Shown: positions 1-64,000 of the stretch, piece after piece | How positions within the stretch are numbered: position 1 is the first letter of the stretch | Layout of the letters: each line of letters begins with the position of its first letter | From: Escherichia phage vB_Eco_slurp01 | Sequence record: LT603033 | Length of the DNA: 64,000 nt | Reading direction: 5' to 3' (one strand) | Made by a program: the position numbers and the translations under genes | Notes under the pieces: model-generated | Database searches by the model: none | The model's input: the letters and a program-made list of their open reading frames with translations, nothing else | What the model was told of the DNA's origin: nothing

Positions 1-129
1 GATGAAGGGGATCGTATTGTCCTAGCTGAAACAAAAGAAGAAGCAGAACAAATCTTCACTGATAAAAACGAAAATCCACATTGGATGGAAGAAGTCTGTG
101 ATGTTAAAAAAGGTACTTATATCGATTGA
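1..129 (+). CDS. 3' end of upstream gene (partial, hypothetical)
   Basis: Frame 1 open from window edge to TGA at 127..129. Confidence 0.4.
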   Translation, partial: DEGDRIVLAETKEEAEQIFTDKNENPHWMEEVCDVKKGTYID

Positions 130-248
130 CAGTACTGAATAATAGCAGTATTATGTTTTATATAAAAGGGAATGCAGTGAAAGGAAAGACAGCATAATCG
201 TACTCGTCACTGCGTTCCCGCCCTTTTAAATTAAATGAGGAATTAACT

Positions 249-557
249 ATGTTTCAAACTAACACTCAAGGTTTTGTAATCATCGATTTGAATCAAAACA
301 GCGGTTATTGGATGAAACCTACTGACGCATGTATGCAGTTTGATTTTTTAGGTTACAGGATTAGTGTAAGTACTGGTGCTTCTGTACTGAGAGGTGGTTG
401 TATCGTTGAACATCTGGTAACTGATCCAGAAGGTCGTGAGTATGAAATCGCAGGTTCAGTACAAGATGCCATTATGTTTGTATGTCAGCGTGAAATGAAT
501 GGTTCGAATTCAAATGCACTGACTCATGCTCTTTCTCAAGAAGTGGAGGTTCGTTAA
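249..557 (+). CDS. hypothetical protein
   Basis: ATG with GAGG RBS upstream; 102 aa; stop overlaps next start (TAATG). Confidence 0.65.
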   Translation: MFQTNTQGFVIIDLNQNSGYWMKPTDACMQFDFLGYRISVSTGASVLRGGCIVEHLVTDPEGREYEIAGSVQDAIMFVCQREMNGSNSNALTHALSQEVEVR

Positions 558-802
558 TGAAATACATTGTAGCAGTACTCGTCGCATTTCTACTCACTGC
601 ATGTGATGCTTCTACCAAAGAACGTACAAGTGATTTTGTTCTACCTGCTGAATTAAAAGAAGCAGGGTGTAAGATTTATCGTATGCAACAAGATGGTGCT
701 GGTGCAACTTTATACACTGTGTACTGTCCTAATGCAAATACAAGTACTGGATACACTAGCGGTAAAACACGAATCAACACTTCCGTAATTCATGGAGAAT
801 AA
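557..802 (+). CDS. putative lipoprotein
   Basis: N-terminal hydrophobic signal with LTAC lipobox-like motif; translational coupling. Confidence 0.65.
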   Translation: MKYIVAVLVAFLLTACDASTKERTSDFVLPAELKEAGCKIYRMQQDGAGATLYTVYCPNANTSTGYTSGKTRINTSVIHGE

Positions 803-804
803 CA

Positions 805-1173
805 ATGAGCCTTGATACAACACGTGCAGCAGATTTATTAACTCGTCTGAATGATGAAGAATATCTTGCTGAGATAAAGTACAAGCTTGACAAACTTGTT
901 CGAAGTGCTGAAGTAATTGAAGTTGAAGGTCACTTACCGATGGATCAATACCATAGGTTCAAGGAAGATATGGTTTATTATCCTAATGAAATTTGGATTG
1001 AGTGGCAACATTGGACTAACAAAACTCTTCGCATTGAAGGGTATTGTGTGAAGTATGAAAGTTCACCTGGTGATGTTACAAAAACTCTATCAATTTGGTG
1101 TACAAAAACAAATGAACTCGTTGAGGTGAATTTGAATTATATGAATGGATTCCGTTGGGGTGATGTTAAATGA
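805..1173 (+). CDS. hypothetical protein
   Basis: RBS GGAGAA upstream of ATG; 122 aa. Confidence 0.65.
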   Translation: MSLDTTRAADLLTRLNDEEYLAEIKYKLDKLVRSAEVIEVEGHLPMDQYHRFKEDMVYYPNEIWIEWQHWTNKTLRIEGYCVKYESSPGDVTKTLSIWCTKTNELVEVNLNYMNGFRWGDVK

Positions 1174-1445
1174 TTAAAAAACTCTTGACTGGAATCATTG
1201 TGTGCAGTACAATGTTTCTTACAGCATGTAATGATGACGGCAGGTTTAGTGCAAAAGACTTAGTTCGTCAGGATTGTACATTCACAGGTAAGTCTTTTAT
1301 TAACGAGTATGAAATATGTACACAATCAGGTCGTATCTGTGGTGGTTGGGAAAAACGTCAGGAGCGATTGTATGTATATGAATGCCCTGGACATCACAAC
1401 AAAGTACTAAGCACACACAAACTTGTTTATGATAAGGTTGAATAA
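1170..1445 (+). CDS. putative lipoprotein
   Basis: ATGA overlap; signal peptide with LTAC lipobox-like motif. Confidence 0.65.
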   Translation: MIKKLLTGIIVCSTMFLTACNDDGRFSAKDLVRQDCTFTGKSFINEYEICTQSGRICGGWEKRQERLYVYECPGHHNKVLSTHKLVYDKVE

Positions 1446-1660
1446 TGACTACCAATGAAATGATGCAGGTTATTTGGGATAAAGGTTGTGATATTAAAAT
1501 CACTAGTACTGATGTTCGTGTATTCAAAACTGAATATATGGAGTACTTGGACCTTGATACTTATAATAATATTGTATCAATTGAACACAAAGGTGCAGTA
1601 CTGGAAACCATTGACGTAGTACTCAAGAAAGCTACCGACCTATTAGGAGTGGCAGTGTGA
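1445..1660 (+). CDS. hypothetical protein
   Basis: TAATG coupling; 71 aa. Confidence 0.6.
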   Translation: MTTNEMMQVIWDKGCDIKITSTDVRVFKTEYMEYLDLDTYNNIVSIEHKGAVLETIDVVLKKATDLLGVAV

Positions 1661-1803
1661 ATAACAAAGAGTGGGAAGATTACCGCAAGAAGTGCAGGGA
1701 GTTTGATAAAGAACTTACTGGTACAGTGAATGCAGTAATGTGGGTATCTGTAATTATTGCAGTTCTTGCGTTGGGTGCTATTATTATTAATAAATTATTC
1801 TAA
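1657..1803 (+). CDS. possible small membrane protein (GTG start)
   Basis: 48-codon ORF with one hydrophobic helix filling gap between flanking genes; non-ATG start. Confidence 0.3.
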   Translation: MNNKEWEDYRKKCREFDKELTGTVNAVMWVSVIIAVLALGAIIINKLF

Positions 1804-1813
1804 GGCGAATATC

Positions 1814-2014
1814 ATGTTTACTTTATATCTCGCAGTAGTTCTCACCAATGGTGAAATCACTCGTACTATTGGTGAAGGTGTATATAAAACACCAGACCAG
1901 TGCTACTCTGCCACTCATTGGCCTCGCGATAGTGGGGATGAAACTCGCACTGAATTCAAATGCATGAAAGTAAAAGGTGATTTTGTTAACCTTAAGGTTA
2001 TCGAGGCGAAATAA
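1814..2014 (+). CDS. hypothetical protein
   Basis: ATG at 1814 preceded by AAGG; track ORF 1757 starts at TTG. Confidence 0.55.
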   Translation: MFTLYLAVVLTNGEITRTIGEGVYKTPDQCYSATHWPRDSGDETRTEFKCMKVKGDFVNLKVIEAK

Positions 2015-2532
2015 TGGATATTAATGAGTTGTTGAAATTAGTGTTTAATCGTGAACGCCGCGATACAAGACCAATTGAATATCAAGATGTGATACGCATT
2101 GAAACTGATTTCTGTTATGGTAAAACAACTCATGACCTTTTGAATCTCTCTGGAAAACGCTATGCTGATGTTTGTTTTTCAGAGAGAAGTGATGGTTCAG
2201 AAATAACGAGTACTGATATTGTTTGTTACGCACGCAGTGCTGATAAATCTTATGAAATAGAACTTATATATTCCCCTAGTTCTAAAACAAATCATCACCG
2301 CCATATTTTATATGATGTTTACACACCACCTGGTATTGCTGAATATTTTGTTATTGATTATAGTACTGAAGAAAATGTGTTTCAACAAAGTTTGATTCAT
2401 AACTTTGAGGTGAATGATCCATTAGTACCAAAGTTGTTCAAACTACTTGACACCATAGATGTTGATTTTGAATTTGTTATGTGCATTAGAACTTCTTTAT
2501 TCAATGAATTCATGGAACTTTTTAATATATGA
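2014..2532 (+). CDS. hypothetical protein
   Basis: TAATG coupling; 172 aa. Confidence 0.65.
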   Translation: MDINELLKLVFNRERRDTRPIEYQDVIRIETDFCYGKTTHDLLNLSGKRYADVCFSERSDGSEITSTDIVCYARSADKSYEIELIYSPSSKTNHHRHILYDVYTPPGIAEYFVIDYSTEENVFQQSLIHNFEVNDPLVPKLFKLLDTIDVDFEFVMCIRTSLFNEFMELFNI

Positions 2533-2750
2533 ATAGATACTATGTTGTGTATGAACACGTCTCTGAATTTAATAACATACGCGGGTTTTCCAGAGTAGTC
2601 ACCAAGATGGATGTATTCATTCGTGCTCTTAGTGAAGTAGATGCACTGTTTAAATTGTTTGATGAAATTACAAAGTATAACACACCCAAAACACACCGCT
2701 ATGTGGAAACTGTACATAGCATTATACTAACTGAAAGTGATGAGGAATGA
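2529..2750 (+). CDS. hypothetical protein
   Basis: ATGA overlap; 73 aa. Confidence 0.6.
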   Translation: MNRYYVVYEHVSEFNNIRGFSRVVTKMDVFIRALSEVDALFKLFDEITKYNTPKTHRYVETVHSIILTESDEE

Positions 2751-2753
2751 TAA

Positions 2754-2972
2754 ATGAATTTATATCTAGTTGAAGGTTTAGTACAAGTCTATAAACCAGA
2801 AGGTGAAGGTCTACGTTTTTCACACGTAGAAGAATTTAAGTACGTTGTACAGGCTGATGGTCAGTACGATGCGGAAATTCAAGTAGATGAATCATTCCGT
2901 AAGAAAAATGAAATTGGTAAATTTCAATACCAGAACTTACAATACAAAGTATGGCCTAGTATAAATGACTAA
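2754..2972 (+). CDS. hypothetical protein
   Basis: ATG shortly after upstream stop; 72 aa. Confidence 0.6.
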   Translation: MNLYLVEGLVQVYKPEGEGLRFSHVEEFKYVVQADGQYDAEIQVDESFRKKNEIGKFQYQNLQYKVWPSIND

Positions 2973-3180
2973 GATGTGGTGGTGTCATGGTGTATATAAC
3001 GTGTATGTAAATGGTAGATATAAAATGTCTAGTACCTATGCAAGACGTGTTAATGCGAACAACCAAGTTGATGCTGCTTGTGAGATCATTGAGTGGTATG
3101 CTGAGTTCAATGCACCTGACTATATGTACGAAATAGTTACAATAAATGTTGTACAAATCGATACATCTTTGATACAATAA
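2965..3180 (+). CDS. hypothetical protein
   Basis: Overlapping start; 71 aa. Confidence 0.55.
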   Translation: MTKMWWCHGVYNVYVNGRYKMSSTYARRVNANNQVDAACEIIEWYAEFNAPDYMYEIVTINVVQIDTSLIQ

Positions 3181-3212
3181 CCACATCAAAAAAATTGCAT
3201 CTGAGGATACTT

Positions 3213-3875
3213 ATGTTAGTTAATCTTAATTTCATCACTTCACCTGACTGGGCATTACGTGGAGTTTCTTTAAACTTCAAGGAAACTATGTTTGACTACA
3301 TTGGTGAGTGTACATTGGTAAATGCAACTTTTGATCCAAATCATCCGTTTTGGGCTGAAATTCATGATCCAAATGTAAACAACAATACATCTGTTATGAC
3401 TATTGTCCAGACTAAACATGCAGGTATCCTTGCAGGTTATCGACCTGCACATGCAATTGAACACTTCACTGATTACGATGTCGTGGATGAATACCCAATG
3501 ATCCATGAAGATGGAAGTCTATACACATCTGAAGACTTCCGTGCTATCTTTAATAGTACTGATGATATTCTACCAAGTGGACGTCCACGTCCTGAGTCTT
3601 ATCTTATGCATTCATCTTATGGTGTAGCAGATACGCTTGAACAGATTATGAAGAAGTACAAGAACCTAATTGAAGGTCCAGAAGAAATTGTCTTGTGCTA
3701 TCACCCAGTACTGAAGTCTGAACAACCAAAGGATGGTGGATGGCGTTGGCATAAGAATGGTGAGTATATCGGTACTAAACGAAGTAAAGAACGTTTTGAG
3801 TACTTGTATGATGAGCCAGATGTTGATGTGGTTTTGTGTTATAATTTTATTAAGGTGAAAAAGAAATGTATCTAG
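3213..3875 (+). CDS. hypothetical protein
   Basis: ATG at 3213 with GAGGA RBS; track ORF starts at TTG 3195; about 220 aa. Confidence 0.65.
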   Translation: MLVNLNFITSPDWALRGVSLNFKETMFDYIGECTLVNATFDPNHPFWAEIHDPNVNNNTSVMTIVQTKHAGILAGYRPAHAIEHFTDYDVVDEYPMIHEDGSLYTSEDFRAIFNSTDDILPSGRPRPESYLMHSSYGVADTLEQIMKKYKNLIEGPEEIVLCYHPVLKSEQPKDGGWRWHKNGEYIGTKRSKERFEYLYDEPDVDVVLCYNFIKVKKKCI

Positions 3876-4108
3876 TACTAAGTTTTGTTGTTGCACTATT
3901 GTTTATGTTCTATCCTACACTAGTGGCATTAGCCACTAGGCGAACGATGGTAGATCTCACTACTGTATTCTTGCTAAACGTGGCATTAGTACTGGTGTCT
4001 ATTATCATTCCAGTGAGCTTTACAGTTATTGATATTATTTCGGTATTACTCTTCGTGTTAAGTTATCTTATGCTTATTGAAGAAACAAATGTTGACAAAC
4101 GTTCGTAG
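3866..4108 (+). CDS. small membrane protein
   Basis: Strongly hydrophobic 80-aa product. Confidence 0.55.
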   Translation: MYLVLSFVVALLFMFYPTLVALATRRTMVDLTTVFLLNVALVLVSIIIPVSFTVIDIISVLLFVLSYLMLIEETNVDKRS

Positions 4109-4166
4109 TACTGTATAATGGTTCCTGTAGTCTGAAACTTAACACTTAAACTTGAGGTAAAAAAAT

Positions 4167-4493
4167 ATGCTATCAGTACTAATTTCAATTCCGTCTTTAA
4201 TTCTGATTTGGCTTCTGGTTTACGAATGCTTCATTACTGATGATAATGATAAAAAAGAGTTCTCTGAGTTGTTTATGCTTGATTCACCGATTGTGCGTAT
4301 TTTCTATGCAGTCGTTGTGGTTTCAGTAATTGTATGGGTTTTGAGTTTTATCTTCCCACTCGGTGCAGTAGTTAAAACTTTGGATTTAGTTGAGAACTTT
4401 GTTGCAATTATGTGGCTAATCAAAGCACTATTTGCAGGAAATGTTAAAATTTGGATTGATATTATCAAATTCAAGTTCACGAATAAGATGTAA
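4167..4493 (+). CDS. membrane protein
   Basis: RBS GAGG; hydrophobic N-terminus and central helix. Confidence 0.6.
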   Translation: MLSVLISIPSLILIWLLVYECFITDDNDKKEFSELFMLDSPIVRIFYAVVVVSVIVWVLSFIFPLGAVVKTLDLVENFVAIMWLIKALFAGNVKIWIDIIKFKFTNKM

Positions 4494-4519
4494 CAGTGAA
4501 AATATCTCTATAGTATTAA

Positions 4520-4552
4520 ATACTTCTGTACATATATATAGTACAGAAGTAT
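4520..4552 (+). terminator. perfect palindromic hairpin (possible terminator)
   Basis: ATACTTCTGTAC-ATATATAT-GTACAGAAGTAT followed by TTTCT. Confidence 0.4.
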
Positions 4553-4571
4553 TTCTCGTTAGAGGTTTGTT

Positions 4572-4931
4572 ATGAAGAGTTATATAAAATTAATAGCACT
4601 TGTGTGTGCATTATTTTCATGTTTTAGTTATGGTGCAGCAGCAGAAACATATTGTCGTAGTACTAAGGGAACGTGGCATGTATTGACTAACGACCCTAGA
4701 AATGGTAAAAATATAGTTGTTGATGGTGTGATTTATCGTTTTAAAGTAGAAAGTATTATCGGTAATAAAAAAATCTCGACTTATAGAGATGATTCTGGTA
4801 CATTAGCAAACGTAATATTAATTGTAGACCCAAGAACTGGTAATGGTGATATCTATATAGTAATTTACTTGGACTCATCGGTACGCCGTGACCTAGATAT
4901 AGATAAATTGAACTTACACTGTGAAATATAG
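4572..4931 (+). CDS. secreted protein (signal peptide)
   Basis: N-terminal signal-like sequence ending GAAA; RBS AGAGG. Confidence 0.65.
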   Translation: MKSYIKLIALVCALFSCFSYGAAAETYCRSTKGTWHVLTNDPRNGKNIVVDGVIYRFKVESIIGNKKISTYRDDSGTLANVILIVDPRTGNGDIYIVIYLDSSVRRDLDIDKLNLHCEI

Positions 4932-4941
4932 GACTTAAAAA

Positions 4942-5319
4942 ATGGTAAACACTATTTTACTTTTGTTGTTGAATATTCCAATTATTCTGTCTTTTTTAAT
5001 TTCTATTTTTATGGCAGGATATTGTTTAGTTGCAGTAATTCATTTCATTTTAACAAACAAATATGTCCTAATTTCTAAGCTTGATTCTATTTTTGCTTGC
5101 GATTCGATTGCTTATAACTTGTGGTTAATTTGTTCTTGCATTATGGGAGTAACTTTCCTTCTGTATGTATTTGATGTCCTTGACCAAAAGTTCGTATACA
5201 TCAGTACTGGATTGGCTCTTTATCCTGCTACGTGGTACTTGATTTACGTTGGTGATATATGGTATAGTACTTATAAAGAATATCAGTACAAGAAATCACT
5301 TAACGTTGGAGGAAAATAA
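4942..5319 (+). CDS. membrane protein
   Basis: Multiple hydrophobic segments; 125 aa. Confidence 0.55.
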   Translation: MVNTILLLLLNIPIILSFLISIFMAGYCLVAVIHFILTNKYVLISKLDSIFACDSIAYNLWLICSCIMGVTFLLYVFDVLDQKFVYISTGLALYPATWYLIYVGDIWYSTYKEYQYKKSLNVGGK

Positions 5320-5321
5320 TC

Positions 5322-5672
5322 ATGAAAATTATTTTATTTTTTGTATGTATGTTAATGTGTGGATTGTCATATGCTGAACCATTGGAAGGTTTAGTTTGTA
5401 CAGATGGTAATATTAAACATATCTATCAAGGTGATAGTGACAATCGAGATATTGTATATATTGATGGACAATCATATACGTTTGTTAAAGAGCATACAGT
5501 AGGCGACATTAGCTTCACTGAGTTTTCTAACGACACAGACCCTAACTTCTTAGCGTTTATTGAAGTAGATGTATATGAAGATAGTAATGGCACACAATAT
5601 GCTAAATTAGTTATGATGCGTCGTGGTGCTAAAGAAACTAGTTTTGGTGGCTTGTGTAAATATAAGGATTGA
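5322..5672 (+). CDS. secreted protein (signal peptide)
   Basis: RBS GGAGG; signal-like N-terminus ending SYA. Confidence 0.65.
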   Translation: MKIILFFVCMLMCGLSYAEPLEGLVCTDGNIKHIYQGDSDNRDIVYIDGQSYTFVKEHTVGDISFTEFSNDTDPNFLAFIEVDVYEDSNGTQYAKLVMMRRGAKETSFGGLCKYKD

Positions 5673-5676
5673 TATT

Positions 5677-5868
5677 ATGTTGATTTATCAAAGTGATAAT
5701 ATTCGTGTTATGCAGCATCCCTACTTACAAATCTTTGATGTGCAGCAGTATATGGAAGGTGATGACCCAAGAACCTATGGTCGTAAGTATGATTACTTCA
5801 CTGTAAAGCAGTGTAAAAATATTAACGAAGTACGACAATTAGTTCAAGAACTTCAAAACAAAGGTTGA
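5677..5868 (+). CDS. hypothetical protein
   Basis: ATG at 5677 with AAGGA; stop TGA lies inside the downstream hairpin/-35. Confidence 0.5.
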   Translation: MLIYQSDNIRVMQHPYLQIFDVQQYMEGDDPRTYGRKYDYFTVKQCKNINEVRQLVQELQNKG

Positions 5869-5894
5869 CTTCGGTCAGCCTTTTTTGTTATAAT
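5863..5894 (+). promoter_or_regulatory. stem-loop/promoter hybrid (PeSL-like)
   Basis: GGTTGAC-TTCG-GTCAGCC hairpin with T-run, TTGACT as -35, TATAAT about 18 bp downstream. Confidence 0.6.
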
Positions 5895-5922
5895 TCTCTT
5901 AATAAATTAGAGGATTTTAATT

Positions 5923-6363
5923 ATGTATGTATATCGTTTTGAACTTAAATTTAGTTACATTGAACCTAACTTAGATCCTGCACGAACTGTAGGTCCGTTT
6001 GCACGGTATTCAACCAGATACAGTACTAAAAATGGATTTGACCGTTTGCTTATGACTACACCTTCTCAATTCCAACCTGAACCAACTGAGGATGGGATCT
6101 ATTCAATCAAAAGTGGATGGGTATTTGGCTGTCAAAGTTTGAAAGATTTGTTCAGATTCTTCACTATGGACTTGGGTAAATTGCATCGTGCTGGGTTTGC
6201 TATATCTGTATATGAAGTTCCAGACCACCATGTAGACATTGGTCGTAATCAGGTTCAGTACTATTGCGGTAGTGCTAAATTAGTTCGTATCATGTCAGTT
6301 AAGGAAGCAAAGGATGAGTTCCGACAAAGTAAAAGAGAAACACATGAGGTAATATATGGATAA
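5923..6363 (+). CDS. hypothetical protein
   Basis: RBS AGAGGA; 146 aa. Confidence 0.65.
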   Translation: MYVYRFELKFSYIEPNLDPARTVGPFARYSTRYSTKNGFDRLLMTTPSQFQPEPTEDGIYSIKSGWVFGCQSLKDLFRFFTMDLGKLHRAGFAISVYEVPDHHVDIGRNQVQYYCGSAKLVRIMSVKEAKDEFRQSKRETHEVIYG

Positions 6364-6700
6364 AACTCAAATAGAATTAAAGAAATTTGTTTCATTCTAT
6401 CTTCCTGATGACCCACGTAATTCACAAAAAGATATTGAATATTATAATATCCTATCTAAACAGTTAATGAGAAAGTTTCAACAGTGTTTAACTATATTCA
6501 ATACAGATGGAAGACGTAGATACCGAATCGTTTCAATGAATGATGAAAACGCAAATTTCTTTGATTACGATGTAGTTTTTAGAGCATATAATGATGATCG
6601 TATAAAATTAAATTATGATCAAATTATACTTGACCTGAATGTTATATGTGTTATAATCACTCACGTAGCCGAACTTAATGGTTTTAAAGAATGGTATTGA
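6356..6700 (+). CDS. hypothetical protein
   Basis: Overlapping start with GAGG RBS; 114 aa. Confidence 0.6.
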   Translation: MDKTQIELKKFVSFYLPDDPRNSQKDIEYYNILSKQLMRKFQQCLTIFNTDGRRRYRIVSMNDENANFFDYDVVFRAYNDDRIKLNYDQIILDLNVICVIITHVAELNGFKEWY

Positions 6701-6714
6701 ATAGAGGATAACAT

Positions 6715-6981
6715 ATGAAGCTTAAATTACAATATAATGGATTTACTTTACGTAATGATACTGAATTTATTAATCGTTCTCCTGGTGCTGAACTGTTTTT
6801 ACGAGAGATGAACATTCCTTTCATCATTACTACAGTGGGCGACCGTGAAGTTTTACAATATGCAGAGCATCCGATTATTGATGTTCCTTGGTACTCTGAG
6901 CATATGTACATGGATATGGCACGTCGCTACAACTGTAAGTTCGTAGTTGAAGGTGATAAAATTACAGTCGAATTTAAATAA
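6715..6981 (+). CDS. hypothetical protein
   Basis: RBS AGAGGA; 88 aa. Confidence 0.6.
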   Translation: MKLKLQYNGFTLRNDTEFINRSPGAELFLREMNIPFIITTVGDREVLQYAEHPIIDVPWYSEHMYMDMARRYNCKFVVEGDKITVEFK

Positions 6982-6993
6982 GGTAAATTAAAA

Positions 6994-7287
6994 ATGATCA
7001 GTACTTCAGTTAATGAAAGCATCGTCGCTGACGTAGAAATGGTTAAAGAATGTGCAGATGAAACTCTTCGTGATATGTACATTAATGATTTAATTACTGA
7101 ATACGGTAGTCGTGGTGTACACGAATTTATTCGTTTAAGTGGAGAGTTGATGAAAAATCGAATTCGTATGAAGCTTAACGTACATCCAAAAGCATGGGCA
7201 TTTACATTAAAATACGCAGAAGATATTGTGAATTTGCGTCGAACTGAAGTATATGAACGTTTGCACAATGGTATGTTAGATAAATGA
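6994..7287 (+). CDS. hypothetical protein
   Basis: RBS AAGG; 97 aa. Confidence 0.6.
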   Translation: MISTSVNESIVADVEMVKECADETLRDMYINDLITEYGSRGVHEFIRLSGELMKNRIRMKLNVHPKAWAFTLKYAEDIVNLRRTEVYERLHNGMLDK

Positions 7288-7339
7288 TTGTAAAATAGGA
7301 ATTCTTAAATGAATTCCTTTTTGTTTATAAGGTATAGTA

Positions 7340-7561
7340 ATGAAATATATAGTACTTGTACTGATATTATTCAGTACTGTTGTAAGTGCTAAACAAAAAG
7401 AATATATTAAATGTATAAATTATGAAGAGAAATATGTTGAAACATATAAAAAAAGTATAATTAAAAACGTTTCGATTACTAACAGAGCAACAATCATTGT
7501 ACTTAAAAATGGGTTAATTATGCTATATAAACCACACGTTAAATGTGAAATTATTAATTGA
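7340..7561 (+). CDS. small secreted protein
   Basis: Signal-like N-terminus; 73 aa. Confidence 0.55.
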   Translation: MKYIVLVLILFSTVVSAKQKEYIKCINYEEKYVETYKKSIIKNVSITNRATIIVLKNGLIMLYKPHVKCEIIN

Positions 7562-7568
7562 GGAAATT

Positions 7569-8141
7569 ATGAATCGTAAAGGTCGTTTTAAAGTATCAAA
7601 AAAGAACAAAAGTTCTAGGTTTAAACCTATTGTTTTAACAGTTAAATCTAACAAAGAATTAACTGCACTTAGTAAAAAGATAATTTCATCTAAGATTGAA
7701 GTATCATACGTAAATTCATTAAAATATATGAATGTCAAACCACTGGACCAACTCATTTCACTTATATTTGAACGTAATGATTTTGAGATATCAGTAGATG
7801 ATTATAGAGCCTATAATGCTGGTTTCATTAATGTTACTTGTAATAAAAAACTAACTGAGTTGGAAAATTTGTCATGTATAATAAATCTAGATAAAGGTGT
7901 TGTGAAGTACCATTTTGTACATTTCACTAATATCAATAATGGAATGGGTGTACAATCCAGACCTATAGTGCCTACGTGTGATGTTACTAAATTAGCAAAG
8001 CTCAATGATGAAGAATATTTTCAAGAAAGCATTGTAACTGAGCATTTAGATGATATAATAGCTACTTACAAAGAATGCATATGGGTGTTGAATGCTATAA
8101 AACCTAAATTGTGTTTAATGAATATTGTTCGTGATTTATGA
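7569..8141 (+). CDS. hypothetical protein
   Basis: ATG at 7569 with GAGGAA RBS; track ORF starts at GTG 7545. Confidence 0.6.
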   Translation: MNRKGRFKVSKKNKSSRFKPIVLTVKSNKELTALSKKIISSKIEVSYVNSLKYMNVKPLDQLISLIFERNDFEISVDDYRAYNAGFINVTCNKKLTELENLSCIINLDKGVVKYHFVHFTNINNGMGVQSRPIVPTCDVTKLAKLNDEEYFQESIVTEHLDDIIATYKECIWVLNAIKPKLCLMNIVRDL

Positions 8142-8154
8142 ATGGGGAATCGTA

Positions 8155-8598
8155 ATGAGTTGGGTAAATGTTAATAGTATTGAACTTAACGAACAAGATA
8201 TTTTTGCATTTGTAAATTTAACTAATAACACAGTACTAAAAGGGCGTTTGTTCAGTGCTAGTGATGGGTACAAATGGATCTCTTTGATGGATGATAGTGG
8301 TGTGATTTATAATGTAATGCAATTACCCCAATGGGTATATAGTAACACTGCTGACGATGTTCTTACCGCAGTTATGCGTGAGTTTGAAAAACTCCCAGGT
8401 GGTGATATCAAAAACAAAGTTTTTAATGCAGAACGTAAAAATTATACAGCACAGCAGTTGGAATCCCTTGCCATTGCTGCTTATCAAGCTGCTATTAAGA
8501 AGCCAGAGTGCGTTATTCTTAAGTATGTACCAGACTTAAAACTTACGTTGGAAGACATGGATGCATTCATTTTTACATCTGAACTTGGTCAGTACTAA
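8155..8598 (+). CDS. hypothetical protein
   Basis: First ATG with plausible RBS after upstream stop. Confidence 0.55.
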   Translation: MSWVNVNSIELNEQDIFAFVNLTNNTVLKGRLFSASDGYKWISLMDDSGVIYNVMQLPQWVYSNTADDVLTAVMREFEKLPGGDIKNKVFNAERKNYTAQQLESLAIAAYQAAIKKPECVILKYVPDLKLTLEDMDAFIFTSELGQY

Positions 8599-8713
8599 TT
8601 TAACTTTGGGACAACCATTCTTATTATGATATAATGTTTTATGTCATTCGATATAAATGACAACGGAACTATAAATATTATAGTAAAATTTATCTCTTAT
8701 AGGAGTTATAAAA

Positions 8714-9097
8714 ATGGTTGATAAATGGAATAAGAAAGATCCATCACATGATGTTGATATTTCTGGTCTAGACAATGCACATAAGCACAAGTATCTAGAT
8801 TCACTAGGTCTTCTAAAACCAGACCAAAGTCTTGCACATGATCGTCCATCCCGTGAAAAAGCATTTAGCCTAGAATCACTAGGTCATGAGCTTAATCGTG
8901 TGTTTGAGGATCACCCAATCTATGTACGTGATATTATCGAGAAACTTAAAGTAACTCCTAAAGAGCACTTTAAAGCAACAGTACACTCTGCATTCCGTGC
9001 ATTGCATGATTCTCTCAAGAAAACTCACAATCTTCGTAAAATTCATGATGAAATCGTGAATGCAATCGAAAGTGAAAAACATAAGTTCAAGAAGTAA
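8714..9097 (+). CDS. hypothetical protein, paralogous to N-terminal part of 9343..10896
   Basis: RBS AGGAG; shares YLDSLGLLK-type and KxxPKE motifs with downstream 517-aa protein. Confidence 0.65.
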   Translation: MVDKWNKKDPSHDVDISGLDNAHKHKYLDSLGLLKPDQSLAHDRPSREKAFSLESLGHELNRVFEDHPIYVRDIIEKLKVTPKEHFKATVHSAFRALHDSLKKTHNLRKIHDEIVNAIESEKHKFKK

Positions 9098-9104
9098 TAA
9101 AAAG

Positions 9105-9137
9105 GGGTTGACTAAGGTCAGCCCTTTGTTGTATCAT
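9105..9137 (+). promoter_or_regulatory. stem-loop/promoter hybrid (variant)
   Basis: GGGTTGAC-TAAG-GTCAGCCC hairpin, T-run, TATCAT -10. Confidence 0.5.
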
Positions 9138-9166
9138 AACTTCTCAATATAACTGAGGTATCATAT

Positions 9167-9280
9167 ATGCAAGGTTTGAAATTTGTAGTTGCTGCACTCA
9201 TCGCCGCAGTACTGGTTGGTGGTGTATTCTATGTAGTGGATCAAAAAGTAAATCCACCTGCACAAGAACAATCTAAGTAA
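9167..9280 (+). CDS. small membrane protein (37 aa)
   Basis: GAGG RBS; single hydrophobic helix; bracketed by two hairpin/promoter elements. Confidence 0.45.
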   Translation: MQGLKFVVAALIAAVLVGGVFYVVDQKVNPPAQEQSK

Positions 9281-9288
9281 CAAAATAA

Positions 9289-9319
9289 GGTTGACTTCGG
9301 TCAGCCTTTTCTTTATACT
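9289..9319 (+). promoter_or_regulatory. stem-loop/promoter hybrid (PeSL-like)
   Basis: GGTTGACTTCGGTCAGCC + TTTTC + TATACT. Confidence 0.55.
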
Positions 9320-9342
9320 ATAAATATAGACATAGAGAAAAA

Positions 9343-10896
9343 ATGAAATCTATGGAGAGAAATCAAATGCCAAGTAATTTTACTGATAAAAATGGTGGTA
9401 ACATGGCTGGTCACTCTGATAAATGGAGTGAACGCAACCGCCGTCCAAATAGTTATCAAGCAGGTCAAGGTTCACGTGGGTCACGTAATCAAGGAACTGG
9501 TCTAGCTGGTAAAGCAAACGCAGAAGCAGGTGAAGTTAAGAGTACTGAGAACATGACTGAGCTAGAAAAGCTACGTTATGTTAATTCATTGGGACTTCTT
9601 AATGCTACACAAAAACAACGCCTAGCTGATATGGAACGTGAAGAAAAAGAAAAGTCTTCTCCTGCGAAAGAAGAACCAAAACAAGAAGCACCGAAGGCGG
9701 TTAACCCTGTCAAAGAATTGTCTGATAAGTTAGGTAAGATTTTTGCTAATAAACCACAACTTATCCAAGGTATTGTGAAAGAATTGCAATCTGTACCTAA
9801 AGAAGAATTAAAAGTCAAAGCACAAGCTGTACTTGATGCAATGAGTGGAAATACCAGTACTGAACCAACTGAAGTATTCAGTACTATAATGCGTGCACTT
9901 GAAGGTAAACCACAGGGTGACGAGACTGCACAAGAGGAAGTAAGTCTTGAAAGCGTACTTAAAACATTTGATAGTATTGGTAAAGAAGACCGTGCTAATG
10001 CTCAACAAGTTAAGAATGTACTAGCTAAGTTAGAAAACCGTCTGGAAGGTAAAGACGATAAGATTAAATTAGTATCTGATGCAGTTAACGATGCACTTAA
10101 ATCTTACGTACAAGGTGAAAAGAGTCGTTTTGTAACTGCAATGGATGCTGCATTCAATACTATGAAAAAGTATGAAGCTGATCATGGTGAGAAGGTTACA
10201 CGAGATGGTTATCTGATGCGTGATGATGAAGAAGGTGCAGTTGACCAGAAAGATGCTGAAACATCTCATGATGATTTACCTGATACTGTTGATATGGATG
10301 GTTACATTCATCGTCCAGAAATGGGAGAGTTTGGTTCTGACAAAGAAGGATTTGAACATGCAATGGCAGTGTACAAAGCTCTCGTGGACAATCCAGATTA
10401 TGCCAACCGATTTGTAGATGAGTTTGATAGTGCATGGAACAACTACAAAGACAAAGGTTATGACTTCCCTGCTGAGGCAGCATTCTTTGAACTTGGTAAA
10501 CTATTAGCTAAACATGGAATTGATGTAGGTTCTAAAGATGGTACTGATACTGATGGCATGGAAGCAGAATTGGCTAAAGATCGTGAAATGAACGACAACT
10601 CCATTCATGAACTCCAAAAGCTAATGATGTGGATATCCGATATTGGTAAAAAAGCTGGTGCTGATAATAAGAGTATCAACAAAAACATTAGTTGGATTAA
10701 AAGTAATGTTGGTAAAAATGCTCGTAAACTACAAAAAGCATGGACTGATTTAGTAAATGGTGCTGATGATGTTGACATTGAATCACCTGAAGCATACGAA
10801 TATGCATTAACTACTCTTGATAATTCCTTTAAAGATTACGATAACGGTAACGTAACTCATTGGGAAAAGGACATCATGAGCAAATACGGTAAATGA
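9343..10896 (+). CDS. large acidic protein (517 aa), possible virion internal/injected protein
   Basis: Long ORF, highly charged (K/E/D-rich), no TM segments; function is inference only. Confidence 0.6.
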   Translation: MKSMERNQMPSNFTDKNGGNMAGHSDKWSERNRRPNSYQAGQGSRGSRNQGTGLAGKANAEAGEVKSTENMTELEKLRYVNSLGLLNATQKQRLADMEREEKEKSSPAKEEPKQEAPKAVNPVKELSDKLGKIFANKPQLIQGIVKELQSVPKEELKVKAQAVLDAMSGNTSTEPTEVFSTIMRALEGKPQGDETAQEEVSLESVLKTFDSIGKEDRANAQQVKNVLAKLENRLEGKDDKIKLVSDAVNDALKSYVQGEKSRFVTAMDAAFNTMKKYEADHGEKVTRDGYLMRDDEEGAVDQKDAETSHDDLPDTVDMDGYIHRPEMGEFGSDKEGFEHAMAVYKALVDNPDYANRFVDEFDSAWNNYKDKGYDFPAEAAFFELGKLLAKHGIDVGSKDGTDTDGMEAELAKDREMNDNSIHELQKLMMWISDIGKKAGADNKSINKNISWIKSNVGKNARKLQKAWTDLVNGADDVDIESPEAYEYALTTLDNSFKDYDNGNVTHWEKDIMSKYGK

Positions 10897-10906
10897 TAAA
10901 ACTAAA

Positions 10907-10938
10907 GGTTGACTTCGGTCAGCCTTTTTTTGTAAATA
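10907..10938 (+). promoter_or_regulatory. stem-loop/promoter hybrid (PeSL-like)
   Basis: GGTTGACTTCGGTCAGCC + T-run + TAAATA. Confidence 0.55.
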
Positions 10939-10966
10939 CAAAAGAGGAATTAAGAAGAGGATTACA

Positions 10967-11218
10967 ATGAAAAAATATATTATATTTGGAATTGTATTAT
11001 TTTCCAGTACTGCTTATGGTGCAGATTATCATTGCTCCGTAGCAAGGCAGGATTTCAGAAATGGGGAGTTCTATACTACCTCATACACAAAAGGAATAAT
11101 ACACGACACCGACAGAACTATTGGATTTAATGCGTTTGACAACAAAGATTCATATACTTCAGGTATACTATCTGAGCGTAAGACGGATGTACTCGGAATA
11201 GAAAAAGAGTTTCGGTGA
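10967..11218 (+). CDS. secreted protein (signal peptide)
   Basis: RBS AGAGGA; signal-like N-terminus ending AYGA. Confidence 0.6.
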   Translation: MKKYIIFGIVLFSSTAYGADYHCSVARQDFRNGEFYTTSYTKGIIHDTDRTIGFNAFDNKDSYTSGILSERKTDVLGIEKEFR

Positions 11219-11222
11219 TTCC

Positions 11223-11552
11223 GTGGCAATGTGTAATGACATTGAAAGTACTAAAACAATTTATTATAATAATGAACGTAACTATCGTTTTCATAATTTA
11301 ACCACAAATAAAAGTTTACTATTTTACAATTGTAAAGAAGTAATACTCCCATCAGACAATAGCTGTACTCCAACTAATCAACCCCCAGCACAATGTAATA
11401 CTCCCTCTGAACCTGATAAAAATAAAAAAGACAAAGATAAAGATAAAAAAGAAGACAAAAAACCTTTAAAAGATAAAAAGAAAGATAAAAAACCTAATCC
11501 GTTTAAAAATAATAAACCAGCACAACCCGATATGACGTGTAAAATAAAATAA
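11223..11552 (+). CDS. low-complexity K/D-rich protein
   Basis: Start uncertain (GTG 11223 or ATG 11229); KDKDKDKK repeats. Confidence 0.35.
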   Translation: MAMCNDIESTKTIYYNNERNYRFHNLTTNKSLLFYNCKEVILPSDNSCTPTNQPPAQCNTPSEPDKNKKDKDKDKKEDKKPLKDKKKDKKPNPFKNNKPAQPDMTCKIK

Positions 11553-11561
11553 GGATATATA

Positions 11562-11981
11562 ATGAAAAAGATTTTTTTAAGTATTATTTTAGTACTTTTT
11601 AGTTTTAATGTATATGCAGCAGATGCTAAACAGGTTGCTAATACAGTAAAAGATGTTATAGTAGACAATGCTCCTACCTTAGAGGAAATTGGGGTAAAAA
11701 CTTGTGATATAGTAATATATAATTTAGTTAATGATGAACGAGTTATGTTGAATACGTATGAACAAGTAGTCCCATTGGTTGAATCTGGTGATGCTTTTAG
11801 CTTTACATATAAAGTTAAATTAACAGGAGGGGTTGAAGTTAATCTTGACATTGATACCGCTTCAGTACTAAAAGATAAACTAGGATATGTGTTCAATCGT
11901 ATTCGTGAAGAAGGTCATCTTAAGTATGTTTATGAAAGTAAAATACTAAAACGTGCAATAGTTATAGAAAACTGTAAATGA
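11562..11981 (+). CDS. secreted protein (signal peptide)
   Basis: RBS AAGGA; signal-like N-terminus ending VYAA. Confidence 0.65.
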   Translation: MKKIFLSIILVLFSFNVYAADAKQVANTVKDVIVDNAPTLEEIGVKTCDIVIYNLVNDERVMLNTYEQVVPLVESGDAFSFTYKVKLTGGVEVNLDIDTASVLKDKLGYVFNRIREEGHLKYVYESKILKRAIVIENCK

Positions 11982-11989
11982 TAATAAAA

Positions 11990-12021
11990 GGGTTGACTTC
12001 GGTCAGCCTTTTTTGTTATGA
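11990..12021 (+). promoter_or_regulatory. stem-loop/promoter hybrid (PeSL-like)
   Basis: GGGTTGACTTCGGTCAGCC + T-run + TATGAT. Confidence 0.55.
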
Positions 12022-12050
12022 TGTTGATATTAACTACAGAGGATAAAGTA

Positions 12051-12692
12051 ATGACTAAGCAAGAAATATTCAAAACTTTAATTGACATTTTGCGTCCATC
12101 AAAAACTCGTTGTGCGATGGAGTTTGATATTCCTTATGCTGAACGCGTAATCTTTCCACAAGTTAAAGCTGCTGGACTTACTTTGCTTGGAATGGGGATG
12201 TACTCTGTAGTAGTTGAACATAAAAACTATCCTGGACGAGCATTTAAAGTAACCACTTCACGCTGGGATGGTTTTCGTGCTTATGCAAAGTACTGCATTG
12301 AAAACGCAGGAACCAAGTTTCTTCCAGTGATCTACAGTGCCAACGAACAAGGAAACTTTGGATGGTATGAGATGGACAAGTACTATCCTATAATTAAACA
12401 AAAAAATAATTATGATGACTTTGTTAGTACTAAAATTGGAGATTTATATTCTTATGCACATGCTGGTCAGTACGCTACTTCAGTGAATGATATGCGTGGA
12501 AATTCTGAAGAGATTGCTATTGCGACGGTCGCTGCTAACATCATGAAAGAGTTTCACGGGCGTTTTGTACCAGACATTCATTCAAGTAATGTAATGATGG
12601 ATAAAGATGGGAATGTATTCATTACTGATCCTCTTTCGTGTGATGTGCGTAGAGAAATACCAATTACTGAAGAAGATCCAGTTTTTTATTGA
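12051..12692 (+). CDS. kinase-like fold protein (candidate atypical protein kinase)
   Basis: RBS AGAGGA; Gly-rich segment then K, and HGRFVPDIHSSNVMMDKDGNVFITDP resembling a kinase catalytic loop. Confidence 0.5.
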   Translation: MTKQEIFKTLIDILRPSKTRCAMEFDIPYAERVIFPQVKAAGLTLLGMGMYSVVVEHKNYPGRAFKVTTSRWDGFRAYAKYCIENAGTKFLPVIYSANEQGNFGWYEMDKYYPIIKQKNNYDDFVSTKIGDLYSYAHAGQYATSVNDMRGNSEEIAIATVAANIMKEFHGRFVPDIHSSNVMMDKDGNVFITDPLSCDVRREIPITEEDPVFY

Positions 12693-12753
12693 CAGAACTG
12701 ATGTTCTGATGTATTCTTAATAAACCATAAAAATTGCGGTAAAGGATAAAATC

Positions 12754-13035
12754 ATGCGTTCATTTGAAAACTTAATAGGTAAGCATCTTTTATCTGAAAT
12801 TGATGCAGACGTTAAAGAATTATCCAAATCAAAAAGTTACATTCATTTGGATGAACTATTTGTTAAGTACGGTGAGATTGGTTTTAAGTCATTATTTGTT
12901 TTTACTATGAAAGTACATAGTTTAAAGTACTTCGATTTGAGTGCTAAAGATGGTGAACCGAATCTATATTACATGTATTACCTTAAGAACAAAGATGAAG
13001 CTAATACATTACTCTCTGAATATATATTGGGGTAA
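12754..13035 (+). CDS. hypothetical protein
   Basis: RBS AAAGGA; 93 aa. Confidence 0.6.
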   Translation: MRSFENLIGKHLLSEIDADVKELSKSKSYIHLDELFVKYGEIGFKSLFVFTMKVHSLKYFDLSAKDGEPNLYYMYYLKNKDEANTLLSEYILG

Positions 13036-13037
13036 AA

Positions 13038-13376
13038 ATGGAACAATATTTTGAATTAATAAACAAAGTATCATTTTATGTAGTATCTTTGGTTTGGGTG
13101 TATTATATGTTTTGCTACATTATTGCATTCTTCCGATACACTACTTTATATGAACGTATCTACTATGATGCCCCAATTTCATTCTTGATGTTTTGTGCAT
13201 GTACGTGGGGAATATTAGAAGTACTGATATGTGGGTATAGTACTGATGAATTAAATCTGGTATCGGTCTTGACTGGGTTTTCATTTGTTGTTATGATAGC
13301 TGCCGTTCCAGTATGGTTGTTCTTTGGACTAGTTCATCGCATTGATATATGGCGTTCTAATATCCCTGAAAAGTAA
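13038..13376 (+). CDS. small membrane protein, family A member 1
   Basis: Two or three hydrophobic helices; C-terminal R-x-N-I/L-P-E motif shared with next two ORFs. Confidence 0.6.
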   Translation: MEQYFELINKVSFYVVSLVWVYYMFCYIIAFFRYTTLYERIYYDAPISFLMFCACTWGILEVLICGYSTDELNLVSVLTGFSFVVMIAAVPVWLFFGLVHRIDIWRSNIPEK

Positions 13377-13385
13377 GGATTTGTA

Positions 13386-13727
13386 ATGATTTATTACACT
13401 AACATGTTTGCCTATGCTGTTGCTTGCATTTACATTGTTTACTTCTTATTCGGTGGAGTACTGTGCTTCTTTAAGTACAAAACGTTGTTCAACCGAATGT
13501 ACCCAAATCATCCAATTGTAGTTGTACTTTTGATTCTTTCAGTTTCTCAAATAATCGTTGAAACTACAATGGGTATCAGTAGTGTACATTATAGTTTTGG
13601 TACTATAGTAATTATTACTATGCTTATTGCATACATTTTAGTACTTGGATATGGTATCTTTGGTAATATTGGTATGAAAATGTATCATCGAATTAAAACA
13701 TTACGTGATAATCTACCGGAGCGTTGA
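13386..13727 (+). CDS. small membrane protein, family A member 2
   Basis: Paralog of 13038..13376; C-terminal LRDNLPER. Confidence 0.6.
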   Translation: MIYYTNMFAYAVACIYIVYFLFGGVLCFFKYKTLFNRMYPNHPIVVVLLILSVSQIIVETTMGISSVHYSFGTIVIITMLIAYILVLGYGIFGNIGMKMYHRIKTLRDNLPER

Positions 13728-13728
13728 T

Positions 13729-14073
13729 ATGTATAATTTGAACCTAATCTCATATATTATAACAACACTGTTTACATTCTATGCCTTTGTTGGTATAATC
13801 CTACTGTACTTTAAATTTTATAAAGTGTTTAACCGTTTCTATCCTTCAATGGAGAATGAGTTTTTCTTTGTGTTGTACGTAGGTTACACGTTAATGGCTA
13901 CATGTTTCACTGTAGCCGATGGTGTCATCGGCATTAAAACTGATTCCCCAAATGGTAGTACGCTGGTTGCATTTATTCTTACCGGATTCCTTGCAACTTA
14001 TATTGCCTTCATTACAACATGGTCAGTTGTTGAATTTCTCTTGCGACTACGAAAGAATATGCCGAATAGATAG
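13729..14073 (+). CDS. small membrane protein, family A member 3
   Basis: Paralog; C-terminal LRKNMPNR; ATG at 13729 directly after upstream stop. Confidence 0.55.
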   Translation: MYNLNLISYIITTLFTFYAFVGIILLYFKFYKVFNRFYPSMENEFFFVLYVGYTLMATCFTVADGVIGIKTDSPNGSTLVAFILTGFLATYIAFITTWSVVEFLLRLRKNMPNR

Positions 14074-14082
14074 GAGACATAT

Positions 14083-14337
14083 ATGTTTGCGTTGCGTAAT
14101 AAAAACACTAAAGAATTATTATGTATTGATACCGTATGGGATTGTGCGGGGTCAACTACAGTTCTTGAAGAAGGAACTGGATATTGCGTGTTTGTTGTAC
14201 ATGATAGGAATGAACTCGAATTATTACTTGCTGAGTTCAATGCTGGTGGTAATCCTAACAGTACTGAATACCCTGAGATTATCAATCCAGCACCACCAGG
14301 CTCTTATGAAATTCTACAACTGTGGGAGTTGAAGTAA
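14083..14337 (+). CDS. hypothetical protein
   Basis: RBS AGGAG; 84 aa. Confidence 0.6.
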   Translation: MFALRNKNTKELLCIDTVWDCAGSTTVLEEGTGYCVFVVHDRNELELLLAEFNAGGNPNSTEYPEIINPAPPGSYEILQLWELK

Positions 14338-14717
14338 TGCGTCAAATGCACAAAGTAACCGAGCTAAACAAGCGTCTGGTTAAACAATCAATGTTCGAGG
14401 ATAAAGAGTCTTATTATAACTTTAAACGTGCAGTAGAGGCTGCTATCCACATTCAGAAGCTTAAAGAACGTGGTTGTATTATTCTGGAAAATGGTTCGGA
14501 AGTTGTAACGGATGACTTTAGTGTAGCGTTTGATGTTTCACCTGACGGGACGCTATCAATGCCCCGCTTAGGAACTGGAAACATGACTGTTTGGGTTGGC
14601 TTCACTATGGGGAATGTACCTGGTACTGTGTACGTAGATGATGCGGAATTGAAAGACAGTTTCAAAAACTTATCTTATCTTGAACCACAATACGCACATG
14701 AAATGAATTTATTTTGA
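14337..14717 (+). CDS. hypothetical protein
   Basis: TAATG coupling; about 126 aa. Confidence 0.55.
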   Translation: MRQMHKVTELNKRLVKQSMFEDKESYYNFKRAVEAAIHIQKLKERGCIILENGSEVVTDDFSVAFDVSPDGTLSMPRLGTGNMTVWVGFTMGNVPGTVYVDDAELKDSFKNLSYLEPQYAHEMNLF

Positions 14718-14742
14718 GTTGACAAACACATTCAGTACTGTA
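14709..14742 (+). promoter_or_regulatory. sigma70-like promoter
   Basis: TTGACA, 16-17 bp spacer containing CAGTACTG, TATAAT; followed by 5'-UTR hairpin GGGATGA-ACTTC-TCATCCC. Confidence 0.5.
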
Positions 14743-14793
14743 TAATGCTTATCAAGGGGATGAACTTCTCATCCCTACAATCGAGGAACTACC

Positions 14794-15348
14794 ATGATTA
14801 CTTTTAAGAAAACTGCTAACCACATCCATGAAATCTACATTAACGGTCACAAAGCTGGCCTTCTTCGTTTACTCGCCCATCATCCTGATGTTACCGTATC
14901 TGATAATGAACCTAAAGATTGGCGTGTATTTTTCTTTGGAAAGTACAGTGATTTTCAAGTATCAAACCTGAAGAACATTCGTTCAGTATGCACGTTAACT
15001 GAAATTAAAGAAAAGTTAGAAAAAGCATTGAAAACTAATCCAGATGGTGTTCTTCCACCTGATAACTTTGTAGAGAAAGGTTATGCATTAGCTCATTTCA
15101 AAGATGGTACTATTCAATCTATCAGTACTGAATATGAATATCAATGGACTGAGTACTTCACTTATGGATCGCGTAATACATTGATGGCTTCACGTAGTAA
15201 ATTGGAAGAAGTACTGACTCGTATGAATGAACGCGAACGTCAATTTTATGACAAACCAGAAATGTGGAGTTCAACTTACATTGACCGTATTGACTATGTT
15301 ATTATGACTCCAATCTTTGACACTGCTTACTATGATTCTTTGAAATAA
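14794..15348 (+). CDS. hypothetical protein
   Basis: RBS GAGGAA; 184 aa. Confidence 0.65.
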   Translation: MITFKKTANHIHEIYINGHKAGLLRLLAHHPDVTVSDNEPKDWRVFFFGKYSDFQVSNLKNIRSVCTLTEIKEKLEKALKTNPDGVLPPDNFVEKGYALAHFKDGTIQSISTEYEYQWTEYFTYGSRNTLMASRSKLEEVLTRMNERERQFYDKPEMWSSTYIDRIDYVIMTPIFDTAYYDSLK

Positions 15349-15359
15349 GGATAACTTAT

Positions 15360-15536
15360 ATGAAACTACGTACTCGTAATCGACTGATGGATGCACTGTA
15401 CCATGAACAGCTTTCACTGAATGAAGTGAAGCGTCAGTTAATGTACACATATCTGTTACCCGCTCGCATTGCAAAACAACGTGCTAAAGAATTGCTGAAA
15501 GAAGCAATCGAGTACTGGGAATCTGATTCGTACTAA
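15360..15536 (+). CDS. small hypothetical protein (58 aa)
   Basis: RBS AAGGA; below ORF-track length cutoff; fills intergenic gap. Confidence 0.45.
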   Translation: MKLRTRNRLMDALYHEQLSLNEVKRQLMYTYLLPARIAKQRAKELLKEAIEYWESDSY

Positions 15537-15564
15537 TTGTCACGTTAATTAAGTGAGGCGATAA

Positions 15565-15816
15565 ATGAAAATTTTATTAGTTCTAATACTACTAATTGTT
15601 TTACCATTTACGTTAGTATCCCCTGAACTTGCATGGAATGTGTTTGTGTACTTACTATGTACTATTGTAGTAAATGGTATCTTGTTCTTAGTTCTATTCA
15701 TAAATGGAATAGGACACGGTGGAGGATGGACCAGTACTGCTGATATTGTACATAAAACCACTATGTCTTTATTTGTAGTGTGGAATTTATTCTGGACTTG
15801 GTTTGTGTTCTTCTAA
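15565..15816 (+). CDS. small membrane protein
   Basis: RBS GTGAGG; highly hydrophobic 83 aa. Confidence 0.6.
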   Translation: MKILLVLILLIVLPFTLVSPELAWNVFVYLLCTIVVNGILFLVLFINGIGHGGGWTSTADIVHKTTMSLFVVWNLFWTWFVFF

Positions 15817-15825
15817 TTAAAAAAT

Positions 15826-16197
15826 ATGAATATAGATTTGAAAGGTGCAACCCGAACTGTTATCCTCATTGGGGAATACGCTATCAAGATTCCAACCTTT
15901 AAAAGTTGGAAGCTATTCTTAACAGGGATGATAGCTAACCTCAATGAACGTTCGTGGATGCAGTACTCCAAGCGTAGTGATACTGGTATCTGTCCTACTT
16001 TGTGGTCATCATGTACTGGACTAGTAACTGTACAGAAACGTTGTAAGCCAGTACAACATAGGGGTTTATTTTGGGTGGAGTTGTGTGCTTTAGCATTGAA
16101 TTCAGAGTTAAGTACTGACTTCTTCTATTCAGATGCGAAGCCAGAAAACTTTGGGTATCTGTGTGGTAAGTTGGTTAAACTTGATTATGGAGATTAA
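15826..16197 (+). CDS. mini kinase-like protein (truncated or atypical)
   Basis: Motifs AIKIP, DAKPENFG and KLDYG in kinase order; weak RBS. Confidence 0.4.
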   Translation: MNIDLKGATRTVILIGEYAIKIPTFKSWKLFLTGMIANLNERSWMQYSKRSDTGICPTLWSSCTGLVTVQKRCKPVQHRGLFWVELCALALNSELSTDFFYSDAKPENFGYLCGKLVKLDYGD

Positions 16198-16198
16198 T

Positions 16199-16468
16199 AT
16201 GTACGCACTGTATAATAAAGAAAAGAAACGATTTGCTAAGGTTGAAATTTCGATTGATACATTTGATATGTTGGAGTACTGTATTGTAACTGACCTATAT
16301 GCTAACTTGTATTACGTTCTTGATGACGTATCAGTACTGCAACGATTGCTTGAGAATTCCAAAAGTCAATGCCAAGGCATCCATGATGGTTCATCTTATG
16401 AAACACCTGAGTGTTCCTACGGCTATCTGGACGGGTATGAGATTGTGAAGTTGGGGATTGTTGAATAA
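16199..16468 (+). CDS. hypothetical protein
   Basis: ATG at 16199 after GGAG; track ORF N-extension overlaps previous gene. Confidence 0.5.
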   Translation: MYALYNKEKKRFAKVEISIDTFDMLEYCIVTDLYANLYYVLDDVSVLQRLLENSKSQCQGIHDGSSYETPECSYGYLDGYEIVKLGIVE

Positions 16469-16562
16469 ATGGATTAAACAATGAAGAAGTGTATGATTCT
16501 TTGTTCTAATCACCATCGCATGGTACATTCTGGTAGACTATGTTTGATTGAAAGAAAAAAAA

Positions 16563-16595
16563 AGGGTTGACTTCAGTCGGCCCTTTTTGCTATAA
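16563..16595 (+). promoter_or_regulatory. stem-loop/promoter hybrid (PeSL-like)
   Basis: GGGTTGACTTCAGTCGGCCC + TTTTT + TATAAT. Confidence 0.6.
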
Positions 16596-16624
16596 TCATT
16601 TCATCGAAACGAGAGGATGAATAC

Positions 16625-17059
16625 ATGACACGCATTAACTTAGTACACGTTAAAGAACTTGCTGACCAACATCTGATGGCTGAATATCGTGAACTCCCAC
16701 GTGTATTTGGTGCTGTACAAAAACACGTTCAAGCACGTAAGCGTGTACGTGATTTCAAAATTAACAGTACTTATCTGTTAGGTTCAGGTCATGTAACATT
16801 TTTCTACGACAAGTTACTGTACTTACAGAAGCGTCATATTGATATTGTCAACGAATGTCTGCGTCGTGGTATGAAGATTCAAAACACTGAAGTAAACGAC
16901 ATTAGCGGCTTCCCTGCTGAGTTTTGTAATGACTACATACCAACGGAGTCAGAGATTAAAATGTCTCGTGAACGTTTGATTGAGAAGCTCCAGATGAAGC
17001 CTACGTGGTATAAATTTACTGATGTTGAGTTACCTGAGTATTATCGTTCTATGATCTAA
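16625..17059 (+). CDS. denV: endonuclease V (pyrimidine-dimer DNA glycosylase/AP lyase)
   Basis: N-terminal MTRINL...[21 protein letters not shown] and ...[10 protein letters not shown]...PTWYK are near-identical to T4 endonuclease V as I recall it; RBS GAGAGGA. Confidence 0.9.
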
Positions 17060-17122
17060 AAAAAACATTAACACCAGTTTTATCTTTCAGTATCATGTAA
17101 CAAAGAAAATGAGGAATACAAC

Positions 17123-17482
17123 ATGGCATCTTTAAGTGAAATCGCAGAATACAACCCACTAACAATCTCAACAATTCAACGTACAAAAACTTTTTATTTC
17201 CGTCCTGCTGATGGATGGAAACGTGGAATGAATGGTGACTATCGAGTACTGGAAGATTCGCTCATCGAGCGTATCAACTCTGAACTACAGAAGTATGAAG
17301 GTGTTAAAGTTGTGCGTTCAACTTCTCGTTATTTTGAGTACTACATTGAGTCTTCAACTGTAAATGAAAACTCATCATTCTCGGTGGACAACACTGATAT
17401 TCTTCGTAATGCAGTTGGTTTGCTATGCAACATTGCAGAAGAAATGGGATTAACTATCGCCACAATGAGTGAGTTAGAATAA
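17123..17482 (+). CDS. hypothetical protein
   Basis: RBS GAGGAA; 119 aa. Confidence 0.65.
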   Translation: MASLSEIAEYNPLTISTIQRTKTFYFRPADGWKRGMNGDYRVLEDSLIERINSELQKYEGVKVVRSTSRYFEYYIESSTVNENSSFSVDNTDILRNAVGLLCNIAEEMGLTIATMSELE

Positions 17483-17488
17483 CATAAA

Positions 17489-17521
17489 GGGTTGACTTCG
17501 GTCAGCCCTTTTTGCTATAAT
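17489..17521 (+). promoter_or_regulatory. stem-loop/promoter hybrid (PeSL-like)
   Basis: GGGTTGACTTCGGTCAGCCC + TTTTT + TATAAT. Confidence 0.6.
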
Positions 17522-17547
17522 TATTTTATCGAAACGAGAGGTAATAC

Positions 17548-17787
17548 ATGAAACTATCTTTTATACGTTTAGCAGAATTCTTCGGTACTGATATAATTAC
17601 ATTACAACAAATTGCAGACAATACTTCATTAAGTACACAAGAAGTACTTGACTTGGATGTAATTAAGTGTGATAATACTTCCATCGATTACAAAGAAGGT
17701 CTTGTCGAAAAAGATAAGATTCAGGCTAAGATTAATGGTGCTGGACGGGTTCAGTACTGGAAAGGAGTTTTAAGTAATGCCAGCTAA
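17548..17787 (+). CDS. hypothetical protein
   Basis: RBS GAGAGG; 79 aa. Confidence 0.6.
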   Translation: MKLSFIRLAEFFGTDIITLQQIADNTSLSTQEVLDLDVIKCDNTSIDYKEGLVEKDKIQAKINGAGRVQYWKGVLSNAS

Positions 17788-19663
17788 ATTAACCCCTAAA
17801 CAAGCAAAAGAAAAATTCAACAATAAAGTATTAGAACATAACGTTCCAATTGAAGCTGATTATAGTAAGTATGAAAATGCCAAATTAAAAAACATCCAAG
17901 TAGTTTGCAATGATGTATTAAAACACAAATCAGGCATATCACAAGTATATCTTATGGATCACGCAAACCTCACACACCCATCTAAAAAATTTGGTTGTCC
18001 TGAATGTGAAGACTGGTATAATGGTCATGCTAAAAGTTTAGATATTTTAATTGTTAGGGAAAGAATTAATTCTTGGATTAGTACTTATGGTGGCATAATT
18101 GATACAGTTAGTGGTGAAGTTGAAGTTTATAAAAATAATTCAACAAAAATACCATATATTTGTAAAAATGGAACTAAAAAAACGCTTACTATTTCTACAC
18201 TGGGTGATGAAATCGGTTGTAATTGTTCTAAATGTAAATCTGAATTAATATCAGAAATCGAAGATAACAATGAATATACATCCATGACTACTGATGATGA
18301 TTGTGTTACAATTTCCCATTTTATATTTGGGGATGATGTTGCATTCTCGTGGATTTCACCATTGGAAATGAAAAAACATGGTTACGGTCTTGCCGAAAAA
18401 ATGAAAGAAAAAGCATTGTCGGTTGGTAAAAATATTATTGGATATGCAATATCATCTCTTAGTGAATGGAAAAATGAAAAAACTCCTGTAATAACGGAAC
18501 ACGAAGGAGTATTATATCGTATTTCCAGAGCATCATATTTGATCAATAATAATATAGTACATAGACCACATTATACAAAAAATAATTTTTTATATTATTT
18601 TTACAAATGTTCACCTAACAATCAACTTATTACACCAATCCTAATACCTGATGATGTTGGTACAAAAAAGAAAATTAAAGTATGTTATAAATCATGTGGG
18701 TGTGAATACGATATATCTGTGGACGTTATAATGAACAGAAATTTAAAAACTTGTGGAAACTGTAAAAATATAGATACTAAAACATTTATAGAAAAGTGCT
18801 TGGAGTTCAAATCAAGTGGAGAATATATCTATGATAGAGTAAACTATATAAATCAAAGTACACCTGTAACTATAGTTCATAAAATTTACGGAGAATTCAA
18901 AAGTACACCACAAAATCACTTAACACATTTAAAAAACAGTTTGAAATATGATACAGCTAACTTTAAAATAAAAAATCTAACTCAATTTAAAATTAAAGCA
19001 AATGAAGTTCATAATAACTTATATAATTATGATAAAGTTGATTATGTAAATTCTTCAACGAAAGTATTAATAACTCATCCAGTGTATGGAGACTTTTGGC
19101 AAACTCCAAATGGGCATTTGGCAGGTAAAGGACACCCGAAAGTCAAAGGTGGTGTTCCTTATACATGTGATGAATTTAAAATTAAAGCAAATGAAGTTCA
19201 TAATAACTTATATAATTATGATAAAGTTGATTATGTAAATTCTTCAACGAAAGTATTAATAACTCATCCAGTGTATGGAGACTTTTGGCAAACTCCAGCA
19301 AGTCACCTTTGTGGGTCTGGTCATCCACTTGCGGCTGGTCATTCTCAGCAATATGCATATATTCATAATATTTTGGATGGTGATTTATCTGTAGCATTGA
19401 AATATGGTATTGAAAAGCAGAAAGGTAAGAGGGTTATGCAGCAAAATAAAAAATCATTATTTAAAATTGAATCGTTACATACGTATTTTTTCACATCTGT
19501 GTTTGAGTGTAAGGAAGCTGAAAAAGAATGTAAAAAACTATTTGGTAAAGGCGTTTTAACTAAACAAGAAATGCCAGATGGTTATACTGAAACTACTACA
19601 CCAAACAACATAGATAAAATTATTGCAATCTATGAAAAATGGGGTGGGGTGAAAAAAAACTAA
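17777..19663 (+). CDS. Cys-rich repeat protein (628 aa), possible nuclease/homing-endonuclease-like
   Basis: RBS AAAGGAG; several CxxC/CxC clusters; at least three copies of a roughly 40-aa motif Y-x-YDKVDY-V-N-S-S-T-x-V-x-I-x-H-P-V-Y-G-x-F; function unverified. Confidence 0.65.
   Translation: MPAKLTPKQAKEKFNNKVLEHNVPIEADYSKYENAKLKNIQVVCNDVLKHKSGISQVYLMDHANLTHPSKKFGCPECEDWYNGHAKSLDILIVRERINSWISTYGGIIDTVSGEVEVYKNNSTKIPYICKNGTKKTLTISTLGDEIGCNCSKCKSELISEIEDNNEYTSMTTDDDCVTISHFIFGDDVAFSWISPLEMKKHGYGLAEKMKEKALSVGKNIIGYAISSLSEWKNEKTPVITEHEGVLYRISRASYLINNNIVHRPHYTKNNFLYYFYKCSPNNQLITPILIPDDVGTKKKIKVCYKSCGCEYDISVDVIMNRNLKTCGNCKNIDTKTFIEKCLEFKSSGEYIYDRVNYINQSTPVTIVHKIYGEFKSTPQNHLTHLKNSLKYDTANFKIKNLTQFKIKANEVHNNLYNYDKVDYVNSSTKVLITHPVYGDFWQTPNGHLAGKGHPKVKGGVPYTCDEFKIKANEVHNNLYNYDKVDYVNSSTKVLITHPVYGDFWQTPASHLCGSGHPLAAGHSQQYAYIHNILDGDLSVALKYGIEKQKGKRVMQQNKKSLFKIESLHTYFFTSVFECKEAEKECKKLFGKGVLTKQEMPDGYTETTTPNNIDKIIAIYEKWGGVKKN
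18974..19300 (+). repeat. perfect intragenic direct duplication (about 130 bp x2, separated by about 60 bp)
   Basis: AATTTAAAATTAAAGCAAATGAAGTTCATAATAAC...GGAGACTTTTGGCAAACTCCA occurs twice identically. Confidence 0.85.
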
Positions 19664-19669
19664 ACAAAA

Positions 19670-19702
19670 GGGTTGACTTCGGTCAGCCCTTTTTGTTATA
19701 AT
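19670..19702 (+). promoter_or_regulatory. stem-loop/promoter hybrid (PeSL-like)
   Basis: GGGTTGACTTCGGTCAGCCC + TTTTT + TATAAT. Confidence 0.6.
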
Positions 19703-19730
19703 TATTTCATCAACTGATGAGGATAACGAA

Positions 19731-20501
19731 ATGACCAGAGAAGCACGTAGCATTCAAATCCAGAAAAACTTCAACTCCATGATGGTTGCTCTTGAGTGTT
19801 TGCTCGATGATAGCAGTACTGTAAAAAGTATGGTTGTCAGTGGTGCTCCTGGTGTTGGTAAGACTTACACCCTGTCTAAACGCCTCCAGAAAGCTCATGA
19901 CGCAGCAGAATGGAACGTAGCTACCATCAGTGGTAAAATGACTACTCTGGCTCTGTACGAAGTTCTGTACAAGAATCGTCATAGCACCAACGTATTAGTA
20001 CTGGATGATATGGACAGCATCTTTGATTCAGAAGACGGTATGAACCTGCTCAAAGCAGTACTGGACAGCGGTAAACGTACTGTGTCTTACATGACTAGCT
20101 CTAAGTACTTAACCACTAACGGTATCCCTAACAGCTTTGATTTTAACGGTCGTATCGTATTCATCACTAACAAAGATTTAGCATTAGATGCTAAAGCTAA
20201 AACGAAAATGTCTGCTCACTATGCTGCTCTTATGTCTCGTTCTGTATACGTTGACTTACAGATTCAGACCAAAAGCGATATCATGATTCACATTGAGAAC
20301 GTGATGAATCAGACTAACATTTTAGAATCTAAGGGTATTAACCGTAATGGTAGTAAAGCAATTCTGAACTGGATGTTGAAGCACGAAGATTCTCTTCGTT
20401 CACCTTCACTGCGTATGCCACTGTTGATTTCGGCAGTATATAACAACAACCCATACGATTGGGAAGAGCAGTGCGAAAACTTGTTCCTTGAGAAAATTTA
20501 A
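19731..20501 (+). CDS. P-loop NTPase (AAA-like ATPase)
   Basis: Walker A GAPGVGKT and Walker B-like VLVLDDMD; RBS GAGGA. Confidence 0.7.
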   Translation: MTREARSIQIQKNFNSMMVALECLLDDSSTVKSMVVSGAPGVGKTYTLSKRLQKAHDAAEWNVATISGKMTTLALYEVLYKNRHSTNVLVLDDMDSIFDSEDGMNLLKAVLDSGKRTVSYMTSSKYLTTNGIPNSFDFNGRIVFITNKDLALDAKAKTKMSAHYAALMSRSVYVDLQIQTKSDIMIHIENVMNQTNILESKGINRNGSKAILNWMLKHEDSLRSPSLRMPLLISAVYNNNPYDWEEQCENLFLEKI

Positions 20502-20508
20502 TTCCATA

Positions 20509-20540
20509 TTGACAGTACTACCATAGTGTAGTACTATAAC
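20509..20540 (+). promoter_or_regulatory. sigma70-like promoter
   Basis: TTGACA + 17 bp + TACTAT upstream of membrane-protein array. Confidence 0.4.
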
Positions 20541-20566
20541 TTAATATTCACCACCGGAGATACGAT

Positions 20567-20905
20567 ATGCTTGAGTTTTTTAATTCAGATACAATGATTA
20601 GTATTACTTTGATTTATCTGTTTGGTTTTTTCTTTTATCATGCACTGGTTGTAGTACTGTGGTATTTTAAAAAGAAAATTGTTTTTAAACTGTATCCAGT
20701 AAGGAATTCATCACTAGTTCTTTACACACTAGTTCAAGGTTTGTTTGCAATTGTTGGTCTTATGGCACACTTAATTTATTGTGCCAATCCTCACTTGAAC
20801 TCAATCTCACAATATATTGTATTCTTTGGGTTGTTCATTTGGTTAGTTGTATACTTAATCCATCTCATTATTCATGGTAGAGATAAAATTCGCGGAGACT
20901 TCTAA
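20567..20905 (+). CDS. small membrane protein, family B member 1
   Basis: First of seven tandem hydrophobic ORFs of about 110-125 aa with basic C-termini. Confidence 0.6.
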   Translation: MLEFFNSDTMISITLIYLFGFFFYHALVVVLWYFKKKIVFKLYPVRNSSLVLYTLVQGLFAIVGLMAHLIYCANPHLNSISQYIVFFGLFIWLVVYLIHLIIHGRDKIRGDF

Positions 20906-21252
20906 TGTTTGAAGCTTATCTTGAGTTTTTAAAGAGTAGTTCTGTTGCACATTCAATTGCAGGGATTATTCTAACAGGTTATGTAACATTTTGGGTAGTT
21001 ATGTTTCTAGGATGGTATTTTAAACGACAATTCTATAAGCGTAATGGTGAAGATTTTATGAATTCTTTCATTAATCAATCGTTGTTTGCATCAACATTGA
21101 TAGCATGTATTGTAGCAACACTCACAGGAAAGGTACTGCCAGCATTCTCCGCAGTTTACGGTACATTGGGTATGATATGTGTAGTTTTTTACTTGACCAT
21201 TAAAATTTGTTGTGTTATGATTGAACTTCGAAATAAGATACCGGAGGAATGA
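20905..21252 (+). CDS. small membrane protein, family B member 2
   Basis: TAATG coupling; multi-helix hydrophobic; C-terminal LRNKIPEE. Confidence 0.6.
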   Translation: MFEAYLEFLKSSSVAHSIAGIILTGYVTFWVVMFLGWYFKRQFYKRNGEDFMNSFINQSLFASTLIACIVATLTGKVLPAFSAVYGTLGMICVVFYLTIKICCVMIELRNKIPEE

Positions 21253-21587
21253 TGGAGTACTTTATTGATTTACTGCCGTGGTATATGAAAGTTAGTACTT
21301 TGTACTATATTATTAGTGCTGGATTCTACTTTCTGATGTGGTTCTTTAAACGACCAATTTCAGTATTCATCGCTGATAACATGCTGCAATTAAAATTACA
21401 CGCATGGTTTGGTATGGCGATGATTATGCCTATTATTCACTACTCAATGATTAGTAGAGGTTTCCGTTCTAATGGTGAACCAATTGTATTAGTATTCTAT
21501 TGGGGTTCAACTATTGCATATGTAAGTTTGTTGTTGTTCCCAGTCGTTCATAAATTACGTGCTAAAGTCCCTGATGCGAGGTACTAA
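21249..21587 (+). CDS. small membrane protein, family B member 3
   Basis: ATGA overlap; C-terminal LRAKVPDARY. Confidence 0.6.
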   Translation: MMEYFIDLLPWYMKVSTLYYIISAGFYFLMWFFKRPISVFIADNMLQLKLHAWFGMAMIMPIIHYSMISRGFRSNGEPIVLVFYWGSTIAYVSLLLFPVVHKLRAKVPDARY

Positions 21588-21901
21588 TGGATATCGTAAC
21601 ATTGATTTACACGTTGTATTCATTCTATTTCATTATGTGTTGGGTTGGATTTTTATTTGTACTCAAGATGTTTGATTATGTTGAAAAACAGATAAAAGAA
21701 TTTTGTATTCCTTTTATCGGATCAACCATTATTAGTGTTTCTTGTGTGTATTTTTTGGTTTTTGAACCACCAGATAACACTGCAATGATTGACTTGATGT
21801 TACTACCAACAACTGTTACTTTTTTATGTAGTCTGATGCCGCCGATTAGCCGTGGACTAACAGAATTTAGACGCAACCAAAAGCGTAAACGAGGGATGTA
21901 A
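21587..21901 (+). CDS. small membrane protein, family B member 4
   Basis: TAATG coupling; hydrophobic. Confidence 0.6.
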   Translation: MDIVTLIYTLYSFYFIMCWVGFLFVLKMFDYVEKQIKEFCIPFIGSTIISVSCVYFLVFEPPDNTAMIDLMLLPTTVTFLCSLMPPISRGLTEFRRNQKRKRGM

Positions 21902-22269
21902 TGGAAATTGCTCTTATTATCTTAACTGCTATGCTGTTTATTAGTACTGTGGTTATAATTGGTAAATTCTTTTGTGTATCATTTTTAGAAACGGTATACG
22001 ATGAAATTGCTGATGATTATGAATTACAAGCCGGATTTTTCATTACGTATTGGCTTAGTTTATTTTGTCTAGTCATTGCTTGGATTTTACATATCTTTAA
22101 ATGGGGTATGGTAGACGGTGATCCTATTATGGCAATTATTGTTCTAGTGTTTGGTATCCTTGGTGGTGCAGTGCATAATCTAATGGTTATCTGGCAAACT
22201 GTTCAATATGTTTTGGTTCCCTATTTCGAAAAGATGCACAGTACAATTAAAAAACGTAAACGAGGTTAG
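21901..22269 (+). CDS. small membrane protein, family B member 5
   Basis: TAATG coupling; hydrophobic; C-terminal KKRKRG. Confidence 0.6.
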   Translation: MEIALIILTAMLFISTVVIIGKFFCVSFLETVYDEIADDYELQAGFFITYWLSLFCLVIAWILHIFKWGMVDGDPIMAIIVLVFGILGGAVHNLMVIWQTVQYVLVPYFEKMHSTIKKRKRG

Positions 22270-22270
22270 T

Positions 22271-22633
22271 ATGAACGGGATAGAATTATCTTTCGTTGGT
22301 CAATTACTAGTAATGGCGTATACATTTATCTTCTCACTGAATGCATTCGTGTGCATTGGGAAGTACTTCCATAAGCGACCATTATCAAATATATATGATG
22401 TAATCCAAAAGAGATATAGTCCAGCATATACTGTGTTGGGTACAGTATTCAATTTTGGTTTTATTGTATTAATAATTGGACTGTTCACATCCTCTTTGAA
22501 TACAATAACCTTCGGTCTTATGATATGTTCATTGGTATTAGCCGTAATTATATGTTGTTTAGTACTGCACCTTGTGGTACTATTGTATATAAAGATCTCT
22601 GAAATCCACCAACGTTTGGGTATGAGGAAATAA
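22271..22633 (+). CDS. small membrane protein, family B member 6
   Basis: ATG at 22271 with GAGG; hydrophobic. Confidence 0.55.
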   Translation: MNGIELSFVGQLLVMAYTFIFSLNAFVCIGKYFHKRPLSNIYDVIQKRYSPAYTVLGTVFNFGFIVLIIGLFTSSLNTITFGLMICSLVLAVIICCLVLHLVVLLYIKISEIHQRLGMRK

Positions 22634-22634
22634 T

Positions 22635-23006
22635 ATGAGTTACCGTGAGATATTTTCCATTATTTCAATTATTATGTTCAGTACTGGAACACTGGTATGG
22701 TTATTATACTTCTTCTGTATTAATCCAGTGTATAATATGTTATGTAATATTAAATCAAGTGCCGGATATATCACTTTTATGGTCTTTATGGGATATTATT
22801 GTCTAAGCATTTTAGGTGTTGTTTTGGTTGTTATATTTGATGTGGGACCAAATAGTGATGGTATGGAAATACATGAATTAATAACCATGTTTGGATGTAT
22901 GATACCAACAGCACTACTGTTTGTAGCTACTGGTAGTGGATTGATAAAATTATATAATTATTTAAAATCCATTCATAATTCCATTCATAATAAGCGTATG
23001 TCATAA
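22635..23006 (+). CDS. small membrane protein, family B member 7
   Basis: Hydrophobic; RBS GAGGAA. Confidence 0.6.
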   Translation: MSYREIFSIISIIMFSTGTLVWLLYFFCINPVYNMLCNIKSSAGYITFMVFMGYYCLSILGVVLVVIFDVGPNSDGMEIHELITMFGCMIPTALLFVATGSGLIKLYNYLKSIHNSIHNKRMS

Positions 23007-23012
23007 TAAAAA

Positions 23013-23036
23013 TCCAGTACTATCAAGTACTGGATT
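23013..23036 (+). terminator. hairpin ATCCAGTAC-TATCA-AGTACTGGAT
   Basis: Inverted repeat immediately after stop of 22635..23006. Confidence 0.4.
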
Positions 23037-23047
23037 AATAAGGAGTT

Positions 23048-23710
23048 ATGATGAAAACAAAATTAGGTTTGTTTTATAAAAATTATTTCGTTAAACAGCG
23101 TAAATTTATAAAAAAATATTTCTCTGGTGAGAAGTCTAGTCCTATAATTTTTAAAAGACCAAGTTATAATACTTACTTAGCTGATGCTAAACAGTCTAAG
23201 AAATTTATTACTCTTTTAAATAAAAACAAAATTAAAGCTTCTTATGTTGAAACGAGAAGAAACTCATCAATAACTCCTGGTGATTTTATTGAGTACGGAT
23301 GTTTCAATATTAAGTATAATGATAATACATACTTTATGGATATTGATTGTAATACATCCAATCTTTTTAACATTGTAGTAAATCCATTAAAACAATATAA
23401 TGTTTATGGTGATTCTATTATCAAATTAATCAAAAACAAAGATGGCTTTGATTTTGAAATAAATGTTTTAGATGATAATTTTGACGAAGTACCCGTAAAC
23501 CCTGAAATCTGTGATATTTTAAACAGTTTAAAAGGTAGTACCTACAATATATCATCTGATTTAATGTTTCAGTACTCATTAATCCATAAAGATATTGAAA
23601 AGTATATTGAATGTTCCAAAATTTTGAATTATCTTTACGATGAATTTAAAAAGAGTTCTAAAATAACCGCATACACTTTGTACAATATTCCTAAAATGGT
23701 GAATCTTTGA
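23048..23710 (+). CDS. hypothetical protein (K/N-rich, very AT-rich)
   Basis: RBS AAGGAG; 220 aa; converges with minus-strand array. Confidence 0.6.
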   Translation: MMKTKLGLFYKNYFVKQRKFIKKYFSGEKSSPIIFKRPSYNTYLADAKQSKKFITLLNKNKIKASYVETRRNSSITPGDFIEYGCFNIKYNDNTYFMDIDCNTSNLFNIVVNPLKQYNVYGDSIIKLIKNKDGFDFEINVLDDNFDEVPVNPEICDILNSLKGSTYNISSDLMFQYSLIHKDIEKYIECSKILNYLYDEFKKSSKITAYTLYNIPKMVNL

Positions 23711-24843
23711 CAAATACAGTACTGGCAACTCCACCGTCTGTAATATATTGTCCAGTACTGTAAATTTGTATACCATCGGTTAAGTAAGTTCTGTATAAAG
23801 TTGCTGTAACATATACGTTATTCATATTCATCTCTATTGGTAGTACACATTTGGTATAGGCCGACACATCTGTTTGTGTACCTATACCCAATTGACCTGC
23901 GTTATCGCCTGTGTTATAACCAGTTGCGTAAACACCTAATGAAGTTATAATATGATTAGAAAAATATGAATAACCCACACTGCTTCTTATTATATCACCT
24001 GGTGCTTGTGTTGTTTGTCTTAACGAAATATATGTTTGTGATGTAGAACCATTTGCTAACTGACCAAAGTATTGTCCACCACCATGATATGCAAATAATT
24101 TATTAGTACTATTATTACTTGCTATAGCAAAAGCGAAGTAACTTGAGTTTGTTGTATAATCTTTCACCGTATAGGTATTAGTTATTTGAGAACATAACGT
24201 GTACTTTGAATATAACGTCATGTCGGTTGTACCTACGCCTGATATTGCACCAGTATAATACAATCTCCCATCGGTTCCAATAAATCCTTGCATAAGAAAA
24301 TTTGCCAGTATTTTGGATGGTGTTACTCCAGTAGGTACTGTTCCTTGTACAAATGATGAAAGTGAATCGGTACTTCTACCATTTCCCAGTTGTCCATAAC
24401 TACCATAACCCGTATTCCATATCGTGTTGTCTGTACATAATACGCTTAATGCACCTGCACTAACTGCAATTTGTTTTATTGTTTTTCCAAGTGCTGTTAT
24501 TCTATCAAACACTATCTTTGCAGAAGCCCACGTTGTTGACTTATCAGTTGATAAACCGAATGATGCACCATTTCCAGCATACCACATCGTATTATCTTTC
24601 TTTTTAATTAATGTTGACTCATACCCGAACCCATAGATCTTCTACGTTTGTATTGCACAAAACCCATTTGGTTTGTGTTATAATATTACCTATACCCATT
24701 TGCCCAAACTCTTGAGAGCCTCTACTGTACAACGTACCATCTGACATAAGGGCAAAAACTGTTGTATCAGATGAAGCTATTTTTGTTACAGAAGGTTGTA
24801 TGTTCTTTTTTGATGATGTGATAATTCTTCCAAAGGGTAGCAT
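23691..24843 (-). pseudogene. RCC1-like repeat protein paralog 1, frameshifted
   Basis: N-terminal fragment (24619..24843, MLPFGRIITSSKK...) and C-terminal fragment (23691..24587) in different frames; divergent N-terminal tag. Confidence 0.55.
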
Positions 24844-24915
24844 TGTATCCTCCAAATGTAAATCGTTATTATATTTAGGACAAAAAAATGCCAGTACAAG
24901 GCACTGGCATAAAAT
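24844..24915 (-). promoter_or_regulatory. inter-paralog cassette (hairpin + RBS)
   Basis: TGCCAGT-ACAAGGC-ACTGGCA hairpin upstream of paralog 1. Confidence 0.45.
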
Positions 24916-26085
24916 CTAAGCAGAAGGCATATCCTTCATTTTAATAAATGAAAATTGTGTACCAGTATTTGTGGTTTGATCAGTAAAATATGAATTACTA
25001 CCAGCCCAGTACAATTCATTATTAACTATACAATATATAACAGAACTCGAACTCTGTGAATACACACGACTTATATTTGATGGTTCCACTCCAGTACTGA
25101 ACTGAACCGAACCCAACTGTGAACTTGGTATCACATCAGTTGGTCTACCTAAACCATTAACACCAGCCCCACCACCACATGTATATACCCCAGTACTATC
25201 AGTTGATATATTAACATAACCATTCCCGGCATTTTCAAATAGTATTTCACTGGGAACAACACCAAATCCTGTAAGATCTATTTTCCTGAATGTAGTGTAA
25301 ACAGTAGAACCACCAACACCTCTTCCACCATAATCATTAGAACCAGCCATATAGATACTATATCCAGAACTTCCTAAACATAATAACTGTACGTTGTCAT
25401 ATAATATTTGCATAGATATAACGTTATCAGGAATACTCAATACCGTAAAAGTAGTTAAAGAAGAACTTCCAATATTACTACCAACCGATGTTCCACATCT
25501 GTAGTACTTACCGCCTTTTATATAATGGAACGATGAACCGCCTAACTTATGTGCTCCTATTGCACTTACCCCAGTATCTATAAGAATGGGAGATACAACT
25601 TTGTTATTAACACCTAACTCAGATCTACTGTTCATACCGAACCCATATAAACGACCATCTAACATCAATATTAGTGTACTACCGGAAGTACCCGCTGACG
25701 TAAATTCTATATTCTTTATTTGCGACACGTCAATACCTACAAATAATGAAGTTACTTCAGTCCAGTTAACATATGAACCACTAGCCCCAAAATATCCACC
25801 CATGTATAGACCTGCACAATATAACTTATTATCAACAGTCTTTATTAATGTACCGGATACACACGCCCAAAAATCATCAACTTCATAGGGTACATGTACC
25901 CAACCACCTAATACATCACTAGCATCCCCTGTACCTAATTTATAGTTCGAACCAGAACCACGCATGTACATATTCCCTGTACTATAAAGTAATCCGACAT
26001 GTAATTGACTACCATCCAATTTCTTTATTTCAGGAAGAGTTGGTTTAATATTTCCGTACTTTAACATTCTTCCAAAAGGTAACAT
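24916..26085 (-). CDS. RCC1-like repeat (beta-propeller) protein paralog 2
   Basis: 389 aa; N-terminus MLPFGRMLKYGNIKP; G/S/T/N/Y-rich repeats; RBS AAGGAGG. Confidence 0.8.
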   Translation of the reverse strand: MLPFGRMLKYGNIKPTLPEIKKLDGSQLHVGLLYSTGNMYMRGSGSNYKLGTGDASDVLGGWVHVPYEVDDFWACVSGTLIKTVDNKLYCAGLYMGGYFGASGSYVNWTEVTSLFVGIDVSQIKNIEFTSAGTSGSTLILMLDGRLYGFGMNSRSELGVNNKVVSPILIDTGVSAIGAHKLGGSSFHYIKGGKYYRCGTSVGSNIGSSSLTTFTVLSIPDNVISMQILYDNVQLLCLGSSGYSIYMAGSNDYGGRGVGGSTVYTTFRKIDLTGFGVVPSEILFENAGNGYVNISTDSTGVYTCGGGAGVNGLGRPTDVIPSSQLGSVQFSTGVEPSNISRVYSQSSSSVIYCIVNNELYWAGSNSYFTDQTTNTGTQFSFIKMKDMPSA

Positions 26086-26095
26086 ATTCCCTCCT

Positions 26096-27238
26096 TTATA
26101 TTATATTTAATTTTTGATATGTGGGATATATTTCTTGACTTGGTTTATCTAAAATATATTGTACGTTACCTGCACCATATAAACTACCATCAATAGTAGC
26201 TAATTTAACATTAGTATCACCAGCCACCCACGATGTCATTTTTGATGCACCTGGAACTAAAGTTGTATTTTTTACGCTGGTGGAAACGGAATTTACCCCC
26301 AAACTACTACTTAAGTTATATCCACTACTATAAACTTCACCATTAATTCTAAATTTAACGTATACTGGTAAGTTAACAGCATTACCATAGTTGTAGTTTG
26401 TATGCTTTATAAAACGAAACTCTGAACTTACATATGTTTCCGGTTGAGCTACACTGTATATATTGTATGACTGAAAGGTACTACCAGCCGCAGAATTTAA
26501 TAATCCAGTGTCCCCAGTATAGCCACTAAAATAAACTGAAGTAGCATCACTCCACATAAAACAAGATGTTGCAGTTAAATAAAAATCAATCACATTTGAC
26601 TTAACTACTCTTGGTGTCAGGTAACCAGTACCGCCCACAGTTGTGAAGCAGTTGAATCTGTTCTCACCCCACGCAACAACGTCGCCATTCGATCTTATTC
26701 CACATGCGTTCAGATGACCAAATTGCATTTTAGAAACACCAGTAAGGTTTGTATTTTGTGTCCATGTAGGGGCGTATGTTGTAGTACTTGCTAACCCAAT
26801 CATACCATATAAATTAGAACCTAAAACCCAAACTGAACCATCGGCGTTTACAATAACAGTTGCATGATCACGTGCAACATATATTTCGCTCGCATTGTCA
26901 AATTTGTCTTTGATTAAACTATCAATGTTAATAAAAACATTACCACTATCTCCATATGCATATGCTGCTCCACTAAACCAATATGAACTATCATTTTTTA
27001 AAATAGTTAATCCAGACTGACTAAACCAAAAATTAACCACATTTTCGGCTATTAATGTACGTACTGTAAGTGTTGTTCTATTTCCTAATCCAAATTGACC
27101 TGCTGATTGAGTCCCACTTGCATATAATTTACCATCACTTGTAAGTATTATACAACCATTTATTGTTAAATCTACTTTTTTTATATCAAGTGGGATTATC
27201 ATATTCCCGTACTGAATCATTCTTGCAAAAGGTAACAT
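26096..27238 (-). CDS. RCC1-like repeat protein paralog 3
   Basis: 380 aa; N-terminus MLPFARMIQYGN; GQFGLGN-type repeat motifs. Confidence 0.8.
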   Translation of the reverse strand: MLPFARMIQYGNMIIPLDIKKVDLTINGCIILTSDGKLYASGTQSAGQFGLGNRTTLTVRTLIAENVVNFWFSQSGLTILKNDSSYWFSGAAYAYGDSGNVFINIDSLIKDKFDNASEIYVARDHATVIVNADGSVWVLGSNLYGMIGLASTTTYAPTWTQNTNLTGVSKMQFGHLNACGIRSNGDVVAWGENRFNCFTTVGGTGYLTPRVVKSNVIDFYLTATSCFMWSDATSVYFSGYTGDTGLLNSAAGSTFQSYNIYSVAQPETYVSSEFRFIKHTNYNYGNAVNLPVYVKFRINGEVYSSGYNLSSSLGVNSVSTSVKNTTLVPGASKMTSWVAGDTNVKLATIDGSLYGAGNVQYILDKPSQEIYPTYQKLNII

Positions 27239-27309
27239 AATTCCCTCCTTTATTCATTATACTATATTTAATACAAATAAGAAAGCCAGTACTCTGTACT
27301 GGCATAATG
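27239..27309 (-). promoter_or_regulatory. conserved cassette: hairpin terminator + TATAAT + RBS
   Basis: On gene strand: GCCAGTAC-AGAG-TACTGGC, TTTCTTATTTGTATTAAATATAGTATAATGAATAAAGGAGG, then ATG. Confidence 0.55.
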
Positions 27310-47098: not shown

Positions 47099-47365
47099 AT
47101 GAATATTAAGTATTTTGCGACGCGTGAACAAGCTCGGATCGCCGCACGCCAGGACGGGGCAACGTTTAAAGATATGGGCGTACAATCGGAACGTGGTAAA
47201 CGTTGGGCCATTGTAAAGCGTAGTACCGCCAGATCATTACAGTACTGGTTAGCGGCCTTAAAAAGACCCGATAGTGTATCGCGACGAGTGGTAGAAATAA
47301 AGCTCGACCGAAAGGGCAACCGCGTGACCGTGTACCGTACTAAAAAGATTGCAGTACTTGAATAA
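47099..47365 (+). CDS. hypothetical protein (paralog of 58556..58951)
   Basis: Shares FYATRE.AR..AR.DGA.FKDMG...RW and RKGNRVTVY motifs with 58556 ORF. Confidence 0.65.
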   Translation: MNIKYFATREQARIAARQDGATFKDMGVQSERGKRWAIVKRSTARSLQYWLAALKRPDSVSRRVVEIKLDRKGNRVTVYRTKKIAVLE

Positions 47366-47372
47366 AAAGTAC

Positions 47373-47400
47373 TTGCAAACTATGTTTAAAGGCGTATAAT
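47373..47400 (+). promoter_or_regulatory. sigma70-like early promoter
   Basis: TTGCAA + 16 bp + TATAAT; hairpin GCGGGAA-CTC-TTCCCGC downstream. Confidence 0.6.
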
Positions 47401-47452
47401 GTTTTACATCGAGAGCGGGAACTCTTCCCGCCTATAACCTGGAGTAATAAAA

Positions 47453-47683
47453 ATGACTAATATGTATATGACTGAAGTTAAAACCGTAAAAGATACTACC
47501 ACGAATAAAACTACTTACTTACAGCGGATCTGTGGTGTATGGCAACGTATCAGCAAATCAAAGTACTTTAAATTAACATCATATGCAAACCGTTCGGATT
47601 CATTCAGTACTGAAATAAAAGGTAATAAAGTACACCAATACGGCACTTATTATTATTATAGCCTGGACGCGATTGCAGTATAA
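47453..47683 (+). CDS. hypothetical protein
   Basis: RBS GGAG; 76 aa. Confidence 0.6.
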   Translation: MTNMYMTEVKTVKDTTTNKTTYLQRICGVWQRISKSKYFKLTSYANRSDSFSTEIKGNKVHQYGTYYYYSLDAIAV

Positions 47684-47930
47684 GCAGTTTACAAATCTTT
47701 ACAATTGCCGGTATTGACTTATTTTGTCAGTACTGGCATAATGTATTCATTGGCAGATAAGCCGTAGCCCATAGGGTGCGGGAGTGTATCTATAGAAAAA
47801 GTAGTTTATTACAGTTACAATTGTGCACCCGGTGGGTTAGCTGTTGTCATGGGGTATATTATGCCAGTACTGGATAGTGCTGTCAATACCTTTTTACTAT
47901 TCAGTACTGAAAACTATTTTTAAAAAGTAC

Positions 47931-47958
47931 TTGCAAACTATGTTTAAAGGCGTATAAT
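47931..47958 (+). promoter_or_regulatory. sigma70-like promoter driving conserved leader element
   Basis: TTGCAA + 16 bp + TATAAT preceded by AT-rich AAAACTATTTTTAAAAAGTAC. Confidence 0.55.
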
Positions 47959-47966
47959 GTTTTACA

Positions 47967-48046
47967 TCAGGACGGGGAACGAAATAAGTAACTCCCCATT
48001 AAGTAGCCCAGGAGTAAGGCACACGAAAAACTCCCCTGATAAAATA
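47967..48046 (+). ncRNA. conserved roughly 80-nt structured element (candidate small RNA/leader), copy 1
   Basis: Near-identical copy at 57363..57440, diverged copy at about 50276..50345; sits between two tandem promoters; internal complementarity. Confidence 0.35.
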
Positions 48047-48048
48047 GT

Positions 48049-48076
48049 TTGAAAATTGTTTTTAAAAGCGTATAAT
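48049..48076 (+). promoter_or_regulatory. second tandem promoter
   Basis: TTGAAA + 16 bp + TATAAT. Confidence 0.5.
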
Positions 48077-48108
48077 ACTTACATCAACTACTGAATGAGG
48101 GTTACAAA

Positions 48109-48720
48109 ATGAAAACTATCACTACTACTACTTTCGTTATGGATTTTTCTGAATTGAACGCAGAACAAAAAACGTCAGCTATCGAACTGGTTCGGGAACG
48201 TGAAAAAAACTCAAACGACAATTATTTTTCTGAAAGTGAAATTGAATACTATAAAGAAACAGTACTACCGGAATATGGCATTAATGACGCTGAAATACAA
48301 TTCAGTGGTTTTTGGTCCCAGGGTGACGGTGCATCAATCAGTACTGACCACGTTGACGCAGTGAAGTTTTTACGCAAGGTAAGAGCATTAACTAAGTATC
48401 GCTCAATCCGTCACCTGCTGAATGAAGATGATTTGGCGATGAGTGTAAAGCGTTCTCACTCTCACTACTCGCATGAGAACACTGTAAGCGGGTACATTGA
48501 ATCGGCTTACACTGATTTAACCGCAAAACAAGAAACGTTAGTTAATGAGCTTGAGGAACTACTCACTGAAACTATTCGTGAATTGTCACGCAAGTTGTAC
48601 CGTGATTTAGAGAATGCATATGAGGATCAATTCACTACTGAAAACATCGTAGCACTGATTGAGGGTAACGAGTATCAATTCAATGTTATTGATGGCGTAG
48701 TAGAATCAATCGAATATTAA
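48109..48720 (+). CDS. hypothetical protein (203 aa)
   Basis: RBS GAGGG; long clean ORF. Confidence 0.65.
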   Translation: MKTITTTTFVMDFSELNAEQKTSAIELVREREKNSNDNYFSESEIEYYKETVLPEYGINDAEIQFSGFWSQGDGASISTDHVDAVKFLRKVRALTKYRSIRHLLNEDDLAMSVKRSHSHYSHENTVSGYIESAYTDLTAKQETLVNELEELLTETIRELSRKLYRDLENAYEDQFTTENIVALIEGNEYQFNVIDGVVESIEY

Positions 48721-48732
48721 TTCAAAAAGTAC

Positions 48733-48760
48733 TGGACACTAAGCAATAAAGGCGTATAAT
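48733..48760 (+). promoter_or_regulatory. sigma70-like promoter
   Basis: TGGACA + 16 bp + TATAAT; hairpin GCGGGAA-TAG-TTCCCGC. Confidence 0.5.
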
Positions 48761-48812
48761 ACTTTATATCGAGAGCGGGAATAGTTCCCGCTACTAATGA
48801 GGAATACTACAA

Positions 48813-48977
48813 ATGAATACTTTTACCTTCGCTCAATTGAACGCCCTGGATGTATTGTCTGATGCTTTGCGGGATGCAACTGAAAGCGGTTTATTTGACA
48901 ATGTTGACATTCACCCTGATGTAATTAATAATTTTTGTGATGCTATCGCAGAAGTACTGGAAGATCTAAAAAAATAA
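48813..48977 (+). CDS. small acidic protein (54 aa)
   Basis: RBS GAGGAA; complete promoter-hairpin-RBS module upstream. Confidence 0.5.
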   Translation: MNTFTFAQLNALDVLSDALRDATESGLFDNVDIHPDVINNFCDAIAEVLEDLKK

Positions 48978-48987
48978 TAGAAAGTAC

Positions 48988-49015
48988 TTGCAATTAGTTT
49001 TTAGTACTGTATAAT
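48988..49015 (+). promoter_or_regulatory. sigma70-like promoter
   Basis: TTGCAA + 16 bp (TAGTACTG) + TATAAT; hairpin GGGGAGAA-ATGG-TTCTCCC. Confidence 0.6.
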
Positions 49016-49065
49016 AGTTTACATAGAGGGGAGAAATGGTTCTCCCTGGTAATGAGGAAAATAAA

Positions 49066-49287
49066 ATGGCTAATATCACTACTCTTTCTCAACTGGAAGC
49101 ACTGGTTAAATCTATGCGGGAACATGCAGACAATATCGGCGTAAAAGATCCAGCCGTTTGCTTCTGCGACGAAATGAATGATGATACACTGGTAATAGCA
49201 GAAGTACAAGATATTTCTAACTATTCATCGCGTTACACTGGCGGCGTAGCAAATAAAGGTGACTTCTGTTTATACCTTACCAAATAA
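49066..49287 (+). CDS. hypothetical protein
   Basis: RBS GAGGAA; 73 aa. Confidence 0.6.
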   Translation: MANITTLSQLEALVKSMREHADNIGVKDPAVCFCDEMNDDTLVIAEVQDISNYSSRYTGGVANKGDFCLYLTK

Positions 49288-49291
49288 CAAC

Positions 49292-49322
49292 GCGGGGAGA
49301 TAATAACTCCCCGTTACTTTTT
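49292..49322 (+). terminator. intrinsic terminator
   Basis: CGGGGAG-ATAATAAC-TCCCCG followed by TTACTTTTT. Confidence 0.6.
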
Positions 49323-49529
49323 CAGTACTGAATCATTTAATAGACGGATCTCGGCACCCTGTGGGTTAGTGACTGTATCGTCTTTATGTAGTAATTATGC
49401 CAGTACTGGATGCACTTGTCAACAACTATTTTTCAAATACTTTTTATTAAAATACTTGCTAATAGTTTTTAAACGCGTATAATGTTTTGCATAGGGGAGC
49501 GGTTCCCCTGGTAACTAAGGAATAAGAAA

Positions 49530-49766
49530 ATGCTTGAACAAATCAAATCAACGTCTGCTAATGTAACGGGAACGGTATCACACTTTATTGGTGATGAATC
49601 GCGGGGCGTTCCCTATTGTGCTGTACATGTAAACACTGAGGGTAACTACTGGTTTACGGTTTACGGATCATATTCATTTGGACGGCCAGGGCATCAAAAA
49701 ATTCTGGATAAAGTACAACCAACGGGTAAAAATATCACTGCCGAAATGTTTTATAAAAAATCATAA
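49530..49766 (+). CDS. hypothetical protein
   Basis: RBS AAGGAA; 78 aa. Confidence 0.6.
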   Translation: MLEQIKSTSANVTGTVSHFIGDESRGVPYCAVHVNTEGNYWFTVYGSYSFGRPGHQKILDKVQPTGKNITAEMFYKKS

Positions 49767-49850
49767 AGTACTTGATAATAGTTTTTAGTACTGTACAATA
49801 TTTTACATCGCACGGGGGAGCGGTTCCCCCTGGTAACTAAGGATAATCAA

Positions 49851-50150
49851 ATGAAAATTGCAATCATCGCCCTGGCTTTATCTGTTTCCTCTTTCGCTGT
49901 TAACGCGTCGTTAGATGTACCTAGTGAAAAATTCATTCAGTGTACTGTTGCGATGACAGATGAAAGTACTGGCGAGATTGTTTTAAAGGATTTAGAGATC
50001 CAGTCAGAAGCATTTAAAAGCGGCCCGTTCCATGAAGAAGACGAAAAAGGTAGCACGACAATTTATTACGATGTAAGTACTAAGCGTGGATCGGTCACGG
50101 TTATGGATACTGAGAAAGTAACGCACACCGGAGTAATTAACTGTTTATAA
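49851..50150 (+). CDS. secreted protein (signal peptide)
   Basis: RBS AAGGA; MKIAIIALALSVSSFAVNAS signal. Confidence 0.65.
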   Translation: MKIAIIALALSVSSFAVNASLDVPSEKFIQCTVAMTDESTGEIVLKDLEIQSEAFKSGPFHEEDEKGSTTIYYDVSTKRGSVTVMDTEKVTHTGVINCL

Positions 50151-50167
50151 TATAGTACTGAATCACT

Positions 50168-50195
50168 AGCCCACCTTAAACAGTGGGCTTTTTTG
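50168..50195 (+). terminator. intrinsic terminator
   Basis: AGCCCAC-CTTAAACA-GTGGGCT + TTTTTG. Confidence 0.7.
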
Positions 50196-50275
50196 TTTTG
50201 TAGTACTGCATACTTTAAAAATAGTTTTAAAAAAGTAGTTGACATTACCACAAAAAGGCGTAGAATGTATTACAT

Positions 50276-50345
50276 CAAGACGGGGAGCACTAAGTAGACC
50301 GCCAGTAAGTCGAACGAAAAACTGGACACGTCGATAAAACTTTGA
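50276..50345 (+). ncRNA. conserved structured element (diverged copy 3)
   Basis: AAGACGGGGAGC...CGAACGAAAAACTGG...GATAAAAC shares skeleton with 47967 and 57363 copies. Confidence 0.25.
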
Positions 50346-50389
50346 TACACTAATAAACGTAAACTAAACTTTAATTGAGGATTTATAAA

Positions 50390-50872
50390 ATGGCTAATGT
50401 AAAATCATTCCTGAAAGCACTGATTTCAAACGATACTGTTATTGCTGCTGAATTGCTGGCTGAACTGGATAACGATACAATGAAAGCGGTACGCAACAAT
50501 TTTAACATTGCGTACAGTGAAGCTAAAGAACTGCAAGCCAAAAAGGTAGCAGAACTGGAAGAACAGAAAAAAGCCCGTGAAGCAGAACTACAAGCAACAA
50601 TTGAAAGTATTCAGGCGGCAGTGTCTGGATTGGATCTGGAAGTGGTTGTAGAAATGGCACATAAAGCCCTGGCGGTTAAGTACGGTGAAGATAAGCCGGA
50701 ATCTAAACCTAAAAAATGGATTCAAGAACGTGTTACTGTAGTACTTGATAACGGTGAAGAACATTTGATTCCTGTACGCGGTAACTGCATTGCGGTAGTA
50801 CTGGACGCTATCAAAGAAAGCGGTATGACTCGCGAGGAATGGATCGAAGCTCATCGCAAAGTTGAAGCATAA
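50390..50872 (+). CDS. hypothetical protein (coiled-coil-rich)
   Basis: RBS GAGGA; E/K/A-rich heptad-like central region. Confidence 0.6.
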   Translation: MANVKSFLKALISNDTVIAAELLAELDNDTMKAVRNNFNIAYSEAKELQAKKVAELEEQKKAREAELQATIESIQAAVSGLDLEVVVEMAHKALAVKYGEDKPESKPKKWIQERVTVVLDNGEEHLIPVRGNCIAVVLDAIKESGMTREEWIEAHRKVEA

Positions 50873-50893
50873 CAATTAAAGTACTGAATCAAT

Positions 50894-50920
50894 AGCCCAC
50901 CTTAAACAGTGGGCTTTTTT
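50894..50920 (+). terminator. intrinsic terminator (second copy of 50168 element)
   Basis: AGCCCACCTTAAACAGTGGGCT + TTTTTTG. Confidence 0.7.
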
Positions 50921-51156
50921 GTGTCTATAGTATTCCAGTCCACTAGCACCGCCTAGAATCGATTCTAACGCATTAAACTGATTATCTGATACATCGCCCT
51001 AGCTGGTGGCGTTAAGGTCGTTAGAAAGCGATTGAGAGTGTTTAAAGTATTTTGCAAAAAGTAATAAAAAGTACTTGCATGATTAAGAGATTAGCGTATA
51101 ATGTTTTACATCGAAAGGGGAAACGGTTCTCCTTCCAAATCAAAGGAATCAAAACA

Positions 51157-51384
51157 ATGGCTATTATCATTACTCGCGTATCTGGTACTACTGGCAATTC
51201 TTCTACTGTTGCAGTCATTACTAACAAGGCAGGTGCGGAATTGCAAAATGCAATGAATACCTGGGCCGTTAATGAGTTCGGTCAGTGGGCAAGTGTAGCA
51301 TACATTGAAACCTATCAAGTGCCGACCATTAGTTTAACGGATCTTGGTGTGGAACGTATCCTTTGCTTGGATGAATTAAATTAA
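51157..51384 (+). CDS. hypothetical protein
   Basis: RBS AAGGAA; 75 aa. Confidence 0.6.
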   Translation: MAIIITRVSGTTGNSSTVAVITNKAGAELQNAMNTWAVNEFGQWASVAYIETYQVPTISLTDLGVERILCLDELN

Positions 51385-51469
51385 AAAAGTACTTGCAAAG
51401 TAAATCGAATAAAGTATAATACATTACATCAAGGGGAGAAATGATTCTCCCCACTACAAGGAAACTAAT

Positions 51470-51613
51470 ATGAAAACTTGTCAATGTGGTAAAAAATCTA
51501 TTACTGGTTTAAAGCGGGGCGTTGCTCTTTGCCAGTACCATTATAATTTACAAGTATGGGGTAAAGAATGGGCCGACCAGGTGGAAGCAATTAAGAAAGC
51601 AAAAAGTAAGTAA
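51470..51613 (+). CDS. small Cys-containing protein (47 aa), possible zinc ribbon
   Basis: RBS AAGGAA; CQCG...CQYH motif. Confidence 0.45.
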   Translation: MKTCQCGKKSITGLKRGVALCQYHYNLQVWGKEWADQVEAIKKAKSK

Positions 51614-51702
51614 AAATATTATCACAGTACTATTGACATAGTTTGATAGTACTGGCATAATAGATTTTATCAAGACAACATATTAATTTAAGGAATACTA
51701 AA

Positions 51703-52026
51703 ATGGCTAAAACTATCATTAACACCGTTTCCCTGGCTGCAATCCGTGCAATCAATGTTGACGGTAAACGTTGGACTGATTCATATGGCAATACTTATCA
51801 TTCTTGTCATGTAAGCGTCGAACTGGATAACGGTTTGAATGTTCTGGCGGTTGAATCATTTACTTATGGCTATGAAGATGCATATCAACAAACGGCGTTA
51901 GATCTATTAAAGGAATCAGTAGACGGGCTTAATACTGATGAAACCTCCCTTACTCGTTTGTGCAATGATCTTAATATCCCGTTGCATTGTACTGTACAGA
52001 ATGTTAAACGCAAAAAAGATCTTTAA
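51703..52026 (+). CDS. hypothetical protein (paralog of 58137..58460)
   Basis: Shared motif (K/N)RWTDS(Y/H)GNTYHSC(H/Y)VS...FTYGY...VKRKKD. Confidence 0.65.
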   Translation: MAKTIINTVSLAAIRAINVDGKRWTDSYGNTYHSCHVSVELDNGLNVLAVESFTYGYEDAYQQTALDLLKESVDGLNTDETSLTRLCNDLNIPLHCTVQNVKRKKDL

Positions 52027-52106
52027 TTAGCTTTACTTTATGCAGATACTTTGATATAGTGTCTGCATAGGGGAAAGAAATTAAATTAACTTAAGAGGAT
52101 CGTATA

Positions 52107-52376
52107 ATGAAAAATATCAGTACTTTAATCGATGCAGGTACACATGTTCGGCGGTCTATGGTTGCAACCAGTACTACAAAACAAGTAGCAAGCGGTTATC
52201 TTGTATTTGTGCACGATGGTAAACTCCTGGAACGTTCAATCAATTTTGATGTTAAAAACAATTGCCGTTTTATTATCTTTAAGCGTGAACAATATAAAAT
52301 TGATTTGCCAGCGAAGCCCATTAGCGGGGCGTACAACGTGCAATCATTGTTTGAGCGTCAACCATACACCTATTGA
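52107..52376 (+). CDS. hypothetical protein
   Basis: RBS AAGAGGA; 89 aa. Confidence 0.6.
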   Translation: MKNISTLIDAGTHVRRSMVATSTTKQVASGYLVFVHDGKLLERSINFDVKNNCRFIIFKREQYKIDLPAKPISGAYNVQSLFERQPYTY

Positions 52377-52427
52377 TCAAATCATCGTTAGTGGTCGATT
52401 TAGGCCGCTTATATTGGGGATTATACC

Positions 52428-52700
52428 ATGAACGTTAATCAAGTACTAAATGAAGTTGAAAGCATCATTAAACCAATGAAACGTATTGATGCAATGCTAA
52501 CACCGGAAGAATGCCGCCTTTATGAGCGTTACAGCGTCGAACAAGTCCAGGCGATGGCTATGGCTACCCCTGCCGTTAAACAGCCTGAGAATGCGTTACA
52601 GGACGTTACAGGGGATTATATCATTAATCCAGTACTAGGGAAGATTACACCAATCACCGAAGAAGAAAAAGACTACTTAAGCCAGTACTTAAAAGGTTAA
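52428..52700 (+). CDS. hypothetical protein
   Basis: 90 aa. Confidence 0.55.
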   Translation: MNVNQVLNEVESIIKPMKRIDAMLTPEECRLYERYSVEQVQAMAMATPAVKQPENALQDVTGDYIINPVLGKITPITEEEKDYLSQYLKG

Positions 52701-52705
52701 TTAAT

Positions 52706-52915
52706 ATGCTTACTGTACAGGATAAGATCGACATCTTAAAGGTTAATATGTATGTGATTGATGCAGATCCTGAAAAAGTATTTGCATACGATGATTCTAA
52801 TCGTAGTCCTTTTTATTGTAGTCATGTAGTTGGATACGTGCCGTTAGCGTATGTTATCGAAAGAGTGGTTGATTCAGCATACAAACATTTTTTAGAAAAT
52901 AATACTTGCAATTAG
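52706..52915 (+). CDS. hypothetical protein
   Basis: RBS AAAAGG; 69 aa. Confidence 0.55.
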   Translation: MLTVQDKIDILKVNMYVIDADPEKVFAYDDSNRSPFYCSHVVGYVPLAYVIERVVDSAYKHFLENNTCN

Positions 52916-52984
52916 TTTTTAGTACTGTATAATAGTTTACATGAAGTGGAGAAATAGTTCTCCCCACTAATTAAGGAATATGAA

Positions 52985-53131
52985 ATGAAAGCATCAAAAA
53001 AGAGTACTAATAAGAAAGCACGTTCAACTTTAGATGGGGTATTCCCTTTGCGTTTTGTGGATGAAGTGGTTTCCTACCCGCTGGGGCTTACTCCTGAGAT
53101 GGTAGAAAGTTTACGTAAATCTAAAAAATAA
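52985..53131 (+). CDS. small basic protein (48 aa)
   Basis: Promoter, hairpin and RBS AAGGAA upstream. Confidence 0.45.
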   Translation: MKASKKSTNKKARSTLDGVFPLRFVDEVVSYPLGLTPEMVESLRKSKK

Positions 53132-53212
53132 TACTTGCAATTAGTTTTTAGTACTGTATAATAGTTTACATGAAGGGGAGAAATGATTCTCCCCAAGAAC
53201 AGGAGAAATAAA

Positions 53213-53365
53213 ATGAAACAATATAATGCTCGGTTTGATGTTACTATCGGTAACGGTAAAGGTCAATTTTCTTTCAGTACTCGACGCAGTTATACAGAAA
53301 ACTTCCTGCGTAATTGTGCACTGACCGCCGCTCAAATTAAACATTATTTTCAGGCTAAAAAATGA
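53213..53365 (+). CDS. small protein (50 aa)
   Basis: RBS AGGAGAA. Confidence 0.5.
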   Translation: MKQYNARFDVTIGNGKGQFSFSTRRSYTENFLRNCALTAAQIKHYFQAKK

Positions 53366-53451
53366 AATCATTAGCTTATTACAGTTCGGCCCTGGTCGTT
53401 GCATTGATCGCGGCGTTGTTAGTAACCTATCTATTCTTTATGGTGATTTAA
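53362..53451 (+). CDS. tiny membrane peptide (29 aa)
   Basis: ATGA overlap; single hydrophobic helix. Confidence 0.3.
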   Translation: MKSLAYYSSALVVALIAALLVTYLFFMVI

Positions 53452-53589
53452 ATGAATCCTAACGGTATAATTTACAGTACTCCTAAAACGAAAGCAGACA
53501 AGGTAAACGCTAAAAAAGCGAAAGTAAAGGAGTACATCAAGCAAGGCATGACGCGAAAGGCGGCGATTCTAAAAGCTAAAAATAAATGA
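53452..53589 (+). CDS. small basic protein (45 aa)
   Basis: TAAATG junction; followed directly by hairpin/promoter element. Confidence 0.35.
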   Translation: MNPNGIIYSTPKTKADKVNAKKAKVKEYIKQGMTRKAAILKAKNK

Positions 53590-53596
53590 AAAAAGT

Positions 53597-53628
53597 GGTT
53601 GACTTCGGTCAGCCATTTTGCTATTATA
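53597..53628 (+). promoter_or_regulatory. stem-loop/promoter hybrid (PeSL-like)
   Basis: TGGTTGACTTCGGTCAGCCA + TTTTG + TATTAT. Confidence 0.55.
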
Positions 53629-53800
53629 TATTCATTGAGAGATAGCTCACTAGCCCACAGGGTGCAGGAGTGTATCTATTGTATAATGTTTGAGTACTGA
53701 AAACTATTTTTAAAAAAGTACTTGAAAACTATCTCAATTGGCGTATAATGTTTTACATCGCAAGGGGAAACGGTTTCCCCTGGTAATAAGGAAACGAATC

Positions 53801-54142
53801 ATGACTATCTCAATTGCTCAATCTAACTTTGAAAATGAAATCATCGCCCAGGTACTGCGTTTAAATGATGGTCGGGCCGAAATTAATTACGGTTTCAATT
53901 CAGGCGGTTGTGAAAACTATCAGTACTTTGTAACGGCTGATGGCGGTGTCCTGGGCATCAATACAGTTATTGTAAACATCCAAAAAATTAATTTCAATGA
54001 TCCAGACGATAGCCAGTTTTACATCACTGGCGTAGACGTGAACTATGAGGATGACTCACTAACTGATGATTACACTGGTGAGCGGTTAGAAAGTGCTTAT
54101 GGTGAAGATGATTATCAGTCAGTACCGGAAGATTTCGAATAA
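53801..54142 (+). CDS. hypothetical protein
   Basis: RBS AAGGAA; 113 aa. Confidence 0.6.
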   Translation: MTISIAQSNFENEIIAQVLRLNDGRAEINYGFNSGGCENYQYFVTADGGVLGINTVIVNIQKINFNDPDDSQFYITGVDVNYEDDSLTDDYTGERLESAYGEDDYQSVPEDFE

Positions 54143-54234
54143 TATAAAAAATAGTTTGACAATAGATTATAGTACTGTATAATAGTTTACATCAAGGGGA
54201 GAATAGTTCTCCCCACTAACAGAGAAAAAACAAA

Positions 54235-54447
54235 ATGGCTAATATCCGCACTGTACTGAAAAATGCAAAACAAGTTTTATTTTCTGATCATGATACTTTC
54301 AACAAGGATATTACTGGCGTTCGGAATATCAAAGATGTAAAAAGTGTTATGGGTATCTATTGCAATATGAAACGTGTTGGAACGTTCGGCGACAAAGTAC
54401 TATACCAGGCAGGGGATTACAATTTTACACTGACTATCATTAACTAA
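54235..54447 (+). CDS. hypothetical protein
   Basis: Promoter + GGGGAGAA-TAG-TTCTCCCC hairpin upstream; 70 aa. Confidence 0.55.
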   Translation: MANIRTVLKNAKQVLFSDHDTFNKDITGVRNIKDVKSVMGIYCNMKRVGTFGDKVLYQAGDYNFTLTIIN

Positions 54448-54530
54448 AAATATTATCACAGTACTATTGACATAGTTTGATAGTACTGACATAATAAGTT
54501 TTATCAACTACACTACTAAGGAATTAAAAA

Positions 54531-54710
54531 ATGGCTATCATCGCAAAAACTGAAATCATCGGCCTGGATTCTATCATCATGACGTTTGAAGATCAAAAAG
54601 GTATGTATGTGGTTTCCTATGGTGATTATGTTCGGGAGTATGAAACGGTAGACGAAGCCTTTGAAAGTTACATTCGCCAGGTGAATAAAGCATACGACGA
54701 CTACCGCTAA
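54531..54710 (+). CDS. small protein (59 aa)
   Basis: RBS AAGGAA; promoter TTGACA...CATAAT upstream. Confidence 0.5.
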   Translation: MAIIAKTEIIGLDSIIMTFEDQKGMYVVSYGDYVREYETVDEAFESYIRQVNKAYDDYR

Positions 54711-54809
54711 AATATATTACCAGTACTATTAAAGATATTGACAACGTTTGATAGTACTGTATAATAAGTTTTATCAACAGTAGTTAACTTAACCTAAGAG
54801 AGAAACAAA

Positions 54810-54953
54810 ATGATCGCACTGGATTCATTCATCGACGCAGTACTGGCAAAAACTGGCGAGGATCTGACCGCAGAACAATACGCAATGATCGAGCAATGCC
54901 AGCAAGACGGTAAATCGGTGAAAGATACTGTTAAGATTATCCGCAAGATGTAA
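54810..54953 (+). CDS. small protein (47 aa)
   Basis: RBS AAGAGAGA; followed by terminator hairpin. Confidence 0.45.
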   Translation: MIALDSFIDAVLAKTGEDLTAEQYAMIEQCQQDGKSVKDTVKIIRKM

Positions 54954-54959
54954 GATTAT

Positions 54960-54990
54960 AGCCCACTGGTTAACGCTGGTGGGCTTTAAT
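54960..54990 (+). terminator. intrinsic terminator-like hairpin
   Basis: AGCCCAC-TGGTTAACGC-TGGTGGGCT + TTAATT. Confidence 0.5.
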
Positions 54991-55058
54991 TCATTACCCT
55001 ATACAATGCCAGTACTAAACCGTTTATCTCCTTAGAATGCGTTACAGGACGTTTGACA

Positions 55059-55256
55059 ATGATTAGCATGAAATCAGTACAAAAACAAATAGAAACATTA
55101 TCAAAAATTAAACGTAAACAGTACTCGTTAGAATATACAATCAATGGTAACTATCATCTAATGAAAGAGAATAATTTCATTGTCATTGATGAATCATTGC
55201 AAATCATTAGTATAGTACTGAAAGCATTAATCAATGACAGAAAAAAATTAAAATAA
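55059..55256 (+). CDS. hypothetical protein
   Basis: ATG at 55059/55068; weak RBS; about 65 aa. Confidence 0.45.
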   Translation: MISMKSVQKQIETLSKIKRKQYSLEYTINGNYHLMKENNFIVIDESLQIISIVLKALINDRKKLK

Positions 55257-55587
55257 TATATTGACAATATCCTCCAGTACTGGCATAATACTTACATCAA
55301 GACGAGAACGTCACTAACCCATAGGGTGCACAAATGTAACTGTATAATATTGATCAAAAAATGATCTGATCAATACTTGATCAATTTGCGTAAAGTAGTA
55401 TAATTCTATGCAGTTGGTTAGACGAAAGGTTATGATTAGTAGTGCAAGTGTATAAAAATTTTCATGGTGTATCGTTTCGCACATATGGGGATGAATATGT
55501 GGTATCATGTGGATTGGAAAAAGTAAGAACAAGTAATATTATTGTCGCATTACAGTACTATAGTATTTTTATAATGAGGTTAAAATA
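55257..55587. promoter_or_regulatory. 330-bp non-coding control region with tandem promoters and TTGATCAA/GATC cluster
   Basis: TTGACA...CATAAT; conserved AACCCATAGGGTGCA motif; TATAAT then TTGATCAA x3 (4 GATC in about 35 bp). Confidence 0.5.
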
Positions 55588-55845
55588 ATGGCTGTAGGAT
55601 TCGCGAAAGATGGGGCCGAACAAGACGAGATTAACGCAGTGATTCAGGCCGCCGTTAACCACGCTAGAAAGCAAATTAACGCACAAATAGAATCACTGAT
55701 ACATTGCCTCGACTGCGGCGATATAATCCCTGAGAAACGACGCCAGGCCGTTAAGGGGTGTAAGTACTGCATAACTTGCCAGGAGGATCATGATAGTACT
55801 TTTAAACGTCCCCCGCGTAATTGTTGGCATAGATCTATGAGATAA
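55588..55845 (+). CDS. DksA/TraR-family C4 zinc-finger protein
   Basis: C-x2-C-G-x-x-I-P-E-x-R-R...C-x2-C pattern (CLDCGDIIPEKRRQAVKGCKYCITC); RBS GAGG. Confidence 0.6.
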   Translation: MAVGFAKDGAEQDEINAVIQAAVNHARKQINAQIESLIHCLDCGDIIPEKRRQAVKGCKYCITCQEDHDSTFKRPPRNCWHRSMR

Positions 55846-55920
55846 AAAGTATTGACAGTACTATCCAGTAGTGTTATAGTACTTACATCAAGGGGAAACA
55901 TCTTCCCCTACTAAGAGGAA

Positions 55921-56115
55921 ATGAAAATGGAAAACTTATCAAGTATTTTAGTACAAGATGATTTCGGTAATCCTGGAAGTGCTATCATTGTTCGGGGTAA
56001 TAAAGCAACATTTGTTATTGCTGGTGGACCTGTACAGCGTAGCATTAAAAATAATGCTGTTACCATTAATAATGTACGCTATCGCTTAGATAAAGAATTG
56101 ATTCATAAACTGTAA
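55921..56115 (+). CDS. hypothetical protein
   Basis: RBS AAGAGGAA; 64 aa. Confidence 0.6.
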   Translation: MKMENLSSILVQDDFGNPGSAIIVRGNKATFVIAGGPVQRSIKNNAVTINNVRYRLDKELIHKL

Positions 56116-56142
56116 TATTAATTTAATAGAGGATAACAATAA

Positions 56143-56466
56143 ATGTACATTCATACTACTATCACAAAGGAAGTCCGTTGCCAGTTCGAAAGTATTCCGG
56201 GCGTATGTTTCATCACTGGTACGTTTTCCCCTGGTGATCGTGATAATCCAGTACTGTTACAATTACGCCATCCATCATGGGATAAAGCATTTGATCTACC
56301 GTTGAATGAATTCGCAACTACTGCTGAAAAGTACATTAAAAATATTCGCGAGAATGATCGACTATTCATTAATGCTTTTAGTGATTCCGCGTTAAGCGAG
56401 ATCCACGGCGTATTGGTTGCAATCATGGAATCAATGGAGAAAACTAAATTCAAACAAGGTGAATAA
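56143..56466 (+). CDS. hypothetical protein
   Basis: RBS AGAGGA; 107 aa. Confidence 0.65.
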   Translation: MYIHTTITKEVRCQFESIPGVCFITGTFSPGDRDNPVLLQLRHPSWDKAFDLPLNEFATTAEKYIKNIRENDRLFINAFSDSALSEIHGVLVAIMESMEKTKFKQGE

Positions 56467-56549
56467 AAACTATTGACAAGATAATCTAGTACTGTATAAT
56501 AAGTTACATGAAGGGGAGAAATGATTCTCCCCACTAAGAGGAAAGAAAA

Positions 56550-56762
56550 ATGCAAGGTCAACTAATCGTTCGTAAATGGTCTGATACTAACGAAAAACCG
56601 TGGGATGTACAATACATCGGACCGGATGGGGTATCACGTTATCAGCCAGGCGTAACGCATAGTACTGAGCAATATGCCGCCGCTCACCGCGAACGCCTGT
56701 TAGAATCCATGAAACAGGGATTCTGTGAAAAATTCATTCAAGATCATTGGCTGAAAGATTAA
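56550..56762 (+). CDS. hypothetical protein
   Basis: RBS AAGAGGAA; 70 aa. Confidence 0.6.
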   Translation: MQGQLIVRKWSDTNEKPWDVQYIGPDGVSRYQPGVTHSTEQYAAAHRERLLESMKQGFCEKFIQDHWLKD

Positions 56763-56779
56763 TAGAAGGAGTACAGCTT

Positions 56780-56872
56780 ATGCAAATGAATCCGATGATT
56801 ATTGTTTTAGCTGTACTTATGATCATTCATGCAATAGTAGAAGTATTAACGCAATCAGGAGTAATAAAATGA
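56780..56872 (+). CDS. tiny membrane peptide (30 aa)
   Basis: Strong RBS AAGGAG; hydrophobic. Confidence 0.4.
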   Translation: MQMNPMIIVLAVLMIIHAIVEVLTQSGVIK

Positions 56873-57042
56873 TTCAAGTAGAATTATCAGTACTAAAAGA
56901 TCTGTTTTATCGGATTGGTACTACTGGCGAATATCCGAAGGGTGATAATGCAAAACTTTACGTATCACTCGACTTATGGCAACGCGAACAATTAGCAACG
57001 GCCTGGCGTAAAGGCAAAGCAGATAGCGAGGTGAAAGCATGA
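56869..57042 (+). CDS. small protein (57 aa)
   Basis: ATGA overlap. Confidence 0.45.
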   Translation: MIQVELSVLKDLFYRIGTTGEYPKGDNAKLYVSLDLWQREQLATAWRKGKADSEVKA

Positions 57043-57188
57043 AAGAATTCTTATTTGAAGTAGTGTTTCAAGGTGTCGGTAATAACCAACTGATTCGCTC
57101 AAGTGGTTACAATGTTAACCAGGCATGGAATAACATTAAACAAATGTACCCGAACGCTATCACATATCGCAACCCGAAAGAAGTTTAA
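57039..57188 (+). CDS. small protein (49 aa)
   Basis: ATGA overlap; followed by hairpin/promoter element. Confidence 0.45.
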   Translation: MKEFLFEVVFQGVGNNQLIRSSGYNVNQAWNNIKQMYPNAITYRNPKEV

Positions 57189-57202
57189 AAATAATTGAAA
57201 AA

Positions 57203-57235
57203 GGGATTGACTCCGGTCAGTCCCTTTGCTATTAT
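57203..57235 (+). promoter_or_regulatory. stem-loop/promoter hybrid (variant)
   Basis: GGGATTGAC-TCCG-GTCAGTCCC + TTTGC + TATTAT. Confidence 0.55.
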
Positions 57236-57362
57236 ATACGCATAGAAACAAATCAGCCCACCGGGTGCATAAATGTATCTATTATATGCTGGTGGCTAGT
57301 ACTGAAAACTATTTTTAAAAAGTACTTGCATTGTACTTAGAATCAAGTATAATGTTTTACAT

Positions 57363-57440
57363 CAGGACGGGGAACGAAACAAGTAACCCCGTTAAGTAGT
57401 CCAGGAGTAAGACATAAGAAAACCTCCCCTGATAAAATAG
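57363..57440 (+). ncRNA. conserved roughly 80-nt structured element (copy 2)
   Basis: Near-identical to 47967..48046; between tandem promoters. Confidence 0.35.
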
Positions 57441-57502
57441 TTTGACAATAGAAAGTAAACGAGTATAATACTTACATCAACCACTGATAAGGAAACATAA
57501 AA

Positions 57503-57778
57503 ATGCGGATTCTACTGACAGCTAACGAAATCGAACAAGTACTGACTACTAACCTGGAAGACTGGAAACGTGAAGCAGATATCCAGGCGGTTCAACGGCT
57601 TAACGATGAGTTAACGCCGGATGACTTAAGCAAGATTGTAGATCCTCAATTCTACGAAGATATCCACGACACCGCGTTAAGCGTCGAGGATGTACTAGAT
57701 AAGCACTACATTGATATTGATTTGCAGGTTTACGGTCGTAAAAACTTTATCACTATTCACGACATTTACAATAATTAA
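57503..57778 (+). CDS. hypothetical protein
   Basis: RBS AAGGAAA; 91 aa. Confidence 0.6.
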   Translation: MRILLTANEIEQVLTTNLEDWKREADIQAVQRLNDELTPDDLSKIVDPQFYEDIHDTALSVEDVLDKHYIDIDLQVYGRKNFITIHDIYNN

Positions 57779-57865
57779 GTATTGACAAAGTATCTTAGTA
57801 CTGTATAATAGTTTACATCAAGCGAGGGGAATGGTTCCCCTCCTAACTAAAAGAGAGAAATAAAA

Positions 57866-58048
57866 ATGGCTAAGTGCACTATCTGCAAGAAAGAAATAGT
57901 ATTAGTTCCAAGTGCCCGTGAACGTGCCGCTCGGTTCGGTGGCAAAGCGTCAGACTATACAAAAATGTTTACTACCCATACAGCTTGCCAGGTAGCAAAA
58001 CGTTCACAAGAAAGCGTAGAATTAATGCGTAAACTTTCCAAAAAATAA
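57866..58048 (+). CDS. small Cys-containing protein, possible zinc ribbon
   Basis: CTIC...HTAC pattern; 60 aa. Confidence 0.55.
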   Translation: MAKCTICKKEIVLVPSARERAARFGGKASDYTKMFTTHTACQVAKRSQESVELMRKLSKK

Positions 58049-58136
58049 GTATTGACAAAGTATCTTAGTACTGTATAATAGTTTACATCAAGTGAGGGGA
58101 AACGGTTCCCCTCCTAACAAAGAGAGAGAAATAAAA

Positions 58137-58460
58137 ATGGCTATGATCCTTGCCCAGAAAGTGGAACTGAAAATTGTAACCTCCTTTGACATTAATGTTA
58201 ATCGGTGGACTGATTCACACGGCAATACTTACCACTCTTGCTACGTGTCTGCGTTAATTGGCGACCGCTGGGAAGACCTGGGACACGAAACCTTTACATA
58301 CGGTTACGGTACACAAGGCGAATACACGGGCTTGGAGATCATTAAAGAAACCGTTATAGGTTTCAACCCGAAAGAAAAAGTTATTCACCGCATCGAGGAA
58401 GAGATCAACAAAGAAATAACAGTTCGCTACCACGATGTAAAACGTAAGAAAGACATGTAA
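58137..58460 (+). CDS. hypothetical protein (paralog of 51703..52026)
   Basis: Shared motifs as listed for 51703 ORF. Confidence 0.65.
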   Translation: MAMILAQKVELKIVTSFDINVNRWTDSHGNTYHSCYVSALIGDRWEDLGHETFTYGYGTQGEYTGLEIIKETVIGFNPKEKVIHRIEEEINKEITVRYHDVKRKKDM

Positions 58461-58555
58461 TAGAATCCATTTAAAGTACTATTTGACATTGCCCAGATAG
58501 TACTTTATAATAGACTCTAACTTGTAGTACTAACTCAACTAATAGGATGTATACC

Positions 58556-58951
58556 ATGATTACTAAATTCTACGCTACCCGTGAAGCTGCCCGTATTGTT
58601 GCACGCGAGGAAGGAGCAGCATTTAAAGACATGGGCAAAGATGCACCGAAAGGTCAACGCTGGGCCGTACAGTTCAAAGAAATCTCTGATATCGTGAATT
58701 CACCGGAGCCAGTACTAACAGCAGCAGAACTAAAACGAGCGGATTTACTGGCGGCAGTACTTAACGCACAAGATGAATTTATCGCTGATTCTGATATCAA
58801 AGTACAGACAAACCATACCGCTTGGACTCACGCGGATCACCTGGCAAACCTTAAGCGTCCAAGTGAACTGGTTCGCAACCAGAAAGAGATCCGACACGAC
58901 CGTAAGGGTAATCGTGTAACAGTATACAGTAAACGCCGCCAGGTTATCTAA
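58556..58951 (+). CDS. hypothetical protein (paralog of 47099..47365)
   Basis: Shared motifs FYATREAARI...FKDMG...RKGNRVTVY. Confidence 0.65.
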   Translation: MITKFYATREAARIVAREEGAAFKDMGKDAPKGQRWAVQFKEISDIVNSPEPVLTAAELKRADLLAAVLNAQDEFIADSDIKVQTNHTAWTHADHLANLKRPSELVRNQKEIRHDRKGNRVTVYSKRRQVI

Positions 58952-58973
58952 TAACTTGCAGTACTAACAACAC

Positions 58974-58998
58974 GGCGGGATCAGTTCCCGCCTTTTTT
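58974..58998 (+). terminator. intrinsic terminator
   Basis: GGCGGGA-TCAG-TTCCCGCC + TTTTTT. Confidence 0.7.
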
Positions 58999-59013
58999 AT
59001 AGGATAAACTAAA

Positions 59014-59268
59014 ATGATTAAGGTACAACTATCTAAAGATAATATCTTGCGGGTACACTATAAAGCACCACAGAGAATCATCACAAAGGCCGTACAGCTT
59101 GCTAATGAGTTTATTAATGGTAACCTATTACCAAGGAAGTTAAGCAACGGAAAACTGCGTGTAATCGATGTAGATACTAACAACAGAATAGTAATTGAGA
59201 ACACAGGAAAGATAAACCTATATGAACACCAACAATATAATAAGAAAATAAAACTAATATCACGTTGA
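59014..59268 (+). CDS. hypothetical protein
   Basis: RBS AGGA; 84 aa. Confidence 0.6.
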   Translation: MIKVQLSKDNILRVHYKAPQRIITKAVQLANEFINGNLLPRKLSNGKLRVIDVDTNNRIVIENTGKINLYEHQQYNKKIKLISR

Positions 59269-59321
59269 CAGTACTCAATTGTTTTAGTATTATGTACACA
59301 TACCAACACGGGAGAAACAAA

Positions 59322-59540
59322 ATGAAATTATCTAAAATCGAAAAGAAAACTATTGATGAAGCAGTTAAGCACGGTTATACCTTTCGTAATGATTCACATT
59401 TTACCAATTTTCAACAAGGCCAAAGGACTATTAAAAAACTAATTGACAAAGGTTTATTAGTTAAAGTAGATAACGGTAACGGCATTGAGTATCAGCCAAC
59501 CCAAGACACATTATCTTTAAAGAAATATGCAATTATCTAA
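59322..59540 (+). CDS. hypothetical protein
   Basis: Promoter TTGACAGTACTCAATTGTTTTAGTATTAT upstream; RBS GGGAGAAA. Confidence 0.55.
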   Translation: MKLSKIEKKTIDEAVKHGYTFRNDSHFTNFQQGQRTIKKLIDKGLLVKVDNGNGIEYQPTQDTLSLKKYAII

Positions 59541-59597
59541 TTGACAGTACTCAAATGTTTTAGTACTATATGTACATACCAACACGGGGAAAACAAA

Positions 59598-59840
59598 ATG
59601 ATTACTTTAGAAAAACGTATCAAAGAAACTACATCGCTGGTGGAACTGTTAACAGTACTGAAATGCCGTACTACTCGGTTTAGTACACCGGACTTTATTA
59701 ATATGGTTGATGTTAACGGTCGTTATCGCATTGCAGTAGAACAAGGAACAGCGAAAGTATTCAGTACTAAAAACACTAAGGAAGTGATTCACGCTGTAAG
59801 TGTTAAAAAAGTAGTTGCCATTGATAGTAAAGTACTGTAA
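59598..59840 (+). CDS. hypothetical protein
   Basis: Near-duplicate promoter/leader of previous gene; RBS GGGGAAAA. Confidence 0.55.
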   Translation: MITLEKRIKETTSLVELLTVLKCRTTRFSTPDFINMVDVNGRYRIAVEQGTAKVFSTKNTKEVIHAVSVKKVVAIDSKVL

Positions 59841-59871
59841 GATAGTTTCATTAACTCAAGGAGAACATGCA

Positions 59872-60456
59872 ATGCGTAATTATACTAAATTCATCCGTAC
59901 ACTGTCAGAAATGGAAACCAACAAAGAGATCCTTTCAGCTTGTCGGTTAGCTGGTCTGGAGATCATCGGTGCGGGTTCTTCCCGTATTGTATTCGCTTTA
60001 AATGATCGGTTAGTGATCAAGGTCGCGAATTGTGATGCGGGTGTAGAACAAAATGAAACTGAATGTAAGGTATGGAATTTTTTAGATTATGACCGCCCTC
60101 AATTGAAACAGTACTTTGCAAAGGTGCATATGCATTTATGCGATCCTGATAATATGTTTATCGTTATGGATCGGTTGAGTACTGCAAGTAAAGGCAGTGT
60201 GAAGCACGTTAACGCGTGCAACGAATTAAAGTACAATATTAAACGTAATGCCATTGAACGCCAGCACCGCTTTGCTGATGCACTACAACACGTCGATGAT
60301 ACATTATCAACACTAACGATAAGAGATATCAGAAAACAGAATATCGGCCAGGATCGTAATGGCCTTATTAAAGTACTTGATTACGGTTTAACCCGCAATA
60401 TCTGGAATCAGTACTATAAAAAGCGTGATGTAAAAGCCGTAACTATAACACGATAA
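59872..60456 (+). CDS. kinase-like fold protein (candidate atypical Ser/Thr kinase)
   Basis: RBS AAGGAG; IGAGSSRIV...VIKVA (Gly-loop + Lys), IRDIRKQNIG (catalytic-loop-like), VLDYG (DFG-like). Confidence 0.55.
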   Translation: MRNYTKFIRTLSEMETNKEILSACRLAGLEIIGAGSSRIVFALNDRLVIKVANCDAGVEQNETECKVWNFLDYDRPQLKQYFAKVHMHLCDPDNMFIVMDRLSTASKGSVKHVNACNELKYNIKRNAIERQHRFADALQHVDDTLSTLTIRDIRKQNIGQDRNGLIKVLDYGLTRNIWNQYYKKRDVKAVTITR

Positions 60457-60470
60457 AAAAGATTAAAAAA

Positions 60471-60503
60471 GGGATTGACTCCGGTCAGTCCCTTTGCTAA
60501 TAT
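60471..60503 (+). promoter_or_regulatory. stem-loop/promoter hybrid (variant)
   Basis: GGGATTGACTCCGGTCAGTCCC + TTTGC + TAATAT. Confidence 0.55.
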
Positions 60504-60687
60504 ATATTCATTGAGAGATAACTCACTGACCCACAGGGTGCATAAGTGTATCTATTATATAAGTATTCAGTACTGAAAACTATTTTAAAGTATTTGATAA
60601 AAAGTACTTGCATTGTACTTAGAATCAAGTATAATGTTTTATATCGAGAGGGGGAAATGGTTCTCCCTGGCAATAAGGAATAAAATC

Positions 60688-60909
60688 ATGACTACAATGA
60701 CTTGCATTTACGCTTCCAATCTTCTGAATGATGCGGCCTTTAATGTTGATTCAGAATATCAATGTTATCGGGATGAAAATAAAAAAGTTTTTGTAGTTGA
60801 TAATAATGGTTTCCATATTGAATTACAATCCGGTTTCACTGGTGTTGATGGTAAATCAGTATGGGGCGTACAGGATGATAAAGGCACATATCATTTTAAA
60901 CGTAATTAA
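60688..60909 (+). CDS. hypothetical protein
   Basis: RBS AAGGAA; 73 aa. Confidence 0.6.
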   Translation: MTTMTCIYASNLLNDAAFNVDSEYQCYRDENKKVFVVDNNGFHIELQSGFTGVDGKSVWGVQDDKGTYHFKRN

Positions 60910-60993
60910 GTATTGACAAAGTATCTTAGTACTGTATAATAGTTTACATCAAGGGGAGAATAGTTCTCCCCGATACTAAAAGGAAACAAAATT

Positions 60994-61266
60994 ATGTCCA
61001 GCTACTCCGCTACTATGATCATTAAAGATATGAACGGTAATCCTACTTCTGCTGGTGGATCATTTGGAAACATTAACTTAGATGGTCGGTTATCAATTGA
61101 ATCAGCCATCAATGCAGCGAAAGAAGTTTTTAAGAATGAATGTACTGTTAGTAAGCTGGATTATATGGGATTCGCTATCGAGAAAACTACTCGTTTTGTG
61201 AACTACAAAAATCCACTGATGATTGATACTAACCTGAAAGCTAACGAAGTGGGGTACTTATTATGA
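60994..61266 (+). CDS. hypothetical protein
   Basis: RBS AAAGGAAA; 90 aa. Confidence 0.6.
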   Translation: MSSYSATMIIKDMNGNPTSAGGSFGNINLDGRLSIESAINAAKEVFKNECTVSKLDYMGFAIEKTTRFVNYKNPLMIDTNLKANEVGYLL

Positions 61267-61454
61267 CAGTTGAAGAAGTTAAAAAAGTACTGGCAGTACT
61301 ACGCTATCATAACCATTGCAAGGTTAAGAATGATCCTGATTATGTTGATTCATCCCTGGAGGAAGACACATTAAACGCAATAAGCCATATGCAAACATTA
61401 GCAAAGCGTATGACCGAAAAGAATAGACCGGACTATATCGGAAATAAAATTTAA
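61263..61454 (+). CDS. hypothetical protein
   Basis: ATGA overlap; 63 aa. Confidence 0.55.
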   Translation: MTVEEVKKVLAVLRYHNHCKVKNDPDYVDSSLEEDTLNAISHMQTLAKRMTEKNRPDYIGNKI

Positions 61455-61540
61455 AAAGTACTTGCATTGTAGTTAGATTAACGTATAATGTTTTACATAG
61501 AGCGGGGGAATAGTTCTCCCGCCAGTCCGGGAGATACACC

Positions 61541-61807
61541 ATGAACACTATCGAAATCACTATCAATGCACACGTATACGACAACGTAGTACTGCAAACT
61601 ACTATGACCGCTAATGATACCAGTACTTTGCGGAATACCGTTGTAAGTGCTGTATGTGCTGCAATCGGTGATGTAGCCCTGGAAAATGCAGAACACATCA
61701 ACAACGGTTTCACTATGTGCAAACGTGATAACGCAAAACATATCATCTTAGAAGGTTACGGCGGTGTAGAATATAATCTTTATATGAAAAAAGTACTTGC
61801 AAAGTAA
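61541..61807 (+). CDS. hypothetical protein
   Basis: Promoter/hairpin/RBS module; 88 aa. Confidence 0.6.
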   Translation: MNTIEITINAHVYDNVVLQTTMTANDTSTLRNTVVSAVCAAIGDVALENAEHINNGFTMCKRDNAKHIILEGYGGVEYNLYMKKVLAK

Positions 61808-61872
61808 CTAAAACAAAGTATAATGTTTTGCATAGGGGGAGATATCCTCCCCCACTAATAAGGAGTACTAAA

Positions 61873-62097
61873 ATGGCTAACTTTGATGAACTGATGCGGG
61901 AAGTAGCTAACCTGGCAGAAGAGAAGAAATCATTCGATTCTATCTATAACACCGCTTACAGTGATTCAGTACTGGCATGTACTCAGGATCAAAAAGATGA
62001 ACTAATCGCCACATATCATGAAGCATGGAAGTACTACCGCCAATGGGAGAAAGAAGAAAGCGAGTCTACCATCAACGGCATCAATAATCTAATCTAA
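61873..62097 (+). CDS. hypothetical protein
   Basis: RBS AAGGAG; 74 aa. Confidence 0.6.
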   Translation: MANFDELMREVANLAEEKKSFDSIYNTAYSDSVLACTQDQKDELIATYHEAWKYYRQWEKEESESTINGINNLI

Positions 62098-62172
62098 AGT
62101 TTTATTTCAGTACTATTGACATAGCTTGATAGTACTGATATGATAACTTTACTAACTACAAGGGGAAACATC

Positions 62173-62430
62173 ATGGAACAATTCACACAATATCGGGTAA
62201 ATCCTCAAGCTATGGCCTACGTAGAAGACCATAAAACGTTACCAGTACTGCAACCAGTTAAAGGCCATATCTATCGTGCGATGGCGTGGAGTACTGCCCA
62301 GGATGGCTATAAAACCGTTGCCGTTGGTATGTACTGCGGTAATGGTGAATGGTTTGATCCAAATAATCCGGTAGCAATTGACAGTACTGAAAAAATGAAA
62401 TGGGCCGACTACATCGAAGATATTTCATAA
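62173..62430 (+). CDS. hypothetical protein
   Basis: Promoter TTGACA...; RBS AAGGGGAAA; 85 aa. Confidence 0.6.
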   Translation: MEQFTQYRVNPQAMAYVEDHKTLPVLQPVKGHIYRAMAWSTAQDGYKTVAVGMYCGNGEWFDPNNPVAIDSTEKMKWADYIEDIS

Positions 62431-62520
62431 AAACTATTTGACAGTACTAACCAGTAATGTATAATGTTTTACATAGAGCGGGGGAATAGTTCTCCCGCCA
62501 ATAGTTTGGAGTAAAACATT

Positions 62521-62721
62521 ATGTCTATCGCTCTCGCCCTGGTTGAAGTACTGAAAGAAGCTAAAGCCAACCTTATCGATGTACAGATTAAGGAATTGCA
62601 AAATGGTTTAATCGGCTGTACTTGTACCGCTGGTGGAGCGGCAGACTATCGAGAACACGAATCACTAGAATCGTTGGTCCGGTATCTTACAATCATCGTA
62701 GAAGATTGGAGAATCATCTAA
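62521..62721 (+). CDS. hypothetical protein
   Basis: Hairpin GCGGGGGAA-TAG-TTCTCCCGC upstream; 66 aa. Confidence 0.55.
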   Translation: MSIALALVEVLKEAKANLIDVQIKELQNGLIGCTCTAGGAADYREHESLESLVRYLTIIVEDWRII

Positions 62722-62738
62722 CAAAAAAGAATAAAAAA

Positions 62739-62771
62739 GGGATTGACTCCGGTCAGTCCCTTTGCTATTAT
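62739..62771 (+). promoter_or_regulatory. stem-loop/promoter hybrid (variant)
   Basis: GGGATTGACTCCGGTCAGTCCC + TTTGC + TATTAT. Confidence 0.55.
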
Positions 62772-62964
62772 ATACGCATAGACAAAAACTAGCCCACAGG
62801 GTGCATAGGTGTATCTAAAATATATAGTTAATAACGGTGAGTAACTATCTGCTGGTGGAGTGAAAACTATTAATAAAAAGTATTGACAAAGTATATCAGT
62901 ACTGCAATAATGTATCTCGTAGGGCGGCAATGGTGCGACGGTCCACAAAGTTAGGAGATTCAAA

Positions 62965-63297
62965 ATGAGTACTTCAATCGCTATCGTTAAAGCTTTCATC
63001 CGTACCAATGTTTCATCTGTATTCATCGACGGTCTGGATCGGGAAGTAGAATACTCAATCATTATCGCACAGACTGCAAACGGTGCTCGGTATATCCTTA
63101 ATGATAGTGAAGCAAATCACTACTACTTCACTAAAGCTACTGGCTTTAAACGCATCGATGCTGACGTAGTATACGCTAAGATGAATAAGCTGGTAGACAA
63201 GATTAACGCGAAAGGTACTATCGATTTACAGTACTGGACCGAAACCGATCCAGAATATGGATCTCACCGCTACCTGAATCCAGGTATTAAAATGTAA
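62965..63297 (+). CDS. hypothetical protein
   Basis: RBS TAGGAGA; 110 aa. Confidence 0.65.
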   Translation: MSTSIAIVKAFIRTNVSSVFIDGLDREVEYSIIIAQTANGARYILNDSEANHYYFTKATGFKRIDADVVYAKMNKLVDKINAKGTIDLQYWTETDPEYGSHRYLNPGIKM

Positions 63298-63386
63298 AAA
63301 GTACTTGCATAGTACTTAGAATCAAGTATAATGTTTTACATAGAGAGGGGGAAATGGTTCTCCCTCCTAAATTAAGGAGTTTTATC

Positions 63387-63788
63387 ATGACCTTCTCAAT
63401 CAATTCCTTCGCTGACGTTTTAGTACTGGCTCGGACTTTTGGTAAAGATGCACTGGAGTACGCTGTAAGTAATGGTACTATCCAACCGGAACAGTGCCGC
63501 ATCATTGGAAACTGCAAACGTTGGGCGGTATCCAATACTATTGCACTGGAAAACTTCCACGATGGCAACAATGAATATTCTGTTGATGTAGTATTCGAAG
63601 CCGTTGATCTCGGCGGTATCTATAATACTAACCTGAATGATGTGCGTATCGTTCGCACGGGGTTCGGTGCTTATGATGTATCTATTCGTGAAGCTATGAA
63701 CACCGGATACATTAGCAAGGACTTACTTGCTCACATCATGCAGCTGTGTACGGAACGTAACGAAGCACGCACTATCTTAGGACTGTAA
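63387..63788 (+). CDS. hypothetical protein
   Basis: RBS AAGGAG; 133 aa. Confidence 0.65.
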   Translation: MTFSINSFADVLVLARTFGKDALEYAVSNGTIQPEQCRIIGNCKRWAVSNTIALENFHDGNNEYSVDVVFEAVDLGGIYNTNLNDVRIVRTGFGAYDVSIREAMNTGYISKDLLAHIMQLCTERNEARTILGL

Positions 63789-63812
63789 GCGTTACACATC
63801 ACCAAACATCAT

Positions 63813-63832
63813 AGGCCGCCTTGTAGCGGCCT
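63813..63832 (+). terminator. GC-rich hairpin (weak terminator candidate)
   Basis: AGGCCGC-CTTGTA-GCGGCCT; no clear U-tract. Confidence 0.35.
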
Positions 63833-63856
63833 TAACTATATCAGGAGGGCATACAT

Positions 63857-64000: not shown

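Follow-up and report, generated by a model that had tools for sequence, protein, structure and literature searches.

The 64-kb window analysed here (64,000 nucleotides of Escherichia phage vB_Eco_slurp01, record LT603033) carries twelve copies of an intergenic element of ∼40 bp, in which a terminator-like stem-loop and a predicted sigma70-type promoter occupy the same sequence. These are probably PeSL-type composite cassettes of a RaK2-like jumbo coliphage, of the subclass with a stem-loop across the -35 box, and act by the mechanism proposed below. The sequence-only reading had already named PeSLs, and this assignment holds, as the published definition covers -35-overlapping stem-loops (one of the five subclasses of Arbiol et al. 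2010, PMC2839356) and near-identical cassettes are found in Vibrio phage nt-1. The phage itself is not of T4 type; it lies outside the Straboviridae and is an Asteriusvirus, a RaK2-related jumbo coliphage of the 121Q/PBECO4/G17 kind. The finding, though real, is mostly ordinary, because T4-like phages are already known to carry this cassette type; what is new is the presence of PeSLs in a RaK2-like jumbo phage, a group for which we found no description of them in the literature, and the reach of the 18-mer hybrid into a Gram-positive phage (the identical hybrid occurs in Brochothrix A9).

A search of the window with GGTTGACTTCGGTCAGCC, allowing at most 3 mismatches, returns exactly 12 matches, each of them intergenic and on the + strand, against a mean of 0.01 in shuffled sequence. 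The repeated hybrid elements are thus real and non-random, and the twelve copies counted earlier stand, at positions that were right to within 1-2 nt, depending on whether an extra outer G is counted. The shared layout consists of an A-run, G(G)GTTGAC-TTCG-GTCAGC(C)C, a T-run, TGn and a TATAAT-like hexamer, and the copies form two blocks, eight on the left (5863-19671) and four on the right (53597-62741). The 22-nt variant GGGATTGACTCCGGTCAGTCCC has 3 exact occurrences (0 expected), and a stem-agnostic search for a -35 lying within a hairpin stem yields 13 sites (0.43 expected), 11 of which belong to the hybrid-element family. In the 348-kb genome of 121Q, 7/7 exact copies fall within the region homologous to the window.

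Table 1. Hybrid elements and associated features of the window. Match start refers to the search with at most 3 mismatches; folding energy in kcal/mol.
Feature	Position	Strand	Match start	Energy	Sequence	Context
Element 1	5857..5894	+	5863	-13.9	A-run, GGTTGAC-TTCG-GTCAGCC, T6, TGT, TATAAT; TTGACT-18-TATAAT	RBS and ATG of ORF 5923-6363 downstream
Element 2	9099..9137	+	9106	-17.0	loop TAAG: GGGGTTGAC-TAAG-GTCAGCCCC...; -10 TATCAT	left border of 183-bp mini-cassette
Element 3	9283..9319	+	9289	-12.4	spacer 17; -10 TATACT	right border of 183-bp cassette; upstream of ORF 9343-10896
Element 4	10901..10938	+	10907	-13.3	good hairpin, T7, poor -10 TAAATA	left border of 1084-bp cassette with three ORFs
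Element 5	11984..12022	+	11991	-14.8	-10 TATGAT with TG	right border of three-ORF cassette; upstream of ORF 12018/12051-12692
Element 6	16556..16596	+	16565	-17.3	TTCA loop, GTCGGCC (U-A to U.G), TGC-TATAAT	upstream of denV (16625-17059)
Element 7	17483..17521	+	17490	-18.3	TGC-TATAAT	left border of 2.18-kb cassette
Element 8	19664..19702	+	19671	-19.1	TGT-TATAAT	right border of variable endonuclease-gene cassette; upstream of P-loop ATPase-like ORF 19731-20501
Element 9	53590..53627	+	53597	-15.9	AGTGGTTGAC-TTCG-GTCAGCCATT, spacer 17, TGC-TATTAT	followed by conserved leader, not gene
Leader after element 9	53628..53700	+			CTAGCCCACAGGGTGC...GTGTATCTAT	
Second promoter (predicted)	about 53712-53760					past element-9 leader
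Element 10	57198..57235	+	57205	-19.5	right-hand variant GGGATTGAC-TCCG-GTCAGTCCC, 3 T only, TGC-TATTAT	
Leader after element 10	57236..57305	+			motif at 57257	same conserved leader
Element 11	60466..60503	+	60473		right-hand TCCG variant, -10 TAATAT	
Leader after element 11	60504..60590	+			motif at 60530	same conserved leader
Element 12	62734..62771	+	62741		right-hand TCCG variant, -10 TATTAT	
Leader after element 12	62772..62870	+			motif at 62793	same conserved leader

The terminator half is predicted from a stable RNA fold in all copies (-12.4 to -19.5 kcal/mol, z -4.3 to -6.7), with a UUCG-type tetraloop, a U.G wobble and a T-run (4-7 T within the first 8 nt past the 18-mer), in agreement with the hairpin proposed earlier. 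The opposite strand folds about 4-6 kcal/mol more weakly because the U.G wobble turns into a C.A mismatch. In G17 (including the counterpart of element 10) and UE-S1, these hairpins bear ARNold terminator annotations, and the CBB paper lists terminators Torf515/518/520 at them. The three TCCG variants are followed by CCTTTG only, i.e. 3 T, and copy 9106 by TTTGTTG, and termination at these four may be weak. The loop varies (TTCG, TAAG, TTCA, TCCG, TTTG, TACG and TTTA, with 30 loops across IMG/VR) while the 3′ arm is kept; this arm has no promoter role and is yet conserved, which we count as pointing to a terminator function. Substitutions seen in the stem (G-C to A-U, U-A to U.G, and U.G to U-A, the last in the 121Q orthologue of element 4, GTCAACC) all preserve pairing. 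The compensatory change that had been read as selection on structure is genuine, but the evidence is thinner than implied: the G-C to A-U change of the right-hand variant is a single event common to three copies, and the covariation is statistically weak because independent stem substitutions are few and mostly transitions, which often preserve pairing anyway.

The promoter half is likewise predicted as had been claimed, with the -35 hexamer TTGACT lying within the 5′ arm of the stem, followed after 17-18 bp by a TAnnnT hexamer in 11/12 copies, which score 10-11 of 12 consensus positions. The exception is element 4, which is probably mainly a terminator, since its -10 is poor. A promoter scan places TG ahead of the -10 in 5/7 scored left-block hybrid promoters, and by direct reading TGn is present in 10/12 copies (exceptions 9106 and 9289). 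In the GenBank record of fHe-Yen9-03, -35 and -10 signals are annotated at its copy.

After the four right-hand copies come ∼60-100 nt of conserved leader and then a second predicted promoter, not a gene start. SD and ATG directly after the element are absent in 4/4 of these copies, which thereby depart from the canonical PeSL layout, and the leader is tied to the right-hand elements by association. The statement that every copy ends transcription of the gene before it and restarts it at the following one thus suits the eight left-hand copies, apart from 10907 with its poor -10, but not the right-hand ones, three of which also have 3 T only.

Among the closest known systems are the PeSLs of vibriophages. 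PeSLs were reported in nt-1, and adjoining indels between close relatives (Comeau et al. 2014, PMC4122927), and the PeSL-rich region of nt-1 has the same architecture, with AAAAAGGGTTGACAGATGTCAGCCCTTTTTTGTATCAT and relatives; KVP40 carries GGTTGAC-N4-GTCAGCC hybrids. The design is identical (A3-5, G3, TTGNNN in the 5′ arm, a short loop, the complementary arm, C3, a T-run and TAWWAT at N17), the sequence is nearly so (GGGTTGAC-AGAT-GTCAGCCC in nt-1, GGGTTGAC-AGAT/GCTT-GTCAGCCC in KVP40), the initial transcribed sequence is similar (...ACATCGAAACGA...), and the cassettes are intergenic among small ORFs of unknown function. Differences are that the window phage is an Asteriusvirus outside the Straboviridae, that one stem with the cUUCGg loop dominates the window whereas nt-1 has several (TTGAC, TTGC, TTGCA), and that four window copies feed a conserved leader and a second promoter in place of a gene. 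The PeSLs of RB49 and phi1 (PMC2839356) share a strong sigma70-like promoter, an AT-rich upstream region, a G/C-clamped stem-loop terminator, intergenic placement, clustering in hyperplastic regions, and deletions by recombination between neighbouring copies. Unlike in the window, their stem-loop most commonly lies between the -35 and -10 or over the -10, and their stems (GGGG...CCCC) differ in sequence and are built without TTGAC in the stem. Experiments established mini-circles and both promoter and terminator activity for RB49/phi1 (PMC2839356), whereas for the window elements the two activities are predicted from sequence.

The mechanism, from termination and initiation to early timing and recombination, is inferred as follows. 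Polymerase coming from the upstream gene would stop after copying the A-run, the U-run and, between them, the hairpin G(G)GUUGAC-UUCG-GUCAGC(C)C, which has a hyperstable cUUCGg tetraloop and a single U.G pair and would also cap the mRNA 3′ end. As duplex DNA, the same ∼40 bp would be read by host sigma70 holoenzyme: the A-run would serve as a proximal UP-like element, TTGACT would be the -35, TGn the extended -10, and TATAAT or TATTAT, 17-18 bp downstream, the -10. The enzyme would start about 7 nt past the -10, so that the hairpin would be absent from the new transcript. Which form of the polymerase uses these promoters is not certain, since relatives of these phages encode a sigma70-like factor. 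Each small accessory gene or gene group would form an insulated early unit, and the 40-60 bp repeats would supply the homology for recombination deleting, inserting or swapping the cassettes between them.

Comparison with relatives, which cover only 38-90% of this hyperplastic region of small genes with mostly unknown function, supports a link between the elements and gene shuffling; whether the elements mark insertion boundaries, a check suggested earlier, receives a positive answer. Each of three element pairs of the window (9106/9289, 10907/11991 and 17490/19671) is represented by a single element in UE-S1, with the upstream flank matching the left copy and the downstream flank the right copy. 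In Turkey3, a 780-bp cassette between two elements takes the place of the 9106-9289 cassette, and in JP4 an additional ORF is present at 17490 with a half-element kept at the junction. The ORF downstream of element 5 is annotated in relatives as a protein kinase. The 2.18-kb cassette holds a 79-aa ORF and a 628-aa ORF, the latter with counterparts in relatives annotated as HNH or homing endonucleases; an 87-bp HNH gene remnant (16469-16556) abuts element 6, and ahead of hairpins 16565 and 19671, at a distance of 4-22 nt, relatives have endonuclease genes inserted, deleted or replaced. Overall, about 7/12 gene-content events touch an element, while about 8/35 gene junctions bear one (P about 0.009).

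The elements might instead be plain Rho-independent terminators that start no transcript, their stem TTGAC and AT-rich downstream hexamer being incidental, an account that we regard as improbable. Several public annotations and the CBB paper give these hairpins as terminators only, and copy 10907 is without a -10. The identical 18-mer, with its cUUCGg loop, A-run and T-run, is also terminator-like in about 20-25 bacterial genomes, and without a -10 it is an ordinary hairpin of this kind in Acinetobacter, Exiguobacterium, Vibrio and Bacteroidetes genomes. Among 185,579 bacterial and archaeal genomes, however, a -10 at spacer 16-18 accompanies the exact 18-mer at 3/50 sites and TGn at 0 (about half of the sites being plain terminators), as against TAnnnT at this spacing at 46/52 unique sites and TGn at 40 in IMG/VR viral contigs; a -10 thus does not simply come with the hairpin. 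The fixed spacing in 11/12 window copies argues the same way, as do the RBS and ATG found 25-40 nt past 8/8 left copies with no other promoter between, and the three TCCG copies have too few T for a dedicated terminator but keep perfect promoter geometry. It is highly improbable, too, that the palindrome is a DNA operator, on which a dimeric phage or host regulator binding TTGAC-N4-GTCA would repress early transcription, the RNA hairpin being irrelevant. An inverted repeat over the -35 is in the classic operator position, the elements are confined to one gene class in an early-type region, and the 121Q variant GTCAACC is a perfect palindrome; but the common form is imperfect as a DNA palindrome (T opposite G) and fully paired only as + strand RNA, and GTCGGCC and GTTAGCC reduce the DNA symmetry further while RNA pairing is kept via G.U. 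The outer stem changes as compensatory pairs (GG/CC, GGGA/TCCC, GTGG/CCAT), leaving no fixed recognition sequence, flanking A- and T-runs are characteristic of terminators, and a common specific repressor is unlikely for a design found in phages of unrelated hosts, including a Gram-positive one.

For the gene-shuffling role, the elements could be passive landmarks, the adjoining indels arising from homing endonuclease genes and selection for intergenic insertion; this is unlikely, though it deserves some weight. ORFs annotated as HNH or homing endonucleases lie directly upstream of 16565 (JP4) and 19671 (window, E9.1, ELP-22, JP4) and can explain several presence/absence or replacement events without PeSL-PeSL recombination, and 5/12 gene-content events have an element at neither end. 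Against this, exactly one element remains after each of the three element-to-element events, the crossover lying within it, and the events at 9106/9289 and 10907/11991 have no endonuclease gene inside. The half-element retained by the JP4 cassette also favours recombination between PeSLs, as does a second promoter repeat family in 44-64 kb that likewise borders indels, and in RB49/phi1 recombination between flanking PeSLs was demonstrated experimentally.

The hybrid elements, each a cassette of ∼40 bp combining a hairpin with a promoter, are named here by the start of the hairpin. A search of the window for GGTTGACTTCGGTCAGCC with up to 3 mismatches returned 12 matches, all on the + strand and in the same places as in the sequence-only reading, against a mean of 0.01 in dinucleotide-preserving shuffles, and the 22-nt variant GGGATTGACTCCGGTCAGTCCC occurs exactly 3 times. 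A scan that ignored the stem sequence (hairpin of at least 7 pairs, TTGNNN in the 5' arm, -10 at 16-18 bp) found 13 sites in the window versus 0.43 expected. As 11 of these belong to the element family, the remainder being a different hybrid (62116) and a site probably due to chance, the list of copies in the earlier reading is complete for this family. The shuffle counts and the scan together rule out a chance origin of the copies.

The flanks share a common layout, in which an A-run is followed by G(G)GTTGAC, a 4-nt loop, GTCAGC(C)C, a T-run, usually TGn, and a TATAAT-like hexamer. The -35-like TTGACT sits within the 5' arm of the stem, and 17 or 18 bp separate it from the -10. A TAnnnT hexamer at this distance, with an A-run upstream, is present in 11/12 copies, and TGn read directly from the flanks in 10/12 (a promoter scan gave TG before the -10 in 5 of the 7 left-block hybrids scored). 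Copy 10907 has a poor -10 (TAAATA); the GTAAATAC that it carries at this place is closer to ATAAATA, a late-type motif reported for CBB and GAP32, than to a sigma70 -10. On the + strand, the RNA of the copies folds with -12.4 to -19.5 kcal/mol (z -4.3 to -6.7), and the complementary strand folds more weakly, by about 4-6 kcal/mol, because the U.G pair turns into a C.A mismatch. Searches of the whole window found no Rfam family at the gathering score and no tRNA, and Rfam in E-value mode on 44-64 kb gave only chance-level matches with nothing relevant.

Hybrid elements and other features of the window (positions in nt unless kb is given)
Feature	Position	Strand	Remarks
Left copies of the hybrid element	5863, 9106, 9289, 10907, 11991, 16565, 17490, 19671	+	
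Right-hand copies of the hybrid element	53597, 57205, 60473, 62741	+	loop TCCG instead of TTCG in the last three
-10 place of copy 10907	10925-10940		GTAAATAC
Left block	about 4-20.5 kb	+	array of small genes, mostly of unknown function
Middle block	24-42 kb	minus	no element copies
Right block	44-64 kb	+	array of small genes, mostly of unknown function
Cassette 9106/9289			183 bp; one tiny ORF; single element in UE-S1
Cassette 10907/11991			1084 bp; three ORFs; single element in UE-S1
Cassette 17490/19671			2181 bp; 79-aa and 628-aa ORFs; single element in UE-S1
HNH gene remnant	16469-16556		87 bp; 5' start and 3' end
Gene-content events without an element	7040-7552, 10255-10551, 15537-15825, 17028-17063, 20567-20698		second within an ORF; last, tandem paralogues
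Leader units	47768, 53654, 55318, 57257, 60530, 62793	+	
Leader units	about 49365, 47836, 45842, 45627	minus	
Second promoter family, examples	46219, 46679, 47360, 48975, 51062, 53709, 57313, 60595, 61449, 63292		
Different hybrid, 62116	62100-62150		TCAGTACTATTGACATAGCTTGATAGTACTGA and TATGAT; -35 inside stem
∼1.2-kb repeated genes	24000-42000	minus	5' ends conserved
Tandem family of 60-70 aa ORFs	42100-44130		conserved starts ..AGGTACTAATATGCAYAAAGAATACTAC..
Three tandem 60-bp repeats and array of 8-bp units	44303-44509, 45305-45432		units GGATGGCT, AGACGGCT, AAACGGCT; few ORFs

This architecture is that of the promoter-early-stem-loop (PeSL) cassette. As defined by Arbiol et al. 2010 (PMC2839356), a PeSL consists of a strong sigma70-like promoter with an AT-rich upstream region and a terminating stem-loop, lies after the upstream stop codon and before the downstream SD/ATG, is concentrated in hyperplastic regions, and falls into five subclasses by the position of the stem-loop, one of which overlaps the -35. 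In RB49/phi1, promoter and terminator activity (reporter fusions) and the formation of mini-circles by PeSL-PeSL recombination were shown experimentally (PMC2839356). The window copies have a sigma70-consensus-like promoter with an A/T-rich upstream region and a stable G/C-clamped stem-loop of the -35 overlap subclass. The running text of Comeau et al. 2014 (PMC4122927) gives the nt-1/KVP40 consensus as A3-4 G3-loop-C3 T3-4 with TTGYVH-N17-TAWWAT. Intergenic regions of the nt-1 genome at 44.6, 50.5, 54.9 and 55.5 kb resemble the window element, with cassettes AAAAAGGGTTGACAGATGTCAGCCCTTTTTTGTATCAT, AAAAGGGTTGCTTCGGCAGCCCTTTTTTGTTATTCT and AAAAGGGTTGCACTATGCAGCCCTTTTTAGTATTAT, and KVP40 carries the hybrids GGGTTGAC-AGAT/GCTT-GTCAGCCC (loci L116 and L136). 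From the consensus in that text, we infer that these nt-1 and KVP40 sites are the published PeSLs; the window element shares their design and, nearly, their sequence. Comparison of sequence and layout thus supports the earlier assignment of the elements as PeSLs, a kind already known since 2010 and 2014. The accompanying description of the phage as T4-type does not hold in the strict sense, since slurp01 is an Asteriusvirus related to RaK2.

The window is 96-99% identical to the genomes of other Asteriusvirus members (Escherichia phages 121Q, PBECO4, G17, E9.1, JP4 and others), which are 350-380 kb in length and related to RaK2. All copies lie in the left and right blocks, hyperplastic regions of small, presumably non-essential ORFs of which relatives cover 38-90%, and in the complete 121Q genome 7/7 exact 18-mers (the hairpin core, arms plus loop) fall in the region homologous to the window. 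Left block genes include denV and a T7 0.7-like protein kinase (annotation in relatives), as well as ORFs with counterparts in relatives annotated as HNH or homing endonucleases. It was proposed that each copy terminates the upstream gene and re-initiates at the next. The layout of the eight left copies, which lie after the stop codon of one gene and before the SD/ATG of the next, agrees with this proposal apart from the poor -10 of 10907; the four right-hand copies depart from it, since a conserved leader of 60-100 nt and a second promoter precede the next gene.

The two halves of the element have been annotated separately. In the G17 and UE-S1 records the hairpins are terminators (in G17 explicitly by ARNold), and the CBB paper supplement gives GGGTTGACTTCGGTCAGCCC three times as a terminator and omits it from its RpoD-like promoters, while the fHe-Yen9-03 record has -35 and -10 signals annotated at its copy. 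The main argument against an accidental promoter half is a comparison of viral and bacterial collections: among 52 unique exact 18-mer sites in IMG/VR viral contigs, 46 are followed by TAnnnT at spacer 16-18 and 40 have TGn, as against 3 and 0 of the 50 unique sites in 185,579 bacterial and archaeal genomes. About half of the bacterial sites are coding or GC-rich chance matches, and about half are ordinary terminators.

For the terminator half, the argument comes from the 3' arm, which has no role in the spacer of a sigma70 promoter and is nevertheless kept while the loop varies freely (30 different tetraloops among 90 hybrid sites in IMG/VR, half of them TTCG). A-run and T-run flanks are hallmarks of terminators, and the GC-rich hairpin followed by a U-tract conforms to a Rho-independent terminator, nine copies having 5-7 T among the 8 nt that follow the 18-mer. 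The three TCCG copies are marginal in this respect, having CCTTTG after the stem with only 3 consecutive T, and are predicted to be better promoters than terminators. All stem changes seen preserve pairing; because the homologue samples were picked by similarity or pairing, they are given one by one: G-C to A-U (right-hand variant), U-A to U.G (16565, ELP-22, Turkey3, SD-15) and U.G to U-A (121Q, Turkey3). The U.G pair renders the hairpin strand-specific. The compensatory changes had been read as evidence of selection on structure; as the independent substitutions are few and mostly transitions, the covariation is supportive and not decisive.

Alignment of the window with eight relatives places the elements at gene-content differences, as expected of agents of gene shuffling. 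At three cassettes, UE-S1 has one element where the window has two, and in 3/3 its left flank corresponds to the sequence upstream of the left copy in the window and its right flank to that downstream of the right copy, indicating a crossover inside the element. In Turkey3, the two elements that flank the 183-bp cassette of the window enclose a 780-bp three-ORF cassette, and JP4 has an additional ORF at 17490 with a degraded half-element, AAGGATTCACTTC, at its left junction. About 7/12 gene-content events touch an element and about 8/35 gene junctions carry one (binomial P about 0.009; P about 0.003 for events flanked by elements on both sides), the events being partly non-independent in both cases. 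On the question posed in the earlier reading, the elements do mark insertion boundaries in relatives. A number of insertions are located 4-22 nt before a hairpin.

A MITE or transposon was considered and rejected: there is no transposase and no target duplication, and the crossover lies within the repeat, which fits homologous recombination. Endonuclease genes are a possible alternative cause of some of the events. The 628-aa ORF of the 17490/19671 cassette has counterparts in relatives annotated as endonucleases; upstream of 19671, SD-15 lacks this endonuclease-gene cassette and 121Q, ELP-22, JP4 and Turkey3 have another sequence in its place, the right breakpoint always falling 5-22 nt before the hairpin. 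JP4 has an HNH gene directly upstream of hairpin 16565, of which the window retains a remnant and 121Q, G17 and UE-S1 none. Some events have no element (see table). At 17028-17063, about 390 bp are missing relative to G17, UE-S1, E9.1, ELP-22, JP4 and 121Q, with no repeat element at the breakpoint; the deletion shortens denV (144 aa in the window versus 516 bp, about 171 aa, elsewhere) and takes out the next small ORF (121Q gp218).

The four right-hand copies are part of a longer repeat unit, in which the hybrid element is followed by a conserved stretch (...CTAGCCCACAGGGTGCA..GTGTATCTAT...), a second promoter (AAAAAGTACTTGCA-N17-GTATAATGTTTTACAT) different from that of the hybrid, a G-rich leader hairpin and the RBS. 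Given this order, predicted transcripts from these copies begin with a conserved untranslated leader and not with a gene. The leader motif, CTAACCCAYAGGGTGC-N4-6-RTSYRTCTAT, also written CTAACCCAYAGGGTGC-N5-GTGTATCTAT (segment CCCAYAGGGTGC), contains no ORF and lies about 25-30 nt 3' of strong promoters, at about +25 to +55. Six further strong promoters between 45.6 and 62.8 kb, which lie on both strands, also have it 3' of them, the copies 47768(+) and 47836(-) forming a convergent promoter pair, and it is found again in RaK2 and other jumbo contigs and not elsewhere. In IMG/VR, the leader 14-mer has 115 matches, of which only 3, all in jumbo contigs, lie behind a promoter, the rest being chance. 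A structured RNA was considered and rejected, since the homologues show no consistent fold or covariation: RNAalifold (4 and 21 homologues) gave only a 4-bp CCC/GGG hairpin without compensatory pairs, single-sequence folds (z -0.2 to -2.8) have no common architecture, and Rfam in E-value mode on 44-64 kb gave no match to the leader. The leader unit might serve as a signal for antitermination or processing, or as a DNA site.

A second promoter repeat family in 44000-64000 is much larger than the hybrid family, with at least 30 copies. Its layout is an A-run, GTACTTGCA (or TATTGACA), N17, GTATAAT and GTTTTACAT; a G-rich leader hairpin (GGGGAGAA..TTCTCCCC) follows immediately before the RBS, and nearly every small ORF thereby has its own copy. 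These repeats bound indels relative to CRJP21 and G17 (w52970/53126, w61006/60908). Phapecoctavirus and Justusliebigvirus are among the roughly 160 other coliphage records that Megablast of 44-64 kb also matched.

The exact 18-mer hybrid is present in RaK2-like jumbo phages of Escherichia, Salmonella, Klebsiella, Erwinia, Pectobacterium, Serratia and Yersinia, in KVP40-like Vibrio phages and Aeromonas phage 65, and in a Cronobacter phage CR9-like 152-kb contig. For another contig with several hybrids (L011, 118.8 kb), the phage collection contained no relative. Brochothrix phage A9, a member of Herelleviridae with a Gram-positive host, has two copies of the identical GGTTGACTTCGGTCAGCC + CTTTTGTTATTAT hybrid, intergenic and co-oriented with the genes (L025 / L031 / L100; NC_015253, about 29.7 kb). 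It is possible that the cassette AAAGGGTTGAC-N4-GTCAGCCCTTTTGnTATWAT is a pan-phage module, spread by exchange or reached by strong convergence, with a range covering RaK2-like jumbo phages, KVP40-like T4 relatives, the CR9-like contig and the Gram-positive Herelleviridae phage. The 18-mer is nearly fixed by its functions (-35 TTGAC, its complement, G/C clamp, cUUCGg loop), making convergence as plausible as exchange. The initial transcribed sequence ..ACATCGAAACGA.. is common to the Gram-negative phages, which hints at common descent or exchange among them. The clade-specific leader launched by a subset of these promoters in RaK2-like phages could provide a cis signal for read-through of the terminators in other cassettes. 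Both readings, the cassette as a pan-phage regulatory module and the leader as a cis antitermination or processing signal, appear improbable.

In the searchable literature, PeSL cassettes in phages are described only in the GBE papers of the Krisch group (2010, 2014), none of them on RaK2-like phages; beyond this group the term is mentioned once, in a T4-like phage paper. No description came up in literature searches for the element sequence or for PeSLs together with jumbo phages. Promoters and terminators are not a subject of the RaK2 paper, and in the CBB paper the hairpins appear only as terminators. The present comparison adds a useful confirmation of the predicted shuffling role and an apparent host range wider than reported. 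PeSLs are extended from T4-like phages to the RaK2/121Q jumbo group, where such hairpins have so far been annotated as terminators only or promoters only. They would offer a simple explanation for the gain and loss of small genes in the accessory early regions of 350-kb genomes with neighbours undisturbed, and would improve operon models and annotation of those Asteriusvirus genomes that are proposed for therapy. Engineered insertions are predicted to be tolerable just upstream of the hairpin, and the element, at ∼40 bp, would serve as a compact insulated terminator-promoter part. That phages of both Gram-negative and Gram-positive hosts carry the identical cassette suggests that the solution is close to optimal, and the almost complete lack of free positions in the -35, its complement and the cUUCGg loop is of interest for promoter-terminator design.

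Other repeats were observed in the window. The ∼1.2-kb repeated genes of the middle block carry in relatives the annotation 'regulator of chromosome condensation' (RCC1-like), and their copy number is different in JP4. The tandem 60-bp repeats and 8-bp units at the start of the right block look iteron- or origin-like. The palindrome AGTACT, of which the stem of the different hybrid at 62116 is made, occurs 284 times in the whole window versus about 22-24 expected (13-fold; next palindrome 2.1-fold), an excess for which a literature search found no description; several GC-rich palindromes are wholly absent from the window. AGTACT is denser in intergenic sequence (7.7 per kb) than in coding sequence (3.5 per kb, in all three frames), and about 45% of the sites have the extended form (C)AGTACT(G). 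The excess points to DNA-level selection for a site.

What the first reader, a model, noticed from the sequence alone, without database searches (positions are those of the whole stretch)
8714..10896. Acidic 517-aa protein and a short paralog sharing N-terminal motifs: possible packaged internal proteins
8714..9097 and 9343..10896 share YLDSLGLL(K/N) and (I/V)KEL..VPKE motifs, are highly charged and lack TM segments. They lie a few kb upstream of denV, and in T4 the internal-protein genes ipII/ipIII neighbour denV. They might therefore be capsid-packaged, injected proteins, which in T-even phages are hypervariable and often anti-restriction factors. The T4 capsid-targeting sequence is not recognisable here, so this is speculative.
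Basis: inference. Interest (0 to 1): 0.4.

Follow-up and report, generated by a model that had tools for sequence, protein, structure and literature searches.

The report
Two late jumbo-phage virion proteins
These two related genes of a 121Q/RaK2-type jumbo coliphage encode low-copy, all-helical proteins whose orthologs published mass spectrometry already finds in purified virions; whether they sit inside the head and are injected is still untested.

Summary
Both ORFs exist and are true paralogs (BLASTP E=3e-8; both hit PHROG 16530). Two corrections: ORF B most likely starts at 9367 (509 aa), and ORF A is basic (pI 9.05), not acidic.

The window is not T-even. It is an Asteriusvirus-type jumbo phage, 99% identical to phage SHEFM2K. 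The genes are 121Q gp199/gp201 and are already annotated "virion structural protein".

Published virion MS detects orthologs or family members in five phages of three genera: phAPEC6, JP4, CBB, GAP32 and RaK2.

New here:
- The T4-type late box TATAAATA occurs only twice in 64 kb, once before each gene. The same box precedes the MCP and scaffold genes in JP4.
- ORF B is a string of helical bundles. It has a conserved ~190-aa N-module (the whole protein in GAP32/CBB), a mosaic middle and a conserved C-module.
- ORF B lies in a sharp divergence island within otherwise ~99%-identical genomes. The cause is allele swapping, not positive selection.
- The family is small and has no informative fold match.

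Head-internal or injected location is plausible but unproven. The T4 ipII/ipIII-denV argument is invalid.

The parts
8670..8677 (+). TATAAATA late-promoter-type box, 36 nt before the ORF A start codon
   Evidence: One of only two TATAAATA/ATAAATA copies in the 64-kb window. Conserved in SHEFM2K, 121Q and phAPEC6. The same box precedes the MCP, scaffold and protease genes in JP4.
8701..8705 (+). Shine-Dalgarno AGGAG for ORF A
   Evidence: Read directly from the sequence.
8714..9097 (+). ORF A: 127 aa, 14.8 kDa, pI 9.05. It is 121Q gp199 = phAPEC6 gp037c = JP4_541. It is a short family member that lacks the G/S/N/R-rich N-terminal segment. It has a KYLDSLGLL helix plus a four-helix domain (residues 53-126).
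   Evidence: virion MS of orthologs.
9102..9131 (+). Hairpin terminator after ORF A (GGTTGACTAAGGTCAGCC core plus T-run)
9167..9280 (+). Intervening 37-aa hydrophobic peptide gene (121Q gp200, phrog_35037), with its own hairpin terminator at 9287-9308. It is probably not part of the A/B pair.
9291..9319 (+). Sigma-70-like promoter match (TTGACT-17-TATACT). Its -35 lies inside the terminator stem, and it abuts the late box.
   Evidence: consensus match only.
9319..9326 (+). TATAAATA late-promoter-type box, 40 nt before the ORF B start at 9367
   Evidence: K64-1 has the same box 37 nt before its ortholog's start codon.
9354..9357 (+). Shine-Dalgarno GGAG serving ATG 9367
9367..10896 (+). ORF B: 509 aa from ATG 9367 (517 aa if started at 9343), 56.6 kDa, pI 4.99. 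It is 121Q gp201 = phAPEC6 gp035c = JP4_543 = RaK2 gp275 = K64-1 gp344.
   Evidence: virion MS of orthologs.
9367..9936 (+). ORF B N-module (residues 1-190). It has a conserved but disordered G/S/N/Q/R-rich segment (1-57), an EKLRYVNSLGLL helix, a P/E/K linker and a four-helix domain (114-178). This module is the entire protein in GAP32_032 and CBB_38, and it is the part homologous to ORF A.
9937..10548 (+). ORF B variable middle (residues 191-394). It consists of helical bundles 194-273 and 319-382 joined by acidic disordered linkers. Residues ~296-388 are absent from the phAPEC6/JP4 allele, and other alleles carry different inserted modules.
10549..10893 (+). ORF B C-module (residues 395-509): a confidently predicted helical bundle (pLDDT ~90) conserved across genera. 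It also occurs as a stand-alone 146-aa protein (P0091).
10904..10927 (+). Hairpin terminator after ORF B (GGTTGACTTCGGTCAGCC plus T-run)
9600..11300 (.). Divergence island: 83-92% nucleotide identity to 121Q, against ~99% in 15 kb of flanks. It covers ORF B from about residue 80 onward plus the next 83-aa signal-peptide ORF (10967-11218).

Best explanation
ORF A and ORF B are paralogous members of a small protein family restricted to RaK2/121Q-like jumbo phages (PHROGs 16530 and 20398).

Each gene is a self-contained late transcription unit: its own TATAAATA late box, a Shine-Dalgarno sequence, and a hairpin terminator. The units are embedded in a region of small, mostly unknown-function genes.

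The products are incorporated into virions at low copy number, roughly portal level.

The shared helical core of the N-module (the ...KYxxSLGLL helix plus a four-helix domain) is the part common to every family member. I infer that it mediates virion incorporation. In ORF B this module carries a chain of exchangeable helical-bundle modules and a conserved C-terminal bundle.

My preferred reading is that both proteins are packaged inside the capsid with the DNA, as minor components of or next to the 121Q-type inner body. They would leave with the genome at infection, so the swappable part of ORF B would be the host-facing cargo.

Shown (by sequence analysis here): paralogy, family membership, late-promoter boxes, modular and mosaic architecture, divergence island.
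Shown in the literature for orthologs: presence in purified virions.
Inferred: low copy number, N-module as incorporation signal, head-internal location, ejection, host-directed function.
For: Virion presence of orthologs or family members:
- phAPEC6 gp037c and gp035c.
- JP4_541 and JP4_543.
- CBB_38: 9 peptides, 56.6% coverage.
- GAP32_032 and RaK2 ORF275 flagged MS-positive in CBB Suppl. S5 Table S1.

Late expression:
- ATAAATA occurs 2 times in 64 kb against ~46 expected. Same-composition 7-mers occur 7 to 60 times, all but one at least 26.
- Both copies sit 36-40 nt upstream of these two start codons and are conserved in relatives.
- In the JP4 head cluster the motif lies 20-55 nt upstream of the baseplate hub, a 734-aa virion protein, protease, scaffold and MCP genes.
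- The CBB paper reports ATAAATA before structural genes, plus a gp55-like sigma factor.

Low copy: JP4 label-free intensities are A 5.1e6, B 1.6e6, portal 1.9e6, MCP 6.6e8.

Consistent with an internal or ejected protein:
- All-alpha bundles with long disordered charged linkers and no beta-rich fibre- or tail-like domain.
- A basic G/S/R-rich N-terminus in ORF B, and a basic ORF A.
- The genes lie outside the structural module.
- 121Q and phAPEC6 have a bubblegram inner body whose components are unidentified.
- In CBB virions, peptides cover residues 50-172 of the homolog but none of the four expected tryptic peptides of residues 1-49. This hints at N-terminal processing.
- Mosaic allele exchange is confined to ORF B, as expected for a host-interacting protein.
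Against: - No experiment locates these proteins in the head rather than the tail, neck or fibres.
- Copy number looks far too low for a major inner-body component. A 91 x 18 nm body would need roughly 19 MDa of protein (my estimate from the dimensions).
- There is no T4-type L/I-x-E site and no conserved Glu in the first 49 residues of the family. No cleavage motif can be named.
- The missing N-terminal peptides are very hydrophilic and may simply be lost in LC-MS.
- ORF A lacks the conserved N-terminal segment yet is still found in virions, so that segment cannot be the sole targeting signal.
- CBB_38 and GAP32_032 have a strong sigma-70-like promoter upstream with only a CTAAATA variant box. 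Strictly late expression may therefore not hold across the family.
- dN/dS of 0.1-0.3 shows no arms-race signature within alleles.
Confidence: 0.45

Rival explanations
1. They are external or tail/neck-associated accessory proteins. For example, they could be adaptors or anchors for the hair-like fibres and whiskers that decorate the capsid and sheath of 121Q, phAPEC6 and CBB. The variable part of ORF B would then face the environment or the host surface.
For: phAPEC6 and 121Q carry unassigned decoration, fibre-anchoring and collar proteins. Mosaic allele exchange is also typical of host-recognition components. Virion MS cannot tell outside from inside.
Against: The predicted structure is helical bundles on disordered acidic linkers, with no beta-helix, Ig-like, collagen-like or trimeric coiled-coil fibre features. 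[quoted passage not shown] GAP32/CBB keep only the 170-aa N-module.
Confidence: 0.22
2. They are assembly factors (scaffold-, core- or chaperone-like helical proteins) that act during prohead assembly or DNA packaging. Only a residual fraction would stay trapped in mature particles.
For: They share late co-expression from the same box as the scaffold, protease and MCP genes. They are helical, charged and partly disordered like scaffolding proteins. Their apparent abundance is low and similar to residual scaffold and protease in JP4 virions.
Against: They were detected in five independent virion preparations with good coverage (48% and 56.6% for the short forms). A housekeeping assembly factor would not be expected to be the single mosaic hot-spot in 15 kb, nor to gain and lose whole modules.
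Confidence: 0.15
3. They are abundant late cytoplasmic, possibly nucleic-acid-binding proteins that merely co-purify with virions and have no virion function.
For: The phAPEC6, JP4 and CBB virion lists also contain evident non-structural proteins: thymidylate synthase, RecA-like, ssDNA-binding protein, PhoH, ClpP. ORF B has an RG-rich basic N-terminus.
Against: Detection is consistent across five phages, three genera and different laboratories and methods. Coverage is higher than for the obvious contaminants. The canonical late box is shared with the head genes.
Confidence: 0.1
4. They are homologs of the T4 internal proteins IPII/IPIII, retained next to denV as in T-even phages.
For: Only the loose proximity to denV and the small basic nature of ORF A.
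Against: The genome is a RaK2/121Q-like jumbo phage. No PHROG, Pfam or NCBIfam link to T4 IPs was found. There is no N-terminal CTS ending in L/I-x-E. Eighteen genes separate ORF B from denV. The family is confined to RaK2-like phages.
Confidence: 0.02

Closest known systems
121Q gp199/gp201 family (PHROG 16530/20398): phAPEC6 gp037c/gp035c, JP4_541/543, RaK2 gp275, K64-1 gp344, GAP32_032, CBB_38
   Same: Direct orthologs or paralogs: 85-99% identity within Asteriusvirus, and the N-module is conserved across genera. The locus layout and late box are the same, and the proteins are MS-detected in virions.
   Different: Nothing essential; the window carries one particular mosaic allele of ORF B (the 509-aa form, shared with SHEFM2K). 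The family itself has no assigned function or virion location. phAPEC6 mislabels gp035c as 'chromosome segregation protein'.
T4 internal proteins IPI/IPII/IPIII and Alt (head-packaged via a capsid-targeting sequence, injected with DNA)
   Same: Working analogy only. Like those proteins, these are late-made, non-essential-looking and encoded outside the main structural module. They are polymorphic between close relatives, present in virions at low to moderate copy, and include a small basic member (ORF A).
   Different: There is no sequence or profile similarity, no ~10-aa CTS and no L/I-x-E cleavage site. ORF B is large, acidic and multi-domain. Head location and injection are not demonstrated.
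phiKZ/SPN3US inner-body and ejection proteins
   Same: 121Q and phAPEC6 show the same bubblegram-type inner body. phiKZ inner-body proteins are likewise clade-specific paralog families made late and processed by the prohead protease (general knowledge; Thomas et al. 2012, cited).
   Different: The phAPEC6 authors found no similarity between any phAPEC6 protein and the phiKZ inner-body proteins. A and B appear low-copy rather than bulk components. No S/A/G-x-E-type processing site can be shown.
Injected 'polyvalent proteins' of phages and conjugative elements (Iyer et al., discussed in PMC7824862)
   Same: Beads-on-a-string architecture with modules that are gained, lost and also occur as stand-alone proteins.
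   Different: None of the ORF B modules matches a known enzymatic or polyvalent-protein domain. The protein is much smaller.

Membership tests
RaK2-like jumbo-phage virion protein family (PHROG 16530 / 20398) | Significant profile match to the family models | tested here: met
   ORF A hits phrog_16530 at 6.2e-56. ORF B hits phrog_20398 at 1.9e-218 and phrog_16530 at 7.6e-38. The tblastn and hmmsearch hit lists are made of RaK2-like phage proteins.
RaK2-like jumbo-phage virion protein family (PHROG 16530 / 20398) | Conserved locus and orthology with 121Q gp199/gp201 | tested here: met
   Colinear with SHEFM2K, 121Q, phAPEC6 and JP4 at 92-99% nucleotide identity.
RaK2-like jumbo-phage virion protein family (PHROG 16530 / 20398) | Protein physically present in purified virions | not testable with these tools
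   Not testable for this isolate. It is shown by published MS for orthologs and family members in phAPEC6, JP4, CBB, GAP32 and RaK2.
T4 internal proteins (IPI/IPII/IPIII) | N-terminal ~10-residue capsid-targeting sequence ending in an L/I-x-E site cut by the gp21 protease | tested here: not met
   The N-termini are MVDKWNKKDPSH and MPSNFTDKNGGN. The first Glu of ORF B is at residue 22 and is not conserved. CBB_38 has no Glu in residues 1-49.
T4 internal proteins (IPI/IPII/IPIII) | Sequence or profile homology to T4 IPs | tested here: not met
   The PHROGs, Pfam and NCBIfam scans return only the RaK2-like families or nothing.
T4 internal proteins (IPI/IPII/IPIII) | Gene position adjacent to denV/e as in T-even genomes | tested here: not met
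   denV is ~6.2 kb and 18 annotated genes downstream, and the genome is not T-even.
T4 internal proteins (IPI/IPII/IPIII) | Packaged in the head and injected with the DNA | not testable with these tools
   Needs head/tail fractionation and ejection assays.
phiKZ-type inner-body proteins | Homology to the phiKZ inner-body protein families | tested here: not met
   No PHROG or BFVD link to phiKZ proteins. The phAPEC6 authors report no similarity for any phAPEC6 protein.
phiKZ-type inner-body proteins | High copy number, sufficient to build the inner body | tested here: inconclusive
   JP4 label-free intensities put A and B at portal level, 100-400 times below the MCP. This is a single, crude data set.
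phiKZ-type inner-body proteins | Processing by the prohead protease | tested here: inconclusive
   CBB_38 peptides cover residues 50-172 only. No conserved cleavage motif was found.
SMC/SbcC 'chromosome segregation protein' (phAPEC6 annotation of gp035c) | SMC/SbcC ATPase head domains or a significant profile match | tested here: not met
   No Pfam or NCBIfam hit at E<=1. No PDB sequence hit. The phAPEC6 note itself cites an E-value of 0.039.

The most novel reading that the evidence does not exclude
The conserved N-module is a virion-incorporation (capsid-targeting) device that is unrelated to, and about ten times longer than, the T4 CTS. ORF B uses it to load exchangeable helical 'cargo' modules into the head of RaK2-like jumbo phages for co-injection with the DNA. 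Allele swapping of the cargo would reflect adaptation to different host defences. The basic short paralog (ORF A) would be a partner or DNA-associated core component. This would define the first internal/ejected protein system, and a protein-delivery handle, for this jumbo-phage clade. It would also give a first molecular entry point to the 121Q-type inner body.
Probability: 0.25. Interest if true: 0.65.

Novelty: already known. Interest (0 to 1): 0.33.

Why it matters
The RaK2/121Q clade contains some of the largest coliphages and Klebsiella phages considered for therapy. More than 80% of their genes have no assigned function, and the components of their inner body are unknown.

This locus offers a compact, testable handle. 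It holds two monocistronic late genes whose products are reproducibly in virions. One of them is the only mosaic hot-spot in 15 kb of otherwise near-identical genomes.

If the N-module proves to be a packaging signal, it could be used to load foreign proteins into jumbo-phage heads, as the CTS is used in T4. The variable modules would then be candidates for injected host-takeover or anti-defence factors. If instead the proteins are external or assembly remnants, the locus is ordinary.

Tried and rejected
1. T4 synteny and IP homology. Rejected: the genome is Asteriusvirus-like, there is no CTS and no profile link.
2. 'Chromosome segregation protein/SMC' label from phAPEC6. Rejected: no Pfam, NCBIfam or PDB support.
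4. Distant homologs. A profile search of 1.84 billion representatives gives only 37 clusters, all family fragments or low-complexity matches.
5. Extra paralogs in the window. None found by hmmsearch with N- and C-module HMMs on 962 six-frame ORFs.
6. A targeting segment shared with the 734-aa virion protein next to the portal, which has a similar G/S/R/N-rich stretch. BLASTP E=0.18, rejected.
7. Prohead-protease motif. No conserved L/I-x-E or other Glu site in the N-terminal region. The invariant NPVKELSD motif is not conserved as a Glu site in CBB/GAP32, and CBB peptides span it.
8. Positive selection as the cause of divergence. Rejected: dS is 0.5-0.8 with dN/dS 0.1-0.3, and the breakpoints are intragenic, which indicates allele exchange.
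9. 'Only late genes in the window'. Refined: the RCC1-like genes carry TTAAATA/CTAAATA variant boxes.
10. Peptide positions for phAPEC6 and JP4. Not available.
11. Rfam and tRNA scans of the window. Nothing found.
Full report
WHAT IS THERE

The two ORFs named in the finding exist on the + strand. ORF A is 8714..9097 (127 aa) and ORF B is 9343..10896 (517 aa). For ORF B the third in-frame ATG, at 9367, is the more likely start, giving 509 aa:
- It is preceded by GGAG at 9354-9357, 9 nt upstream.
- The SHEFM2K and 121Q records annotate this start.
- PHROG profile position 1 and all distant homologs align from that residue.

The two proteins are true paralogs. BLASTP gives E=3e-8 over ~115 residues, and both match phrog_16530 (6e-56 and 8e-38). 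Both are about one-third charged residues, hydrophilic and cysteine-free, with no hydrophobic segment. ORF B is acidic (pI 4.99) but ORF A is basic (pI 9.05).

WHOSE GENES THEY ARE

The window is not from a T-even phage. The 3.5 kb around the locus is 99.1% identical to Escherichia phage SHEFM2K. It is 92-97% identical to G17, Sharanji, phAPEC6, PBECO4 and 121Q, which are Asteriusvirus jumbo phages of ~350 kb.
- ORF A is 121Q gp199 = phAPEC6 gp037c = JP4_541.
- ORF B is 121Q gp201 = phAPEC6 gp035c = JP4_543.

Both are already annotated 'structural protein' or 'virion structural protein' in several records and in PHROGs. The N-terminal ~190 residues of ORF B are conserved in RaK2 (ORF275), K64-1 (gp344) and phages of Erwinia, Serratia, Yersinia, Salmonella and Xanthomonas. 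In GAP32 (gp032, 173 aa) and CBB (CBB_38, 172 aa) this module is the entire protein.

VIRION ASSOCIATION (LITERATURE, FOR ORTHOLOGS)

- phAPEC6 ESI-MS/MS of purified particles lists gp035c (8 unique peptides, 28.8% coverage) and gp037c (5 peptides, 48%) (PMC7247149).
- JP4 LC-MS/MS lists JP4_541 (127 aa, one substitution from ORF A; 4 peptides, 29%) and JP4_543 (the 417-aa allele of ORF B; 2 peptides) (PMC12648861 supplement).
- CBB MS lists CBB_38 (9 peptides, 56.6%) (PMC5259590). Its Supplementary S5 Table S1 marks CBB_038 = GAP32_032 = RaK2 ORF275 as MS-positive in all three phages.

So the family is found in virions of five phages from three genera.

JP4 label-free intensities are A 5.1e6, B 1.6e6, portal 1.9e6, protease 3.8e6, scaffold 9.0e6, sheath 1.2e8 and MCP 6.6e8. 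This is a single crude data set, but it points to low-copy components.

LATE EXPRESSION

Each gene is a monocistronic cassette. A TATAAATA box lies 36 nt (ORF A, 8670-8677) or 40 nt (ORF B, 9319-9326) upstream of the start codon, followed by a good Shine-Dalgarno sequence. Each gene ends with a strong hairpin terminator, at 9106 and 10907.

TATAAATA occurs only at these two places in the whole 64-kb window on either strand, against 13.8 +/- 3.8 expected. The 7-mer core ATAAATA also occurs only twice, against ~46 expected. Same-composition 7-mers occur 7 to 60 times, all but one of them at least 26 times. The motif is therefore strongly avoided except here.

Supporting observations:
- The boxes are conserved in SHEFM2K, 121Q and phAPEC6, and K64-1 has one 37 nt before the start codon of its ortholog.
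- In the JP4 head-gene cluster the motif occurs 7 times in 10.5 kb. It lies 20-55 nt upstream of the baseplate hub, a 734-aa virion protein, the protease, scaffold (TATAAATA) and MCP (TATAAATA) genes, always in the right orientation.
- The CBB authors independently reported ATAAATA/CTAAATA before structural genes of CBB and GAP32, together with a T4 gp55-like sigma factor.

I conclude, by inference from motif distribution, that ORF A and ORF B are late genes co-regulated with the head genes.

Two refinements apply. First, the RCC1-like paralogs on the - strand, which are also MS-positive in phAPEC6, carry TTAAATA or CTAAATA variants ~25 nt upstream. So ORF A and ORF B are the only genes with the canonical box, not the only putative late genes. 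Second, CBB_38 and GAP32_032 have a strong sigma-70-type promoter with a CTAAATA box between its hexamers. ORF B also has a sigma-70-like match whose -35 lies in the preceding terminator stem. Dual early/late expression therefore cannot be excluded.

ARCHITECTURE

The AF2 model of ORF B has mean pLDDT 72.5 and pTM 0.29. It is all-alpha. Residues 1-57 are disordered, followed by helical units 65-96, 114-178, 194-273, 319-382 and 395-506. The last unit has pLDDT ~90. The units are joined by disordered, mostly acidic linkers.

Family alignments show three zones.
- (i) An N-module. It begins with a remarkably conserved yet disordered G/S/N/Q/R-rich segment (MPxxFxxKNGxxxxGHSDKWSxxNRR..AGQGSRGSRNQGTG..GKAN). 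This is followed by the EKLKYFNSLGLL helix, a P/E/K linker and a four-helix domain with the invariant NPVKELSD..L...F motif.
- (ii) An indel-rich middle in which whole helical modules are present or absent between alleles.
- (iii) A conserved C-terminal bundle.

Individual modules also occur as stand-alone proteins elsewhere. P0091 is the C-module, P0102, P0105 and P0106 are a middle module, and P0097 has two tandem N-domain copies.

ORF A is a short-form member. Intermediates P0076 and P0085 have the full N-terminal segment plus an A-type helical domain, so ORF A derives from a ~170-aa form by loss of the first ~45 residues. Its model is a four-helix domain (residues 53-126, pLDDT ~80) preceded by the KYLDSLGLL helix.

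No function can be read from the fold:
- Foldseek against the PDB finds nothing.
- BFVD finds only family members.
- Pfam, NCBIfam and PDB sequence searches are empty.
- A profile search of 1.84 billion representatives returns only 37 clusters.

This is a small clade-restricted family.

HYPERVARIABILITY

Across 15 kb the window and 121Q are ~99% identical, except for a sharp island at ~9600-11300 with 83-92% identity. The island covers ORF B from about residue 80 onward plus the next 83-aa signal-peptide ORF.

Within the island dS is 0.5-0.8, against 0.02-0.04 in ORF A and the flanks, and dN/dS is 0.11-0.27. Against the phAPEC6/JP4 allele, residues 191-285 are nearly identical (dS 0.017), residues ~296-388 are deleted, and residues 396-509 are strongly diverged (dS 0.79).

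The pattern is recombinational exchange of old alleles with intragenic breakpoints, under purifying selection. It is not in-situ positive selection. Such population-level polymorphism is typical of host-interaction genes, but it does not say which kind.

HEAD-INTERNAL OR NOT

Points in favour:
- 121Q and phAPEC6 have a bubblegram inner body (91 x 18 nm) whose proteins are unidentified and unrelated to those of phiKZ.
- The proteins are helical and disordered, charged and non-fibrous.
- The genes sit outside the structural module but use the head-gene promoter type.
- In the CBB peptide-level data the homolog is covered from residue 50 to the C-terminus. None of the four expected tryptic peptides of residues 1-49 was seen in any gel slice, despite up to 38 spectra in one slice. 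This hints at N-terminal removal.

Points against or limiting:
- The apparent copy number is far too low for a bulk inner-body component.
- No protease motif can be defined.
- The missing peptides are very hydrophilic.
- ORF A lacks the conserved N-terminal segment yet is packaged.
- No fractionation or ejection data exist.

I therefore put ~0.9 on 'late-expressed minor virion proteins of the RaK2-like clade'. I put ~0.45 on the fuller model in which they are internal and ejected, with the N-module core as the incorporation device and the ORF B modules as cargo.

COMPARISON WITH KNOWN SYSTEMS

Membership of the 121Q gp199/gp201 family is established. Membership of the T4 IP family fails every testable criterion: CTS, homology and synteny. 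So does membership of the phiKZ inner-body families, and the SMC label used by phAPEC6 has no support.

Functionally, the nearest analogies are T4 IPs and Alt, and the phiKZ/SPN3US inner-body and ejection proteins. Architecturally, the nearest analogy is the injected modular 'polyvalent' proteins. All of these are analogies only.

VERDICT

The entity is already known and annotated as a virion protein pair, and its function is unknown. The new, checkable observations add modest interest and a clear experimental path:
- exclusive canonical late boxes;
- a modular, mosaic ORF B inside a divergence island;
- the origin of ORF A by N-terminal loss;
- the missing N-terminal peptides in CBB.

Noticed in passing
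window + strand: 5863, 9106, 9289, 10907, 11991, 16565, 17490, 19671, 53597, 57205, 60473, 62741: A near-identical hairpin (GGTTGACTTCGGTCAGCC plus T-run) recurs 12 times, against 0.01 expected. Its stem contains TTGACT, and most copies are followed 17-18 nt later by TATAAT, TATGAT or TATTAT. The element therefore looks like a combined terminator and sigma-70-type promoter cassette separating transcription units.
   Followed up: partly
whole window, both strands: Extreme avoidance of the T4-late-promoter core ATAAATA: 2 copies against ~46 expected. Same-composition 7-mers occur 7 to 60 times, all but one of them at least 26 times. This implies genome-wide counter-selection of spurious late promoters.
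   Followed up: yes
window ~24850-38300, - strand: A tandem array of ~13 RCC1-like ('regulator of chromosome condensation') paralogs, which are virion-associated in phAPEC6. Most are preceded ~25 nt upstream by a stereotyped tttgtaTTAAATAtagtataatgaataaaggagg leader; one has a CTAAATA box at 24878. These may be variant late promoters.
   Followed up: partly
window 53580-53760, 57188-57368, 60456-60636, 62724-62904 (+): Four copies of a ~170-nt intergenic element. It consists of the hairpin variant GATTGACTCCGGTCAGTC, TATTATAT, a conserved AGCCCACAGGGTGCAT block, an inverted repeat GTACTGAAAACTATTTTT...AAAAAGTACTTG, and a second promoter-like TTGCA...TATAAT. There is no Rfam or tRNA match and the function is unknown.
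   Followed up: partly
window ~38660-43470 (SHEFM2K 80384-85187), + strand in the window: A long tandem array of ~20 small (~60-aa) paralogous ORFs, many in phrog_11711, of unknown function.
   Followed up: no
window 9167-9280 (+): A 37-aa hydrophobic peptide gene (phrog_35037, 121Q gp200) sits between the two virion-protein genes. It has its own promoter-like site and hairpin terminator. It has a weak sub-threshold resemblance to the Phr signal-peptide N-terminus (E=0.019).
   Followed up: partly
window 10967-11218 (+): An 83-aa protein with a signal peptide (phrog_28901) lies immediately downstream of ORF B and inside the same divergence island relative to 121Q.
   Followed up: no
window 13038-14073 (+): Three tandem paralogous small multi-pass membrane proteins of 112, 113 and 122 aa, all ending in ...R(S/D/K)N(I/L/M)P(E/N)(K/R). 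The first two are assigned to phrog_19285 in the SHEFM2K record.
   Followed up: no
JP4 locus L011:981-3185 (outside the window): The 734-aa virion protein encoded just upstream of the portal gene has a G/S/R/N-rich N-terminal stretch and glycine/alanine-rich hydrophobic segments, so it is itself a candidate ejection or tape-measure-like protein. It is not significantly similar to ORF B (E=0.18).
   Followed up: partly
phAPEC6, JP4 and CBB virion proteomes (literature): A ClpP-like protease subunit is detected in JP4 (JP4_199) and CBB (CBB_104) virions, in addition to the T4 gp21-like prohead protease. This raises the question of which protease, if any, processes head proteins in this clade.
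   Followed up: no

Follow-up and report, generated by a model that had tools for sequence, protein, structure and literature searches.

The best overall explanation of three small genes of Escherichia phage vB_Eco_slurp01 (LT603033), which we hold to be reasonably probable as a whole, is that each encodes a stand-alone member of the protein-kinase-like superfamily with a minimal C-terminus, and that these proteins fall into two lineages, p1 in one and p3 with p2 in the other. Matches to PHROG profiles were much stronger than chance would give (p1 to phrog_15752, E 4.7e-92; p2 to phrog_4301, 9e-43, profile positions 40-167 of 225; p3 to phrog_4301, 7.9e-42, positions 13-185). Behind the DFG-type motif 18 residues remain in p1, 22 in p3 and a single one in p2, and none of the three carries a complete bilobal Hanks-type domain (PF00069, above the gathering threshold). 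No Pfam Pkinase match was obtained with p1 or p2, while p3 reached PF00069 at E 0.0022 (17.9 bits, under the curated cut-off of 31.7).

Three kinase-like genes of an Asteriusvirus

The genes lie in the window, the 64,000 nt stretch that was analysed. The DNA comes from an Asteriusvirus jumbo coliphage with a genome of about 350 kb (99.5% identity to phAPEC6 over 5.6 kb), and the stretch runs from the last part of its unique region into the first part of its direct terminal repeat. An earlier note on this DNA had picked out three small reading frames by their kinase motifs; all three are present (Table 1), translation confirmed the expected motif order in each, and additional kinase-like ORFs were not found in the window. 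The same note had viewed the proteins against T4, but the phage is an Asteriusvirus and T4 itself has no p2 gene.

Table 1. Positions of the three kinase-like genes, their motifs and upstream signals in the window.
Feature	Position	Strand	Description
p1 control region	11991..12043	+	Hairpin, promoter-like site TTGACT-18-TATGAT (11993-12022) overlapping the hairpin, RBS GAGGA (12039-12043); read from the sequence and a promoter scan
p1	12051..12692	+	213 aa; by homology a T7K (gp0.7)-family kinase without shut-off domain
p1 motifs	LGMG 12186-12197; AFKV 12240-12251; DIHSSN 12573-12590; DPLS 12627-12638	+	From translation
p2	15826..16197	+	123 aa, mini kinase-like protein
p2 motifs	KGATRT 15841-15858; AIKIP 15880-15894; NLNE 15937-15948; DAKPEN 16132-16149; DYGD-stop 16183-16197	+	From translation
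p3 control region	59815..59863	+	Promoter-like site TTGCCA-17-TAAGAT (59815-59843), RBS AAGGAG (59858-59863)
p3	59872..60456	+	194 aa, kinase-like, phrog_4301
p3 motifs	IGAGSS 59965-59982; VIKV 60013-60024; NETE 60052-60063; DIRKQN 60325-60342; DYG 60379-60387	+	From translation

The starts of p1 and p3 are supported by ribosome-binding sites 7 and 8 nt upstream of their ATG codons, and by homologues of the same lengths. No Shine-Dalgarno sequence precedes p2, which begins 9 nt past the stop codon of the gene before it. The hairpin before p1 (GGTTGAC-TTCG-GTCAGCC) is followed by a T-run and resembles a terminator. The promoter-like sites upstream of p1 and p3 are consensus matches that may be used by the host RNA polymerase, and the promoter scan gave no overall enrichment compared with shuffled sequence. 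The related phAPEC6 depends on the host RNA polymerase and a phage-encoded sigma factor (PMC7247149). In vB_Ec-M-J and fENko-Kae01 the p3 orthologue lies within the annotated direct terminal repeat; this location, together with the sigma70-like promoters and RBSs of p1 and p3, would favour early expression.

p1 is related to the T7 kinase

BLASTP of p1 against T7 gp0.7 gave an E-value of 6e-9 with 27% identity over T7K residues 68-216, and p1 also matched phrog_2828 (8.1e-17). The key positions correspond: G49 of p1 to G76 of T7K, K66 to K93, the catalytic loop D175-I-H-S-S-N180 to D195-x-H-x-x-N200, and D193-P-L, found where DFG is expected, to the DPV of residues 213-215. Both G47/G49 in LGMG and K66 in AFKV are invariant among aligned homologues. 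Kinase-domain homology, the G76-equivalent glycine and the DP motif, which define the T7K family, occur together in p1 only. The compact kinase-like fold proposed for p1 is upheld through this homology, and by its sequence the protein is a T7K (gp0.7)-type kinase without the DNA-binding shut-off (SO) domain: its length is 213 aa, against 359 aa for T7K, in which the SO domain follows residue 242. Phosphotransfer activity of p1 is predicted from the same homology. The phAPEC6 counterpart, gp031c, is annotated 'protein kinase', and the earlier note had missed both that annotation and the publication of this protein as a T7K homologue.

T7K is a proven hyperpromiscuous and hyperactive Ser/Thr/Tyr kinase with an anti-defence role, which phosphorylates nearly all host proteins and thereby disables many defences of the bacterium; its kinase domain comprises residues 1-242, and the G76F mutant is catalytically dead (2026 study, PMC13645617). 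In that study homologues turned up nearly exclusively in T7-like phages and two jumbophage groups, and one without the shut-off domain has been named in jumbophage G17, a related phage (2026 Nature paper, PMC13645617). In the jumbophage homologues the SO domain is lost and the valine of DP(V) is less conserved, and their activity and substrate range 'remain to be elucidated' (PMC13645617). The T7K homologues in PHROG 2828/15752 include Salmonella phage JSS1_004. T7K and p1 share the G-x-G, VxK, DxHxxN and DP(V/L) motifs, and p1, like T7K, is probably an early gene of a lytic coliphage; they differ in the shut-off domain and in the last residue of the DP motif. The kinase domain of T7K ends about 27 residues past its DFG-equivalent and thus has 'no post-DFG lobe', as in p1, p3 and p2.

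p2 and p3 form a second lineage

Comparison of the p2 and p3 families by hhalign gave a probability of 95.1% (E 3e-8), and on this basis the two proteins are distant paralogues in the phage-specific family PHROG 4301, which carries the label 'unknown function'. No significant relationship to the T7K family was found by hhalign (probability 0.8% for p2 and 5% for p3), and p2 and p3 have DYG and a Lys-containing catalytic loop instead of the T7K motifs. Both show the sequence features of the PKL superfamily (Gly loop, beta3 Lys and alphaC Glu; catalytic Asp and Asn, then a DFG-type Asp), and retain the N-lobe with its glycine-containing turn, the hinge, helix alphaE, the catalytic loop and the Mg-binding DYG. 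The loop reads D-x-K-x-x-N in p2 and D-x-x-K-x-N in p3. Since the chains stop so soon after DYG, they have no activation loop, P+1 pocket or helices alphaF to alphaI.

The p3 family has invariant G33/G35 (IGAGSS), K50 (VIKV) and E64 (NETE); in p3 these are followed by the loop D152-I-R-K-Q-N157 and D170-Y-G. At E<=1 its profile matched 252 protein kinases of solved structure, including MKK7 over residues 29-182 and, as the best match, MKK4 (1.6e-4), which agrees with the compact kinase-like fold suggested for this protein. Structure prediction, which the earlier note had recommended, was less clear-cut for p3: the top Foldseek matches are all kinase-like folds (APH(2''), MTR kinase, PRPK, Mps1; probability ~1.0 for the top matches), but the model is weak (pLDDT 63 overall, <50 across the catalytic loop and DYG). 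Some GenBank records label p3 a Ser/Thr kinase.

For p2, the AlphaFold2 model was confident (pLDDT 90.1) and showed a kinase fold with the topology b1-b3, alphaC, b4-b5, alphaE, catalytic loop, b7-b8, with helix alphaD missing. The nucleotide-binding turn has a single glycine, G7 (motif GxTR), in place of GxGxxG; K21 (AIKIP), E41 (NLNE) and the loop D103-A-K-P-E-N108 follow, and the chain ends one residue after D120-Y-G. In canonical kinases both the catalytic and the regulatory spine are anchored by helix alphaF; p2 has no such helix, and the stability or activity of the protein may therefore require dimerisation or a partner protein. We know of no characterised kinase smaller than the 123 residues of p2.

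The p2 family is widespread and ends at DYG

At E<=1e-3 the p2 family comprises at least 1212 clusters (50% identity), and with the threshold set to E<=1e-10 the number is 639. Its carriers are jumbo, T4-like, Felix-O1-like, rV5-like and N4-like phages, Pseudomonas siphoviruses, and Salmonella/lambdoid prophages. Almost all members are 110-135 aa long (median 123 aa in the 160 analysed), and the C-terminus coincides exactly with the end of the profile in 97 of 156 proteins; the truncation itself is conserved. The family has no convincing Pfam or NCBIfam match for any member, and the only PDB sequence matches of its profile at E<0.1 are TTK kinases, over the catalytic loop and DFG. Because its members are annotated 'hypothetical protein' almost everywhere, as is the homologue in the BASEL collection phage Bas45, the family deserves a database model.

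Four positions are close to invariant among the 159 representatives: G7 (155), K21 (157), E41 (159) and D120 (155). In 153 of them D or E occupies the catalytic position, within a loop of the form (D/E)xKxx(N/S). Changes at the two ends of this loop are coupled (D..N in 100, E..S in 42, mixed in 8), so that about one third of the family has Glu for the catalytic Asp and Ser for the Asn, which is unusual among protein kinases. All seven catalytic positions are retained in 126 of the 159, and about 21% miss at least one.

It is scarcely credible that p2 is the decaying remnant of a kinase gene, whether p3-like or full-length, or that its motifs are a chance run in AT-rich ORFs: p2 is unannotated in phAPEC6, lacks a Shine-Dalgarno sequence and stops abruptly after DYG, but this reading is refuted by the conservation of length, C-terminus and residues across hundreds of divergent homologues, the closest of which matches the family profile at E 7e-53, by the phrog_4301 match and confident fold model, and by the 114 of 117 matching phage records that cover at least 80% of p2.

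No neighbouring gene recurred consistently across 11 loci with p2 homologues in unrelated phages and prophages. In this window and in PaMx25, p2 or its homologue adjoins denV; the homologue of JS10 is directly upstream of rnlB, that of SPJ41 lies between DNA ligase and DNA polymerase genes, and that of L008 is among nrd genes. A Salmonella prophage homologue is part of a late operon, with the lysis genes on one side and the terminase on the other, and the family as a whole can therefore not be called early.

Comparison with other kinases

The best sequence and fold matches of p2 and p3 are Hanks-type kinases (TTK/Mps1, MKK4/7, PknB; PF00069); the beta3 Lys, alphaC Glu, a D-x-K-x-x-N loop and D-[FY]-G are common to both groups. 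Subdomains VIII-XI of these kinases (activation segment/APE motif, alphaF to alphaI) are missing from the phage proteins. The bacterial effectors OspG/NleH and HopBF1 are likewise small kinase folds in which the C-lobe is reduced and a regulatory activation loop is missing, but their solved chains of 169-176 aa retain helices after DFG, where p2, some 45-50 residues shorter, has none. They are secreted into eukaryotic cells and target another organism's proteins, whereas p2 and p3 are phage proteins inside bacteria; neither a sequence relationship nor a preferential structural similarity to p2 or p3 was found. Full activity of OspG is described as needing a binding partner (PMC11078946).

Membership of the RIO, Bud32/PRPK or Kdo/WaaP families, to which the earlier note had pointed, is not supported: there was no Pfam RIO1 or Kdo match at E<=1, and RIO/Bud32 structures were no closer than ordinary protein kinases. 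To our knowledge, these families lack the catalytic-loop Lys found in p2.

Possible functions

Minimal kinases fit best among the alternatives raised previously, and pseudokinases are unlikely because the catalytic residues persist in hundreds of divergent clusters. Most likely, judging from their sequences, p1, p2 and p3 would be minimal, unregulated phosphotransferases acting on host proteins. p2 and p3 would bind Mg-ATP and be constitutively open, and host proteins would be phosphorylated after infection, probably for host take-over or counter-defence. T7K plays such a role with a kinase domain that likewise ends shortly after its DFG-equivalent. A bolder form of this proposal, which we regard as possible but put forward tentatively, is that the ~120 aa p2-family proteins ending at DYG are autonomous, active 'half-kinases' and the smallest protein kinases known. 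They would then work without helix alphaF or a substrate-binding lobe, either as promiscuous enzymes that phosphorylate host proteins for take-over or anti-defence, or by borrowing a host protein as C-lobe.

Small phage proteins are commonly binders, and p2, perhaps also p3, might be a non-enzymatic nucleotide- or protein-binding module (a pseudokinase-like decoy, a nucleotide-signal sponge, or an inhibitor or activator docking onto a host protein), or a half-enzyme whose C-lobe is supplied by a host or phage partner, as the E2~ubiquitin conjugate serves OspG. The loss of helix alphaF and all later elements from p2, and of at least one catalytic position in about a fifth of the representatives, would suit this reading, which we nevertheless consider unlikely: the most conserved columns of the family are the beta3 Lys, alphaC Glu, catalytic D/E, loop Lys, N/S and DFG Asp. 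The coupled D-to-E and N-to-S changes also suggest that the active site is being maintained, but common descent could give the same pattern. No conserved partner gene was found nearby, though a partner from the host is conceivable.

It is quite unlikely that p2 and p3 are active enzymes with a non-protein substrate (a small molecule, a nucleotide or an RNA/DNA end), on the model of aminoglycoside phosphotransferases, MTR kinase or the archaeal RNA kinases Ark1/ArkI. In favour of this reading, nothing is left of the part of the C-lobe that binds protein substrates, APH(2'') and MTR kinase head the Foldseek matches of the p3 model, and p2 homologues are often near genes of nucleic-acid repair or replication; these neighbourhoods are, however, not conserved, and DNA-metabolism genes abound in early and middle phage regions in any case. 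Against it, sequence-level matches are solely to protein kinases (TTK, MKK4, MKK7), and the p2 loop D-A-K-P-E-N-F-G has the Lys typical of Ser/Thr protein kinases (HRDLKPEN), which is absent from the APH/choline-kinase motif HxDxxxxN. Since the structural neighbours of the p2 and p3 models include small-molecule kinases, RNA kinases and SAICAR synthetase, the class of substrate does not follow from the fold.

Implications

A T7K homologue of the p1 type was already known from G17. Here, one jumbo phage carries such a homologue and, in addition, two proteins of another kinase-like family, which has no name and is unrelated to the first. Should these proteins be active, phosphorylation of the host by phages would be common among unrelated phages, far beyond the T7 family, and about 120 residues would suffice for the smallest functional unit of the kinase fold, a point that would matter for kinase evolution and enzyme design.

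The Three Genes and Their Source Phage

The three ORFs that had been proposed as small kinase-like proteins, here called p1, p2 and p3, are present on the plus strand of the window (see table below). Codon translation confirmed all the motifs named in the earlier note, in the order typical of kinases: LGMG, AFKV, DIHSSN and DPLS in p1; KGATRT, AIKIP, NLNE, DAKPEN and DYGD, followed directly by the stop codon, in p2; and IGAGSS, VIKV, NETE, DIRKQN and DYG in p3. The finding is real and the reading given to it essentially right. The source phage is not T4: the p1–p2 region is that of an Asteriusvirus jumbo phage, with 99.5% identity to Escherichia phage vB_EcoM_phAPEC6 and 98% to 121Q, PBECO4, G17 and others (phAPEC6 and the three named relatives are Asteriusvirus jumbo phages of ~350 kb).

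The start codons of the three ORFs are reasonable. A GAGGA sequence lies 7 nt 5′ of the p1 ATG and AAGGAG lies 8 nt 5′ of that of p3, and the homologues of both have the same lengths (213 and 194 aa). No Shine-Dalgarno sequence was found before p2, which starts 9 nt past the stop of the preceding gene. The matches to PHROG profiles (E-values of 4.7e-92, 9e-43 and 7.9e-42 for p1, p2 and p3) are beyond chance. Among the 376 window ORFs of at least 50 aa, phmmer and profile searches recovered only p1, p2 and p3, with no further paralogues. The p2 gene is missing from the annotation of the phAPEC6 GenBank record MK817115.1, where it would occupy 22182..22550 in the gap between gp024c and gp023c, and most sister phages list it as a "hypothetical protein".

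Two other features of this region were seen. Judged by eye, three consecutive ORFs of ~112–122 aa appear to be paralogues in tandem, coding for small multi-pass membrane proteins, and all three share the C-terminal ending R-x-N-[ILM]-P-[EN]-[KR]. A further ORF has a low-complexity, lysine/aspartate-rich C-terminal half (KNKKDKDKDKKEDKKPLKDKKKDKKPNPFK).

Features of the window discussed in the text
Feature	Position	Strand	Description
p1	12051..12692	+	ORF, 213 aa
p2	15826..16197	+	ORF, 123 aa
p3	59872..60456	+	ORF, 194 aa
Lysine/aspartate-rich ORF	11223..11552		gp033c in phAPEC6, hypothetical protein
Three membrane protein-like ORFs	13038..14073		13038..13376, 13386..13727, 13705..14073
ORF downstream of p2	16199..16468		
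denV	16625..17059		T4-type endonuclease V
Two small genes upstream of p3	59265..59840		ATG at about 59322 and 59598

p1 Is a Homologue of the T7 Kinase

p1 matches two PHROG profiles, phrog_2828 and phrog_15752, the second of which is labelled "protein kinase; inhibitor of host transcription...". The name "protein kinase" is also given to it in the records of phAPEC6, 121Q and G17, among others. By BLASTP it aligns with residues 68–216 of T7 gp0.7 (T7K), a protein kinase with a C-terminal shut-off DNA-binding domain (E 6e-9, 27% identity). The alignment pairs G49 of p1 with T7K G76, the residue at which the G76F mutation gives a catalytically dead protein (PMC13645617), K66 with K93, D175-x-H-x-x-N180 with D195-x-H-x-x-N200, and D193-P-L with the DPV at 213–215. 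All p1 homologues carry the precomputed Pfam accession PF27024.1; the Pfam copy searched lacks this entry and returned nothing related to kinases for p1, and the p1-family profile had no significant match to PDB sequences, so that no solved relative of the family was found. p1 is the ordinary one of the three proteins and is already known in kind: it is homologous to T7K and lacks the shut-off domain. Shared ancestry between the T7K family and the family of p2 and p3 gained no support, as neither hhalign comparison to the p1 family was significant, although the one made with the p3 family spans both proteins with the same motif order.

p3 Is a Kinase Homologue

As a single sequence, p3 gave kinase matches in Pfam, NCBIfam and PADLOC (Pkinase, PknB and PD-T4-6) that were all below threshold, with Pkinase at E 0.0022 and scoring 17.9 bits where 31.7 are required. 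With a profile of 14 homologues, 252 protein kinases of solved structure were matched at E ≤ 1, including MKK4 (E 1.6e-4) and MKK7, where the alignment covers residues 29–182, from the Gly loop to past the DYG. G33, G35, K50, E64, D152 and D170 are invariant in the family and N157 nearly so. The AlphaFold2 model of p3 (pLDDT 63 overall) is good in the N-lobe only and poor in the C-terminal half, so the Foldseek search with it is only indicative; its matches are all kinase-like folds (APH(2''), MTR kinase, PRPK and Mps1). The family is small (13 clusters at 90% identity) and is confined to jumbo phages of the Asteriusvirus and RaK2-like groups. By homology, p3 is a new addition to the kinase-like superfamily and has been little annotated; a few GenBank records already name it as a Ser/Thr kinase.

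p2 Is Predicted To Be a Minimal Kinase Fold

Structure prediction for p2, which had been suggested as a check, returned a kinase-type fold with confidence (AlphaFold2 pLDDT 90.1, pTM 0.80; all five models between 88 and 90). The model contains beta1–3, alphaC, beta4–5, alphaE, the catalytic loop, beta7–8 and the DYG, so that p2 is predicted to comprise an N-lobe and only the catalytic core of a C-lobe. Among the matches listed, almost all structural neighbours of the model are kinase-fold proteins, aligned over 104–117 of the 123 residues; they include (scores in brackets) JAK (8.8), TTK (8.3), BRAF (8.1), PknB (8.0), OspG (7.0) and HopBF1 (6.5), as well as APH(2''), Rio1/2, Bud32 and Ark1.

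[quoted passage not shown] Against PDB, the same profile matched only TTK kinases at E < 0.1, at the catalytic loop and DFG and at borderline values (E 0.024–0.07), and a 15-sequence profile had no match among solved structures. It is therefore the fold model and the link through p3 that tie p2 to kinases. No convincing Pfam-A match was found in the 133 family members, nor any match for p2 in NCBIfam and PADLOC.

The p2 Family Is Large and Keeps the Catalytic Positions

When 1.84 billion representative proteins were searched exhaustively with the family profile, 1212 clusters (at 50% identity) reached E ≤ 1e-3, and 639 of these reached E ≤ 1e-10. The best 150 of the 1212 matches are almost all 110–135 aa long, and the median length of 160 members analysed is 123 aa. 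The C-terminus coincides with the last profile position in 97 of 156 members and falls within two residues of it in most others, while the 15 closest homologues (118–127 aa) all end one residue past L-D-[YFA]-G. That p2 is a truncated pseudogene is ruled out by this family-wide conservation of length and C-terminus. A few matches carry additional sequence: P0165 (257 aa) has about 140 extra residues after a DYA motif, P0197 (230 aa) has a 110-residue N-terminal extension and P0188 (205 aa) is also extended; P0082 (1073 aa) is highly repetitive and probably a spurious match.

The conserved columns of 159 representatives are exactly the kinase catalytic positions (see table below), and all seven are intact in 126. 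In one third of the family, Glu and Ser replace the catalytic Asp and Asn. The two positions concerned, which are D103 and N108 in p2 and 100 and 105 in the profile, covary, with 100 D..N pairs, 42 E..S pairs and 8 mixed (Fisher p about 3e-28, a value that ignores the kinship of the sequences). This covariation points to a maintained active site, possibly with non-standard chemistry; it could also be a mere mark of two clades. Source records name the proteins "hypothetical protein" almost throughout, with kinase names in two Erwinia phage records. Literature searches on minimal or truncated phage kinases and on Asteriusvirus kinases turned up no account of the p2/p3 family.

Conservation of catalytic positions among p2-family representatives
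Position in p2	Role	Kept
G7	nucleotide loop	155/159
K21	beta3 Lys	157/159
E41	alphaC Glu	159/159
D103	catalytic residue (D or E)	153/159
K105	catalytic-loop Lys	135/159
N108	catalytic-loop N or S	153/159
D120	DFG Asp	155/159

Distribution and Gene Context of the p2 Family

Homologues of p2 were found by tblastn in 117 phage records, in varied genomic settings (see table below). The Salmonella prophage homologue lies between the lysis gene Rz and the terminase gene Nu1, a classical moron position, so temperate phages carry the family too, and its expression there may be late or may come from the lysogen. In Aeromonas phage PS1 (locus L014, 2142..2866), the upstream copy of the tandem pair is far more divergent, matching the family profile with E 8.7e-6.

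Genomic settings of p2-family genes
Phage or source	Setting
Asteriusvirus jumbo phages	gene present
Dhakavirus JS10 (T4-like)	directly upstream of rnlB
Tequatrovirus Bas45 (PaulHMueller)	bas45_0262, inserted between trna.3 and trna.2 homologues (L019, 2501..2881)
rV5-like phage	after DNA polymerase gene
Felix-O1-like phage	between DNA ligase and DNA polymerase genes
N4-like Gamaleyavirus	gene present
Aeromonas jumbo phages	gene present; tandem pair in one
Erwinia and Ralstonia jumbo phages	gene present
Pseudomonas Nipunavirus siphoviruses	overlaps denV start
Salmonella lambdoid prophages (Salmonella enterica contigs)	123 aa, 45% identity (L005/L006, 6001..6372)
Metagenomic contig	among nrd genes

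In the window, p2 lies ~430 bp upstream of denV, and in the unrelated Pseudomonas siphovirus PaMx25 (L018, 2402..3312) the homologue overlaps the denV start; this adjacency could reflect a shared cassette or coincidence. An all-against-all comparison of flanking ORFs at 11 other loci revealed no consistently linked gene, the only recurrent neighbours being DenV and DNA polymerase (two loci each). The p2-family gene thus behaves as a mobile, stand-alone accessory gene. The idea of p2 as half of a split enzyme, with the remainder supplied by the ORF just downstream or by another fixed neighbour, was rejected, since no partner recurs consistently at these loci.

Position Relative to the Terminal Repeat and Possible Early Expression

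Position 1 of the annotated direct terminal repeat of phage vB_Ec-M-J (21.5 kb) maps to nt 44519 of the window with 96.7% identity, which would place p3 ~15 kb inside the repeat. The last ~19.5 kb of the window, p3 included, are probably in the terminal repeat, and p3 orthologues are likewise inside it in vB_Ec-M-J and Klebsiella phage fENko-Kae01. The p1 and p2 genes lie ~32 and 29 kb before the repeat start. In vB_Ec-M-J, the initial 1.7 kb of the repeat carries no annotated gene.

In a promoter and terminator scan the total counts showed no enrichment relative to shuffled sequence. The analysis was therefore limited to sites immediately 5′ of genes, which are taken as putative. Sigma70-like promoters matching the consensus lie directly 5′ of p1 (TTGACT-18-TATGAT) and of p3 (TTGCCA-17-TAAGAT). 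As phAPEC6 encodes a sigma factor and does not have its own RNA polymerase (PMC7247149), early transcription by the host polymerase is plausible.

Just upstream of p3, two adjacent small genes are each preceded by a near-identical promoter-like element, TTGACAGTACTCAA[T/A]TGTTTTAGTA; the window contains two exact-class matches to it, where 0 would be expected. The stretch looks like a local duplication of promoter and gene.

Possible Activity and Substrates

All three proteins keep the residues for Mg-ATP binding and gamma-phosphate transfer. The sequence remaining after the DFG-type motif is only 18 residues in p1, 1 in p2 and 22 in p3, and so they lack an activation loop, P+1 pocket and helices alphaF to alphaI. 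None has a canonical Pkinase domain, as the C-lobe is missing and the scores stay under the threshold. The earlier note had also suggested RIO- or Kdo-like kinases; none of the three belongs to the RIO, Bud32 or Kdo families.

Helix alphaF anchors the spines of canonical kinases, and the kinase-fold protein OspG requires an E2~ubiquitin conjugate as partner. Without this helix, p2 may need to dimerise or, like OspG, to bind a partner.

The kinase domain of T7K spans residues 1–242 with the DPV at 213–215 (PMC13645617), leaving about 27 residues after the motif, so that the same part is missing as in p1–p3. Among described kinases T7K is the most promiscuous, and it disarms several defence systems (PMC13645617); its homologue JSS1_004 is a related case (PMC12345140). 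Early proteins of phages encoding T7K show a depletion of Ser/Thr/Tyr. From the kept catalytic residues and the T7K precedent, we infer that p1, p3 and p2 would be constitutively open, unregulated phosphotransferases, most likely acting on host proteins for take-over or counter-defence. For p2, the Ser/Thr-kinase-type Lys in the D-x-K-P-E-N loop favours protein substrates. A nucleic-acid or small-molecule substrate is a real alternative, given that small-molecule and RNA kinases are among the structural neighbours and that several p2 homologues adjoin ligase, DenV or polymerase genes.

A kinase fold and homology can be assigned with high confidence. Catalytic activity is to be expected for p1, somewhat favoured for p3 and evenly balanced for p2, and the prediction of protein substrates is placed lower than any of these.

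The family behind p2, the smallest of the three proteins, is worth experimental follow-up. The ipI–tRNA region of T4 (L020, 6629..7329, at trna.3/trna.2) carries no p2-family member, so that Bas45 and T4 form a natural presence/absence pair, and Bas45, from the BASEL collection, is a tractable model phage.

Follow-up and report, generated by a model that had tools for sequence, protein, structure and literature searches.

Two early-region gene arrays of an Asteriusvirus jumbo phage encode one diverged family of small, predicted three-pass membrane proteins

Are the ten small membrane-protein genes that lie in two tight arrays in the early region of a jumbo phage one family or two, and what might their products do? 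The question is raised by a window of 64,000 nucleotides (the whole stretch of DNA analysed) from Escherichia phage vB_Eco_slurp01 (LT603033), an Asteriusvirus belonging to the RaK2-like jumbo phages and having an Escherichia host. The original prediction placed three genes at 13038..14073 and seven at 20567..23006, and all ten open reading frames are present there, co-oriented on the + strand, as arrays A and B. Kyte-Doolittle profiles gave three hydrophobic segments per protein and a basic C-tail in 10 of 10, where the earlier estimate had been two or three helices; the sizes, put at about 110–125 aa, are 104–123 aa. Two members, A1 and B6, are missing from the annotation of GenBank record MK817115.1. 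No annotated member is among the proteins of the published virion proteome, and a literature search found no paper discussing the ten genes. No further copies of the family turned up in a scan that covered the rest of the window and, next to it, 50 kb of phAPEC6 early region. The members are as follows.

13038..13376, + strand: A1, 112 aa, three-TM member, without annotation in MK817115.1; phrog_19285, E=3.9e-59; dN/dS 0.19
13386..13727, + strand: A2 (gp029c), 113 aa, three-TM member; dN/dS 0.15
13729..14073, + strand: A3 (gp028c), 114 aa, three-TM member, from the ATG used in relatives and not the GTG at 13705; dN/dS 0.29
20567..20905, + strand: B1 (gp017c), 112 aa; phrog_19454; dN/dS 0.20
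20905..21252, + strand: B2 (gp016c), 115 aa, modelled with AlphaFold2; lost in Salmonella phage SD-1_S14
21249..21587, + strand: B3 (gp015c), 112 aa from an ATGA overlap, or 111 aa from 21252
21587..21901, + strand: B4 (gp014c), 104 aa
21901..22269, + strand: B5 (gp013c), 122 aa
22271..22633, + strand: B6, 120 aa, start taken at 22271 and not as the longer frame from 22208; without annotation in MK817115.1 and without a PHROG; dN/dS 0.38
22635..23006, + strand: B7 (gp012c), 123 aa

The junctions between members are very tight. Stop and start codons overlap (TAATG or ATGA) at four of the eight, as had been claimed for the arrays in general, and the other four have gaps of 1 nt (three junctions) or 9 nt (one). 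A Shine-Dalgarno site is present for every array gene, and the last 2–4 codons of each gene also serve as that site for the gene that follows. Part of the likeness among the conserved tails (PER, PEE, KRKRG), presented earlier as a protein feature, therefore reflects the coding of the next gene's ribosome-binding site.

The surroundings of the arrays contain the following elements.

12689..12717, + strand: sigma-70-like promoter candidate TTGACA-17-TATTCT by consensus match only, with a small hairpin (12693-12708) between the hexamers
19666..19702, + strand: PeSL-like stem-loop and consensus promoter AAAAGGGTTGACTTCGGTCAGCCCTTTT TGTTATAAT, upstream of the ATPase/B-array unit, with the promoter site at 19673
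19731..20501, + strand: NrdC.10-like P-loop/AAA ATPase (gp018c), with weak AAA matches in Pfam and ~40% identity to T4-type nrdC.10
20509..20537, + strand: weaker promoter-like site TTGACA-17-TACTAT by consensus match only, with an inverted repeat; it lies in the 65 nt that separate the ATPase gene from B1
23011..23036, no strand assigned: hairpin with an 11-bp stem closing the B array, with a T-run on the minus-strand side only

The first of these sites lies upstream of a 93-aa gene (12754-13035) and the A array, and the published nt-1 PeSL consensus served as the comparison for the element at 19666..19702 (PMC4122927). The motif TTGAC-N17-20-TATAAT occurs 18 times in the region against an expectation of 0.66, and the promoters found upstream of the arrays are of the sigma-70 consensus only. 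In CBB, a related phage, the region presumed to be early is marked by RpoD-like promoters (PMC5259590). The density of this promoter class agrees with the earlier assignment of the arrays to an early region, and judging by the promoter consensus they are probably expressed early. Together, the indications are strong that the array genes form translationally coupled operons behind sigma-70-type promoters. Neighbouring genes encode the AAA-like ATPase, a T7 gp0.7-like kinase and RCC1-repeat virion proteins, and there are numerous small ORFs for secreted proteins or lipoproteins.

The two arrays had been described as two families. Profile comparison with hhalign joins them into a single diverged superfamily, with values of 95.9% for A and B1 (E=2.6e-9), 94.8% for A and B2, 97.6% for B2 and B3 (E=1.7e-11) and 92.7% for B5 and B6 (E=5.7e-8). 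Bridging pairs reached 31–49%, and controls against unrelated three-TM families of the same region stayed at or below 0.4%. Reciprocal HMM searches of six-frame ORFs from the loci then collected returned family members only, and common motifs are seen in the alignments. These comparisons show the ten genes to be paralogues of one ancient, fast-evolving family of what are predicted to be three-pass inner-membrane proteins, and bear out the view of an expanded family, here of ten diverged copies. In contrast, PHROGs splits them into seven unrelated families of unknown function (19285, 19454, 19046, 27396, 33258, 26405 and 27618), which cover nine of the ten proteins at full length with E=1e-50 to 1e-70, except for A3 (weak, 3e-4), and holds none for B6. 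Most genes of jumbo phages are recorded as 'hypothetical protein'; here a single defined superfamily takes the place of ten ORFs without names, of which two lacked annotation, and of seven PHROGs.

The multi-pass character proposed for these proteins was borne out by topology prediction. When lysine and arginine were counted over the hydropathy segments, the totals were 4 for the N-terminus, 29 for loop 1, 4 for loop 2 and 42 for the C-tail, and by the positive-inside rule the predicted topology is N-out/C-in, with a periplasmic N-terminus and a cytoplasmic loop 1 and basic C-tail. The positions best kept across paralogues are a juxtamembrane motif after TM1, [WY]-F-K-[KR] or G-K-F-F, and the C-terminal basic helix, both on the predicted cytoplasmic side. 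An AlphaFold2 model of B2 is all helical with a mean pLDDT of 73, and Foldseek comparison of this model with BFVD returned orthologues only.

Conservation in relatives, which the original prediction had made a point of possible refutation, was found at several distances. Both arrays are present in 32 Asteriusvirus records at 82–99% nucleotide identity, and diverged orthologues occur in RaK2, A4, Turkey5, Munch and metagenome contigs. All ten genes are intact in fEgEco12, with dN/dS of 0.10–0.55 and a dS per gene that runs from 0.04 to 1.5 in a mosaic pattern. Array members share 22–39% identity with RaK2, where the neighbouring ATPase shares 70%, and thus diverge far faster; B3 is the B-array member best kept in comparison with A4 and Turkey5. 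The number of A-type genes varies by lineage from 1 to 3 and that of B-type genes from 7 to 9 in most relatives, with fewer in Munch, and single members are duplicated in particular lineages. Array order is largely conserved, with B3-B4-B5-B7 one-to-one orthologous across genera. B2 is naturally deleted in Salmonella phage SD-1_S14, as far as the quality of that assembly can be relied on. An exhaustive profile search of 1.84 billion proteins gave 20 clusters, all short and family-sized; wherever a source was traced, it was a RaK2-like jumbo phage or a syntenic contig from a metagenome. Among the matches of the word-indexed and exhaustive profile searches there was no named protein, and among those with a given or traced source no relative outside the jumbo-phage lineage. 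As far as found, the family appears restricted to RaK2-like jumbo phages and related metagenome contigs.

Two further candidate observations were set aside. The split of 121Q gene 228/229, considered as a sign that B4 is dispensable, comes from one additional T in a T6 run and was not used because the extra T may be a sequencing error. Notes in ph0011 that name 'Phi92_gp231/233/234' were treated as annotation artefacts, since the phi92 genes of those names differ in size and that phi92 region holds no family member.

African swine fever virus, a large eukaryotic DNA virus, carries in its MGF110 genes small membrane or ER proteins in terminal tandem arrays. There is no homology and the host here is bacterial, so the likeness is conceptual only; it lies in tandem, diverged small membrane paralogues, in a variable early part of a very large genome and in copy number shaped by birth and death. 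The superfamily now has a predicted topology, conserved motifs, an address beside an NrdC.10-like ATPase and a birth-and-death history.

The best explanation, offered tentatively as an inference about function, is that the paralogues are independently acting early inner-membrane proteins that confer immunity or act as gatekeepers. The proteins would be made early and inserted into the host inner membrane, where each would act individually as an accessory protein. A conserved scaffold of TM1, juxtamembrane motif and C-terminal basic helix would provide insertion and topology, and a variable hairpin of TM2, periplasmic loop and TM3 would bind one specific partner that inserts into membranes, such as the pore-forming part of a superinfecting phage's tape-measure protein or a pore of the colicin or tailocin type. 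With several paralogues, exclusion would be broad in spectrum. Copy-number variation, lineage duplications, loss of B2, mosaic dS and fast divergence suggest proteins that are accessory and act individually. The hairpin is also the more variable part, with regional identities, from a crude hydropathy segmentation of few genomes, of 50% in TM2, 56% in loop 2 and 45% in TM3 against ~64% in the N-terminus, TM1 and loop 1.

By analogy, this is how T4 Imm and the immunity proteins against pore-forming colicins work. T4 imm is an early gene. Its product (PF14373) resembles the array proteins in being a small phage inner-membrane protein with a periplasmic N-terminus (predicted here), and the arrays have early-type promoters; it differs in having 83 aa, another helix count and a single copy, against ten three-pass paralogues of 104–123 aa with motifs of their own. 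Imm acts in the membrane against a membrane-inserting protein: it has been described as a small N-out inner-membrane protein that binds the tape-measure protein and has been likened to pore-forming-colicin immunity proteins (bioRxiv 10.64898/2026.03.06.709160). The latter share size and three-TM architecture with the array proteins, and their specificity through helix-helix contacts within the membrane would fit a variable TM2-TM3 hairpin; the array genes, however, are phage-encoded and multi-copy, match no such protein in Pfam, NCBIfam or PDB, and have no colicin gene nearby. The Imm family itself was absent from a Pfam scan of all ten proteins at E up to 1. Searches of Pfam, NCBIfam, PADLOC and PDB sequences gave nothing above noise, and neither sequence nor profile in these or in PHROGs linked the family to Imm, Sp, holins, colicin immunity or defence-system proteins; PADLOC defence and candidate-defence profiles had no match in the nine members other than B7. 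The orderly orthology of B3-B4-B5-B7 argues against exclusion proteins of this kind, since it exceeds what a pure arms-race battery would be expected to keep and would also fit a multi-subunit assembly. Should the arrays be a battery of Imm-like proteins, new specificities for exclusion at the membrane could be drawn from them, and they would also bear on the design of cocktails with Asteriusvirus therapy candidates.

Much of the same evidence bears on a second reading, rather unlikely, in which every paralogue has its own target in the host inner membrane (a transporter, a protease, a division or stress-sensing protein or a membrane-embedded anti-phage system), which it binds and inhibits, and does not act on incoming phages. 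Early-type promoters, predicted inner-membrane topology and rapid evolution of a mosaic kind, with genes gained and lost in particular lineages, are consistent with such host takeover or counter-defence, and the T7 gp0.7-like kinase and the many small secreted or lipoprotein ORFs nearby make the region rich in envelope-directed functions. The loss of B2 in a phage isolated on Salmonella, not E. coli, would fit host-specific targets. However, no target can be named, no likeness of the family to known anti-defence or defence-system proteins was found, and the data do not tell this reading apart from the exclusion model. The roles suggested at first, in superinfection exclusion, membrane-stress modulation or inhibition of host defences, are likewise not told apart by them.

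The ATPase next to the B array introduces a third reading, which is improbable: that the paralogues come together in a single hetero-oligomer in the inner membrane, and that this complex may dock to the NrdC.10-like ATPase, or be loaded by it, by way of the conserved cytoplasmic motifs. In every lineage examined, three metagenome lineages included, the B array is preceded immediately by the ATPase or separated from it by one small gene, and annotated terminators in the Munch record bracket ATPase and array as one unit. The largely kept order of distinct paralogues, the tight translational coupling at all junctions and the cytoplasmic location predicted for the best-kept shared positions point the same way. 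The histories of ATPase and array are nevertheless discordant, with identities of 98% against 23–67% in A4 and of 58% against 73–88% in ph0011. Homologues of nrdC.10 occur in about 1300 phage records and the array in a few dozen; in the T4-type phage RB51 the genes downstream of nrdC.10 include seg, nrdC.9 and nrdC.8, and HMM search found no family member in this region, the one T4-type region examined. Between the A array and the ATPase there are 6.5 kb, the number of members is not constant (far fewer are recognisable in Munch), and B2 is deleted in SD-1_S14. PADLOC gave only marginal P-loop matches for the ATPase. A more specific version, more doubtful still, sees distinct subunits of a phage-built membrane machine, peculiar to RaK2-like phages and assembled or powered by the ATPase, which a 350-kb phage could use as a platform or conduit when its genome enters, when it replicates or when it is assembled; on this view, kept order, coupling and cytoplasmic motifs would be signs of subunits put together in fixed stoichiometry. 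NrdC.10 is widespread in T4-type phages and uncharacterised; if the array proteins formed a complex with the ATPase, that would be a first hint of what NrdC.10 does.

Class I holins of the lambda S105 type have three TMDs and a short charged cytoplasmic C-terminal tail, and the array proteins likewise have three TMDs, a predicted N-out/C-in topology and about 105–120 aa, so that a role in lysis timing as holins or antiholins has to be weighed. The endolysin of this phage group has an N-terminal TM domain, and the paper on CBB names no holin (PMC5259590). Such a role is nevertheless very unlikely. The arrays are not part of a lysis cassette, being adjacent to neither endolysin nor spanin (the endolysin homologue, 121Q gp532, is elsewhere), the promoter candidates found upstream of them match the early-type sigma-70 consensus and not the late motif, and no holin family in Pfam, PHROGs or NCBIfam matched. 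Ten paralogues would be unprecedented for holins. A holin is reported in the paper on fEgEco12, but the record of that phage labels every one of these genes 'hypothetical protein'. That the arrays are chance ORFs or decaying remnants without function, as the two members lacking annotation in the deposited record might suggest, is refuted by ten genes intact across relatives under the dN/dS values given above, by orthologues that in another genus still share 22–39% identity and largely keep their order, and by a Shine-Dalgarno site at every gene.

The stretch 13000-23100 was found to be 99.8% identical over its full length to the reverse strand of MK817115.1 (vB_EcoM_phAPEC6, 352.6 kb), the record of an Asteriusvirus and RaK2-like jumbo myovirus. 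The ORF list and translations contain the three and seven co-oriented genes of the original prediction, which are given here with the gene upstream of the second array.

13038-14073 (+): A array, small membrane-protein genes A1-A3
19731-20501 (+): NrdC.10-like P-loop ATPase gene
20567-23006 (+): B array, small membrane-protein genes B1-B7

Following relatives, the starts of A3 and B6 were placed at ATG 13729 and ATG 22271, and longer ORFs from 13705 and 22208 were not used. The products had been described as proteins of about 110-125 aa with two or three helices; they measure 104-123 aa, and every one combines three hydrophobic 19-residue windows with a basic C-terminal tail. Eight of the ten are annotated in the GenBank record, and A1 (13038-13376) and B6 (22271-22633) lie in unannotated gaps. 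All ten are intact in the related phage fEgEco12 with dN/dS of 0.10-0.55 (A1 0.19, B6 0.38); the same comparison gave 0.047 for the ATPase and 0.23 for denV. Both arrays are conserved in relatives, being present in 32 Asteriusvirus records at 82-99% nucleotide identity. The arrays are therefore real and not a chance pattern. Between gp024c and gp023c, two more genes are missing from the MK817115.1 annotation: 15565-15816 (+), encoding an 83-aa membrane protein, and 15826-16197 (+), encoding 123 aa. Their counterparts, of the same position and size, are annotated in A4, Turkey5, fEgEco12 and ph0011, and the 83-aa protein differs by a single residue in A4 and likewise in Turkey5. In phage 121Q, an extra T in a T6 run splits the B4 orthologue into genes 228/229 (locus 2862-3177), which probably reflects a sequencing error and not a pseudogene.

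The arrays had been taken for two families, a division that profile comparison, HMM retrieval and common motifs overturn in favor of one diverged superfamily. BLASTP finds weak similarity between members (A1-A2 1e-9, B1-B2 5e-4, A1-B7 0.025), and PHROGs spreads them over seven families of unknown function, with no family for B6. Orthogroup profiles were built from phAPEC6, 121Q, A4, Turkey5, RaK2 and Munch and compared by hhalign.

Profile comparisons between orthogroups (hhalign probability; E-value where available)
A-B1: 95.9%; 2.6e-9
A-B2: 94.8%
B2-B3: 97.6%; 1.7e-11
B1-B2: 82.6%
B2-B4: 82.7%
B5-B6: 92.7%
B5-B7: 49%
Bridging pairs B4-B5, A-B6, B2-B5, B2-B6: 31-40%
Controls, three other three-TM families of the same region: <=0.4%

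Among six-frame ORFs of >=60 aa in the compared loci, an HMM of A and B1-B4 retrieved only B5, B6, B7 and the RaK2 ORF316 type, and the reciprocal B5-B7 HMM retrieved A, B1 and B4 members. The alignments share a motif after TM1, [WY]-[YF]-F-K-[KR] or G-K-[FY]-F, and a C-terminal motif, h-x-x-[LFI]-[RH]-x-[KN]-h followed by P-[ED] or K-R. HMM searching of the window and the adjoining 50 kb of early region found no additional copies. A1-A3 and B1-B7 are thus a single ancient, lineage-restricted multigene family under purifying selection. An hmmsearch run exhaustively over 1.84 billion cluster representatives returned only 20 proteins at E <=1e-3, all of 44-115 aa, and word-indexed searches returned only unnamed proteins of Escherichia, Klebsiella and Salmonella jumbo phages or metagenomes. 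Pfam, NCBIfam, PADLOC (nine members scanned) and PDB sequences gave no match to family members, and a BFVD fold search with the B2 model gave orthologues only. Databases already list the genes as hypothetical proteins, and the literature search found no paper that discusses them.

Charge counts over the ten proteins (K+R totals: N-terminus 4, loop 1 29, loop 2 4, C-tail 42) give the clear positive-inside signal of an N-out/C-in topology. The AlphaFold2 model of B2 is all-helical (mean pLDDT 73), with long helices spanning 13-38, 55-74 and 78-110. Stops and starts, said to overlap head to tail, do so at some junctions and are 1-9 nt apart at others. The member genes are tightly coupled translationally: at 9/9 junctions, after A1-A3 and B1-B6, the Shine-Dalgarno (SD) sequence of the next gene lies within the last 2-4 codons or across the stop, where GGAG is read as P-E or G-D and GAGG as R-G, E-E or M-R-K. 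Because the downstream SD sits in tail codons, the likeness of the tails is partly a coupling constraint; the R/K and histidine positions before the SD are conserved at the protein level. Salmonella phage SD-1_S14 has lost B2 by a natural 253-bp deletion, subject to assembly quality, and only the last 29 codons remain (locus 634-723), the part with the SD for B3. Array coverage is partial in related SD phages.

The gene of the 255/256-aa ATPase immediately precedes the B array in phAPEC6, 121Q, fEgEco12, ph0011, A4, Turkey5, RaK2 (with one small soluble ORF between), Munch and three metagenome lineages, one of them a 324-kb contig. The Munch record has annotated terminators on both sides of ATPase and array. 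Orthogroup order is largely conserved, as B1/B2-B3-B4-B5-(B6)-B7-(ORF316 type), with lineage-specific duplications of B1 (121Q and ph0011), B4 (Turkey5), B2 (RaK2) and B5 (324-kb contig); the Munch ATPase locus has only three HMM-recognised members. A-type copies number three in phAPEC6, fEgEco12, ph0011 and Turkey5 and one in A4, RaK2 and Munch, and lie at most a few kb from a T7-gp0.7-like kinase gene in loci where the kinase is annotated or detected. Array members diverge much faster than the ATPase, with amino acid identities to phAPEC6 of 22-39% vs 70% in RaK2 and 23-67% vs 98% in A4; in ph0011 the values are 73-88% and 58%. The ATPase and array histories are discordant in A4 and ph0011, which implies recombination between them, in the 65-nt promoter-like spacer that separates the ATPase gene from B1. 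Between phAPEC6 and fEgEco12, dS is as low as 0.04 in B2 and as high as 1.5 in B7, the values forming a mosaic from gene to gene. Early-type promoters precede the genes, and the family shows birth-and-death and mosaic evolution. Beyond the B array, from 23691 (-), paralogous RCC1/WD40_RLD-repeat genes annotated 'DNA condensation protein' form a convergent block. The block is kept in Asteriusvirus relatives, Munch and the longer metagenome contigs and was not seen there in RaK2; the short contig L012 stops before any RCC1 genes. Several proteins of the block are present in the phAPEC6 virion proteome.

The pattern TTGAC-N17-20-TATAAT has 18 matches in the window vs 0.66 expected, 17 of them on the + strand inside + strand gene blocks. 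These consensus sigma-70 sites fall into two classes. Class 1, TTGACTTCGGTCAGCCCTTTTTGYTATAAT preceded by AAAAGGG, combines stem-loop and promoter in a PeSL-like element, in which an A4G3...C3T4 stem-loop encloses the -35 hexamer and TGYTATAAT follows. Class 2 is TTGACA-N10-AGTACTGTATAAT.

4092-62465: consensus sigma-70 sites (n=18), e.g. 5865, 16567, 17492, 19673; 14719, 44884, 54156, 57782
12689: weaker promoter-like site with internal inverted repeat, before the gene preceding A1
19666-19702: composite stem-loop and promoter, just ahead of the ATPase gene and the B array
20509: weaker promoter-like site with internal inverted repeat, before B1

Class 1 elements resemble the T4-type PeSL promoter-terminator cassettes, including the nt-1 stem consensus A3-4G3-loop-C3T3-4 (PMC4122927). 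By analogy with a proposal for T4-type PeSLs, the consensus sites may serve as junctions at which cassettes are reshuffled by recombination. In the related phage CBB, RpoD-like promoters cluster among short ORFs taken as early genes (PMC5259590). The predicted early expression of the arrays is well indicated by the early-type promoters, the CBB parallel and the virion proteome, whose 62 phAPEC6 proteins include no annotated family member.

Identity to the phAPEC6 proteins is about 64% over N-terminus, TM1 and loop 1, and 50%, 56% and 45% in TM2, loop 2 and TM3. Tentatively, the members may act individually as early inner-membrane immunity or gatekeeper proteins, in which TM1 and the cytoplasmic part would form a constant scaffold and the variable TM2-loop-TM3 hairpin would recognise membrane-inserting targets. 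The suggested analogue is T4 Imm, whose binding partner in the membrane is the tape-measure protein and which has been likened to pore-forming-colicin immunity proteins (bioRxiv 10.64898/2026.03.06.709160). Inhibition of host membrane proteins or membrane-based defence systems fits almost equally well. Strict synteny, conserved member order and translational coupling suggest a hetero-oligomeric complex of members with the ATPase, a reading weakened by ATPase/array reassortment, variable membership, the B2 deletion and the single T4-type region examined, RB51, which has nrdC.10 and no family member; about 1300 phage records contain an nrdC.10 homologue. Only the architecture speaks for a holin role; genomic location, promoter class, copy number and the lack of a holin-family match in Pfam and PHROGs speak against it.

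The arrays would belong to a familiar kind, the accessory small membrane proteins of phage early regions. New are the union of the ten genes in one superfamily with A1 and B6 as previously unannotated members, the predicted topology, the account of the tails by the SD sites within them and the constant position next to the ATPase. Elsewhere in the early region, 17777-19663 (+) encodes a protein of 628 aa that is annotated 'exonuclease ABC C subunit'. Within it a segment of about 63 aa is duplicated in tandem almost perfectly (...FKIKANEVHNNLYNYDKVDYVNSSTKVLITHPVYGDFWQTP...), and the protein has no Pfam match at E <=0.01. A shorter 213-aa ORF with DUF723/DUF4379 matches, in the same early region of metagenome contigs, may be related to it. 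With many small ORFs that have lipoprotein-like or signal-peptide starts, the early region as a whole abounds in envelope-directed products. There is also a second, unrelated small membrane-protein cluster, whose three membrane proteins have counterparts in unchanged order in RaK2 (locus 7983-9629).

3866-4108, 4167-4493, 4942-5319 (+): membrane proteins of the second cluster, within 3866-5672
4572-4931, 5322-5672 (+): interleaved signal-peptide proteins, apparently paralogous
557-802, 1170-1445, 7340-7561, 10967-11218, 11562-11981 (+): small ORFs whose N-termini are of lipoprotein-like or signal-peptide type (e.g. ...LLTAC D/N...)

Follow-up and report, generated by a model that had tools for sequence, protein, structure and literature searches.

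The open reading frame denV encodes a 144-residue protein in the window, as we call the whole 64,000-nucleotide stretch of phage DNA analysed here. Judged from its sequence, we put the probability at about 93% that it is a functional orthologue of T4 endonuclease V, expressed early, in an Asteriusvirus-type jumbo coliphage close to phAPEC6. The preliminary description of this DNA had taken the gene as an anchor marking the window as part of a T-even-like phage. By comparison of the whole window, that reading is already refuted, and this correction is our main result: a call based on denV would mislabel the early region of a 350-kb jumbo phage as T-even. No genome can be placed in a phage family on the strength of one well-conserved accessory gene like denV. 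The presence of denV is itself already known, as DenV homologs had been annotated before in RaK2, CBB, 121Q and phAPEC6. RaK2 gp291 is listed as an endonuclease V homolog (PMC3622015) and CBB_519 as endonuclease V (PMC5259590). The positions of denV and of the elements discussed below are collected in Table 1.

Table 1. Positions in the window of denV, its flanking elements and the two repeated promoter-like classes.
Feature	Position	Strand	Remarks
Terminator-like half of the composite cassette upstream of denV	16560-16588	+	Hairpin and T-tract
Parts of the hairpin upstream of denV	A-tract 16560-16563; stem 16564-16571 / 16576-16583; loop 16572-16575; T5 16584-16588		Loop TTCA
Sigma-70-type promoter-like site upstream of denV	16567-16596	+	11/12 consensus match, with TG
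Parts of the denV promoter-like site	-35 16567-16572; extended -10 16588-16590; -10 16591-16596		-35 TTGACT, in the hairpin; 18-nt spacer; extended -10 TGc; -10 TATAAT
Shine-Dalgarno sequence of denV	16611-16617	+	GAGAGGA; read from the sequence; kept in the cassette alignment
denV	16625-17059	+	ATG start, 144 aa; pyrimidine-dimer DNA glycosylase / AP lyase (endonuclease V), by homology
C-terminal tail, residues 132-144	17018-17056	+	Specific to the jumbo-phage clade; takes the place of T4 YGKAIYA
Weaker promoter-like site before the downstream ORF	17068-17096	+	TTAACA-17-TATCAT; 10/12 consensus match
Downstream 119-aa ORF	17123-17482	+	phAPEC6 gp021c; PHROG 32140; no assigned function
Next composite terminator-promoter cassette	17482-17524	+	Hairpin 17489-17508; -35 17492-17497; -10 17516-17521
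Cassette copies	5855, 9100, 9287, 10901, 11983, 16557, 17482, 19663, 53591, 57199, 60466, 62735	+	
Hairpin-free promoter-like class	4092, 14719, 54156, 54738, 56473, 57782, 58052, 60913 and others	+	Mostly at 54-63 kb

The relationship of the window to known phages was assessed at the level of DNA, protein and gene content. A megablast search with 14 kb around denV found Escherichia phage vB_EcoM_phAPEC6 (MK817115) at 99.0% identity and 96% query coverage; this record has 352,598 bp and belongs to the genus Asteriusvirus, and its lineage does not include Straboviridae. The denV DNA was identical at 435 of 435 nt to gp022c of phAPEC6 (QDF13653.1; 100% at the protein level), which is annotated in MK817115 as 'endonuclease V; N-glycosylase UV repair enzyme'. 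The best 40 protein matches all came from records of RaK2-like phages, of which almost every one is a complete genome (320-386 kb). The 245 ORFs of the window that encode 50 aa or more were compared with the entire T4 genome by tblastn, and three found a match: denV itself (66%), a motB.2-like ORF at 5923-6363 (+; 39% over 54 aa, PHROG 1106) and an nrdC.10-like ORF at 19731-20501 (+; 38% over 239 aa, PHROG 1250 and signals of an AAA/P-loop NTPase). The neighbours of denV are hypothetical ORFs specific to jumbo phages and without a T4 match, and a Pfam search with the ORFs flanking denV returned no match.

The reading frame and its 144-aa product were confirmed as the preliminary description had given them, the encoded peptide agreeing with the strings quoted there, and no in-frame start codon was found 5' of the ATG at 16625. 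The GAGG of the Shine-Dalgarno sequence lies 8 nt from this ATG. The product had also been named a T4-type endonuclease V, and every test agreed with that name. BLASTP against T4 DenV (NP_049733, with the denV sequence for comparison taken from the T4 genome record) gave 86 identical residues of 131 (66%), 80% positives, no gaps and an E value of 6e-67; neither an identity below 30% nor a loss of catalytic residues was seen. The protein matched Pfam PF03013 (Pyr_excise; 55.4 bits, with the cutoff at 23, E 8e-15), PHROG 1183 ('endonuclease V N-glycosylase UV repair enzyme', E 3e-59) and, by phmmer, PDB entry 2END (E 6e-55), with residues 1-131 aligning with residues 1-131. Matches in the PDB sequence search were confined to T4 endonuclease V entries (2END, 1ENI/J/K, 2FCC and 1VAS, E ~1e-54).

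In endonuclease V the Schiff base forms at the alpha-amine of the N-terminal Thr, and the catalytic acid/base is Glu22 of the processed protein, or Glu23 in gene numbering (PMC3285167). Both residues are kept here, as had been noted for the N-terminal Thr and the Glu in AEYRELP: the N-terminus reads MTRINL, E23 lies within AEYRELPR, and T2 and E23 are each invariant in 121/121 homologs. The residues invariant in the alignment of 121 homologs and present in this protein further comprise M1, R3, I4, N5, L6, Q15, H16, E20, R22, L24, P25, R26, G55, H56, F59, F60, Y61, R117 and Y129, and K121, also present, is kept in 118 of the 121. The basic cluster of Arg3, Arg22, Arg26, Arg117 and Lys121 is thereby complete (5/5), with four of its members invariant. 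Work by Doi in 1992, Morikawa in 1992 and Vassylyev in 1995 is said to have assigned DNA-binding or catalytic roles to these five residues in T4. The WYKY segment of T4 DenV has a DNA-binding role; residues 128-131 read WYKF in our protein, and position 131 is occupied by Y, F, H or W across the family.

The structure was modelled with AlphaFold2 from an alignment of 48 sequences, with a mean pLDDT of 93.2. Compared with 2END by Foldseek, the model gave TM-scores of 0.90/0.94 and an rmsd of 1.2 Å over 133 columns, and the protein is thus predicted to adopt the all-alpha, single-domain fold known from T4 endonuclease V. A Foldseek search of the PDB gave no significant matches to folds other than the T4 endonuclease V entries. 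Selection on the gene was estimated by the Nei-Gojobori method over codons 1-131, and dN/dS was 0.08 against 121Q, 0.10 against SD-2_S15 and 0.07 against RaK2. Ratios of 0.07-0.10 indicate that denV is under strong purifying selection and is no decaying remnant. Taken together, the residues, the predicted fold and the substitution pattern suggest that the enzyme is almost certainly functional as DenV.

From homology we infer both a cyclobutane pyrimidine dimer (CPD) glycosylase/AP-lyase activity and the substrate on which it would act. The initiator Met would be taken off, leaving a free alpha-amino group on Thr2, and this amine would attack C1' of the 5' pyrimidine in a cis-syn cyclobutane pyrimidine dimer to give a Schiff-base intermediate. 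Glu23 would carry out the proton transfers, and beta-elimination would nick the strand 3' of the abasic site. Repair would then be completed by base-excision repair enzymes of the host or the phage, with better survival of UV-damaged phage DNA as the expected outcome.

The protein departs from T4 DenV at its end. T4 DenV has 138 residues and the protein described here 144; Tyr131 of T4 is Phe, and no relation is seen between its final 13 residues and the last seven of T4, YGKAIYA. The C-terminus of T4 DenV is important in dimer binding, and since the tail differs here, affinity or specificity could differ as well. The tail is a shared feature of the jumbo clade, as its motif T.V.LP.YY..M[IL] is conserved in the homologs of RaK2, CBB, CMSTMSU and others, including those on 350-380-kb contigs. 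Residues 138-143 were modelled by AlphaFold2 as a short helix (block-mean pLDDT 87-93).

Among near-identical phages, positions 17018-17123 of the window, at the 3' end of denV, are a hotspot of variation. 121Q carries 355 bp more than the window, beginning inside the 3' end of denV, and this insert comprises a longer tail, a half-cassette (GGGTTGACTTCGGTTAC, without the -10) and a small extra gene. In 121Q and its group, DenV has 171 aa with an acidic tail, as opposed to 144 aa here, and is followed by that small gene, which in 121Q is gene 218 (64 aa). In SD-2_S15, denV is fused in frame with the downstream ORF, whereas the two are separate here; a deletion joins DenV residue 136 to the 119-aa ORF to give a putative 242-aa protein, for which an assembly artefact is possible. 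At the position equivalent to the weaker promoter-like site between the two genes, 121Q has TTGACA-17-TATTAT.

We considered three other accounts of the gene, two of which concern its origin. A window belonging to a T-even-like (Tevenvirinae/Straboviridae) genome, with DenV as its mark, is suggested by T4 being the phage from which DenV is most familiar. Of 1100 matching phage records, about 620 fall at 60-80% identity, those listed being all T4-like and of ~155-175 kb, and RaK2-like phages hold distant homologs of some T4 core genes (PMC3622015, PMC5259590). However, this placement is extremely improbable for DNA that shares 99% identity with a 352.6-kb Asteriusvirus outside Straboviridae and that matches T4 in just 3 of 245 ORFs. 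The T4 neighbourhood ipII - denV - vs.8 is likewise not reproduced, neither ipII nor vs.8 being found beside denV in the window. Homologs of DenV are also found in phages of Ackermannviridae size, in Pseudomonas siphoviruses, in Roseobacter phages and elsewhere, and with occurrences in so many unrelated phage groups the gene is no valid taxonomic anchor and is not diagnostic of T-even phages. A more restricted proposal is that denV alone was gained recently by horizontal transfer from a T-even phage and is for that reason more T4-like than the rest of the window. Its 66% identity is indeed an outlier beside the 38-39% of the other two T4 matches, and its region is plastic and flanked by cassettes. 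Yet in a neighbour-joining tree of 121 homologs, a single unbootstrapped tree whose topology is indicative only, the 144-aa DenVs of jumbo phages (Asteriusvirus, RaK2, CBB and 350-380-kb contigs) formed one clade that adjoins a mostly metagenomic group of ~140-149 aa, and the two together were sister to the 138-aa T4-like clade, with the jumbo clade not nested within it. We judged a recent transfer unlikely on this ground. The identity to the DenV of CBB (67%) is, moreover, no higher than that to T4 DenV, and dS against T4 denV is saturated. The near-equal identities to CBB and T4 indicate that the likeness to T4 reflects slow evolution of a small, constrained enzyme and not recent transfer.

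The third account concerns function, and holds that this DenV homolog has lost or changed its activity, acting as an AP lyase only, as a glycosylase for another lesion or as a DNA-binding regulator. The C-terminal tail and the change at residue 131 do depart from T4, and close relatives tolerate big C-terminal changes, as in the 171-aa protein of 121Q and the 242-aa fusion of SD-2_S15. Against this, all of the family-invariant residues are kept, the core superposes on 2END at 1.2 Å, purifying selection is strong across codons 1-131, and position 131 is free to vary within the family. A change of activity is in our view very unlikely, and we retain the reading of an active endonuclease V.

Upstream of denV lies the sequence AAAAAAAAGGGTTGACTTCAGTCGGCCCTTTTTGCTATAAT, a composite element with an 8-bp GC-rich stem lengthened by A/T pairs, a 4-nt loop and a T5 run, in which the -35 hexamer falls within the stem and loop. 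A profile search found 12 copies of this cassette in the window, all on the plus strand. The consensus, written as RNA, is A4-GGGTTGAC-UUCG-GUCAGCCC-U5, overlapping a TTGACT/18/TGnTATAAT promoter; as DNA it reads A4-GGGTTGAC-TTCG-GTCAGCCC-T5-G-YTATAAT. The element before denV recurs at 5862, 11990, 17489 and 19670 with up to three mismatches (five sites in total, 0-3 mismatches), and none would be expected by chance. Its hairpin had a predicted folding energy of -17.5 kcal/mol (z -4.4), and the folds of the cassette copies ranged from -14 to -19 kcal/mol (z -4.3 to -6.7). Across 14 copies, namely the 12 of the window with those of RaK2 and ValKK3, 95% of cells paired and three pairs carried compensatory changes. 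The pairing score was reached by none of 500 shuffles and also exceeded all slid controls. In seven copies the distance from the end of the element to a start codon with an AGAGGA-type Shine-Dalgarno sequence is 12-24 nt, and at 57-63 kb there is a variant subclass, GGGATTGACTCCGGTCAGTCCC...TATTAT, with compensatory changes in the stem.

The promoter, the terminator and the early timing are read from consensus matches only. In the 4-kb region analysed, 18 promoter-like sites were counted and 19.6 were expected from shuffles; with no excess of such sites, only the repeated, conserved cassette stands above chance, and lone matches do not. A second promoter-like class in the window has no hairpin and follows the pattern TTGACA-N(10-11)-AGTACTGTATAAT, with a conserved AGTACTG just before the -10. 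The exact AGTACTGTATAAT core was present in eight copies, in addition to near-matches, and this class could represent early promoters of a separate kind, or a binding site that overlaps the extended -10.

The preliminary description had placed denV between hairpin/promoter elements. The upstream element is real, but the next one is reached only past the 119-aa ORF, and the statement holds for the pair of denV and that ORF. From the arrangement of these elements we infer promoter and terminator function and the timing of expression. Transcripts arriving from upstream would end at the T-tract at 16584-16588, and a new transcript would begin a few nucleotides past 16596. With a near-consensus sigma-70 promoter, denV would probably be transcribed soon after infection by unmodified host RNA polymerase. 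No terminator-like site was found between denV and the 119-aa ORF, where there is only the weaker promoter-like site; the two genes are therefore probably co-transcribed, in a short transcript that would end at the next cassette (17489). It is plausible that denV is an early gene with its own promoter, in a two-gene unit rather than strictly on its own; the preliminary description had it as an independently expressed early/middle gene. The denV homolog of CBB (CBB_519) lies in a predicted early region rich in RpoD-like promoters (PMC5259590). Elsewhere in the window, the cassette at 11990 is immediately followed by an ORF (12051-12692, +) that, by the annotation of phAPEC6 gp031c, encodes a protein kinase resembling T7 gp0.7, and its position fits an early region devoted to host takeover.

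Cassette and denV were kept together in 121Q, SD-2_S15, CMSTMSU and RaK2. In RaK2 the ORFs that flank denV in the window are absent within 1.5 kb and the flanks are unrelated; in CMSTMSU the flanks also differ. For a possible association of cassettes with indels there is one example at denV, the 355-bp insertion of 121Q with its half-cassette.

Two genes downstream of denV lies a 628-aa ORF (17777-19663, +) annotated in MK817115 as 'exonuclease ABC C subunit'. We considered whether denV and this ORF form a UV-repair cluster and rejected the idea: the ORF had no Pfam match, and its only PHROG matches were to PHROG 681 ('endonuclease') and PHROG 559 ('HNH endonuclease'). It probably encodes a free-standing endonuclease of the homing type, and the annotation looks unreliable. 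The ORF contains an exact internal tandem duplication of ~40 aa (FKIKANEVHNNLYNYDKVDYVNSSTKVLITHPVYGDFWQTP), and fragments of a related gene lie right after denV in CMSTMSU. Further along, 13 paralogous ORFs are arrayed in tandem at 23691-39443 on the minus strand; one has 298 aa and the others 358-433 aa. Four of these ORFs were searched and gave weak matches to RCC1-like beta-propellers (Pfam PF25390, PF00415, PF13540), and one compared pair was 27% identical. This array, with the ORFs at 24619-24855 (78 aa) and 23691-24587 (298 aa), is the sole sizeable minus-strand block in a window that is otherwise plus-strand.

The distribution of the cassette extends well beyond this phage. One 53-nt copy matched 85 phage records by megablast. 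Among the matches were RaK2-like phages of Escherichia, Klebsiella, Salmonella, Erwinia, Serratia and Pectobacterium, as well as Aeromonas phage 65.2 and 29 Vibrio phage records. Of the Vibrio records, those listed were ~240-255 kb long and included ValKK3. Identity was 92-97% in the KVP40-like vibriophages, and the 20-nt hairpin core of ValKK3 (Schizotequatrovirus) is identical to that of the window. An element of ~50 nt at 92-97% identity is found in RaK2-like phages (Asteriusvirus, Alcyoneusvirus and the CBB/Erwinia/Serratia group), in KVP40-like Schizotequatrovirus and in T4-type phages of Aeromonas; no copy was found in the full T4 genome. Within the window, all three of the T4-homologous ORFs lie directly behind a cassette copy, the motB.2-like and nrdC.10-like ORFs starting 24 nt after theirs, as denV does. 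A post-hoc hypergeometric calculation (~7 positions, roughly 85-130 genes) put the chance of this at ~1e-4 to 1e-3, and the association of T4 homologs with cassettes is suggestive only.

These elements may be true cassettes of the PeSL (promoter-early stem-loop) type outside the T4-like phages, that is, portable modules for recombination and expression that move accessory genes, although we hold this idea only tentatively and consider it doubtful. If it is true, such cassettes would move genes like denV within, and perhaps between, distantly related phage families. The cassette brackets denV, marks the indel at its 3' end and is near-identical in jumbo and KVP40-like phages, and it could matter for the shuffling of hyperplastic regions and for early transcription in jumbo phages. 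We looked for a PeSL-denV module held in common with KVP40-like phages and rejected it. The denV of ValKK3 (37% identity) overlaps the upstream ORF and has no cassette before it, and there is thus no evidence of a cassette-denV unit moving between families. Our literature search found nothing on PeSLs in jumbo phages, and neither promoters nor terminators are treated in the papers on phAPEC6 and RaK2. The occurrence of a PeSL-type cassette in jumbo phages is only a mildly new point and a modest lead.

Among the known systems closest to the protein is T4 endonuclease V, also called DenV or T4-PDG (NP_049733; 2END, 1VAS, 2FCC). The two have in common the MTRINL start, Thr2, Glu23, R3/R22/R26/R117/K121 and W128-Y129-K130. 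The promoter contexts differ, as T4 denV has a plain early-type promoter-like sequence, GTTTAC...TACTAT, and no hairpin, whereas here a hairpin-fused promoter-like site precedes the gene in a 350-kb genome. The DenVs of RaK2-like phages are also close, with identities by tblastn of 95% to 121Q (gp217) and 81% to RaK2 (gp291/denV); for CBB (CBB_519) the value is a BLASTP identity to the cluster that bears the name of that phage. These proteins and ours have the C-terminal motif of the clade in common.

For the cassette, the closest known system is the PeSL of T4-like phages, which consists of an AT-rich tract, a sigma-70 promoter and an overlapping stem-loop terminator, followed by a Shine-Dalgarno sequence and start codon (Arbiol 2010, PMC2839356). 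In nt-1/KVP40-type PeSLs the stem has the form 'A3-4G3-loop-C3T3-4' (Comeau 2014, PMC4122927), and the cassette stem fits this type. All elements of the PeSL definition were found in the cassette: the tract, the -35/-10, the overlapping stable stem-loop, the Shine-Dalgarno sequence and start, and intergenic repetition. PeSLs are also, as here, intergenic repeats in a plastic region of small ORFs. They have been described only in T4-like myoviruses, whereas the present cassette, with predicted promoter and terminator roles, occurs in RaK2-like jumbo phages. Degraded PeSLs have been reported near indels (PMC4122927), and the half-cassette in the insert of 121Q looks similar.

What the first reader, a model, noticed from the sequence alone, without database searches (positions are those of the whole stretch)
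18974..19300. Perfect roughly 130-bp duplication inside the 628-aa Cys-rich repeat protein gene
Two identical copies (about 18974..19107 and 19169..19300) encode EFKIKANEVHNNLYNYDKVDYVNSSTKVLITHPVYGDFWQTP. A third diverged copy lies upstream (YIYDRVNYINQSTPVTIVHKIYGEFKSTPQNHL). Zero divergence at synonymous sites points to a very recent in-frame duplication or ongoing repeat expansion and contraction. The protein also carries several CxxC clusters, so it may be a modular DNA-binding or nuclease protein whose repeat number is evolving.
Basis: seen in the sequence. Interest (0 to 1): 0.5.

Follow-up and report, generated by a model that had tools for sequence, protein, structure and literature searches.

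The report
Repeat in a phage homing-endonuclease gene
A selfish nuclease gene of a giant E. coli phage carries two neighbouring DNA-binding modules whose cores are identical in DNA. This is a fresh example of the module reshuffling already described for this gene family, so it is real but ordinary.

Summary
The repeat is real. There are two perfect 125-nt copies, at 18984-19108 and 19173-19297, 189 nt (63 codons) apart, inside the 628-aa ORF 17777-19663.

The window is Escherichia phage vB_EcoM_phAPEC6 (Asteriusvirus). The gene is gp019c, a free-standing homing-endonuclease-type gene. Its C-terminal domain is a GIY-YIG/T5orf172-like nuclease, homologous to ICP1 Gp130. Upstream lie three CapR/DUF723/DUF4379-type modules that have lost their zinc ligands, and a Cys-bearing N-terminal half.

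The repeat is not a whole-unit tandem duplication. Only the module cores are identical. The 64-nt tails that follow are homologous in protein but unrelated in DNA: all six shared H-L-G-G-H-P residues use different codons. The best reading is that two old neighbouring modules had their cores homogenised recently by intragenic recombination or gene conversion.

The exact two-copy protein occurs in three independent records, and a fourth partial assembly also spans both copies, so it is not an artefact. One-copy alleles (phage A4, one metagenome, one Logan contig) and a frameshifted allele with an extra 77-nt partial copy (phage E9.1) suggest copy-number change. All come from short-read assemblies, so collapse is not excluded.

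Barth et al. 2023 already described repeated modules and in-frame repeat recombination in T5orf172 homing endonucleases. This is a new member of a known kind, of low to moderate interest.

The parts
17777..19663 (+). 628-aa free-standing homing-endonuclease-type gene (phAPEC6 gp019c, annotated 'exonuclease ABC C subunit')
   Evidence: ORF. The window is 100% identical to MK817115.1. PHROG 681 'endonuclease' E 8e-57. G+C is 0.25-0.32 against 0.35-0.44 in the flanks.
17777..18766 (+). N-terminal half (aa 1-330) carrying the CxxC clusters; probably degenerate zinc-ribbon modules
   Evidence: CPEC, CNCSKC, CYKSCGC and CGNC are read from the translation. The unit profile gives only faint matches at aa 29-45, 71-78 and 117-131. 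No Pfam hit. The N-terminus resembles P0263.
18770..18925 (+). Module R1 (aa 332-383), the diverged third copy
   Evidence: Unit profile E 5e-16. Aligns in register with canonical arrays. AlphaFold2 gives helix, hairpin, helix.
18971..19144 (+). Module R2 (aa 399-456) = core copy 1 plus its own tail
   Evidence: Unit profile E 6e-26. The core is 76% identical in DNA to repeat 3 of Yersinia phage phiR1-37 g151.
18984..19108 (+). Perfect repeat, copy 1 (module core, profile positions about 8-48)
19109..19172 (+). Unique 64-nt spacer: tail of R2 plus linker (NGHLAGKGHPKVKGGVPYTCDE)
   Evidence: Unrelated in DNA to the tail after copy 2 (34% identity; codon table). Found elsewhere only in phAPEC6 and E9.1. 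Absent, together with one repeat copy, from A4.
19173..19297 (+). Perfect repeat, copy 2 (core of module R3)
19163..19333 (+). Module R3 (aa 463-519)
   Evidence: Unit profile E 6e-25.
19346..19660 (+). C-terminal GIY-YIG/T5orf172-like nuclease domain (aa about 524-628). Invariant residues: Y528, K542, G544, R552, E582, D601, G602, E605, T606
17548..17787 (+). 79-aa gene whose stop overlaps the HEG start; transcribed with it as a two-gene cassette
   Evidence: PHROG 34150, function unknown. Absent together with the HEG from phage SP27. Conserved upstream of three different HEGs.
17485..17521 (+). Stem-loop terminator plus promoter element, upstream copy
   Evidence: (family D2).
19666..19702 (+). 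Stem-loop terminator plus promoter element, downstream copy; ends the cassette

Best explanation
The gene is a free-standing homing-endonuclease-type gene of the T5orf172 branch of the GIY-YIG superfamily.

Inferred mode of action: an array of small 'beads on a string' modules reads a long DNA target. The array has three Cys-bearing degenerate modules in the N-terminal half and three CapR/DUF723/DUF4379-type modules, R1-R3. The C-terminal GIY-YIG-like domain then cuts. In a mixed infection the break in a genome lacking the gene would be repaired from the HEG-carrying genome.

The finding itself is modules R2 and R3. They are two old, neighbouring modules, shown by their tails and linkers having diverged to saturation. 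Their 125-nt cores were made identical very recently by non-reciprocal intragenic recombination (gene conversion) between the paralogous modules.

Once identical, the two cores are a substrate for homologous recombination or replication slippage. Recombination between them removes exactly core plus spacer (189 nt, in frame) and gives the one-copy allele seen in A4-type genomes. A slippage-type event would give the out-of-frame 77-nt partial extra copy seen in E9.1.

Shown here: the repeat, its sharp limits, the codon contrast, the domain identities, the locus polymorphism, and the existence of the alleles in database records.

Inferred: gene conversion as the origin, the direction of change (two copies to one), DNA binding by zinc-free modules, nuclease and homing activity.
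For: Repeat and limits:
-.
- 41 of 41 core codons are identical. Among the 7 identical residues of the 22-aa tails only 1 codon is shared, and the six-residue motif H-L-G-G-H-P has 0 of 6 shared codons.

Origin of the alleles:
- The spacer has no other source in 50,697 phage records, so an A4-like allele cannot generate it.
- A4 is exactly 189 nt shorter and has the same outer junctions.
- E9.1 has A[1-77] placed before a full copy, which splits the ORF into 449 + 193 aa.

The two-copy allele is real:
- The exact 628-aa protein is in phAPEC6, phage slurp01 and an E. coli assembly (L008) that differs from the window at 8 of 7887 sites.
- Partial protein P0125, from another assembly, also reads core-spacer-core.

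Module identity:
- Custom unit profile; alignment with canonical arrays.
- 76% DNA identity to phiR1-37 g151 repeat 3, whose repeats pass Pfam DUF4379, CapR and DUF723.
- Of 41 proteins sharing the C-terminal domain (one being the window protein itself), 30 match CapR.

Nuclease:
-.

HEG behaviour:
- Empty site in SP27, and other HEGs in the same slot in PBECO4 and GCA_024674815.
- Low G+C.

Literature:
- CapR binds DNA in EMSA (PMC8096241).
- T5orf172 HEGs carry repeated CapR/DUF723 modules. Recombination between repeats gave an in-frame 228-bp deletion in ICP1 gp174 (PMC10448857).

Family-wide pattern:
- Module cores are more alike within a protein (mean 0.56) than between proteins (0.45). 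13 of 135 arrays have two cores at least 90% identical.
Against: - No intermediate allele was found with a diverged R2 or R3 core, so conversion is inferred from the pattern alone.
- All one-copy alleles and the E9.1 allele come from short-read assemblies. Copy-number polymorphism could be partly an assembly effect.
- The window protein fails every Pfam and NCBIfam model.
- R1-R3 lack the zinc ligands, and mutating those ligands abolishes DNA binding in CapR.
- No cleavage site or homing event is known for this gene.
Confidence: 0.7

Rival explanations
1. Simple recent tandem duplication of one whole 63-codon module, with nothing else involved.
For: The spacing is an exact multiple of three (189 nt) and equals one module period. 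Divergence within the repeat is zero.
Against: Only 125 of the 189 positions of the period are identical, and identity falls to 20-34% immediately outside. The two tails are homologous but share 0 of 6 codons in the conserved motif. A recent duplication cannot leave 64 nt saturated next to 125 nt untouched.
Confidence: 0.07
2. The second copy was brought in from another homing-endonuclease gene by recombination between genes, either paralogues in the genome or genes of a co-infecting phage, rather than by conversion within the gene.
For: Exchange of DNA-binding modules between separate HEGs is reported for this family (PMC10448857). The same genomic slot holds HEGs with the same nuclease domain but different arrays (P0132, 77% identical in the C-terminal domain). 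The core is 76% identical to a module of a Yersinia phage gene.
Against: No donor with this core or spacer was found, either in the window or in 50,697 phage records. A single crossover between genes sharing one core gives one copy, not two. The donor would already need the core-spacer-core arrangement.
Confidence: 0.15
3. Assembly artefact: the phAPEC6 genome really has one copy and the duplication was created by the assembler.
For: phAPEC6 was assembled from Illumina MiSeq reads only, with Shovill (PMC7247149). A Logan contig 100% identical to the window over 7.7 kb has one copy.
Against: The spacer is unique sequence that an assembler cannot invent. The exact two-copy protein is in three independent records, and a fourth partial assembly spans core-spacer-core. 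E9.1 also has both copies. Assemblers collapse repeats far more often than they create them. Several E. coli assemblies break contigs inside this repeat, as expected for a true repeat.
Confidence: 0.03
4. The gene no longer homes. It is a domesticated derivative, acting as a DNA-binding regulator or as a nuclease aimed at a competitor such as a satellite or another phage, and the module change adjusts that target.
For: Relatives have been co-opted in this way: CapR as a repressor (PMC8096241). PMC10448857 states that homing cannot be inferred from sequence alone. The zinc ligands are lost in R1-R3.
Against: All residues invariant in 41 family members, including Tyr, Arg and Glu at GIY-YIG catalytic positions, are retained. 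Presence/absence and replacement at one slot, and low G+C, are typical of an active or recently active HEG.
Confidence: 0.15

Closest known systems
T5orf172-family homing endonuclease genes of Vibrio phage ICP1 (Gp53, Gp121, Gp130, Gp165, Gp174) and relatives, as described by Barth, Dunham and Seed 2023 (PMC10448857)
   Same: - C-terminal nuclease domain homologous to ICP1 ORF130/Gp130 (36% identity, E about 1e-10, 93% coverage).
- N-terminal array of repeated CapR/DUF723/DUF4379-type modules.
- Variable presence between related phages.
- Intragenic repeats that recombine in frame (gp174, 228-bp deletion).
   Different: - The host is a 350-kb Asteriusvirus of E. coli.
- The window protein does not reach any Pfam threshold.
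- Its three clear modules lack the zinc ligands.
- The repeat is perfect over 125 nt, whereas the ICP1 repeats are described as degenerate.
- The identity covers only the module core.
CapR of the V. cholerae satellite PLE (Netter et al. 2021, PMC8096241) and Pfam PF21817 / PF05265 / PF14311
   Same: Same small module type: helix, beta-hairpin, short helix or knuckle. 30 of 41 proteins sharing this nuclease domain match PF21817.
   Different: CapR is a stand-alone repressor with CxxC...CxC ligands that are needed for DNA binding. Here the corresponding positions are H, Y, H and V/A, and no Pfam model matches.
Yersinia phage phiR1-37 g151
   Same: Its third repeat is 76% identical in DNA to the repeated core, and the tail motif is similar (NRHIAGNGCPKC against NGHLAGKGHPKV).
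   Different: It has four canonical zinc-ligand modules, and its nuclease part resembles Vsr/PD-(D/E)XK rather than GIY-YIG.
I-TevI and the Seg proteins of phage T4 (GIY-YIG homing endonucleases)
   Same: GIY-YIG-type catalytic fold joined to a modular DNA-binding region. The Seg proteins share the free-standing lifestyle between phage genes.

Membership tests
T5orf172 / GIY-YIG superfamily nuclease domain | Match to Pfam PF10544 (T5orf172) or PF13455 (MUG113) above threshold | tested here: not met
   No hit for the whole protein or for aa 508-628, even at E up to 10. Only 4 and 2 of 41 proteins sharing the domain give weak hits (best E 7.5e-4 and 2.4e-3).
T5orf172 / GIY-YIG superfamily nuclease domain | GIY-YIG fold (beta-beta-alpha-beta-alpha core) | tested here: met
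T5orf172 / GIY-YIG superfamily nuclease domain | Conserved Tyr (first strand), Arg and catalytic Glu | tested here: met
   Y528, R552 and E582 are invariant in 41 sequences, together with K542, G544, D601, G602, E605 and T606. Assigning them to the GIY-YIG catalytic roles is inference from position.
T5orf172 / GIY-YIG superfamily nuclease domain | Sequence homology to a protein curated as a T5orf172 HEG | tested here: met
   tblastn of aa 508-628 hits ICP1 ORF130 / 'tcgB putative homing endonuclease' at 35.7-36.6% identity, E 2e-10 to 3e-11. Gp130 is used as a T5orf172 HEG representative in PMC10448857.
T5orf172 / GIY-YIG superfamily nuclease domain | Nuclease activity | not testable with these tools
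   Needs purified protein.
CapR / DUF723 / DUF4379 repeat module | Match to PF21817, PF05265 or PF14311 | tested here: not met
   None at E up to 10 with the local Pfam copy. The collection's precomputed table lists PF05265 for this protein cluster, without a score.
CapR / DUF723 / DUF4379 repeat module | Homology of the unit to canonical units | tested here: met
   A profile of units from other proteins, with the window protein excluded, gives E 5e-16, 6e-26 and 6e-25 for R1-R3. The units align in register. 76% DNA identity to a canonical unit of phiR1-37 g151.
CapR / DUF723 / DUF4379 repeat module | Four zinc ligands (C...H...CxxC or CxxC...CxC) | tested here: not met
   In R1-R3 the aligned positions are H, Y and then H..V / H..A, or absent. 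The same loss is seen in arrays P0002, P0007, P0012, P0024, P0137 and P0132.
CapR / DUF723 / DUF4379 repeat module | Compact independently folded module | tested here: inconclusive
CapR / DUF723 / DUF4379 repeat module | Sequence-specific DNA binding | not testable with these tools
   Shown only for CapR itself (PMC8096241).
Free-standing homing endonuclease gene | Presence/absence or replacement at a fixed site between conserved genes in related genomes | tested here: met
   SP27 lacks the gene and the 79-aa gene. PBECO4 (379 aa) and GCA_024674815 (373 aa) carry other HEGs, starting at the same ATG. 76 related records match the flanks but only 3 carry this gene.
Free-standing homing endonuclease gene | Cleavage of the HEG-less allele and biased inheritance | not testable with these tools
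   Needs phage crosses and cleavage assays.
Simple tandem duplication | Identity over the whole period | tested here: not met
   125 of 189 positions are identical. Tandem Repeats Finder finds nothing.

The most novel reading that the evidence does not exclude
The identity tract covers exactly the module core and spares the knuckle and linker. This could reflect a regular way in which these nucleases change target: cores are copied or swapped between modules while the scaffold stays. In that reading, the zinc-free modules (here and in many metagenomic arrays) would be a distinct, functional, metal-independent DNA-reading module, whose number varies within phage populations and retargets the nuclease.
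Probability: 0.12. Interest if true: 0.5.

Novelty: new member of a known kind. Interest (0 to 1): 0.25.

Why it matters
It gives a clean, datable example of how the DNA-reading array of a phage homing endonuclease is remodelled. The core of one module was copied onto its neighbour, and the resulting perfect repeat predicts in-frame loss of a module.

If the one-copy and two-copy alleles are both real, they form a natural pair for asking how one module changes target choice.

The practical point is for assembly. A 125-nt perfect repeat inside a gene breaks or collapses short-read assemblies of these 350-kb phages. Several E. coli assemblies end contigs inside it.

The principle itself is already published for ICP1 and related phages, so it changes no general view.

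Tried and rejected
- Pfam and NCBIfam scans of the whole protein and of three sub-regions found nothing meaningful.
- The word-indexed protein search with the C-terminal domain found a single relative. The exhaustive search was needed.
- A profile of the C-terminal domain against PDB sequences gave no credible hit (best E 0.12).
- A search for a source of the 64-nt spacer found only phAPEC6 and E9.1.
- A search for further copies of the repeat, the module or the nuclease domain in the window found none.
- Tandem Repeats Finder found no array.
- I could not establish which phage the run ERR1546644 comes from. The only paper mentioning slurp01 just cites it. Whether the Logan one-copy contig is a collapse therefore stays open.
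- Whole-unit tandem duplication and a false duplication by the assembler were considered and rejected (see rival explanations).

Full report
**Where the window comes from**

The region 17000-20600 is 100% identical to Escherichia phage vB_EcoM_phAPEC6 (MK817115.1, reverse strand), a 352.6-kb Asteriusvirus. The ORF 17777-19663 (628 aa) is gp019c, annotated 'exonuclease ABC C subunit'.

**The observation**

- The repeat is a perfect 125-nt direct repeat at 18984-19108 and 19173-19297, 189 nt (63 codons) apart.
- It cannot be extended by a single base on either side. The 64 nt to the left of the two copies are 20% identical and the 64 nt to the right are 34% identical.
- The shared peptide is FKIKANEVHNNLYNYDKVDYVNSSTKVLITHPVYGDFWQTP. 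The residue before it is Q in copy 1 and E in copy 2.
- The diverged third copy reported upstream is real (aa 332-383).

**What the gene is: database searches**

- Pfam and NCBIfam give nothing for this protein. PHROGs places it in 'endonuclease' families.
- A search of the 5.8-billion-protein collection returned 202 relatives. Nearly all carry PF05265 (DUF723) and PF14311 (DUF4379), often PF21817 (CapR). They consist of 3-12 repeats of a roughly 60-aa unit followed by one of several nuclease domains.

**What the gene is: the modules**

- A profile built from canonical units of other proteins hits the window protein three times: aa 332-383, 399-456 and 463-519 (E 5e-16, 6e-26, 6e-25).
- These three modules align in register with canonical arrays.
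- The zinc ligands of the canonical unit (C in 'IIC', H in 'HG', 'GCxxC') are replaced here by H, Y and 'GHPKV' / 'GHPLA'. That explains the Pfam failure.
- The same ligand-free variant ('IIDPEYGEFWQ.P..HL.G.G.P.R') fills whole arrays in several metagenomic proteins.
That half shows only faint traces of the same unit.

**What the gene is: the C-terminal domain**

- The last 121 aa have 547 relatives in the 1.84-billion representative library.
- Invariant residues are Y528, K542, G544, R552, E582, D601, G602, E605 and T606.
- tblastn links the domain to 289 phage records. These include ICP1 ORF130 / 'tcgB putative homing endonuclease' (36% identity, E about 1e-10), which Barth et al. use as a representative T5orf172 homing endonuclease (PMC10448857).
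- Of 41 proteins sharing the domain (one being the window protein itself), 30 match CapR, 11 DUF723, 10 DUF4379, 4 T5orf172 and 2 MUG113.
- I therefore call it a T5orf172-like GIY-YIG domain. The Pfam criterion itself is not met.

**The locus behaves like a homing-endonuclease slot**

- The gene has 25-32% G+C against 35-44% in its neighbours.
- Of 76 related phage records that match the flanks, only phAPEC6, A4 and E9.1 carry this gene.
- SP27 has neither it nor the upstream 79-aa gene. SP27 also has one copy of a stem-loop terminator / promoter element that occurs on both sides of the cassette in phAPEC6 (17485-17521 and 19666-19702).
- PBECO4 carries a 379-aa HEG in the same place. An E. 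coli-associated contig (GCA_024674815) carries a 373-aa one. The latter has a 77% identical nuclease domain but a different four-module array.
- Similarity between these genomes stops exactly at the HEG start codon, which overlaps the stop of the 79-aa gene.

**How the repeat arose**

A tandem duplication of the 189-nt period would make 189 positions identical; only 125 are.

The identical tract corresponds to profile positions 8-48, the core of the module. The C-terminal knuckle and the linker are excluded.

The two tails are clearly homologous in protein: NG**HL**A**G**K**GHP**KV and AS**HL**C**G**S**GHP**LA. Yet every one of the six shared residues uses a different codon, whereas 41 of 41 core codons are identical.

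The tail of R2 also resembles the tail of the homologous unit in Yersinia phage phiR1-37 g151 (NRHIAGNGCPKC). The core of that unit is 76% identical in DNA to the repeat. Core and spacer therefore belong together natively.

R2 and R3 are thus old neighbouring modules, and only their cores became identical recently. The simplest cause is gene conversion between the paralogous modules. Import from another gene is possible, but no donor exists in the window or in 50,697 phage records.

**Alleles in relatives**

| Source | State |
|---|---|
| phAPEC6, phage slurp01, E. coli assembly L008 | exact two-copy 628-aa protein; L008 differs from the window at 8 of 7887 sites |
| Partial protein P0125 from another assembly | reads core-spacer-core |
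| Phage A4 (about 3% diverged) | exactly one core plus the spacer missing (189 nt, in frame); the same outer junctions |
| ENA metagenome protein P0130 (A4-like) | one copy |
| Logan contig of run ERR1546644 | one copy; otherwise 100.000% identical to the window over 7.7 kb |
| Phage E9.1 (99.9% identical over the part of the gene that aligns) | both copies plus an extra tandem copy of the first 77 nt; ORF split into 449 + 193 aa |

The spacer cannot be produced from a one-copy allele. The one-copy form is therefore best explained as a deletion by recombination between the identical cores.

**How far the alleles can be trusted**

- phAPEC6 is MiSeq plus Shovill (PMC7247149).
- A4 is MiSeq plus metaSPAdes with default settings (PMC9355613).
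- Logan assemblies use short k-mers (my own knowledge, not tested here).
- Several E. coli assemblies end contigs inside the repeat.

The two-copy state is therefore secure. The one-copy and E9.1 states may be real or may be assembly effects. I could not test this without reads.

**Family context**

Across 135 arrays, module cores are more similar within a protein (mean 0.56) than between proteins (0.45). In 13 arrays two cores are at least 90% identical in protein. The 373-aa HEG in the same slot has four 175-nt units that are 81-91% identical in DNA. Homogenisation or recent duplication of modules is thus a general habit of the family, and phAPEC6 is the extreme case.

**Comparison with the literature**

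- Netter et al. 2021 showed that CapR binds DNA, that its cysteines are needed, and that it derives from ICP1 homing endonucleases (PMC8096241).
- Barth, Dunham and Seed 2023 showed that T5orf172 HEGs usually carry one or several CapR/DUF723/DUF4379-type modules 'like beads on a string'. They also showed that repeats inside these genes recombine, citing an in-frame 228-bp deletion in ICP1 gp174 and duplications in other phages (PMC10448857).
- The present case fits that description. New here are the host (a jumbo coliphage), the perfect core-only identity tract, and the zinc-ligand-free modules.

**Verdict**

This is a new member of a known kind, with interest about 0.25.

Noticed in passing
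window 17485-17521 and 19666-19702: Near-identical composite elements: a 12-bp-stem terminator hairpin whose stem contains TTGACT, followed 18 nt later by TGnTATAAT. They bracket the [79-aa gene + HEG] cassette. Phage SP27 has a single copy and lacks both genes. The same element precedes the 256-aa gene in BF17 and PBECO4. It resembles the promoter-stem-loop cassettes known from T4-type phages (my recollection, not tested).
   Followed up: partly
window 17777; L004 2277; L011 2501: Three different homing-endonuclease genes (628, 379 and 373 aa) occupy the same slot in related genomes. Inter-genome similarity ends exactly at the ATG that overlaps the stop of the conserved 79-aa gene. The 373-aa and 628-aa proteins share the nuclease domain (77% identity) but not the DNA-binding array.
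   Followed up: partly
L003 4422-4500 (phage E9.1): An extra tandem copy of the first 77 nt of the repeat sits directly before copy 1. It shifts the frame and splits the gene into 449-aa and 193-aa ORFs. This is either decay of the gene or a misassembly.
   Followed up: partly
L007 (Logan contig of run ERR1546644): A 25-kb contig has no mismatch to the window over 7.7 kb except for loss of exactly 189 nt (one core plus the spacer). It may be a de Bruijn collapse of a two-copy genome. The origin of the run could not be established.
   Followed up: partly
proteins P0002, P0007, P0012, P0024, P0051, P0132, P0137, P0139: These are whole arrays of the same module without any zinc ligands (consensus IIDPEYGEFWQ.P..HL.G.G.P.R), joined to GIY-YIG-like or other nuclease domains. 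They look like a metal-free subfamily of the DUF723/CapR module. I did not find it described in the two papers read.
   Followed up: partly
L005 2073-3830 (Yersinia phage phiR1-37 g151): It is annotated 'exonuclease ABC C subunit', like phAPEC6 gp019c. However, its nuclease part gives weak, sub-threshold hits to Vsr and MTES_1575 rather than GIY-YIG. The shared annotation probably spread through the repeat modules.
   Followed up: no
window 20567-23006: A head-to-tail run of at least seven small ORFs (112-141 aa) with hydrophobic, membrane-protein-like sequences. It looks like a tandem paralogue family.
   Followed up: no
window 23048-23710: A 220-aa ORF lies in the lowest-G+C stretch of the region examined (0.24-0.28). 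It was not characterised and could be another recently acquired gene.
   Followed up: no
window 23691-26085, minus strand: Two large ORFs (298 and 389 aa) rich in Gly/Ser/Thr repeats with recurring 'GxLGxG'-like motifs. The phAPEC6 paper mentions RCC1-domain proteins in this genome (PMC7247149). Not checked.
   Followed up: no
window 16625-17059: A T4 endonuclease V (DenV, pyrimidine-dimer glycosylase) homologue lies two genes upstream. It is annotated as such in the record and hits PF03013 in related loci.
   Followed up: no
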